27,728 nt of DNA. Source: a virus. Its lineage: Duplodnaviria > Caudoviricetes. Location of the stretch: positions 1 to 27,728 of the IMG/VR virus record IMGVR_UViG_3300024294_000046; one strand, 5' to 3'. The translations under genes and the position numbers were made by a program. Under the pieces are notes generated by a model, which had not been told where the DNA came from, searched no databases, and worked only from the letters and a program-made list of their open reading frames with translations. This document shows, piece by piece, positions 1 to 27,728 of this stretch (the stretch's first letter is position 1; each line of letters begins with the position of its first letter).

Positions 1-284
1 TCTGTTGAGATATCAGACATTCTTAAGAACTATGTTGAGGATAACTTTAACCACTTAACACCAAGACCATCACCTGATGAAGATAGACAAACAAATACAC
101 AATTGTATATTGTTAATTCAAATTATCTTGAAATGAAATCTGTTAAGATATTAGCAGGTGAGGAGTATAAGGTAAATGGAGCATTAACCATATTTGATGG
201 GTTTGATAGTATAGGAGAACCATCAGTATATGTGTCATCATGGTATTCATCATATCATGCTATGGATGCTAATTCTGAGGAGGT
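1..284. repeat. Terminal direct repeat, left copy (circularisation overlap)
   Basis: 1-284 aligns without gaps to 27445-27728, with 7 substitutions at positions 18, 90, 96, 114, 118, 131 and 223. Confidence 0.97.
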
Positions 285-3200
285 TTTAAGAGCATCAGGA
301 GACTTAAGTAATGTTCAGTTCAGTTCCAATCATTTAGATGTCTTAGAAAGGATTAATAAGGGTATGATGAATACTGCAGGATATGATGGTGGTAGTAATT
401 ATTATGAAACCTTAAGTGGTAATCAATACAACACCTTATATGTTAATGATAATATTAAGGAGTTATCACATAGACCTTTAAAGAGATTAAGGTTTGAGGG
501 TATACCACAGAGTGCTTCATTCTATGAGACCAACTATATTACATTATGGAATAAGAAAAGTGATAATAACAATCAAAACCCTGCTAACTATGATAGAGCA
601 ACCATTGGTAGAAACTTCTCTAATGATGATGAGGTTGTAGAACCATTTGGAAGGATTGAACCATATAATAATTATAGACAAAGAATACAAACCATAGGTT
701 ATGAATTTTATGACCCATCAGGTTTATTAGTTGATGAGGTAAGATACCAACCTAATAGTCCTGTATTTAACCAACCAATATATGACACATTTGGATTTGA
801 TTATGAAATTTATGGAGATGGTAGGTTTACAGGTCAAGGAGAAGGTGTTAGTAAATCTAATCAAAGAAAGATTGAGACAGGTTGGGAATATGTTAAATAC
901 AATACCTTTAAAGAAGGTAGTAGAGTTAATATAACTAATGATGCTTATGATGGAGATTTTACATATGGTGGTGAAAATATTATGTATAATGTAGCTGGAA
1001 GGTTTACTCCTGATGGAGTAAAATATATGGAAGGTGATAAGATATGTGATTATAGAGGACCAGCTGAGTTATTAACTTATAGGTATATTGCACAAAGTAA
1101 TGATGATAATTCAGTGTATAAGAATTGGGTAGGGTTTAATAACCTAAATTCATTTAAAGATATTGAGAAACTTACAACCCATAAGGAAAATGCTAATTCA
1201 CCAAACACTCAAGCATCAACATTCTCATGTTATGCAAAAGCTCAATATGATAATGTAGAAGGATTTCAAGGTAATATACCACCAATTGGTGGAACAGGTC
1301 AAGGTCAAGGTCCATTACTTAATACATATAGTGGTTCAGGTCAACAGGGAGCAAACCCTTATACACAAGTTTATACTCAAGCAGGTTTTTATAGATTTAC
1401 ATGGGAGTTCTTTGATATCCCTGATAGATTTGTATTAACATATGCAGCTCAAGGATTACCAACTGATGGTGATATAATCTATGATTCAGGGTATATGTCA
1501 GATACAGGGGTTTTTGAGTTTGATAATCCTAATGGTTTATGGTTAGGTATGTATATCTATAGAGAAAATGCAGGAACTGCATGGGAGTATGAAGTTAACA
1601 TATATGAAGACCCTGAATGGGACCCAAATCTTGTTATTGCTAATTTAGCACAGGGTAATAATTTTGCTATACTTCAAGATGATGAATATGATACAGGAAT
1701 AATTGTTGGTTTAGATTCAAACTTACCTGAAGAATATGACTTAACAACAACAAGATATAACTTTAACTTAGCACCATCATTAAAGGTTTATAACCTTGAT
1801 GAAAGTAGATTTGCTACCTATGAGGAGGTAAAGAGTTTAACAGGTAGAAGTCTTGAAGGTATAAATTATACAGGTGTTAATGGAAGAAGTGTTATTGAAG
1901 TATTAACTTCTAAGACTATTGGTCAGAATATTTCTATGGATAGTGGAGATGATTATGAACAACTATTAATGACATTCCAAATTAACCCTGTTGTTAATAC
2001 TGCTACTATGGATGAGTTTTTATTATTACCTGGTGTATATACAGGTATTGGTAGAGCTAGTAGTTTACCTGCCATTAGTAGTTCTAGAATTTACACAAAG
2101 GTATGGAGAATTATGAATGGTAATGACAAGTCCCTTAAGAATGCTAACCAAATGAAACTTAAGTTATATGATTTTGATAATAACTTTAACCTACTTAAAG
2201 AAGAGGTTGGTAATGCTGGTAAGTTCACCACAAACATCAATGGATGGGGTCCAAGTTCAAGTTTCCCTGCAGGTTTATTTCACACCACATTAACAGATAC
2301 ACAATATTTTACATATGGTGTAAATGGAAACTTATGGAATAAAGACACAGGAGAAGGATATGGTTATTTAGGTAATTACCAAAATCAACAAAAGGTTGGT
2401 AGAGGTAATATGAGAAACATACCTGCTCAACCAAATAGTGGTCATATTATTTTATCATCAGAGTATCAATCATATTATCAAGGAATGCCAGCATGGTATT
2501 TAAGTTATATGTTATCAAGGGAGACTGATACTTTAATAGGACCTAACCAAAGAATCTCAGGTGTTGTTGCTGATTCACCATCAGGTAAGATGTTTATTCA
2601 TGTTAGTATGATGGTATATGTAAAAGATAATCCTGAATTATCAACATATCCTAACTATACAAATCTATATATGGGATTTCCTGGTTTTACAGGTCAACCT
2701 TTAAGTCCTTTAAGAAGGAATGTGTATAGAGCAGAAGATAAAGGGAGATGGAAAAGAATGTATTGTATTCAAGAAGTTCCAAACACTGACCAAGATTCTG
2801 GTATATCTTTTCAGAGTAGAGTTGAGTTGTTGGTAGATACATATAGTAATACAGATTATCAAGTATGGCAAAGCAAAGATTTAATCTTTGGTGATGTAAG
2901 GGTTAGTTATTTATTTGGTGAAACAGAGAGTGATAGAGTAGAAGAATCATATAAGTTATATGACAGAAACTTAGTTCAGATAAATGGTAATCAAGAACCA
3001 CACTTAATTGAATCAGGTGATTTACTTAGAAATGAAGCACACTCATTATTTTGGTTGAATAAGTTTGGAACATGGGATGACTACAGATTTAGAGCAAGAA
3101 GTCTTAAGACCACAGAGGTTAAGAGAACTACAAGGTCTACAGGTTTAGATAAGTTAGGAACATTAAATGACACCTATGTAAGAGGTAAACAAGAGTTTGG

Positions 3201-3471
3201 TGATACTATCAACTATAGTTTACAGGCTACTGACATTTATGAGTTAACAACAGATTATATAAACCAAGAGGAGAGAGAATGGTTTGAGAATATCTTTACC
3301 TCACCAAAACATATGATGTATGATGAGTTAACTGATGCATTTATCAGGGTAAATATATTGAATAAAAAATACACAATTATAAATAAGAAGAACCAAAAAC
3401 TTTTCCAATTAAAGTTGGAGGTTCAAGTATCACCTGAGATTAGGACTTTACAAGTTTTAGGTGGTTATTAA
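1..3471 (+). CDS. Large virion tail protein (distal tail/baseplate-type), 3' part; true start at 27244 across the join, about 1223 aa in total
   Basis: Frame is open from base 1, so the TTG at 103 is not the real start. The C-terminal FWLNKFGTWDDYRF...LTTDYINQEEREWFENIFTSP motif resembles distal tail proteins I recall from Bacteroidota siphoviruses. Lies between tail completion genes and the tail tip gene. Confidence 0.65.
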   Translation, partial: SVEISDILKNYVEDNFNHLTPRPSPDEDRQTNTQLYIVNSNYLEMKSVKILAGEEYKVNGALTIFDGFDSIGEPSVYVSSWYSSYHAMDANSEEVLRASGDLSNVQFSSNHLDVLERINKGMMNTAGYDGGSNYYETLSGNQYNTLYVNDNIKELSHRPLKRLRFEGIPQSASFYETNYITLWNKKSDNNNQNPANYDRATIGRNFSNDDEVVEPFGRIEPYNNYRQRIQTIGYEFYDPSGLLVDEVRYQPNSPVFNQPIYDTFGFDYEIYGDGRFTGQGEGVSKSNQRKIETGWEYVKYNTFKEGSRVNITNDAYDGDFTYGGENIMYNVAGRFTPDGVKYMEGDKICDYRGPAELLTYRYIAQSNDDNSVYKNWVGFNNLNSFKDIEKLTTHKENANSPNTQASTFSCYAKAQYDNVEGFQGNIPPIGGTGQGQGPLLNTYSGSGQQGANPYTQVYTQAGFYRFTWEFFDIPDRFVLTYAAQGLPTDGDIIYDSGYMSDTGVFEFDNPNGLWLGMYIYRENAGTAWEYEVNIYEDPEWDPNLVIANLAQGNNFAILQDDEYDTGIIVGLDSNLPEEYDLTTTRYNFNLAPSLKVYNLDESRFATYEEVKSLTGRSLEGINYTGVNGRSVIEVLTSKTIGQNISMDSGDDYEQLLMTFQINPVVNTATMDEFLLLPGVYTGIGRASSLPAISSSRIYTKVWRIMNGNDKSLKNANQMKLKLYDFDNNFNLLKEEVGNAGKFTTNINGWGPSSSFPAGLFHTTLTDTQYFTYGVNGNLWNKDTGEGYGYLGNYQNQQKVGRGNMRNIPAQPNSGHIILSSEYQSYYQGMPAWYLSYMLSRETDTLIGPNQRISGVVADSPSGKMFIHVSMMVYVKDNPELSTYPNYTNLYMGFPGFTGQPLSPLRRNVYRAEDKGRWKRMYCIQEVPNTDQDSGISFQSRVELLVDTYSNTDYQVWQSKDLIFGDVRVSYLFGETESDRVEESYKLYDRNLVQINGNQEPHLIESGDLLRNEAHSLFWLNKFGTWDDYRFRARSLKTTEVKRTTRSTGLDKLGTLNDTYVRGKQEFGDTINYSLQATDIYELTTDYINQEEREWFENIFTSPKHMMYDELTDAFIRVNILNKKYTIINKKNQKLFQLKLEVQVSPEIRTLQVLGGY

Positions 3472-3482
3472 AATATAGATAT

Positions 3483-6400
3483 ATGTTAGTATTAAAAGTT
3501 AGAGAAGGTAATACATGGAAGGATTTAGACCTTTATGGTAATGAGTCCATCAATTTTAATAAGTCAGTCTTAGAAGTTCAGGAGTTTGAGAAGAGAGCTT
3601 CTGACTTTACAAAGACTTTTAGAATACCAGGAACTGCTTTCAACAATCAGGTTATGGGGAACATCTTTAAGATTAATCTTGAGGATAGTTCTTTTGACCC
3701 TAAACAATCTTTAGAGTGTGCTATTACCAATGCTGGTAATGTAATCATTGTGGGTTCACTTAGATTGGAGAAGATGTATGTGAATGTTGGTAAGGTTGAC
3801 TATGAGGTTGTGGTATATTCACAGGTTGGTTCCTTATCATCACAGACATCAGAAAAAACATTATGTGATTTAAACTTCAATGAGTATACACATGATTTAA
3901 CATTTGATAATATCAGGGACTCATGGACATTAGCATTGTTTAATGGTGATATTGTATATCCATTTATACATTATGGTTATGATGATGAGGATGTAATACC
4001 TGATATTGAGTTTACCTTAAGTGGTTATTCATTTGACAATCCAGGTTCAGCATTACCTTATTGGTATTACAAACCAGCAATTAGAGTTAATAAGGTTATT
4101 GAGAAGATTATAGAATCAGCAGGATATGAGGTCCAATCTGATTTTATGAATACAGATGACTTTAATAACTTGTATATGCCTTTATCCTTCTCAAGTGAGT
4201 TTGGGGTTCAGACATTGGATGATATTAGTTTCTATGCTAGTTTATCTACTGATGATGCTATACCTGTAGGAGACCACAATGTAGTATTTGATATTGAGAT
4301 ATCAGATACATCTAACCAATATAATAGTTTTACAGGTTTCTATACATTTGACAGAGAGGGTAGTTTCTCTTTTAAGGTTGATTATACTTTATCAACAACT
4401 GATTGTTGTGAGTATGAAGGAGACCCATATTATCACTTATATGATAGATGGACAAGACTAAGAGGTGGAACACTTAGTTATTACAATGAAAGATTTTTAG
4501 GATATCAATGTGATGTAGATAATGTAAGTTTTACAAAAGATATTACAATACAGGTAGGACCTGGTCAAACATGGCAGGTTGGAGACCAAATAGCTTTTGG
4601 GACTTCTAAGAGAGTTATAGATTGTAATCAATACACAATAACATCAAGTGATAATAATCACTCTGACATAACTTATTATGGGTGTGAGGATGATACTACA
4701 CCAATTACCTTAAGGGTATATGCTGGTTCACCTGAAACTATATGTGCTAACCCTGATATACCACCTGTATTTACACAACATTCAGGAACCATTGTTGATA
4801 ATGGACCATGTCCTGCAATACATACATGTGATGCTACAATAAACTTCTTATCAACATTCTTATTGTATGATACACCTTCAGAACCTGGTATTGGTTCATC
4901 TGTTCTTATCAGTCAGAATATGAATTGTGATACTTCACAATTGGATTTCTTAAAAGGTATATTCCAACATTATAATATGGTTGTTGTCCCTGACCCTGAT
5001 GACCCTGTTAAGTTAATCATTGAGCCATGGAACAATTGGGTAAATGCTCCTGATGTTGTGGTAAGAGATTGGACAAACTTCTTAGACACAGGTAAAGATG
5101 TTGTTGTTCAACCATTGGTTGATAATGACAATAGATATGTGAAGTTATATGATGTTGAAGATGATGATAGATATAACAAACTATACCAAGACAATCAAAA
5201 CCAAATATTTGGTGAGGTATTGTTTGATGCTGATACACAGATACTATCCAAAGTAAAAGAGGTTGAGACTATATTCTCACCTACACCTAGTGATGGTGTG
5301 GATGGTAATCCAAGATTTATTATACCTCATCTATATGAACAGGATGATGCTGGTAACAAATCACCATTTGCTACCAACCCAAGAATATTATACTACAATG
5401 GTTTAATCCTTAACACACAAGGAAGTTATTGGGTGAGAGATGAGAATGATATATCATATCAACTTTATACCTTCCCATGTATGTCAATATCTCAATATCT
5501 ATATGGTAGTGATGTTATTGATAGAGATAAGAGGGTATTAAGTTGGAATAATGTTAATAACTATTATTCTCAATTGACAGGTTTTAATACTTCAAATATG
5601 ACAGGTAGCTATTATGAGTTATATTGGAAAGAATATTTTGTTGATATATATGATAGTGATAGTAGATTAATAACTGCTTATTTTAACTTACCATTTCAAG
5701 AGTTTATACAGACAAAGTTAAATGATAAGATACAGATATCAGGTCTGTTTGGAAATACTCAATGGAGAATTAACAGGATTATTGATTATGATTTAATGGA
5801 CCCTGGTAAGACAAAGGTTGAGTTGACTAAGATACTACAGGAACCTGAACCAATTAAGGAGACAAGAACCTACTTATTAGAAAAATGTGATGAACAGGTT
5901 GAGCTTGTTGCTAAATATAGTTCATTCCTACCATTAGAAGTTGGTATTAGTGTTCAGACTGATAAACCTGGATTTGAAGATGTATGTTATGAAATTACTA
6001 AGGTATATGGAAATGAAACTTATGATAGGTATTATACTGAATATCATGACAGAGGGTCTGGAAACCTTCCAAGACCATATGAAAAAACTCTAAATATAGA
6101 AGGTGTGTATTCATGGAATTGGACATTTAGGGGAGACCTATTAGATAATACTTTTGAATTAAGATATGGAATTAATGGTTTACCAAATGATGGTGATTTA
6201 ATCTATACTTCAGGTCCTATGATTGGTTCAGGAGTATATACTTTTGACAACTCTAATGGTTTAAATATAACTTCATCTATAATCTATAGGTTGACACAGA
6301 CCCCTGATAATAGATGGGATTATAACTTAATTGTTGATAGAGGTGTGCTACCTTATACACCACCAAACACTACTACAAATATTACTGAACTATGGAATAA

Positions 6401-7316
6401 TTGTTATGATTGTGAATTTGGTGATAGTGGTAATATTTATATATTAGAGGATGCTGGTAGAAATGTTGGTTTAACAGGTGGACCTTCAGATATAGATTAT
6501 TTAGATAGAATACAGATTTGGGATGTAGGAGATAATGCTACTTTAATTAATTTTGATATACAACTTTTAGATACCTATACTGATAGATATCTAAACATTT
6601 ATGATGGTGTAAACATTACCTCAACACTTATACCAACTAGTGGACCAAATGCTGGTTTAGTTTCTTATACAATGCAAACAACAAACAACTTTGTAGAAAC
6701 AACAATCTCAGGATTAAACTTTACATCTGAAATATTTAGGTCTATACAAAATTTAAGCATTGGTGGAATTACTAATCCTAGAAGGTTATATGGTCAATCA
6801 TTAGATAATAATTTAACTTTAGACACATATGTTTATTTAGGACCTGATTATCCTGAACACCATAATAGAGTTTGGAAAGTAATTGGTAAGGATTCAACAA
6901 GAACACCTGATGTTCAAATAACAAATCCTTATAACACTGGTGTTTTAGATAGTATAAGTTGCAGTGGACCTGTATCTTACTTAACCACTGATATGGATGA
7001 ACTATATAACTTTTTCATTAAAGTATATAGGGACTTTGGTTCATCAGGACAAGTTGGATGGAGATACTCAGGAATAGGACAAATTTCAGGAAATAGTTAT
7101 ACTTTTGATTCAATATATTTCTCACCTAATACTAGTGCTCCAAGATGTGTTGATAGTCTTTACCCATCTGTATCAGGAACATATATGTCTATAATGAATA
7201 ATTATGTGATGATATCAGAAGATATTAATGGTAATGCAGTGAATGAACCTATATTTGTTAATTATACAGATAATAATCAAAGATTCACTAAAGAACATGT
7301 TTATAGGATTGTATAA
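3483..7316 (+). CDS. Tail tip/baseplate hub-like protein with adhesin-like insertions
   Basis: N-terminal LDLYGNESINFNKSV..EVQEFEKRASDFTKTFRIPGT..NN, plus VYPFIHYG, KPAIRV and FLKGIFQHYNMVV..D...LIIEPW motifs of this tail protein class; Cys-rich and beta-rich inserts; adjacent to the tape measure gene. Confidence 0.65.
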   Translation: MLVLKVREGNTWKDLDLYGNESINFNKSVLEVQEFEKRASDFTKTFRIPGTAFNNQVMGNIFKINLEDSSFDPKQSLECAITNAGNVIIVGSLRLEKMYVNVGKVDYEVVVYSQVGSLSSQTSEKTLCDLNFNEYTHDLTFDNIRDSWTLALFNGDIVYPFIHYGYDDEDVIPDIEFTLSGYSFDNPGSALPYWYYKPAIRVNKVIEKIIESAGYEVQSDFMNTDDFNNLYMPLSFSSEFGVQTLDDISFYASLSTDDAIPVGDHNVVFDIEISDTSNQYNSFTGFYTFDREGSFSFKVDYTLSTTDCCEYEGDPYYHLYDRWTRLRGGTLSYYNERFLGYQCDVDNVSFTKDITIQVGPGQTWQVGDQIAFGTSKRVIDCNQYTITSSDNNHSDITYYGCEDDTTPITLRVYAGSPETICANPDIPPVFTQHSGTIVDNGPCPAIHTCDATINFLSTFLLYDTPSEPGIGSSVLISQNMNCDTSQLDFLKGIFQHYNMVVVPDPDDPVKLIIEPWNNWVNAPDVVVRDWTNFLDTGKDVVVQPLVDNDNRYVKLYDVEDDDRYNKLYQDNQNQIFGEVLFDADTQILSKVKEVETIFSPTPSDGVDGNPRFIIPHLYEQDDAGNKSPFATNPRILYYNGLILNTQGSYWVRDENDISYQLYTFPCMSISQYLYGSDVIDRDKRVLSWNNVNNYYSQLTGFNTSNMTGSYYELYWKEYFVDIYDSDSRLITAYFNLPFQEFIQTKLNDKIQISGLFGNTQWRINRIIDYDLMDPGKTKVELTKILQEPEPIKETRTYLLEKCDEQVELVAKYSSFLPLEVGISVQTDKPGFEDVCYEITKVYGNETYDRYYTEYHDRGSGNLPRPYEKTLNIEGVYSWNWTFRGDLLDNTFELRYGINGLPNDGDLIYTSGPMIGSGVYTFDNSNGLNITSSIIYRLTQTPDNRWDYNLIVDRGVLPYTPPNTTTNITELWNNCYDCEFGDSGNIYILEDAGRNVGLTGGPSDIDYLDRIQIWDVGDNATLINFDIQLLDTYTDRYLNIYDGVNITSTLIPTSGPNAGLVSYTMQTTNNFVETTISGLNFTSEIFRSIQNLSIGGITNPRRLYGQSLDNNLTLDTYVYLGPDYPEHHNRVWKVIGKDSTRTPDVQITNPYNTGVLDSISCSGPVSYLTTDMDELYNFFIKVYRDFGSSGQVGWRYSGIGQISGNSYTFDSIYFSPNTSAPRCVDSLYPSVSGTYMSIMNNYVMISEDINGNAVNEPIFVNYTDNNQRFTKEHVYRIV

Positions 7317-7338
7317 ATATAATCAAAAGGGAATAAAA

Positions 7339-7346
7339 TATATTTA
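7339..7346 (+). promoter_or_regulatory. TATATTTA putative late promoter element upstream of tape measure gene
   Basis: Same octamer recurs in intergenic gaps at 11864, 14171, 19064, 22370 and 25378. Confidence 0.5.
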
Positions 7347-7360
7347 ATAAAAAGACATAG

Positions 7361-10276
7361 ATGGCTAAAACAATAGGTATTACTCTCAAAGTTGATGGTG
7401 TAGAACAATCCATCAAAAGTGTTAATGAATTGGAAGAAACAATTCAATCACTTAATGAGGAGTTAAAACAGGAAGATATAGGTTCAGCAAGGTTTAAGAA
7501 ACTTTCAGGAGAACTACAGAATGCAAGGTCTGAACTAAAAACATTTGAGAAGACTTTTGAAGGGTTAGAACCTCAACAGAAGGCTGAAGCCTTTGTTAAG
7601 TTAGGTGAGGGTATAGCAGGAGCCTTTGCAGTTGGAGCAGGAGCCTTGGCTTTGTTTGGTGCTGATTCAGAGAAATTAGCTGAAATACAAACTAAGGTTC
7701 AGGGAGCAATTGCTATCTCAATTGGGGTGAGACAATTAGCTGAAGCAAGACTACAAGGACAGATAGCCCTGAGGATTGCACAGGAGAAGGCCTACCAAGC
7801 AGTTCAAGCAATTACAACATTAGTGGTAGGAACTTCAACAGGAGCTCTTAAAGCCTTTAGAATTGCTTTAGCTGCTACAGGGATTGGTCTTATAATTATT
7901 GCATTGGGAGCATTGGTTGCTAATTGGGACAAACTTACAGGAGCCATATTTGGTAGTGTAAGTCAGTTAGATAAAGCAAAGAAGAAACTTGCTGAGGTTG
8001 GTGCTGAGACTAAATCATCAACCATCTTATTAGGTAAGTATAGAGATGTAGTATTAGACACTACAAGGTCAGAGGAAGAGAGACAGACTGCATTAGAAAG
8101 GTTGAAGGAGTTAGGTATAGAAACCAATGATATCACCTTAGACAATGAGGATAGTCTTAGAATGTTAAATGAGAGGGTTGAAGATAGTATTGTATTAGCA
8201 GTTCAGAAAGCTAGAGTGGATGCAGTATTAAACCTTATCAAAGAGAAGATTACTGATACAATCAAAAAGGAGAACCAAGAATTAGGTGAGAATGTCTCAT
8301 GGTATGAAACTCTATGGAATGGTATAAAATCAACAGGTAATCCAGCCTTCTTCCAATATTATCAAGCAATATCTGATGTTGAGAATAAGACTGAAGAATT
8401 GAATGAGTTGAATGAGGAACAGAATGACCTTATGGGGTTATTGAATACTGAGATGGAGAAACTATTCAAGATTGAGACAAAGGTATATACTCAGAAAAGA
8501 AAGACTGCTAAAGAGACTAAGAAAGGTAATACACAGAAAGACAAAGAGAAAAAACTTATTGATGAACTTATCAAATCATATGACAGGTATAACAGAGCTC
8601 TTGAGGTATTAGGTCAGACTACTGCTCCTGAGGTTGAGGTGTTAGAAAAGTTAAATGATAAATTAGACAAACAGAAACAAATATTAACAGGTATCTTAAG
8701 TCCATTGGAAGAATATACTAATTCATTGACAAAGGCTGAGGTTCCTTCAGATAGATTTGGATTTTACTTCTCAACATTAAGAGAAGAGTTAGAAGAAGGA
8801 TTTGAAAGTTTACCTGGTGATGGGTTTATAACATTTACTGAACAGGTATTAAAAGAAGCATCTGAAAAAGGATTTACAAAAGAAGCAACTGATGCACTTA
8901 CCAAATTAATCAAAAATGGTTATATCCAAGTATTTAACCTATTAGGTGGAGATGTTGAGTTAAGAAAATTGGTTTCTAAAGCATATGCAGACCTCTATGC
9001 TGACCCATATAACTTTGAATTACAGGAAGCTTATGAGGACTCTATATTGGTAGCCTTCAAAAAGATACAAGGTATTACAGGTGAGTTAACTAGTGAACAA
9101 CAGAGGGGTTATGAAGCATTTGAGAAAAACCTTAAGTCATTAATTAAAGCAACATCTGACATTGAAGATGAGATTGATGCAGTTTATGAAGAAGTATCAA
9201 AAGTTCAGGATAAGGTTAATCAAAACTTAGAAGAAGGTTCTAGAGAAAGATTAACAATAGTTGAAGATAACTATAGAACATTCTATGATACAATCAATGG
9301 GTTTGACCAAGAGTATACTAGTGACTATGAAAAGTCATTAAGAGAACAAAACTTAGCAGCCTTCAAGAAAATGAAGGAGGAGATTAAGATTGCTAATATT
9401 AGTCAAGATGAGAGGGAGAAACTTCTTAAGGAGTATGAGAAAATGTATATTCAGACTGAAGAAAATATTAGTGATAAGGTTAATCAGTCAGCTAAGGATA
9501 GATTTCAAGAACAGAGTGAAGGTCTAACTAATTTCTTAAACACTGCAGCACAGGTTGCTACAGACATAGCAAACTTAGTTAATGACCTTACCAACATTCA
9601 GTTAGATTATTTAGATGCTTTATTTGATAAGAGATTTGAGAAACTTGATGAGGAGTATCAGAATGACCTTACCAAAGCAGGTGATAATGTTAGAGCAAAA
9701 AACAGAATTGATAAGAAGTATCAAAAGGAGAGATTAGAATTAGAGAAGGAATATGAGGCTGAGAAGAAGAAGTTAAAAAAGAAGGCACTGATTGCTGACC
9801 TATTAGCAAACTCATTACAGATTATTGCACAGACTGCAATGAATGTAGTTAAGGTATTCCCTAATCCATTCTTAATGGCTCTTGCTGGTGTTATTGGAGC
9901 AGCTCAGTTAGGTATTGCAGTGGCTCAGTATAATGCAGCTAGGAAACTTAGAAGAGGTGGTATCTTAGATGGACCAAGACATGCTCAGGGTGGTATTATG
10001 ATGGGAGATGGTTCTGAAGCAGAAGGTGGAGAGATAGTCCTTACAAGGGGTGTTGCACAAAACAGACAAGCACTTGCTTTAGCTAACCAAGCAAATTTAT
10101 TAGGTGGAGGAGATAATCTTATTAGTCAGACAGGTAGGTTTGATAATGAAGCATTTGAAGATTCACAAACAGGAACAATAAACCCTATACCAATTATACA
10201 GACATATGTAGTTGCTGAGGAAGTTCAAAGAGAGAATGTCATAAGTAAAAGAATAGCTGATAGAAGTAAATTATAG
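7361..10276 (+). CDS. Tail tape measure protein
   Basis: 971 aa, helical/coiled-coil, with Ala/Gly-rich hydrophobic segments (ALAATGIGLIIIALGALVANWD) and a C-terminal GGILDGPRHAQGGI...EAEGGE motif typical of tape measure proteins. Confidence 0.88.
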   Translation: MAKTIGITLKVDGVEQSIKSVNELEETIQSLNEELKQEDIGSARFKKLSGELQNARSELKTFEKTFEGLEPQQKAEAFVKLGEGIAGAFAVGAGALALFGADSEKLAEIQTKVQGAIAISIGVRQLAEARLQGQIALRIAQEKAYQAVQAITTLVVGTSTGALKAFRIALAATGIGLIIIALGALVANWDKLTGAIFGSVSQLDKAKKKLAEVGAETKSSTILLGKYRDVVLDTTRSEEERQTALERLKELGIETNDITLDNEDSLRMLNERVEDSIVLAVQKARVDAVLNLIKEKITDTIKKENQELGENVSWYETLWNGIKSTGNPAFFQYYQAISDVENKTEELNELNEEQNDLMGLLNTEMEKLFKIETKVYTQKRKTAKETKKGNTQKDKEKKLIDELIKSYDRYNRALEVLGQTTAPEVEVLEKLNDKLDKQKQILTGILSPLEEYTNSLTKAEVPSDRFGFYFSTLREELEEGFESLPGDGFITFTEQVLKEASEKGFTKEATDALTKLIKNGYIQVFNLLGGDVELRKLVSKAYADLYADPYNFELQEAYEDSILVAFKKIQGITGELTSEQQRGYEAFEKNLKSLIKATSDIEDEIDAVYEEVSKVQDKVNQNLEEGSRERLTIVEDNYRTFYDTINGFDQEYTSDYEKSLREQNLAAFKKMKEEIKIANISQDEREKLLKEYEKMYIQTEENISDKVNQSAKDRFQEQSEGLTNFLNTAAQVATDIANLVNDLTNIQLDYLDALFDKRFEKLDEEYQNDLTKAGDNVRAKNRIDKKYQKERLELEKEYEAEKKKLKKKALIADLLANSLQIIAQTAMNVVKVFPNPFLMALAGVIGAAQLGIAVAQYNAARKLRRGGILDGPRHAQGGIMMGDGSEAEGGEIVLTRGVAQNRQALALANQANLLGGGDNLISQTGRFDNEAFEDSQTGTINPIPIIQTYVVAEEVQRENVISKRIADRSKL

Positions 10277-10280
10277 AATT

Positions 10281-11831
10281 ATGAAAAACCCAAAAATTAT
10301 AGAATTATTCATTGAGGATTTAGAGGATGAGGCAGGAATTGAGTTTATCTCAATTGTTTCAGACCCTGCAATCCAAAGAAATTTCTTAGCATTTAAGAAT
10401 GATAAGAAGGTAATGGATAAAAAAACACAATCAGAAATCATCAAACTTTTAGAAGAAGAGGAAATTGGTGAGAGTAAAGATATATTAAAGAAATCAAAAA
10501 TACTTAAGGATGTTGTTGTTGATTCACACCAAGAGTATTTGGATATAATGAAGAAGATGAACAATGAGTTTCTTAAGAGGTCTTACATTGATGGTAAGAC
10601 TGACTCAGATAGTTTCTTAGACTATGGAGCAGGAGATGAAAGGGTAAGGGTCAGATTTTATTATGAGGGTCCTACAGACTCTAAGAATAGAGATTTCTGT
10701 GGTTATATGATGAGACAACAATCTAACACATTGTTTAGATTTGAGGACATTATGTATATGACTGCTAATGAGGCTAATGATGAGTTTGGATATTATGATA
10801 TATTCCAAAACAAGGGGTCTTACAATTGTAGGCATATGTGGAAAAGGGTTGATTTCCAAGTAGTTAATGACAGAAAAGTTAATCCTAAAGTTCAGAACCC
10901 AAGTTCAGAAGCTGAGGTGGTTAACAAACCTGTTCAGAGGGTATCTAAAGAAGTTAAGGAGAACTTATCAACAGATGAGTTTAAACAATGGACAGGGTAT
11001 CCAATCACTGCTAGAGAGAATGCTAAGAAAGCAAGATTACTGAATGAATTAAAAACACCATCAGCAAAGTGTATGACCTTAACAGGTAGGAGAAGAGCAG
11101 GTGATATAGAGAAGGGTAAAGGTTTATCTGATAACATTATGAAGAGAACCTTCTCTTATTTGAGTAGAGCAAGGGAATACTACAATGAAAGAGAGTTGGT
11201 AGGTAGAGGTAGATTAACAGATGATGAACTAAAGAATATTTCATGTGGGACAATATCTTACTTAGGATGGGGTGGAGACCCTATGTTGAAGTGGGTAGGA
11301 AGAAGAATGAAAGATATTCAGTTATCAAGTGATGTTGAGATGAAGTCAATGAAGACTGAGTTCCAATCAATTGATGAGGATAAAAGAATAATCACAGGAT
11401 TAGCAATGGTTCCAAATGAGACCATATTCAGATATGACCCTAATAAGGATGAGGAGTTCTATGTATACTTTACCAAGAGAACAATCAGATTACTTATGGA
11501 GAAGTTTATGTTGGAAGCAAACAACAAGAATGTTGATTTGGAACATAATGGTATCAAGGTTGAAGCAGGTGTTGTAGAGAGTTGGATTATTGAAGGAGAA
11601 AGTGATAAAGCATATCAATTAGGATTTGATGAAGAGACTGCACCTTATGGTAGTTGGGTTGTGTCTATGAAGATATTAGATGATGAGTTATGGGAGATGG
11701 TAAAGAATGACCCTGATAACTTAAATGGTTTCTCTGTGGCAGGAAACTTTTTGTCTAAGGTGGATAGATACTCCAAAGATGAAATAATAATGAACCAAAT
11801 CAAAGAGATATTGGAACAACACAATAAGTAA
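10281..11831 (+). CDS. Head maturation protease (C-terminal XkdF-like serine protease domain) fused to extra domains
   Basis: C-terminal DEDKRIITGLAMVPN..IFR / DLEH / VVESWI / PYGSWVVSMK / LNGFSVAG motifs; directly upstream of scaffold and capsid genes. Confidence 0.8.
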   Translation: MKNPKIIELFIEDLEDEAGIEFISIVSDPAIQRNFLAFKNDKKVMDKKTQSEIIKLLEEEEIGESKDILKKSKILKDVVVDSHQEYLDIMKKMNNEFLKRSYIDGKTDSDSFLDYGAGDERVRVRFYYEGPTDSKNRDFCGYMMRQQSNTLFRFEDIMYMTANEANDEFGYYDIFQNKGSYNCRHMWKRVDFQVVNDRKVNPKVQNPSSEAEVVNKPVQRVSKEVKENLSTDEFKQWTGYPITARENAKKARLLNELKTPSAKCMTLTGRRRAGDIEKGKGLSDNIMKRTFSYLSRAREYYNERELVGRGRLTDDELKNISCGTISYLGWGGDPMLKWVGRRMKDIQLSSDVEMKSMKTEFQSIDEDKRIITGLAMVPNETIFRYDPNKDEEFYVYFTKRTIRLLMEKFMLEANNKNVDLEHNGIKVEAGVVESWIIEGESDKAYQLGFDEETAPYGSWVVSMKILDDELWEMVKNDPDNLNGFSVAGNFLSKVDRYSKDEIIMNQIKEILEQHNK

Positions 11832-11863
11832 AAAACTCTGGAAATCACCACTCCAAAGTTAAT

Positions 11864-11871
11864 TATATTTA
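11864..11871 (+). promoter_or_regulatory. TATATTTA putative late promoter element upstream of scaffold/capsid genes
   Basis: Recurring intergenic octamer. Confidence 0.5.
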
Positions 11872-11909
11872 ATTGTGTAATAAATAAATTTTTTTAAAAA
11901 ATATTAAGA

Positions 11910-12539
11910 ATGGATAATTCACAAGCATTACTGAAAATTAGAACTCTATTAGGATTCTCATCAGAAGAAGTTGAAACATCTACAACAGAAGTGGAAGTTG
12001 TATTTGCATCAGCTGCATCAGAAGATGGAACAATCTTTAAGGTAGAAGGAGAATGGGAAGTAGGAAAAGAAGTGGTAATTGTTCTTGAGGATGGGTCTAC
12101 ACCAGCTCCATCAGGTATTTTTGACTTAGATAATGGATTCACCATCACTATTGAAGAGGGTATCTTAACTGAGTTAAAAGAAACTGAGGAGAAGGAAGAA
12201 CCTAAACAAGATGATGCCAAAGAAGAAGAAGTAGAAGAAACTGAAGAAGTTGAAGCTACTGAGAAAAAAGAAGAGACAATGTCAGATGACCAATTAGTAG
12301 AACTAATCTCAAAAGTAGTAAAAGAGGTTAAGGAACAAATGTCAGCAGAGTTGTCAGAAGTTAAAACCTTATTAGAAGAAAAGGTTGCAACATTAAACAA
12401 TGAAGTAGAGAATTTCAAGAAAGCACCAGCTGCTAAGAAAATCACTAATTCAGCTTTTGAGTCATTAAAGGATTATGAAAATTCAAATGACATCAGAGTT
12501 AATAAAATTAAAGAGTTAAGAAAAAATCTTAACAAATAA
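11910..12539 (+). CDS. Capsid scaffolding protein
   Basis: Very acidic with a C-terminal coiled coil; sits between protease and major capsid genes. Confidence 0.7.
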   Translation: MDNSQALLKIRTLLGFSSEEVETSTTEVEVVFASAASEDGTIFKVEGEWEVGKEVVIVLEDGSTPAPSGIFDLDNGFTITIEEGILTELKETEEKEEPKQDDAKEEEVEETEEVEATEKKEETMSDDQLVELISKVVKEVKEQMSAELSEVKTLLEEKVATLNNEVENFKKAPAAKKITNSAFESLKDYENSNDIRVNKIKELRKNLNK

Positions 12540-12562
12540 ATTAAAACTAAAACAAAAAACAA

Positions 12563-13471
12563 ATGTCTTATATTGTATCAAGTTTAGGAAATTGGAAAGA
12601 TGAGTCAGGTGCTATAATCACTCAGGCAATCTTAGAAGGTCAAACTGCTAGCCTTTCACAAGTAGTAGCTGGTATCAAACATACCAAAACAATTAATGTA
12701 GCATCTTATGATGTTGCTCCATCAACTGCAGCATGTGGTTGGGTTAACTCAACAGGTTCTGATGTAGAATACACTCAAGTTGACTTAGTAGTAAACAGAG
12801 AAGAAGTTAAACAAGAACTATGTCCAAAGGACTTAGAAGATAAATACTTATCACAATACCTAAGAGCTGGTATTGCAGGTGATGAAGAAATCCCATTTGC
12901 TGATTCAATAGCATCAGGAGTAGCTGCTAAAGTGAAAAGATATGTTGAAGAAAAATTATGGACTGCTACAACTGCAGGAGGTGATGCATTCAATGGTTTT
13001 GGATACACAATTGATTCAGTTAACACTGCAGGTGTAAATGCAACTACAGGTTCTGTAGCAATCACTAACACTAATGGTTTAGAAGAAGTAGATAAGATGA
13101 TATTTGCTTTACCAGCTGATGCACAGGAACAAGAAATCTTAGTATTCATGTCTGTTGCTAACTTTGCTAAGTATAAAGCATCTTACAGAAATGCTAACTT
13201 ATTCATCACTCAAGGTGAGGAAATGAATGGTTCAGTATTAACTCATCCAGGTTTTGTCAATGTAAAAGTTGTTGGAACACCAGGTATATCAACTGACAGA
13301 GTTGTTGCAGGTCCATCTGCAGGATTCTATGTAGGTATGGATGGATTAGATGATATGGATGCAATCTCTATCTTCTATTCTCAAGATAATGATGTTGTGA
13401 GATTAAAGACTGGGTTTAAATACTCATCAGCAATTGTATTTGAGACTTTATTCTCATCTAACCAACTATAA
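12563..13471 (+). CDS. Major capsid protein
   Basis: 302 aa after the scaffold; motifs GIKHTKTIN, CGW, ELCPKDLE..Y and FYSQDNDVVR resemble Bacteroidota phage capsid proteins; strong A-rich start region; followed by a stem-loop. Confidence 0.82.
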   Translation: MSYIVSSLGNWKDESGAIITQAILEGQTASLSQVVAGIKHTKTINVASYDVAPSTAACGWVNSTGSDVEYTQVDLVVNREEVKQELCPKDLEDKYLSQYLRAGIAGDEEIPFADSIASGVAAKVKRYVEEKLWTATTAGGDAFNGFGYTIDSVNTAGVNATTGSVAITNTNGLEEVDKMIFALPADAQEQEILVFMSVANFAKYKASYRNANLFITQGEEMNGSVLTHPGFVNVKVVGTPGISTDRVVAGPSAGFYVGMDGLDDMDAISIFYSQDNDVVRLKTGFKYSSAIVFETLFSSNQL

Positions 13472-13481
13472 TAATAATATC

Positions 13482-13515
13482 TGTAGAGGGGTGGGTTAGT
13501 TCTCACCCCATTACA
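13482..13515 (+). other. Stem-loop after the capsid gene without a U-tract (possible mRNA stabiliser or weak terminator)
   Basis: GGGGTGGG (13488-13495) pairs with CTCACCCC (13502-13509), with outer TGTA/TACA pairing; no poly-T follows. Confidence 0.6.
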
Positions 13516-13549
13516 ACACAATAAATTAAAAAACTAAAAACACAATACT

Positions 13550-14104
13550 ATGGGATGTAATTCATATATCACTGGAGCACAGGGACTTAGTTGTAGAAAT
13601 TCTACAGGTGGAATTAAGAATATCTTTATTTTTGAAGATGGTGATACTTTATCAATCACTTCAGGAGCATCAGGTATTTCTGCTATATCATCTACAGACA
13701 CTACTGACTTATACCAATGGAAGCTTCCAAGAGCAACTAGTAACTTCCAAGAAGTTATTAATGCTTCAACAGAGAATGGTTCATTATTTTATGAAGCAAC
13801 ACTAACATTTTCATTATTAGGTCTTTCTCAAGAGAGACAAGATGAATTAAGATTATTAGCAGCAAATCCAGCAGTGAGATTAATCATTGAGGATAACTCA
13901 GGAAACTATTGGTTAATGGGTAAAGCTAATGGAGCAGATGTTCAGACTTCAACATTATCTTCAGGTTCAGCATTTGCTGACAAAGTAGGATATGAAGTTG
14001 TTATGTTAGCTCAAGAACCTTATGGGGTAGAGAGATTTGATGTTGCTGATGAAGCTGCATTTGAAGCTTTATTCTCAGGAACAATCACTTTAGTGAAAGC
14101 ATAA
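13550..14104 (+). CDS. Major tail tube protein
   Basis: 184 aa; C..STGGIKNIFI, ENGSLFYE and IIEDNSGNYWLMG..NG motifs of Bacteroidota phage tail tube proteins; co-transcribed with the capsid gene. Confidence 0.7.
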   Translation: MGCNSYITGAQGLSCRNSTGGIKNIFIFEDGDTLSITSGASGISAISSTDTTDLYQWKLPRATSNFQEVINASTENGSLFYEATLTFSLLGLSQERQDELRLLAANPAVRLIIEDNSGNYWLMGKANGADVQTSTLSSGSAFADKVGYEVVMLAQEPYGVERFDVADEAAFEALFSGTITLVKA

Positions 14105-14132
14105 TACCTTTTAATACTAATAAAAGTTCTCT

Positions 14133-14171
14133 AAAGGGGAGACTTGTGAAACCACAGGTCCCCCTTTTTTT
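14133..14171 (+). terminator. Intrinsic terminator
   Basis: AAAGGGG-A-GACTTGTG, loop AAAC, CACAGGTC-CCCC, followed by T7. Confidence 0.88.
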
Positions 14172-14178
14172 ATATTTA
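14171..14178 (+). promoter_or_regulatory. TATATTTA putative late promoter element re-initiating just after the terminator
   Basis: Recurring octamer abutting the terminator U-tract, 16 nt before the ATG at 14195. Confidence 0.5.
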
Positions 14179-14194
14179 TAATCAAAGACCAATT

Positions 14195-14668
14195 ATGTTA
14201 TATGTTAAAGATGGTATTGTAAATCCTGTTTCTCTCACACTTAGGGAGAACACCACAATATCCCCTGTATACTATTTGTTTGAATTTCAAAATGATTTTA
14301 CAAAGGATAAGGTGTATGACCTTCCTACAATGGTATCATCAAATAGTAGGTATACAGAGTTCAATATTGATTTGGGAGAAAATGGATTAGACATCTCTCC
14401 TTCAGGATGGTGGTCATATAAGGTTTATCAACAAACATCACCAACTAATTTAGACCCTCTATTGTCTCAAGGACTAATAGAGAGAGGTAAACTATTGGTT
14501 GCTGAAGGTGATGAGAAAGAAGTAGAAACAATAAAGTATGTCTCAGATAATGAGAACAATTCCAACTATGTTTTTGTAGACATAGATAGTGGATTTGAAA
14601 GAAAAATATGGGGACAGACCCATGTAAAATTTGGTGAGGCTGAGTGGATTTGGTCTCAGAGTGAATAA
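14195..14668 (+). CDS. Virion structural protein, function unknown
   Basis: 157 aa beta-rich ORF in the structural module with a good start context. Confidence 0.55.
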   Translation: MLYVKDGIVNPVSLTLRENTTISPVYYLFEFQNDFTKDKVYDLPTMVSSNSRYTEFNIDLGENGLDISPSGWWSYKVYQQTSPTNLDPLLSQGLIERGKLLVAEGDEKEVETIKYVSDNENNSNYVFVDIDSGFERKIWGQTHVKFGEAEWIWSQSE

Positions 14669-14692
14669 AAAAAAATTAATTAAAAAAAACAA

Positions 14693-16525
14693 ATGGGAGA
14701 CTTAAGTAATAAGTTTATTGATGAAAGTTATGGGTCCTTACTAAAAACCACAGAGGACACAGGTTTATCAGGAACAACTAAGACAACAATTCAGGATGGT
14801 AATGGAGTTGATACTGCATTATCTTTATCAACTGATAAGGTAGATGTGAATGGAGAATTACAGACATCAGGGACAACAAGAGTTCAGGGTGATGGTGAAT
14901 TGGTAAATGTATCAGGTAATGTATCTCAATTTACAAATGATGCAGGGTATTTAGATGGTTTACCTGTAGATGTATTAAGAATTGGAGACAATGTATCAGA
15001 ATTAAATAATAATTCAGGATATCTTACTGCAGGGACTATACCAAGTAATGTGATGAAAGAGGGTGAGAATGTTTCACTTCTTACAAATGATGCTGGTTAT
15101 CTTACATCAATCCCTACCAATGTAATGGTTGAAGGAGAGAACAACTCATTATTAAACAATGATTCAGGATTTATCTCTTCAATTCCAAACACTTATTTGG
15201 AATCAGGGGATAATGTATCTGAACTTACAAATGATTCAGGTTATTTAACATCAGGAACAATACCATCAAATGTGATGGAAGAAGGTGATGATATCTCTCT
15301 TTTAAATAATGACTCAGGATTTATCACAGGTGTTAATGATGGAACTTTACAGGTTGCAGGTGGAGTAGCACTTCCTAACACAAAAATTGGATTCACTGAT
15401 AATTTAGGAAATGAAACAGGATTAACATTAGAGAAGGGTTTTGGAGTTTTTGGGTTTGAGAATGATACTTTATTAACTTCAAATGCAGCACTTCTCTTTA
15501 AAAACAATTATTGGGATGTTAACAATTCACCATTTGCAAATGCTGGAACTACAGGTATCCTCATGAAAGACCAAAATAATGCAACCACTTTCCAATTTTC
15601 TCAGAACAGGTTTGGTGGTGTAAATTATTATACTGCTGGTAGTAATCAACCACACATATTCCAAAGTAATGGAAATTCAAGAATTGATGTAAATAGTTTT
15701 GGTAATGCCAATAACTCTGACAATTGGCATGAAGCATACAATTCTAATATAAATAATCTTACATTAAATGGTGATACTCTTGAAGCTTATAGTAGAAATA
15801 ATGGAATTATTACTGATGTTGATTTATCTTCACTTAAAGGTGTTGAATCAGTAGTTGCAGGAATAAATATTAGTATTGATACTTCTGACCCTGCTAATCC
15901 AATTGTTAGTGCCTCAGGTGGAGGTGGTGGTGCTGCTCAACCTGGTTTATCTTCTACAACAAGAGGTATTAAAATGGGTTCAGGAAACACTAATGATTTA
16001 TGGAGATTAACATATGTCCCTGATACATATGGGACTGCTAGTAGTAGTATTTCTAATAACCAATTAAAAGTTGTTGCATTACAACTAACTGAAGGTCAAA
16101 CAATTAGAGACTTCTCTGTTTATGTTAGTAGTGCTGGTGGTGTTGGTAATGTTGAAGCAGCAATATATAAATCTACAATTGATAGTAATGGTCAATTAAC
16201 AGGTGGAGCATTAGAAGCAAGTTTTGGAACCTTTTTAGTTAATACAACAGGACAAAAGATTATTACAGGTGTTGACCATGTATTAACTTCAACAGAAGAA
16301 GATGTATACTTTTTAGCTATACACAACAAATCAGGAGCATCTGTTGGTATACAAGCAGTATCAAGCACAAATTTAGCAGGACCATACTATCATGGAACAT
16401 TATTTAGTGCTACAATGTATAGAGGTAATACCTATCATTCAACACAATCAGGTTCATTACCTACAACAATAGATGGGATAAGTTTTAATAAATCAACAGA
16501 TTTCCCAATTTTTGGAATAAGATAA
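14693..16525 (+). CDS. Fibre / receptor-binding protein with tandem repeats
   Basis: 610 aa, Gly/Asn/Ser-rich; six (N/D)xSxLxNDxG(Y/F) repeats; VESVVAGINISIDTSDPANPIVS plus poly-Gly hinge before a C-terminal head domain. Confidence 0.75.
   Translation: MGDLSNKFIDESYGSLLKTTEDTGLSGTTKTTIQDGNGVDTALSLSTDKVDVNGELQTSGTTRVQGDGELVNVSGNVSQFTNDAGYLDGLPVDVLRIGDNVSELNNNSGYLTAGTIPSNVMKEGENVSLLTNDAGYLTSIPTNVMVEGENNSLLNNDSGFISSIPNTYLESGDNVSELTNDSGYLTSGTIPSNVMEEGDDISLLNNDSGFITGVNDGTLQVAGGVALPNTKIGFTDNLGNETGLTLEKGFGVFGFENDTLLTSNAALLFKNNYWDVNNSPFANAGTTGILMKDQNNATTFQFSQNRFGGVNYYTAGSNQPHIFQSNGNSRIDVNSFGNANNSDNWHEAYNSNINNLTLNGDTLEAYSRNNGIITDVDLSSLKGVESVVAGINISIDTSDPANPIVSASGGGGGAAQPGLSSTTRGIKMGSGNTNDLWRLTYVPDTYGTASSSISNNQLKVVALQLTEGQTIRDFSVYVSSAGGVGNVEAAIYKSTIDSNGQLTGGALEASFGTFLVNTTGQKIITGVDHVLTSTEEDVYFLAIHNKSGASVGIQAVSSTNLAGPYYHGTLFSATMYRGNTYHSTQSGSLPTTIDGISFNKSTDFPIFGIR
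14915..15328 (+). repeat. Six degenerate 24-26 aa tandem repeats in the fibre
   Basis: GNVSQFTNDAGYL, GDNVSELNNNSGYL, GENVSLLTNDAGYL, GENNSLLNNDSGFI, GDNVSELTNDSGYL, GDDISLLNNDSGFI. Confidence 0.9.
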
Positions 16526-16546
16526 AAGATAAATACTAAGAATACT

Positions 16547-16723
16547 ATGAATACAGAAATAATTAACCAAATGGTATGGAGGAAATTAGAAGATGGCACT
16601 ATGGAGTTAGTTTCAAATAAAGATATAGAAATTGAGACACCATCAACTGATGATTTAATTAAAGATAAAGAAGATAAACTTCTAGAGATGTATAAGGAAT
16701 TAGAAGAACTAAAAAATAGATAA
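16547..16723 (+). CDS. 58-aa protein missing from the ORF track; possible fibre assembly chaperone
   Basis: Manual translation MNTEIINQMVWRKLEDGTMELVSNKDIEIETPSTDDLIKDKEDKLLEMYKELEELKNR*; fills the fibre-portal gap and stops 1 nt before the portal ATG. Confidence 0.8.
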   Translation: MNTEIINQMVWRKLEDGTMELVSNKDIEIETPSTDDLIKDKEDKLLEMYKELEELKNR

Positions 16724-16724
16724 G

Positions 16725-17822
16725 ATGAAAGGAAAGGTATTTAGTTTTGGTTTAGTAGAAAATCCTAATAGCATTGAAAAAAGGGGTCAGAAATGGGTCT
16801 CATGGGGACAGGGTAATGATTATCCTGTATACCTTCAAGGGCTAGCACAGGATAGTGCTTTACATTCCTCAATCTTAAAATCAAAGTTAGATAACATTAT
16901 TGGTGAAGGTTTAAGAAGTAAATCTAATCCTGAGGTGTTAAGGTTTGCTAATAGTGATGGAGAGAGTTGGGATGATATAATGATGAAGATAACAAAGGAT
17001 TTTGTCCTTTATGGTGGTTTTGCTTTAAATGTGGTTCATACCAATAGTAGAGAGACCATTGAGGTATTCCATTTAGATTATTCATATGTAAGACCTGGTA
17101 AGAAGGATGAGGATGATAGAGTTAAGGAATATTACTATTCAACAAAATGGAACAACACAAAGAAGTATCCACCAAAAAGATATGAGTGTTTCTCAATGAT
17201 GTCTGAAGAGGATTCAACAATCTTTGCATATACACCATATGTATCAGGTAGAGAGTATTTCCCTATTCCTGACTACTCAGGAGGGATACCAGCAATTAAT
17301 TTAGGTATATCTATAGAGAAGTATCACAACTTTAATTTGAACTCAGGAATGAGTCCATCTCTATGGGTTCACCTTCCAACTGAATTGGAAACTGATGAGG
17401 AGTTAAATGACTTCTATAGAAACATTCAGGACAACTATTCAGGTATTGAGAATGCTGGTAAGTTCATTTTAACCACATCTGATGGTATGGACTTAAAACC
17501 TCAAATTGAAACCATTACAACCTCTGTAAATGATGATTACTATACATCAGTATATGAGTTGGTAAAGACAAATGTATTAGCAGCACACAGATTAACATCA
17601 GGACTTTTGATTGGTATTAAGGATAGTTCAGGTTTAGGTTCTAATAAAGATGAAATAATCACTGCTCAAACACACTTTTTAAACACCACAATCAAACCAT
17701 ACCAAGACCAAATTATATCTATTATAAAGAGGTTCTTAAGACTTAACTTAAATGGTTTAAACTTAGATTTGTATATTGAACAGAATAAACTATTTGATGA
17801 TGAGGGAGACCTAAATGTATAG
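16725..17822 (+). CDS. Portal protein
   Basis: 365 aa; WG..NDYP.YL, SALHSSIL.SK...I.GEG, DFVLYGGFALNV, YFPIPDY.G, G.ENAGKF and AAHRLTS..L.GI motifs of Bacteroidota phage portals. Confidence 0.82.
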   Translation: MKGKVFSFGLVENPNSIEKRGQKWVSWGQGNDYPVYLQGLAQDSALHSSILKSKLDNIIGEGLRSKSNPEVLRFANSDGESWDDIMMKITKDFVLYGGFALNVVHTNSRETIEVFHLDYSYVRPGKKDEDDRVKEYYYSTKWNNTKKYPPKRYECFSMMSEEDSTIFAYTPYVSGREYFPIPDYSGGIPAINLGISIEKYHNFNLNSGMSPSLWVHLPTELETDEELNDFYRNIQDNYSGIENAGKFILTTSDGMDLKPQIETITTSVNDDYYTSVYELVKTNVLAAHRLTSGLLIGIKDSSGLGSNKDEIITAQTHFLNTTIKPYQDQIISIIKRFLRLNLNGLNLDLYIEQNKLFDDEGDLNV

Positions 17823-17825
17823 ATT

Positions 17826-18383
17826 ATGAAAAATGTATTATTAATAAGTGAAGAGAAGTTAAAATACTTCAGTGAGTTAGACCCAAACTTAGATTATGAG
17901 GAATTGATATTACCTTGGATTAAAGTTAGTCAGGATACCAACTTACAGGAGGTCATTGGAACAAGATTTTTAAAAGGATTATATAATGGTGTTAAGACAA
18001 ACTCTTTATCACAGACATATAAGGATTTAATCAATAACTTCATTGCAGACCTTCTAATCCACTATACCATCTATAATGCTCTACCTACTATCTCAATGAG
18101 AATTAAACAAGCAGGGGTCATTAGAAACAACACAGAGACAGGAACAGGGATTGATAATAGTGATGTAAGAATGTTAAGACAACAACATAAGGAATTGGGT
18201 CAGTTTTATACAACAAGATTGGTTGAAGAATTATGTGATAACCCAACAAAGTATCCCCTGTATGTAAATCCAGGGACAGAAGGTATGAAACCTAATAAAA
18301 GTAAGAATAGTTATAAGAATGGTTTTGCTTTCCCAAAGAGAGGTTATTACAACTCTGACAATGCACCTTCTTCAAATTCATAA
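17826..18383 (+). CDS. Head-tail adaptor (connector) protein
   Basis: 185 aa helical protein right after the portal; IKVSQD..LQEVIGT and YTTRL..LC...YP motifs. Confidence 0.6.
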   Translation: MKNVLLISEEKLKYFSELDPNLDYEELILPWIKVSQDTNLQEVIGTRFLKGLYNGVKTNSLSQTYKDLINNFIADLLIHYTIYNALPTISMRIKQAGVIRNNTETGTGIDNSDVRMLRQQHKELGQFYTTRLVEELCDNPTKYPLYVNPGTEGMKPNKSKNSYKNGFAFPKRGYYNSDNAPSSNS

Positions 18384-18386
18384 GTT

Positions 18387-18575
18387 ATGAAAAATACAAT
18401 ACTAAATATCATTACTCAAGATAAACTTATACTGACTAATGGAGCAGTATTGGGATTGTCATTAACAAATATAGAGATGATACTAAAAATAATATTATTA
18501 ACCACATCTATTATATGGACAGGTATAAAAGTATATAATGAATTAAAAAAGAAACATGATGAAAGAAAAGATTGA
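18387..18575 (+). CDS. Small membrane protein (holin/antiholin-like)
   Basis: 62 aa with hydrophobic segments and a basic C-terminus. Confidence 0.55.
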   Translation: MKNTILNIITQDKLILTNGAVLGLSLTNIEMILKIILLTTSIIWTGIKVYNELKKKHDERKD

Positions 18576-18750
18576 TTTATTTTTATCTAAGTGGATATCA
18601 AGGAAACTAGTTGTTTTTGTAATTGGTTCAACAGGTTTATTCAGTGGGGTATTAACCTCAACTGATTGGGTTATTGTAGCAACAACCTACATAGCCATTG
18701 AAGGAGCTACAAATATAGTTGAAAAACTAATGAAGGTTAAGAATGGTTGA
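18556..18750 (+). CDS. Holin-like membrane protein
   Basis: 64 aa; SRKL followed by two hydrophobic helices; Met-Met-Lys start. Confidence 0.55.
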   Translation: MMKEKIDLFLSKWISRKLVVFVIGSTGLFSGVLTSTDWVIVATTYIAIEGATNIVEKLMKVKNG

Positions 18751-18865
18751 GATTAATGTAAAATTCTCACACAAAGACTTAACCTATACTTATCAAGGGG
18801 TAAGGGATGAACAATTCCACAAACAACTTGAAGAAGACAAACTACTTATTAAAGAAGACAAATAA
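18743..18865 (+). CDS. 40-aa hypothetical protein missing from the ORF track
   Basis: MVEINVKFSHKDLTYTYQGVRDEQFHKQLEEDKLLIKEDK*; overlaps the holin stop by 8 nt and ends just before a hairpin. Confidence 0.55.
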   Translation: MVEINVKFSHKDLTYTYQGVRDEQFHKQLEEDKLLIKEDK

Positions 18866-18890
18866 CTTTACTAAAGAAAAGGGGGTGATA

Positions 18891-18980
18891 GAAAAAAGGG
18901 TGGTTTATCAGACCACCCTTTCTATCTTAAAAGAACATCACTCCAAAGAAACCAAACAGGAATCAGTCTGTTTGACCTCT
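18891..18980 (-). ncRNA. Putative ~90-nt small RNA
   Basis: Minus-strand TTGATA-N17-TATAAT promoter upstream; 13-bp 5' hairpin whose G-U pairs form only on the minus strand; linker; terminator with U6. Confidence 0.55.
18892..18921. terminator. Intrinsic terminator, strongest on the minus strand and probably bidirectional
   Basis: AAAGGGTGGT, loop TTATCAG, ACCACCCTTT; A6 at 18892-18897 gives the minus-strand U-tract; TTTCTATCTT follows on the plus strand. Confidence 0.8.
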
Positions 18981-18986
18981 ACATAT

Positions 18987-19015
18987 ATTATACTACAACA
19001 GATTAACAATATCAA
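18987..19015 (-). promoter_or_regulatory. Sigma70-consensus-like promoter TTGATA-N17-TATAAT
   Basis: Reverse complement of TATCAA (19010-19015) and ATTATA (18987-18992) with a 17-nt spacer. Confidence 0.55.
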
Positions 19016-19086
19016 CTTTTTGGTTGGTATTTTTTTTTATGAGAAGTTTTTTCTATATTTGCTTATATTTATTATAAAGGAACAAT

Positions 19087-19614
19087 ATGAAAAACAAAAA
19101 AGAAGAATTCATTCCATATAGAGATTATGGATTTAATCACACACTTAATTTGGTATTATCATTCATCAATATGTATGGAAATACCTATGCATCTAATAAA
19201 CACATATCAGAAAGGTTGAAGATTTCTATTTCAACAATCTCAAGAACATTAAAGAAACTTGAGGAGAGTAATTACATTAAAATATACAATCCAAATGGTA
19301 GAAGTAGGTTCATCAAATTGATTACCCAACCTAATCAAAATGAAGAGAACATAGTCAATATGACTAACATACCTAATCAAAATGAGGAGGTTAACCTAAT
19401 CAAAATGACTAACAATAAGAAAGAGAACAATAAAGTAAAAAAGAAAGTTTATAATAAAGCATATAAGAAAGCTGAAGAGGTAGTAGAAGAGATTTTTATG
19501 GAACCTATTAAAAAAGATGAATTAGATTTACATGATTTACAAAATAGACTTAGTGAGCCTAATGATTATATTGATGAACTTTTAAATAAAAAACTTTCTT
19601 CAACAATTGATTAA
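19087..19614 (+). CDS. Winged-HTH replication initiator (lambda O / DnaD-type architecture)
   Basis: N-terminal YASNKHISERLKISISTISRTLKKLEESNYI helix-turn-helix; central low-complexity linker encoded by iterons. Confidence 0.75.
   Translation: MKNKKEEFIPYRDYGFNHTLNLVLSFINMYGNTYASNKHISERLKISISTISRTLKKLEESNYIKIYNPNGRSRFIKLITQPNQNEENIVNMTNIPNQNEEVNLIKMTNNKKENNKVKKKVYNKAYKKAEEVVEEIFMEPIKKDELDLHDLQNRLSEPNDYIDELLNKKLSSTID
19329..19408. repeat. Four 15-bp iterons (putative replication origin)
   Basis: ACCTAATCAAAATGA at 19329, 19371 and 19394; variant ACATAGTCAATATGA at 19349; followed by an A-rich tract. Confidence 0.8.
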
Positions 19615-19635
19615 CCAAAATAAATAAATTATATT
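19607..19635 (+). promoter_or_regulatory. Sigma70-like promoter TTGATT-N17-TATATT
   Basis: Exact 17-nt spacer, 20 nt upstream of the ATG at 19656. Confidence 0.45.
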
Positions 19636-19655
19636 ATTAAAAAGACAAAAGAATT

Positions 19656-19931
19656 ATGAGCAACAATGAACCATTAAAAACAAGAATATTTGACTTAGAG
19701 AGCCAAATAACTTCTTCTCAACCTACAGATGTAGGTGTTGAAGACATTACATTGAGTATTGATACATTTACCAACAGAAAAGGATTAGAACAAAAAGTTT
19801 ACAGGTATACAATACTTGGAGAAGAGATTAAGACTAATGTTCAAGTTTCTGACAATGAGTTAGAACAAATCAAGAAAGTGTTATTAGAACAGAGAGAGGA
19901 TAAGAAAAACAATATCAAAAGAAAGAGATGA
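19656..19931 (+). CDS. Hypothetical protein
   Basis: 91 aa ORF; ATGA overlap with the next gene. Confidence 0.7.
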   Translation: MSNNEPLKTRIFDLESQITSSQPTDVGVEDITLSIDTFTNRKGLEQKVYRYTILGEEIKTNVQVSDNELEQIKKVLLEQREDKKNNIKRKR

Positions 19932-20143
19932 TAACATTAGATTTACAAAAAGAAGATGTAGAGGCAGTATTAGATACCATAGCTACAAAGATGAATAACA
20001 TTCTCAACTATGATGAAGAGAAAGTTGATGAGACAACCAAACAAGCATATATTTCTAGTTATCAAAAATTAGGAGACAATATTTACCAACAATTACTAAA
20101 ACAAACAGAAAATGAGCAGCAACACCCAACAACAGATAATTAG
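19928..20143 (+). CDS. Hypothetical protein
   Basis: 71 aa ORF, translationally coupled to the previous gene. Confidence 0.7.
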   Translation: MITLDLQKEDVEAVLDTIATKMNNILNYDEEKVDETTKQAYISSYQKLGDNIYQQLLKQTENEQQHPTTDN

Positions 20144-20327
20144 ACAAAGTTCACTAACAAGGTCATTAGAGTTCTTTAGAGAGAAAAACTTACAACCTTC
20201 CTTAACAGACATAGTATTATGTGCTGATGTCCTCACAGAGTGGGTTGAAACAGGTTCTATCAAGAGAATAAGAGAGTTAGATAACCATTATTTATTTGAT
20301 AGTATATTAGAAAGGTCAAAATCCTAA
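20112..20327 (+). CDS. Hypothetical protein with IIRQSSL motif
   Basis: 71 aa; QQQIIRQSSL..SLEF motif that I recall from other phage proteins; function unknown. Confidence 0.65.
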   Translation: MSSNTQQQIIRQSSLTRSLEFFREKNLQPSLTDIVLCADVLTEWVETGSIKRIRELDNHYLFDSILERSKS

Positions 20328-20361
20328 GACTTTAAAATTGGATTGTTTTTATATATAGGTT

Positions 20362-20407
20362 AAGAGAGTAATTTGAATTGTTGTTTCATTTTACTCTCTT
20401 TTTTTTT
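20362..20407 (+). terminator. Intrinsic terminator with a long loop
   Basis: AAGAGAGTAA (20362-20371) pairs with TTACTCTCTT (20391-20400); T-run continues to 20407. Confidence 0.8.
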
Positions 20408-20435
20408 GGCAGTATCAGAAAAAGTATTATCTTTG
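20405..20435 (+). promoter_or_regulatory. Bacteroidota sigmaA-type promoter TTTG-N19-TATCTTTG
   Basis: Matches the established -33 TTTG / -7 TAnnTTTG consensus; duplicated at 20689. Confidence 0.8.
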
Positions 20436-20463
20436 TATCTCACTTAAAAACCTATATAACATT

Positions 20464-20682
20464 ATGAGAAAAAGAAAATCAGTAATCATTGATTACCCAA
20501 TCCAAACCACACTTACAACTTATAAAACCTTCAAATCAGATGAAGAAAGAGAAAATTGGTTTCACTCAACCATAAAGAGAAAACCTGAATTTGATAATTC
20601 ATATCATCATTGGTCTGACTATGTTGTTGAATTAGTTAAACCTTTAGGTCCTAATACTGAATATTGGGTAATAGGTTCATAA
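20464..20682 (+). CDS. Hypothetical early protein
   Basis: 72 aa ORF directly downstream of a host-type promoter. Confidence 0.7.
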   Translation: MRKRKSVIIDYPIQTTLTTYKTFKSDEERENWFHSTIKRKPEFDNSYHHWSDYVVELVKPLGPNTEYWVIGS

Positions 20683-20688
20683 AATAAA

Positions 20689-20720
20689 TTTGGCAGTCTA
20701 ATATATTCACCTTATCTTTG
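20689..20720 (+). promoter_or_regulatory. Bacteroidota sigmaA-type promoter TTTG-N20-TATCTTTG
   Basis: Shares TTTGGCAGT...TTATCTTTGTATCTCAC...TTAAAAAC with the 20405 promoter. Confidence 0.8.
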
Positions 20721-20747
20721 TATCTCACAATTAAAAACAACAACATT

Positions 20748-20828
20748 ATGAACAACACATTTTTTACTGAAGAAGAAATCCACTACCTCAACTCACTAGC
20801 ACTTGATATTAAACCTAAAAACAAGTAA
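20748..20828 (+). CDS. 26-aa early mini-protein missing from the ORF track
   Basis: MNNTFFTEEEIHYLNSLALDIKPKNK*; first ATG after the promoter, with the same AACATTATG start context as 20464. Confidence 0.6.
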   Translation: MNNTFFTEEEIHYLNSLALDIKPKNK

Positions 20829-20832
20829 TACT

Positions 20833-21081
20833 ATGACAGACACTTATTCAAGAATGACAGACATCACAATGGAAGAATTACTAATAGACCTTATGTCTGA
20901 TTACAGAGACTATCTCCAAGATGATGGGGTAAAGGATGAAATCCTTGAGAAGTTCTATGACAACCCTTGTTTCACACTCTCAGGTATGACTAAGGAACAT
21001 GTATACAACTTTCACAACAGACTATCAAAAACATATGATGTGGTTGCTGAGTTGGAAGTAGAATTTGACTTACCATTTTAA
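20833..21081 (+). CDS. Hypothetical early protein (82 aa; ATG 20833 preferred over TTG 20803)
   Basis: ATG lies 4 nt after the mini-ORF stop; acidic C-terminus ending DLPF. Confidence 0.7.
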   Translation: MTDTYSRMTDITMEELLIDLMSDYRDYLQDDGVKDEILEKFYDNPCFTLSGMTKEHVYNFHNRLSKTYDVVAELEVEFDLPF

Positions 21082-21100
21082 TCAAAAAAATAACAAACAT

Positions 21101-21400
21101 ATGAAAAGATTTGCTACACTAAGAAATGTTCCATGTATGAGAAAAATCAATAACCCTGGTTTAAAAGTGGATGAACTATATAACTTTAAAAATTGGGGAT
21201 TGATTAACTATCATTTTAATTATCATAGGTATTTCCTACCATCAAATTGTGAATATACAACAACAAACCCTGTATATACCAATGAGGGTAATTTTGAGTT
21301 TGAGTTATGGGATGAGGGTAAACATATAGGAAACTATATTATAGAAAAAAATGATTTAAACCTTATTATAGATTATGAGGTTATAAAAGAAAATATATAA
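21101..21400 (+). CDS. Hypothetical early protein (99 aa; ATG 21101 preferred over TTG 21065)
   Basis: A-rich leader AAAAAAATAACAAACAT before the ATG. Confidence 0.7.
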   Translation: MKRFATLRNVPCMRKINNPGLKVDELYNFKNWGLINYHFNYHRYFLPSNCEYTTTNPVYTNEGNFEFELWDEGKHIGNYIIEKNDLNLIIDYEVIKENI

Positions 21401-21423
21401 AGAGGTTTGTTTTAAGTGGAAAT

Positions 21424-21452
21424 AGGAGGACAGAAATGTTCTCCTTTTTTTT
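21424..21452 (+). terminator. Intrinsic terminator
   Basis: AGGAGGACA, GAAA tetraloop, TGTTCTCCT, then a T-run. Confidence 0.88.
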
Positions 21453-21461
21453 GTCATATAC

Positions 21462-21490
21462 TTGACACTTACAATCCCAATGTGTATACT
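21462..21490 (+). promoter_or_regulatory. Sigma70-consensus-like promoter TTGACA-N17-TATACT
   Basis: Perfect -35, 5/6 -10, 17-nt spacer, immediately after a terminator. Confidence 0.6.
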
Positions 21491-21496
21491 ATTATT

Positions 21497-21580
21497 ATTA
21501 GACTTGTTTCTGCCATTACAAGTTTGAATAGTTTAAATTGTTATACAAAGAAGAGGAGACCACACATCTCCTCTTTTTTT
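21497..21580 (+). ncRNA. Putative ~84-nt small RNA
   Basis: Own promoter, 10-bp 5' hairpin (21498-21527), U-rich linker and terminator; no ATG on the + strand inside the unit. Confidence 0.55.
21551..21580 (+). terminator. Intrinsic terminator
   Basis: AAGAGGAGA, loop CCACACA, TCTCCTCTT, then a T-run. Confidence 0.88.
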
Positions 21581-21587
21581 ATGCTTA

Positions 21588-21616
21588 TTGATTAAATAAA
21601 CTAACTTTTGTATTAT
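21588..21616 (+). promoter_or_regulatory. Sigma70-like promoter TTGATT-N17-TATTAT
   Basis: 17-nt spacer, just after a terminator and 20 nt upstream of the ATG at 21637; would drive the nuclease operon. Confidence 0.45.
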
Positions 21617-21636
21617 TAGTAGATACTTATAGATAT

Positions 21637-21828
21637 ATGATATTTGATAAACACCAGTGGAGGTCCTTCTCAATGTGGATAAGGGAACCAAAAAACCAAG
21701 AAGAGATTAAAGTGTTCCAAGAACATTTGAATACATTATACCCTGAAATCAAGGAAGACCCTGATTGGATATTGAAGAAGTATAGGAATAAATATAATTG
21801 GTTGAGTAATTATCAACCTAAAAAGTAA
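21637..21828 (+). CDS. Hypothetical protein
   Basis: 63 aa Trp-rich ORF ending 3 nt before the nuclease gene. Confidence 0.65.
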   Translation: MIFDKHQWRSFSMWIREPKNQEEIKVFQEHLNTLYPEIKEDPDWILKKYRNKYNWLSNYQPKK

Positions 21829-21831
21829 TAT

Positions 21832-22356
21832 ATGGATTGGAATACTAGAAAAACTATAGGAGATAAAGTAGAAGGTGATATTGCAAGATTGTATGTGGAT
21901 TATGAACCTCAATTTCAAATTAAGTATGATAGTGTCAGTGGTATGAATAAGTGGAACCCTGATTATTATATGATGGATAAATGGATTAAATTAGGTCATG
22001 ATGAAACCAAAGCACCTGATTTCTACTTTAAAAAATTAGACATCTATGCTGATGCTAAGAATTCAATTCAGATTATTAAGAAATCAAACATAGACCATTA
22101 CTATGAGATGGGTCATTTAGGTAATAAGAGAACCTTTCTAATGGTTAAACAGGAGAACAGAGGGTTTTGTATGGTTGATGTAAAAGAACTTCAGGAGGAG
22201 GTATTAAATAATGTTATATGGAACCCACCAATAGATGATTTTATAAAAGTGGATGGTAAATCAATGGGTGCTATAACAGAGGAATACATTGATGTGATGA
22301 GAGATTACCCACAAATATTAGAAATGTGTATACCATTTAATGAACTATTTACATAG
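21832..22356 (+). CDS. PD-(D/E)XK superfamily (restriction endonuclease-like) nuclease
   Basis: N-terminal helix GDKVE..IA, then APDFYFKKLDIYADAK, i.e. PD-x10-D-A-K catalytic spacing. Confidence 0.6.
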   Translation: MDWNTRKTIGDKVEGDIARLYVDYEPQFQIKYDSVSGMNKWNPDYYMMDKWIKLGHDETKAPDFYFKKLDIYADAKNSIQIIKKSNIDHYYEMGHLGNKRTFLMVKQENRGFCMVDVKELQEEVLNNVIWNPPIDDFIKVDGKSMGAITEEYIDVMRDYPQILEMCIPFNELFT

Positions 22357-22369
22357 TCAACAGGTAATT

Positions 22370-22377
22370 TATATTTA
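22370..22377 (+). promoter_or_regulatory. TATATTTA putative late promoter element (would give a leaderless transcript)
   Basis: Recurring octamer only 3 nt before the ATG at 22381. Confidence 0.4.
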
Positions 22378-22380
22378 ACT

Positions 22381-22734
22381 ATGACAGAAGCAGTTTTTAA
22401 TGAAATGATTAGGAAGATGATTACTCTGAATAAGACTAACATGAACTATAATCCATTTAAACATCAAATCAGGTCAGGTATAATGATGACAAACATTATC
22501 AATGATTTAAATGATGTGTTAAATTTTGTCTTAATTACATACAATATCTCACCAGATGATAAGAGGTATCTAGATGTTTCAGAAAGAGTATTTGGTATTG
22601 TAAGGGAACAAATAAAAATAGAGGTCTCAGAAGAGAACTATGAGTTTGCATACATTCTATCAAATGCATATAAAAAGTGGATAGAGCAGGTCAATGATTA
22701 CATTGATGAAACATGGGAAGGTTATGACAAATAA
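22381..22734 (+). CDS. Hypothetical protein with a UVR-like helical motif
   Basis: 117 aa; EVSEENYEFAYIL resembles the UvrB/C coiled-coil E.YE.A motif. Confidence 0.55.
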   Translation: MTEAVFNEMIRKMITLNKTNMNYNPFKHQIRSGIMMTNIINDLNDVLNFVLITYNISPDDKRYLDVSERVFGIVREQIKIEVSEENYEFAYILSNAYKKWIEQVNDYIDETWEGYDK

Positions 22735-23236
22735 TGTTAACAAATGGATATCTAATAACTACAAAGATATCTCACAGATGTCTAAGAATATAACAAAGGG
22801 TCATAATGACTCAGATGAGTTATTACATAATTGTTTGGAACAACTAATGTCAAAATCAGAACAATTGGAAAATCTAAAAGACAAGGAACTCAAATGGTTC
22901 TTCTCAAGGATACTTTATACCAATTGGAATAGTAAGACCTCACCATATCATTATCAGTTCAGGAAACACTTCCAAAATACCTCAGAGTTATTGTTTGACC
23001 CTAGTGTTGATAATCCAAATGAGGAGATAGATAATAAGAAGATTGTAGAACAACAATTAATAGAAATAGACTTGGTGTTAAGAGACCTTAGATGGTTTGA
23101 CAGAGCTCTATTCAATAAATACTATTATGAAGGATATTCTTATCAGAGATTAGCAAACAAAACAGGAATATCTTATCATACCATAGCTTCAACCATAAGA
23201 AGGGTGAAGAGAATAATAAAACAAAAGTTATGTTAA
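22724..23236 (+). CDS. ECF-like RNA polymerase sigma factor (start probably 22724)
   Basis: Region-2-like NDSDELLHNCLEQL...KWFFSRILYTN and region-4 HTH LRWFDRALFNKYYYEGYSYQRLANKTGISYHTIASTIRRVKRIIK. Confidence 0.75.
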   Translation: MTNNVNKWISNNYKDISQMSKNITKGHNDSDELLHNCLEQLMSKSEQLENLKDKELKWFFSRILYTNWNSKTSPYHYQFRKHFQNTSELLFDPSVDNPNEEIDNKKIVEQQLIEIDLVLRDLRWFDRALFNKYYYEGYSYQRLANKTGISYHTIASTIRRVKRIIKQKLC

Positions 23237-23304
23237 ACATAATACTATTAACCCTATTGGTATTATCAGGGGTTAGAATAATCACAGAAATAAAAACAGA
23301 ATAA
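23230..23304 (+). CDS. 24-aa hydrophobic mini-protein missing from the ORF track
   Basis: MLNIILLTLLVLSGVRIITEIKTE*; overlaps the sigma stop and ends 2 nt before the next ATG. Confidence 0.5.
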   Translation: MLNIILLTLLVLSGVRIITEIKTE

Positions 23305-23306
23305 CT

Positions 23307-23603
23307 ATGGGATGTGGATGTAAATCAAGAAAGGGTCAAGACCAATTTAAAGGATTGGAGATTAGGGAAACAAGATGGACCAAAAAGTTAATAACTGAAA
23401 CTCTGTATATGTATAATGAATTGTTAAACAAGAAATCCAAAACATTAGAAGAGTGGGGGATTATCTTTCATATACATAATAAGATATTTGTCAACTCAAC
23501 AATGACTGACACATTGAATATCAAACAGAGAGTTATTATACAGAAAAACCTAAACAACTTCTATAAAGAGTTTGAAAAAATAAATACCAATGAGCAAGGA
23601 TAA
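23307..23603 (+). CDS. Hypothetical protein with MGCGCK N-terminus
   Basis: 98 aa ORF overlapping the TerS start. Confidence 0.65.
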   Translation: MGCGCKSRKGQDQFKGLEIRETRWTKKLITETLYMYNELLNKKSKTLEEWGIIFHIHNKIFVNSTMTDTLNIKQRVIIQKNLNNFYKEFEKINTNEQG

Positions 23604-24006
23604 ACCAAAGAAGAAAAGAAAGACAGGTCCAAAGTTTACAAAAGCACAGAGAGAACAAGTGGTGAATACCTGTATGGAGAAGATACTCTATGAACACTAC
23701 AATTGGAATGAGTTCTGTCAATGGATAAGAAGTGAACATGATATCATAGATGGAAATAAATTTTGGGTATATGCTTGGGAAAAGATAAGAAGTCAATTCT
23801 CAGATGAGAGAGAAGATATGATGCAGAAAGTATTACACTTATTATTTGACCTGAACAAAAGAGGAAGAAAAGATGATGATAAGAAAATAGAATTGGATAC
23901 CATAAAAGAATTGTCAAAGATTATGGGTATATACCAAACTCAAGTCCTATCAGTATCAAGTGATGGAAATGGTAAAGTGGACATTAAATTGGACTTAGGA
24001 GACTAA
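23590..24006 (+). CDS. Terminase small subunit (positional call)
   Basis: 138 aa, basic N-terminus, helical, immediately upstream of TerL; ELSKIMG plus C-terminal beta tail. Confidence 0.6.
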   Translation: MSKDKPKKKRKTGPKFTKAQREQVVNTCMEKILYEHYNWNEFCQWIRSEHDIIDGNKFWVYAWEKIRSQFSDEREDMMQKVLHLLFDLNKRGRKDDDKKIELDTIKELSKIMGIYQTQVLSVSSDGNGKVDIKLDLGD

Positions 24007-24035
24007 ATACAAAGTTAAAAAGATAATTACAAGTT

Positions 24036-25361
24036 ATGGTTGTAAATCCTGAACTATTACCTAAACAAAAAATAGCTTTTAGAAAGTTAATTGATGACAC
24101 TACAACAGAGGTTCTCTATGGTGGTGGAGTTGGTGGTGGTAAATCTTATTTGGGTTGTATGTGGGTGATTATATCCTGTCTTCAATATGAGGGTATTAGA
24201 ATGTTGGTAGGAAGGAGTAAGTTAACACAATTAAAACTTACAACACTTAAGACCATGTTTGAGGTATTTGTAAATCTACAATTGAAGGAGGGAACACATT
24301 GGACATTCAATGGACAAACAAATGTATTCACATTCTATAATGGTTCAGAGATTATCTTAAAGGATTTATTCTTATACCCATCAGACCCTGAGTATGATTC
24401 CTTAGGTTCTTTAGAATTGACAGGAGGATTTGTGGATGAGGCATCACAGGTATCCTTCAAAGCATTTCAGGTAATCAAATCAAGATTTAGATATAAGATA
24501 AAAGAGTATGACATAACTCCAAAGATATTACTAACAACCAACCCATCACAGAATTGGTTGTATGAGTATTTCTATAAACCTGATAGGGATGGAGATTTGG
24601 AGGAGTATAAAACCTTTATACAATCCTTACCAACAGATAACCCACATTTACCTGAGAGTTATTTAAAGGAGTTAAAGAAACTACCTGAGGAAAGTAGGAA
24701 GAGGTTGTTGGAGGGTAATTGGGATTATGATAGTTCAATAGACCAGTTGTTCTCATACAATGATATCAACATGTGTTTCAATAATGATATGGAAGATGGT
24801 AGTTATTACATTACAGGGGATATAGCATCCTATGGTGATGACAGGTCTGTCTTATGTGTATGGAATGGTCTTAACCTCATCTCTATGGACATATTAACCC
24901 ATCAGTCTATACCTAACATAGTTGAGAAAATAAAGTCCCTTAAAACCTCTTATAATGTCCCATTAAAGAATATCATAGTGGATGCTGATGGATTGGGAAT
25001 TGGTGTTGTGGATTTGTTGAGGTGTAAAGGATTTAAGAATGGTTCAAGACCATTGAAGGAAGGGAACTACAACAATCTTAAATCACAATGTTATTTCTTA
25101 TTGTCAGAATATGTTAAGGATGGTAAGATTAATTTTGGTGATATGAAGATGAGTTTACAGGAACAATTATCAAAGGAGTTAATTGCTCATAGAATAAAGG
25201 ATGTGGATAAGGATGGTAAGAACCAAGTTATTCCAAAAGACCAAGTTAAGAAGAACATTGGTAAGTCTCCTGATATCTCAGATACCATAATGTTTAGGAT
25301 GTGGTATGAACTACAACCTAAGGGTAGGTATAAGATAATGTCAGGTGGAGGAGCCAGATAA
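24036..25361 (+). CDS. terL: Terminase large subunit
   Basis: Walker A GGGVGGGKS, Walker B FVDEA, coupling motif TTNP, RNaseH-like nuclease residues GDIA / VDADG / SPDISD. Confidence 0.96.
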   Translation: MVVNPELLPKQKIAFRKLIDDTTTEVLYGGGVGGGKSYLGCMWVIISCLQYEGIRMLVGRSKLTQLKLTTLKTMFEVFVNLQLKEGTHWTFNGQTNVFTFYNGSEIILKDLFLYPSDPEYDSLGSLELTGGFVDEASQVSFKAFQVIKSRFRYKIKEYDITPKILLTTNPSQNWLYEYFYKPDRDGDLEEYKTFIQSLPTDNPHLPESYLKELKKLPEESRKRLLEGNWDYDSSIDQLFSYNDINMCFNNDMEDGSYYITGDIASYGDDRSVLCVWNGLNLISMDILTHQSIPNIVEKIKSLKTSYNVPLKNIIVDADGLGIGVVDLLRCKGFKNGSRPLKEGNYNNLKSQCYFLLSEYVKDGKINFGDMKMSLQEQLSKELIAHRIKDVDKDGKNQVIPKDQVKKNIGKSPDISDTIMFRMWYELQPKGRYKIMSGGGAR

Positions 25362-25377
25362 TCAAAAATAAATTAAT

Positions 25378-25385
25378 TATATTTA
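25378..25385 (+). promoter_or_regulatory. TATATTTA putative late promoter element upstream of the tail chaperone
   Basis: Recurring octamer 5 nt before the ATG; TAATCAAAA upstream at the same spacing as at 7339. Confidence 0.5.
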
Positions 25386-25390
25386 AGAAT

Positions 25391-26217
25391 ATGAAAGTAG
25401 AGTTTAATATAGAAGGTGTAGATTATGTATTACCTGAGAAGATGACCATTGGTCAGTATCAAAAGATACAAGGTAAACAAGACATAATGGGGGTTGATAA
25501 GAGTTTATTTATCCTTTCAGTATTAACAGGGTGTCCAATACAGACACTAAGAAAGGTTAAGACAGAACACTCAGCAAGGTTGTTTAAGTATGCTGACCTA
25601 TTGTTTAAGGAAGAAGATACTACATACCAACAGACATTTACATTTCAGGAAAAGAACTATGGGTTTATACCCAACCTAAATGAGATTACATTGGGTGAGT
25701 ATATTGACTTGGACCACTTCATTACAGATGGGGTTGTTAAGAACCTACATAAGATTATAGCTATACTCTATAGACCACTTAAGTATGGTCAGAAGATAAT
25801 GGGTAAATATGTGTGGGATATTGATGAGTATTCAACAGAAGATTTTGAGGACAGAGCAAATCTGTTTAAGGATTTGGAAGTAGAGAAAGCATTCTCAGCT
25901 AGTAGTTTTTTTTTGCATACAGGGCTTCAATCTATAAAAGTTATGAAGGACTCTTTAGTGGAGGAGAAGATGAGCTTGGAGATGATGGAGAAGATACAGA
26001 AGTTAGAACTCTTGGTCAAGAAGATGGACCATCATTTAATGAACACTGGGGTTGGTATGGAGTCCTAATGAACTTGGTTGAAAGGGACTTCTCAAAGATG
26101 GAGGAGACACTTAAGAGACCTGTTAAAGAATGTCTAACATATCTTTCATATATGAAGGATTATAATAAAGAGATTGAAAAGGAACATAAGAAACAAGAAA
26201 TAAAAAATAGAAGATAA
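25391..26217 (+). CDS. Tail assembly chaperone: 225-aa frame-0 product (to 26068) and about 275-aa -1 frameshift product (to 26217)
   Basis: T9 slippery run at 25906-25914; the -1 frame stays open for 100 codons and ends in TAATG, overlapping the next start. Confidence 0.75.
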
Positions 26218-26660
26218 TGAATAAGACTTACAAAAACATTGTTGAGGAATTTAAGAGTTTAGCAACAAGACATAAGATGGTAAACTCATTCAACTCAGGA
26301 GATATCTATGATATTAACTTTGATGATGAGAATAAGAAACCAATATACCCATATGTCCATTTGGTTCCACAACCATCACAGATGTTGGAGAATGAATTGT
26401 TGTTTACCTTCAACCTTATTGTAATGGATTTGGTTGATACAGAGTTTGCTAATCATTATGATATTCAATCAGACACCATCAGGATTGCTCAGGACATTAT
26501 ATATGAGTTTAAGGGACAGAACCAAGTGGAACAGATATTAGACCCCACACCAATCAGTGTATTCACTGAGAGGTTTAATGATGAGGTATCAGGTTGTAAT
26601 GCTACAATCACCTTATCAGTTCCTCAGGAAATAAGTATATGTGAAAATCCATTTGAGTAA
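26217..26660 (+). CDS. Tail terminator-like protein
   Basis: 147 aa acidic alpha/beta protein with YPYVHL and FTERFNDEVSG motifs; coupled to the next gene by TAATG. Confidence 0.55.
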   Translation: MNKTYKNIVEEFKSLATRHKMVNSFNSGDIYDINFDDENKKPIYPYVHLVPQPSQMLENELLFTFNLIVMDLVDTEFANHYDIQSDTIRIAQDIIYEFKGQNQVEQILDPTPISVFTERFNDEVSGCNATITLSVPQEISICENPFE

Positions 26661-27241
26661 TGGGATTAGAAAGGTTATCAGGTTTTGGATTTGAGGTAGA
26701 CAACTCTCAATTAATTAAAGCACTGAATGACTTTGCTCAGACTATTGTTGTTCCTTATATGAGGGACCTTACCAAAAAGAAGGCTTATGACAAGGGAGGG
26801 ATATACCAATCTATTAGGTCAGAGGTTGTTCAAGGTGGAGGTAATACAGGAATAGGAGCTGGTGATTATGCCATCAATATAGTGATAGATGAACCTGGTT
26901 CTAACTACATAGATTTTGTTGAGAAGGGTGTAAGAGGTTCAGAGTCAGGAGCTAAAGCTCCATCATCACCTTATAGGTTTGGAACAGGTTCAGGACCAAG
27001 AGGTGGATTAACAAGAAGTATTACAGAGTGGTCCCAAAGAAAAGGTTTATACAAATATAGATTTGGTATCATTAAAAACATATATAAGTATGGATTAAGA
27101 GCAAGACCAATATTGGACCCTACTTTTGATTATGCACAGAAACTAATAGAGACATCATATGAACAGAGACTTGAACAGGGGTTTGCTGATGATATGAATA
27201 AGATAATAGACAATCTAATAACAGAAATAAATAATAACTAA
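26660..27241 (+). CDS. Neck/tail completion protein (HK97 gp10-like)
   Basis: DKGGIYQSI, Y.DFVEKG and GLRARPIL.P motifs resemble the DTG.L..SI / YA..VE.G / G..ARPF pattern. Confidence 0.6.
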   Translation: MGLERLSGFGFEVDNSQLIKALNDFAQTIVVPYMRDLTKKKAYDKGGIYQSIRSEVVQGGGNTGIGAGDYAINIVIDEPGSNYIDFVEKGVRGSESGAKAPSSPYRFGTGSGPRGGLTRSITEWSQRKGLYKYRFGIIKNIYKYGLRARPILDPTFDYAQKLIETSYEQRLEQGFADDMNKIIDNLITEINNN

Positions 27242-27243
27242 TT

Positions 27244-27728
27244 ATGATAACAACTAATTATGGAACAGATGGTAGAGATGTGTATAAGAAACCATCCTTT
27301 ATCCAACCAGCATATAGTATAAATGGAGCCACAACTCTATCAGATAAAACTGCAGAACCTAACCATAGGTTCTTATTTGATATATACATTAATGATGAAA
27401 AGGTTGCAAGGGTTAAGTCTTTAGCATCTTACCTCAACTATGCATCTGTTGAGATATCAGATATTCTTAAGAACTATGTTGAGGATAACTTTAACCACTT
27501 AACACCAAGACCATCACCTGATGAAGATAGACAGACAAACACACAATTGTATATTGTAAATACAAATTATCTTGTAATGAAATCTGTTAAGATATTAGCA
27601 GGTGAGGAGTATAAGGTAAATGGAGCATTAACCATATTTGATGGGTTTGATAGTATAGGAGAACCAGCAGTATATGTGTCATCATGGTATTCATCATATC
27701 ATGCTATGGATGCTAATTCTGAGGAGGT
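27244..27728 (+). CDS. 5' part of the large tail protein that continues at 1-3471
   Basis: ATG 27244 (MITTNYGTDGRDVYKKP...) is open to the window end; 67 codons precede the repeat, in frame with base 1. Confidence 0.9.
   Translation, partial: MITTNYGTDGRDVYKKPSFIQPAYSINGATTLSDKTAEPNHRFLFDIYINDEKVARVKSLASYLNYASVEISDILKNYVEDNFNHLTPRPSPDEDRQTNTQLYIVNTNYLVMKSVKILAGEEYKVNGALTIFDGFDSIGEPAVYVSSWYSSYHAMDANSEE
27445..27728. repeat. Terminal direct repeat, right copy
   Basis: Matches 1-284 except for 7 substitutions. Confidence 0.97.

What the first reader, a model, noticed from the sequence alone, without database searches (positions are those of the whole stretch)
1..27728. Genome apparently devoid of the CG dinucleotide
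Seen: I found no CG in coding or intergenic DNA. Arg is always AGA/AGG, there are no NCG codons, and I saw no C|G junctions between codons. GC-rich terminator stems are built from G-runs and C-runs without CG, while GC, CC and GG are common. Inference: at roughly 30-33% GC (by eye), several hundred CGs would be expected. The loss is frame-independent, so it is not codon bias or recoding. A zero count points to strong selection by something that recognises CG itself: a CG-specific or CG-core nuclease, a CpG methyltransferase (M.SssI-type) paired with type IV restriction, or several CG-containing restriction systems.
Basis: partly seen in the sequence, partly recalled or inferred. Interest (0 to 1): 0.92.

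Follow-up and report, generated by a model that had tools for sequence, protein, structure and literature searches.

The report
Marine phage genome with zero CG
This uncultured seawater phage has no CG pair anywhere in its 27.4-kb genome and keeps the pair GC almost only in alanine codons, which likely reflects selection by a still unidentified host defence that reads two-letter words in phage DNA.

Summary
Confirmed: 0 CG against 712 expected, in all three codon positions and between genes. The window is a complete circular phage genome with Bacteroidota-type signals. All 8 loci of its clade (terminase 77-100% identical) are CG-free. The sister clade keeps CG, and 0 of 212 other family loci reach zero. 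Silent changes that would create CG are never kept (0 of 749 sites against about 7% elsewhere). One statement is wrong: GC is not common. It is cut about tenfold at free sites, 342 of 385 remaining GCs are alanine codons, and alanine is halved in the terminase. No host was found. None of 401 Flavobacteriales genomes is CG-free, and all 167 catalogued CG-containing restriction sites together leave 8-12% of CGs uncovered. Best reading (0.48): a host defence acting on unmethylated CG in phage DNA. Two unrelated prophages that lost CG but kept CCGG fit this, though repair could also explain them. Methylation-driven decay (0.24) and the phage's own clade-restricted nuclease (0.12) remain open. The scan noted CG-free and GC-free phages before on other DNA; ten literature searches found no description.

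The parts
1..27444 (.). Complete circular phage genome, CG-free throughout; GC kept mainly in alanine codons; GATC, GTAC and ACNGT absent
27445..27728 (+). 284-base overlap with the start of the window (7 differences, none makes CG): circular assembly
24036..25361 (+). Terminase large subunit, used as clade marker; only 7 Ala in 441 aa
21832..22356 (+). Clade-restricted protein predicted to have the PD-(D/E)XK nuclease fold, nearest to Holliday junction resolvase Hjc; candidate for the self-avoidance rival
22721..23236 (+). Sigma-70 region 4 protein
20405..20435 (+). TTTG-N19-TAnnTTTG, Bacteroidota-type promoter (motif recalled)
20689..20720 (+). TTTG-N20-TAnnTTTG, Bacteroidota-type promoter (motif recalled)
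19087..19614 (+). Replication initiator-like winged-helix protein
16725..17822 (+). Portal protein
12563..14104 (+). Likely major capsid and major tail proteins (by position; no named family); alanine kept at about 10%, so GC is at normal level here
7361..11831 (+). Tape-measure-like protein (9.3% Ala) and head maturation protease
13488..13509 (+).

Best explanation
The phage and its clade have removed every CG, and almost every GC not needed for alanine, likely because some of their Bacteroidota hosts carry a defence that would damage or cut incoming DNA at unmethylated CG, with a second, older pressure likely acting at GC. Shown: the zero, its independence of frame, its persistence across the clade, the rejection of silent CG-creating changes, the GC purge, and repeated independent CG loss in other Bacteroidota phage lineages. 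Inferred: a cost per site, which drives CG to exactly zero because no amino acid needs CG (Arg can use AGA or AGG, every C-ending codon has a T-ending synonym), whereas GC stops at the alanine floor. Inferred and untested: the agent is host-encoded, acts on DNA, is blocked by cytosine methylation, and spares the host either because it is switched on at infection or because it is only transiently present with a CG methylase. A CG-cutting nuclease or a methylation-sensitive CpG deaminase would both fit; neither was found.
For: Silent T-to-C changes before G: 0 of 430 sites against 45 of 687 before other bases; A-to-G after C: 0 of 319 against 46 of 665 (window vs L159); 0 of 138 and 0 of 106 against 13% and 22% for L161. 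Third-position C before G 0 of 1,249 and third-position G after C 0 of 898, against 0.20-0.43 elsewhere; by my arithmetic a mutation-only model needs a rate increase of about 300-fold or more. Clade total 0 CG in 48,524 non-redundant bases, 1,269 expected. CG level varies from 0.03 to 1.57 over the family tree with several separate collapses, while 401 Flavobacteriales genomes all keep CG. A prophage in genome G271 has CG at 0.05 of expectation outside CCGG but CCGG at 0.87 (43 sites, p about 1e-36) in a host at 0.6-0.9; a related prophage in G432 shows CG-poor modules with CCGG kept. GC loss without CG loss (L096, L120) and the reverse (L014 clade, G271 prophage) show two separable pressures. 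Bacterial CpG-specific deaminases of double-stranded DNA, and deaminases blocked by modified cytosine, exist (10.1101/2023.06.29.547047).
Against: No host, no enzyme, no methylome. TG plus CA excess matches the CG deficit (slope -0.42 across 117 loci), and in several near-free lineages the leftover CGs sit mostly in Arg codons (G271 prophage 0.19 against 0.07 and 0.04; L254 0.35 against 0.05 and 0.04), both of which decay also predicts. The tenfold GC loss is in the range of methyl-cytosine decay (recalled). The CCGG argument is weaker than it first looked: in the L019 clade it comes with a total loss of CTGG/CCAG (0 of 89), which forces CCGG; G271 has a Vsr repair gene beside its chromosomal C5 methylase; host DNA of that family already favours CCGG; the G432 prophage has no homolog of the G271 prophage methylase in the stretch fetched; and no CCGG methylation was shown. 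How a host with thousands of CGs would survive such an agent is assumed.
Confidence: 0.48

Rival explanations
1. A CG methylase of the M.SssI/M.MpeI type in some hosts marks phage DNA; methyl-cytosine decay erodes CG (and a GC methylase erodes GC), and methylation-dependent restriction in other hosts removes the last sites.
For: TG/CA excess equals the deficit; leftover CG in Arg codons in other lineages; conserved Ala replaced by Val 4, Thr 2, Ser 4, Gly 1, Cys 1 of 28 cells; Vsr repair could spare CCGG; a sea-ice methylome reports 5mCG as its main de novo motif (PMC12570018, passages); enzymes cutting methylated CG are known (PsuGI, PMC12707154).
Against: Decay alone would need about 300-fold and should leave CGN at essential Arg; 0 of 316 remain. 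The phage encodes no methylase. No strongly CG-poor genome among 401 (lowest AACGAA/AAGCAA ratios about 0.19). No CTGG deficit in the G271 prophage (0.87). Three candidate methylases compared with solved structures were nearer to HhaI or DNMT1; this was not a full survey.
Confidence: 0.24
2. The phage's own nuclease (21832-22356) cuts host or competitor DNA at CG, so the phage must lack the site.
For: Predicted PD-(D/E)XK fold with invariant G10, E14, P62, D63, K76. Family nearly confined to this clade: 2 hits among 1.84 billion representatives. All 3 CG-free genomes with the region visible carry a nuclease-like gene there; 0 of 9 CG-keeping near relatives have one at that slot. It would explain an exact zero.
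Against: This is a single phylogenetic event. The versions differ widely (33% to L159; L160 lacks it and has another, barely alignable, one slot upstream), as optional or mobile genes do. Best structural match is the junction resolvase Hjc (Z 8.5, rmsd 3.5, 113 aligned), and CG-keeping relatives carry resolvase-like nucleases near the sigma gene (P12024S gp32; L019, L013, L049 by eye). GATC and GTAC reach zero in nuclease-free sister L165 too. It does not explain GC loss in the sisters or the prophage cases.
Confidence: 0.12
3. Many ordinary 4-6 base restriction systems with CG inside their sites add up to a total ban.
For: The phage clearly avoids ordinary sites (GATC, GTAC, ACNGT, GTNAC, GGCC); sisters lack CCGG and GCGC; avoidance is typical of non-temperate phages (PMC6286503, abstract).
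Against: All 167 CG-containing sites in Biopython's REBASE copy leave 28 of 241, 24 of 286, 45 of 422 and 36 of 381 CGs uncovered, and more than half of the cover comes from one methylation-dependent enzyme. ACGA, the commonest context in sisters, is also zero.
Confidence: 0.06
4. The target is phage RNA (a CG-reading RNase or RNA-modifying toxin), or a small molecule that binds CG and GC steps.
For: CG and GC are palindromic, so strand tests cannot exclude RNA; both C/G alternating steps are down while GG/CC is not. CG- and GC-preferring DNA-binding drugs are recalled, not checked.
Against: Intergenic DNA is also free; CG and GC losses occur separately in different lineages; CCGG sparing in prophages points to a DNA mark.
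Confidence: 0.07
5. General host mutational bias, codon bias or an assembly artefact.
For: Some small Flavobacteriales genomes are moderately CG-poor.
Against: Zero in all frames; no CG-free genome among 401; many independent assemblies.
Confidence: 0.03

Closest known systems
Restriction-site avoidance in non-temperate phages (Rusinov et al. 2018, PMC6286503; abstract seen)
   Same: Complete removal of short palindromic words by silent changes in a phage with no integrase or methylase found; GATC, GTAC and ACNGT fit directly.
   Different: The word is two bases long with about 700 expected sites; no restriction enzyme for unmodified CG is among 617 sites in Biopython's REBASE copy; a second word (GC) is purged down to the alanine floor and has changed protein composition.
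CpG depletion by a CG methylase, M.MpeI of Mycoplasma penetrans (cited in PMC11282364, passage seen; original paper not held)
   Same: Frame-independent CG loss with TG/CA excess.
   Different: There the methylase is in the depleted genome and the loss is partial (recalled); here the phage has no methylase, sampled host-group genomes keep CG, and the count is zero even in Arg codons.
CpG suppression in vertebrate viruses under ZAP and TLR9 (PMC11282364, passages)
   Same: Works like selection by a host factor that reads CG as foreign.
   Different: Those sensors are vertebrate-only; the same paper calls a bacterial defence cause unlikely for phage CpG levels, which this case would contradict.
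CpG-specific and modification-sensitive bacterial DNA deaminases (10.1101/2023.06.29.547047; abstract, passages and section 7 seen)
   Same: Have the needed specificity on double-stranded DNA and would give both C-to-T change and selection.
   Different: Assayed in vitro only; the passages seen show no anti-phage role or Bacteroidota link; not searched for in hosts here.
Hjc, RecU and D212 PD-(D/E)XK resolvases (for ORF 21832-22356)
   Same: Predicted fold, Z 8.5-6.4, catalytic motif present.
   Different: 9-14% identity, orphan family, swapped between close relatives; substrate unknown.

Membership tests
Type II restriction-site avoidance | Site absent far below expectation in all frames | tested here: met
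Type II restriction-site avoidance | Avoided word is a catalogued recognition site for unmodified DNA | tested here: not met
   Met for GATC, GTAC, ACNGT; not for CG: no such site among 617, and 167 CG-containing sites leave 8-12% uncovered
Type II restriction-site avoidance | Non-temperate phage without its own methylase | tested here: met
   No integrase or methylase among 32 proteins scanned; many small ORFs have no family
Type II restriction-site avoidance | Host encodes the cognate system | not testable with these tools
   Host not found
CpG erosion by a CG methylase (M.SssI/M.MpeI type) | TG/CA excess matching the CG deficit | tested here: met
   698 against 712; slope -0.42
CpG erosion by a CG methylase (M.SssI/M.MpeI type) | Partial loss, with CG kept where change alters the protein | tested here: not met
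   0 of 316 Arg codons, 0 of 2,147 free sites; met in other lineages
CpG erosion by a CG methylase (M.SssI/M.MpeI type) | CG methylase in the phage or host | tested here: inconclusive
   None in the phage; C5 methylases in 135 of 401 genomes, 80 loci read, only three proteins compared with solved structures; specificity cannot be read from sequence here
CpG erosion by a CG methylase (M.SssI/M.MpeI type) | Host chromosome strongly CG-depleted | tested here: inconclusive
   Not found in 401 genomes sampled, but the true host is unknown
Methylation-dependent (type IV) restriction of mCG | Phage DNA methylated at CG in one host and cut in another | not testable with these tools
   No methylome; host unknown
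PD-(D/E)XK nuclease (ORF 21832-22356) | Fold and catalytic residues | tested here: met
   Model pLDDT 70.9, pTM 0.70; Hjc Z 8.5; invariant E14, P62, D63, K76
PD-(D/E)XK nuclease (ORF 21832-22356) | Cuts at CG rather than at junctions | not testable with these tools
   Needs an assay

The most novel reading that the evidence does not exclude
Bacteroidota carry a class of anti-phage systems that read two-base words, one for unmethylated CG and one for GC: a bacterial counterpart of vertebrate CpG sensing, strong enough to strip a phage genus of every CG and of half its terminase alanines, and a possible source of CG-specific, methylation-blocked enzymes.
Probability: 0.4. Interest if true: 0.92.

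Novelty: new variant of a known kind. Interest (0 to 1): 0.76.

Why it matters
No catalogued restriction enzyme reads unmodified CG alone, and a recent survey considered bacterial defence an unlikely cause of phage CpG levels (PMC11282364). A genus-wide exact zero, maintained against silent changes, together with a GC purge that reshapes proteins, points to an unknown force on phage DNA. If it is a host enzyme it is a new kind of defence and a useful methylation-sensitive tool. The work also gives handles for a test: a cultured pair (Cellulophaga phage phi4:1, CG at 0.25 in all contexts over the 36 kb read), two prophages in sequenced genomes (G271, G432), and one candidate nuclease.

Tried and rejected
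Host search: BLAST of 19.4 kb of the window over 401 Flavobacteriales genomes gave only weak matches in 61; the one perfect 27-base match is AT-rich and not in a repeat array; the terminase profile rang in 0 of 157 genomes of G271's family. G271 prophage methylase (P0141) as the CG methylase: rejected, since 79 other viral loci with 44-53% homologs mostly keep CG near 1, and phi4:1 has a homolog with CCGG at 0. L019 clade as a second case of methylation protecting CCGG: rejected, explained by loss of CTGG/CCAG. A gene shared by the two CG-poor prophages and missing from CG-normal relatives: 7 found, none with an evident nuclease, methylase or deaminase look by eye. Nuclease family in viral contigs: no locus found; no Pfam hit; 4 of 5 handles not held. 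GC-free early arm as in note e1-6267983: not seen, longest GC-free gap 437 bases. tRNA genes: none. Cultured CG-free relative: none among 8 phage records read, CG 0.25-0.94. Literature: ten searches listed no paper on a CG-free phage; the lowest per-phylum CpG count in the passages seen of one phage survey is 89 (10.1101/2025.05.15.652987). Subscription journals are not searched and no supplements were read; supplementary tables of phage composition surveys could list such genomes.
Full report
Observation. The window has 0 CG in 27,728 bases where 712 are expected. The zero holds at codon positions 1-2, 2-3 and 3-1 (128, 241 and 263 expected) and between genes (about 26 expected); all 316 Arg codons are AGA or AGG; a shuffle keeping proteins and codon usage gives 250 +/- 11 C|G junctions. 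C and G separated by 1 to 11 bases are at 0.78-1.12 of expectation, so only the adjacent pair is affected. The sequence is real: 20 of 24 listed runs, all seawater, hold it, and none of the 40 variants shown of 117 creates a CG.

What the window is. The ends overlap by 284 bases with 7 differences, so this is a whole circular genome of about 27.4 kb, all genes on one strand. It encodes terminase, portal, head protease, a tape-measure-like protein, a replication initiator and a sigma-70 region 4 protein; no integrase, methylase or tRNA was found. The terminase is 47% identical to those of Cellulophaga phage phi10:1 and Flavobacterium phage 11b. Genes have A-rich leaders and two intergenic TTTG-N19/20-TAnnTTTG motifs (the motif's link to Bacteroidota is recalled). 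The host is likely a marine Bacteroidota but was not identified.

Clade pattern. All 8 loci with terminase identity of 77-100% have zero CG; without redundancy that is 48,524 bases and 1,269 expected, across 77-90% DNA identity. The sister clade (67-68%) keeps CG at 0.34-0.66. Among 212 other family loci of 4 kb or more (some redundant) the median is 0.78, 15 are under 0.2, 5 under 0.1, none zero; the low ones fall in several separate branches. Eight cultured phage records range from 0.25 to 0.94. None of 401 Flavobacteriales genomes is CG-free; the lowest AACGAA/AAGCAA ratios I read from the table are about 0.19.

Maintenance. Between the window and L159, silent T-to-C changes occur at 45 of 687 sites before A, C or T and 0 of 430 before G; A-to-G changes at 46 of 665 sites after other bases and 0 of 319 after C. 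L161 gives 0 of 138 and 0 of 106 against 13% and 22%. In the window, third-position C before G is 0 of 1,249 and third-position G after C is 0 of 898, against 0.20-0.43 elsewhere. From these counts, my estimate is that mutation alone would need a rate increase of about 300-fold or more.

A second word. It is at 0.55 of expectation; 342 of 385 are alanine codons, 37 other coding, 6 intergenic. At free sites it is 9 of 347 and 9 of 232 against 33% and 37%, in all nine contexts, and the sister clade and L096/L120, which keep CG, show the same. Alanine is 2.2% in clade terminases against 4.6% in 100 distant ones. GC loss therefore looks older than CG loss and separable from it. CG can reach zero because no amino acid needs it; GC cannot. 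Ordinary sites are also purged: GATC, GTAC and ACNGT at 0, GTNAC at 3, GGCC at 1.

Stacked restriction sites do not suffice: all 167 CG-containing sites in Biopython's REBASE copy leave 8-12% of CGs uncovered in four relatives, and one methylation-dependent enzyme supplies over half the cover.

A clue from elsewhere. While reading C5 methylases from Flavobacteriales genomes (135 of 401 have one; 80 loci read) I found a 47-kb prophage in G271 whose core genes have CG near 0.08 in a host at 0.6-0.9. In 29.4 kb of core, CCGG is at 0.87 (43 sites) and all other CG at 0.05. A related prophage in G432 has modules at 0.06-0.3 with CCGG kept, while those in G236 and G256 are normal. If CCGG is methylated there, the agent punishes unmethylated CG. 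Against this: the prophage's own methylase family is not tied to CG loss in 79 other loci, is absent from the G432 stretch, and has a homolog in phi4:1 where CCGG is 0; host DNA in that family already favours CCGG; G271 has a Vsr gene beside a chromosomal C5 methylase, although CTGG is not depleted as repair would predict (0.87). A second apparent case, the L019 clade, is explained by loss of CTGG/CCAG (0 of 89) and is not counted.

Results for decay. TG plus CA excess is 698 against 712 CG missing, TG rises as CG falls across 117 loci (r -0.67), and in the G271 prophage, L254, L011 and the L014 clade leftover CG is highest in Arg codons. These fit decay but also fit selection that escapes by transitions.

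The phage's own nuclease. ORF 21832-22356 has a PD...DAK motif, a predicted fold nearest Hjc (Z 8.5, rmsd 3.5, 113 aligned) and only 2 hits among 1.84 billion representatives. L159 has a 33% version, L160 lacks it but has another nuclease-like gene one slot upstream, and 0 of 9 CG-keeping near relatives have a gene at that slot. This is one event on the tree, the gene behaves as optional, and resolvase-like nucleases sit near the sigma gene in CG-keeping relatives. I give it 0.12.

Comparison. It works like restriction-site avoidance (PMC6286503, abstract) and is a plain case of it for GATC, GTAC and ACNGT, but fails membership for CG. It shares the TG/CA signature of M.MpeI-type erosion (cited in PMC11282364, passages) but not its partial character (recalled). 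Enzymes with the needed properties exist in vitro (10.1101/2023.06.29.547047, passages and section 7). Passages of PMC12707154, PMC10333322, PMC12570018 and 10.1101/2025.05.15.652987 describe no CG-free phage. Ten searches listed none; subscription journals and supplements were not seen.

Earlier notes of this scan report CG-free freshwater and crAss-like phages and GC-free phage regions on other DNA; none resembles this genome by terminase. They are unchecked and not counted as support.

Verdict. The most likely cause is a host defence reading unmethylated CG (0.48); the agent is unidentified. Interest 0.76.

Noticed in passing
G271:C1:3568400-3615500 (L411, L407, L408): 47-kb prophage with CG at 0.05 of expectation outside CCGG and CCGG at 0.87, in a host at 0.6-0.9; encodes a 522-aa C5 methylase; a few genes sit at host level.
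   Followed up: yes
G432:C1:908000-954900 (L544, L534, L535): Related prophage, a mosaic of CG-poor (0.06-0.3) and normal modules, CCGG kept; genes just upstream (901300-906200) look by eye like a phosphorothioation (Dnd) cluster.
   Followed up: partly
L019, L021, L022, L025: Family subclade with CG about 0.25 and CCGG at twice expectation; CTGG/CCAG is 0 of 89 expected in L019 plus L025, the reverse of sister loci (CCGG 0, CTGG 1.57).
   Followed up: partly
window 20833-22734; L159:345-1852; L160:903-1514: Variable early region: three close relatives carry three different nuclease-like genes, and L159 has an unrelated 198-aa gene with a signal-peptide-like start.
   Followed up: partly
L096, L120, L138, L163-L165: Wider clade with GC purged at free sites but CG kept, so a GC-specific pressure exists on its own.
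   Followed up: partly
L505 (Cellulophaga phage phi4:1, record 1-36015): Cultured phage with CG at 0.25 in all contexts and CCGG 0; annotated uracil-DNA glycosylase, macro-domain protein, PARP and two methylases, a possible repair kit against DNA-damaging defence.
   Followed up: partly
window 24117-24150 (terminase Walker A region) and near the C-terminus: Alanines conserved in distant terminases are replaced in this clade, including Val in the GGxxGGGKS motif.
   Followed up: partly
L165:3289-7520: In the sister clade the early genes lie on the opposite strand and include a GNAT-like gene by eye; in the window they run with the late genes.
   Followed up: no
window-wide: CTGG/CCAG is at 0.36 of Markov expectation and GANTC at about half; partial avoidance of further sites.
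   Followed up: no
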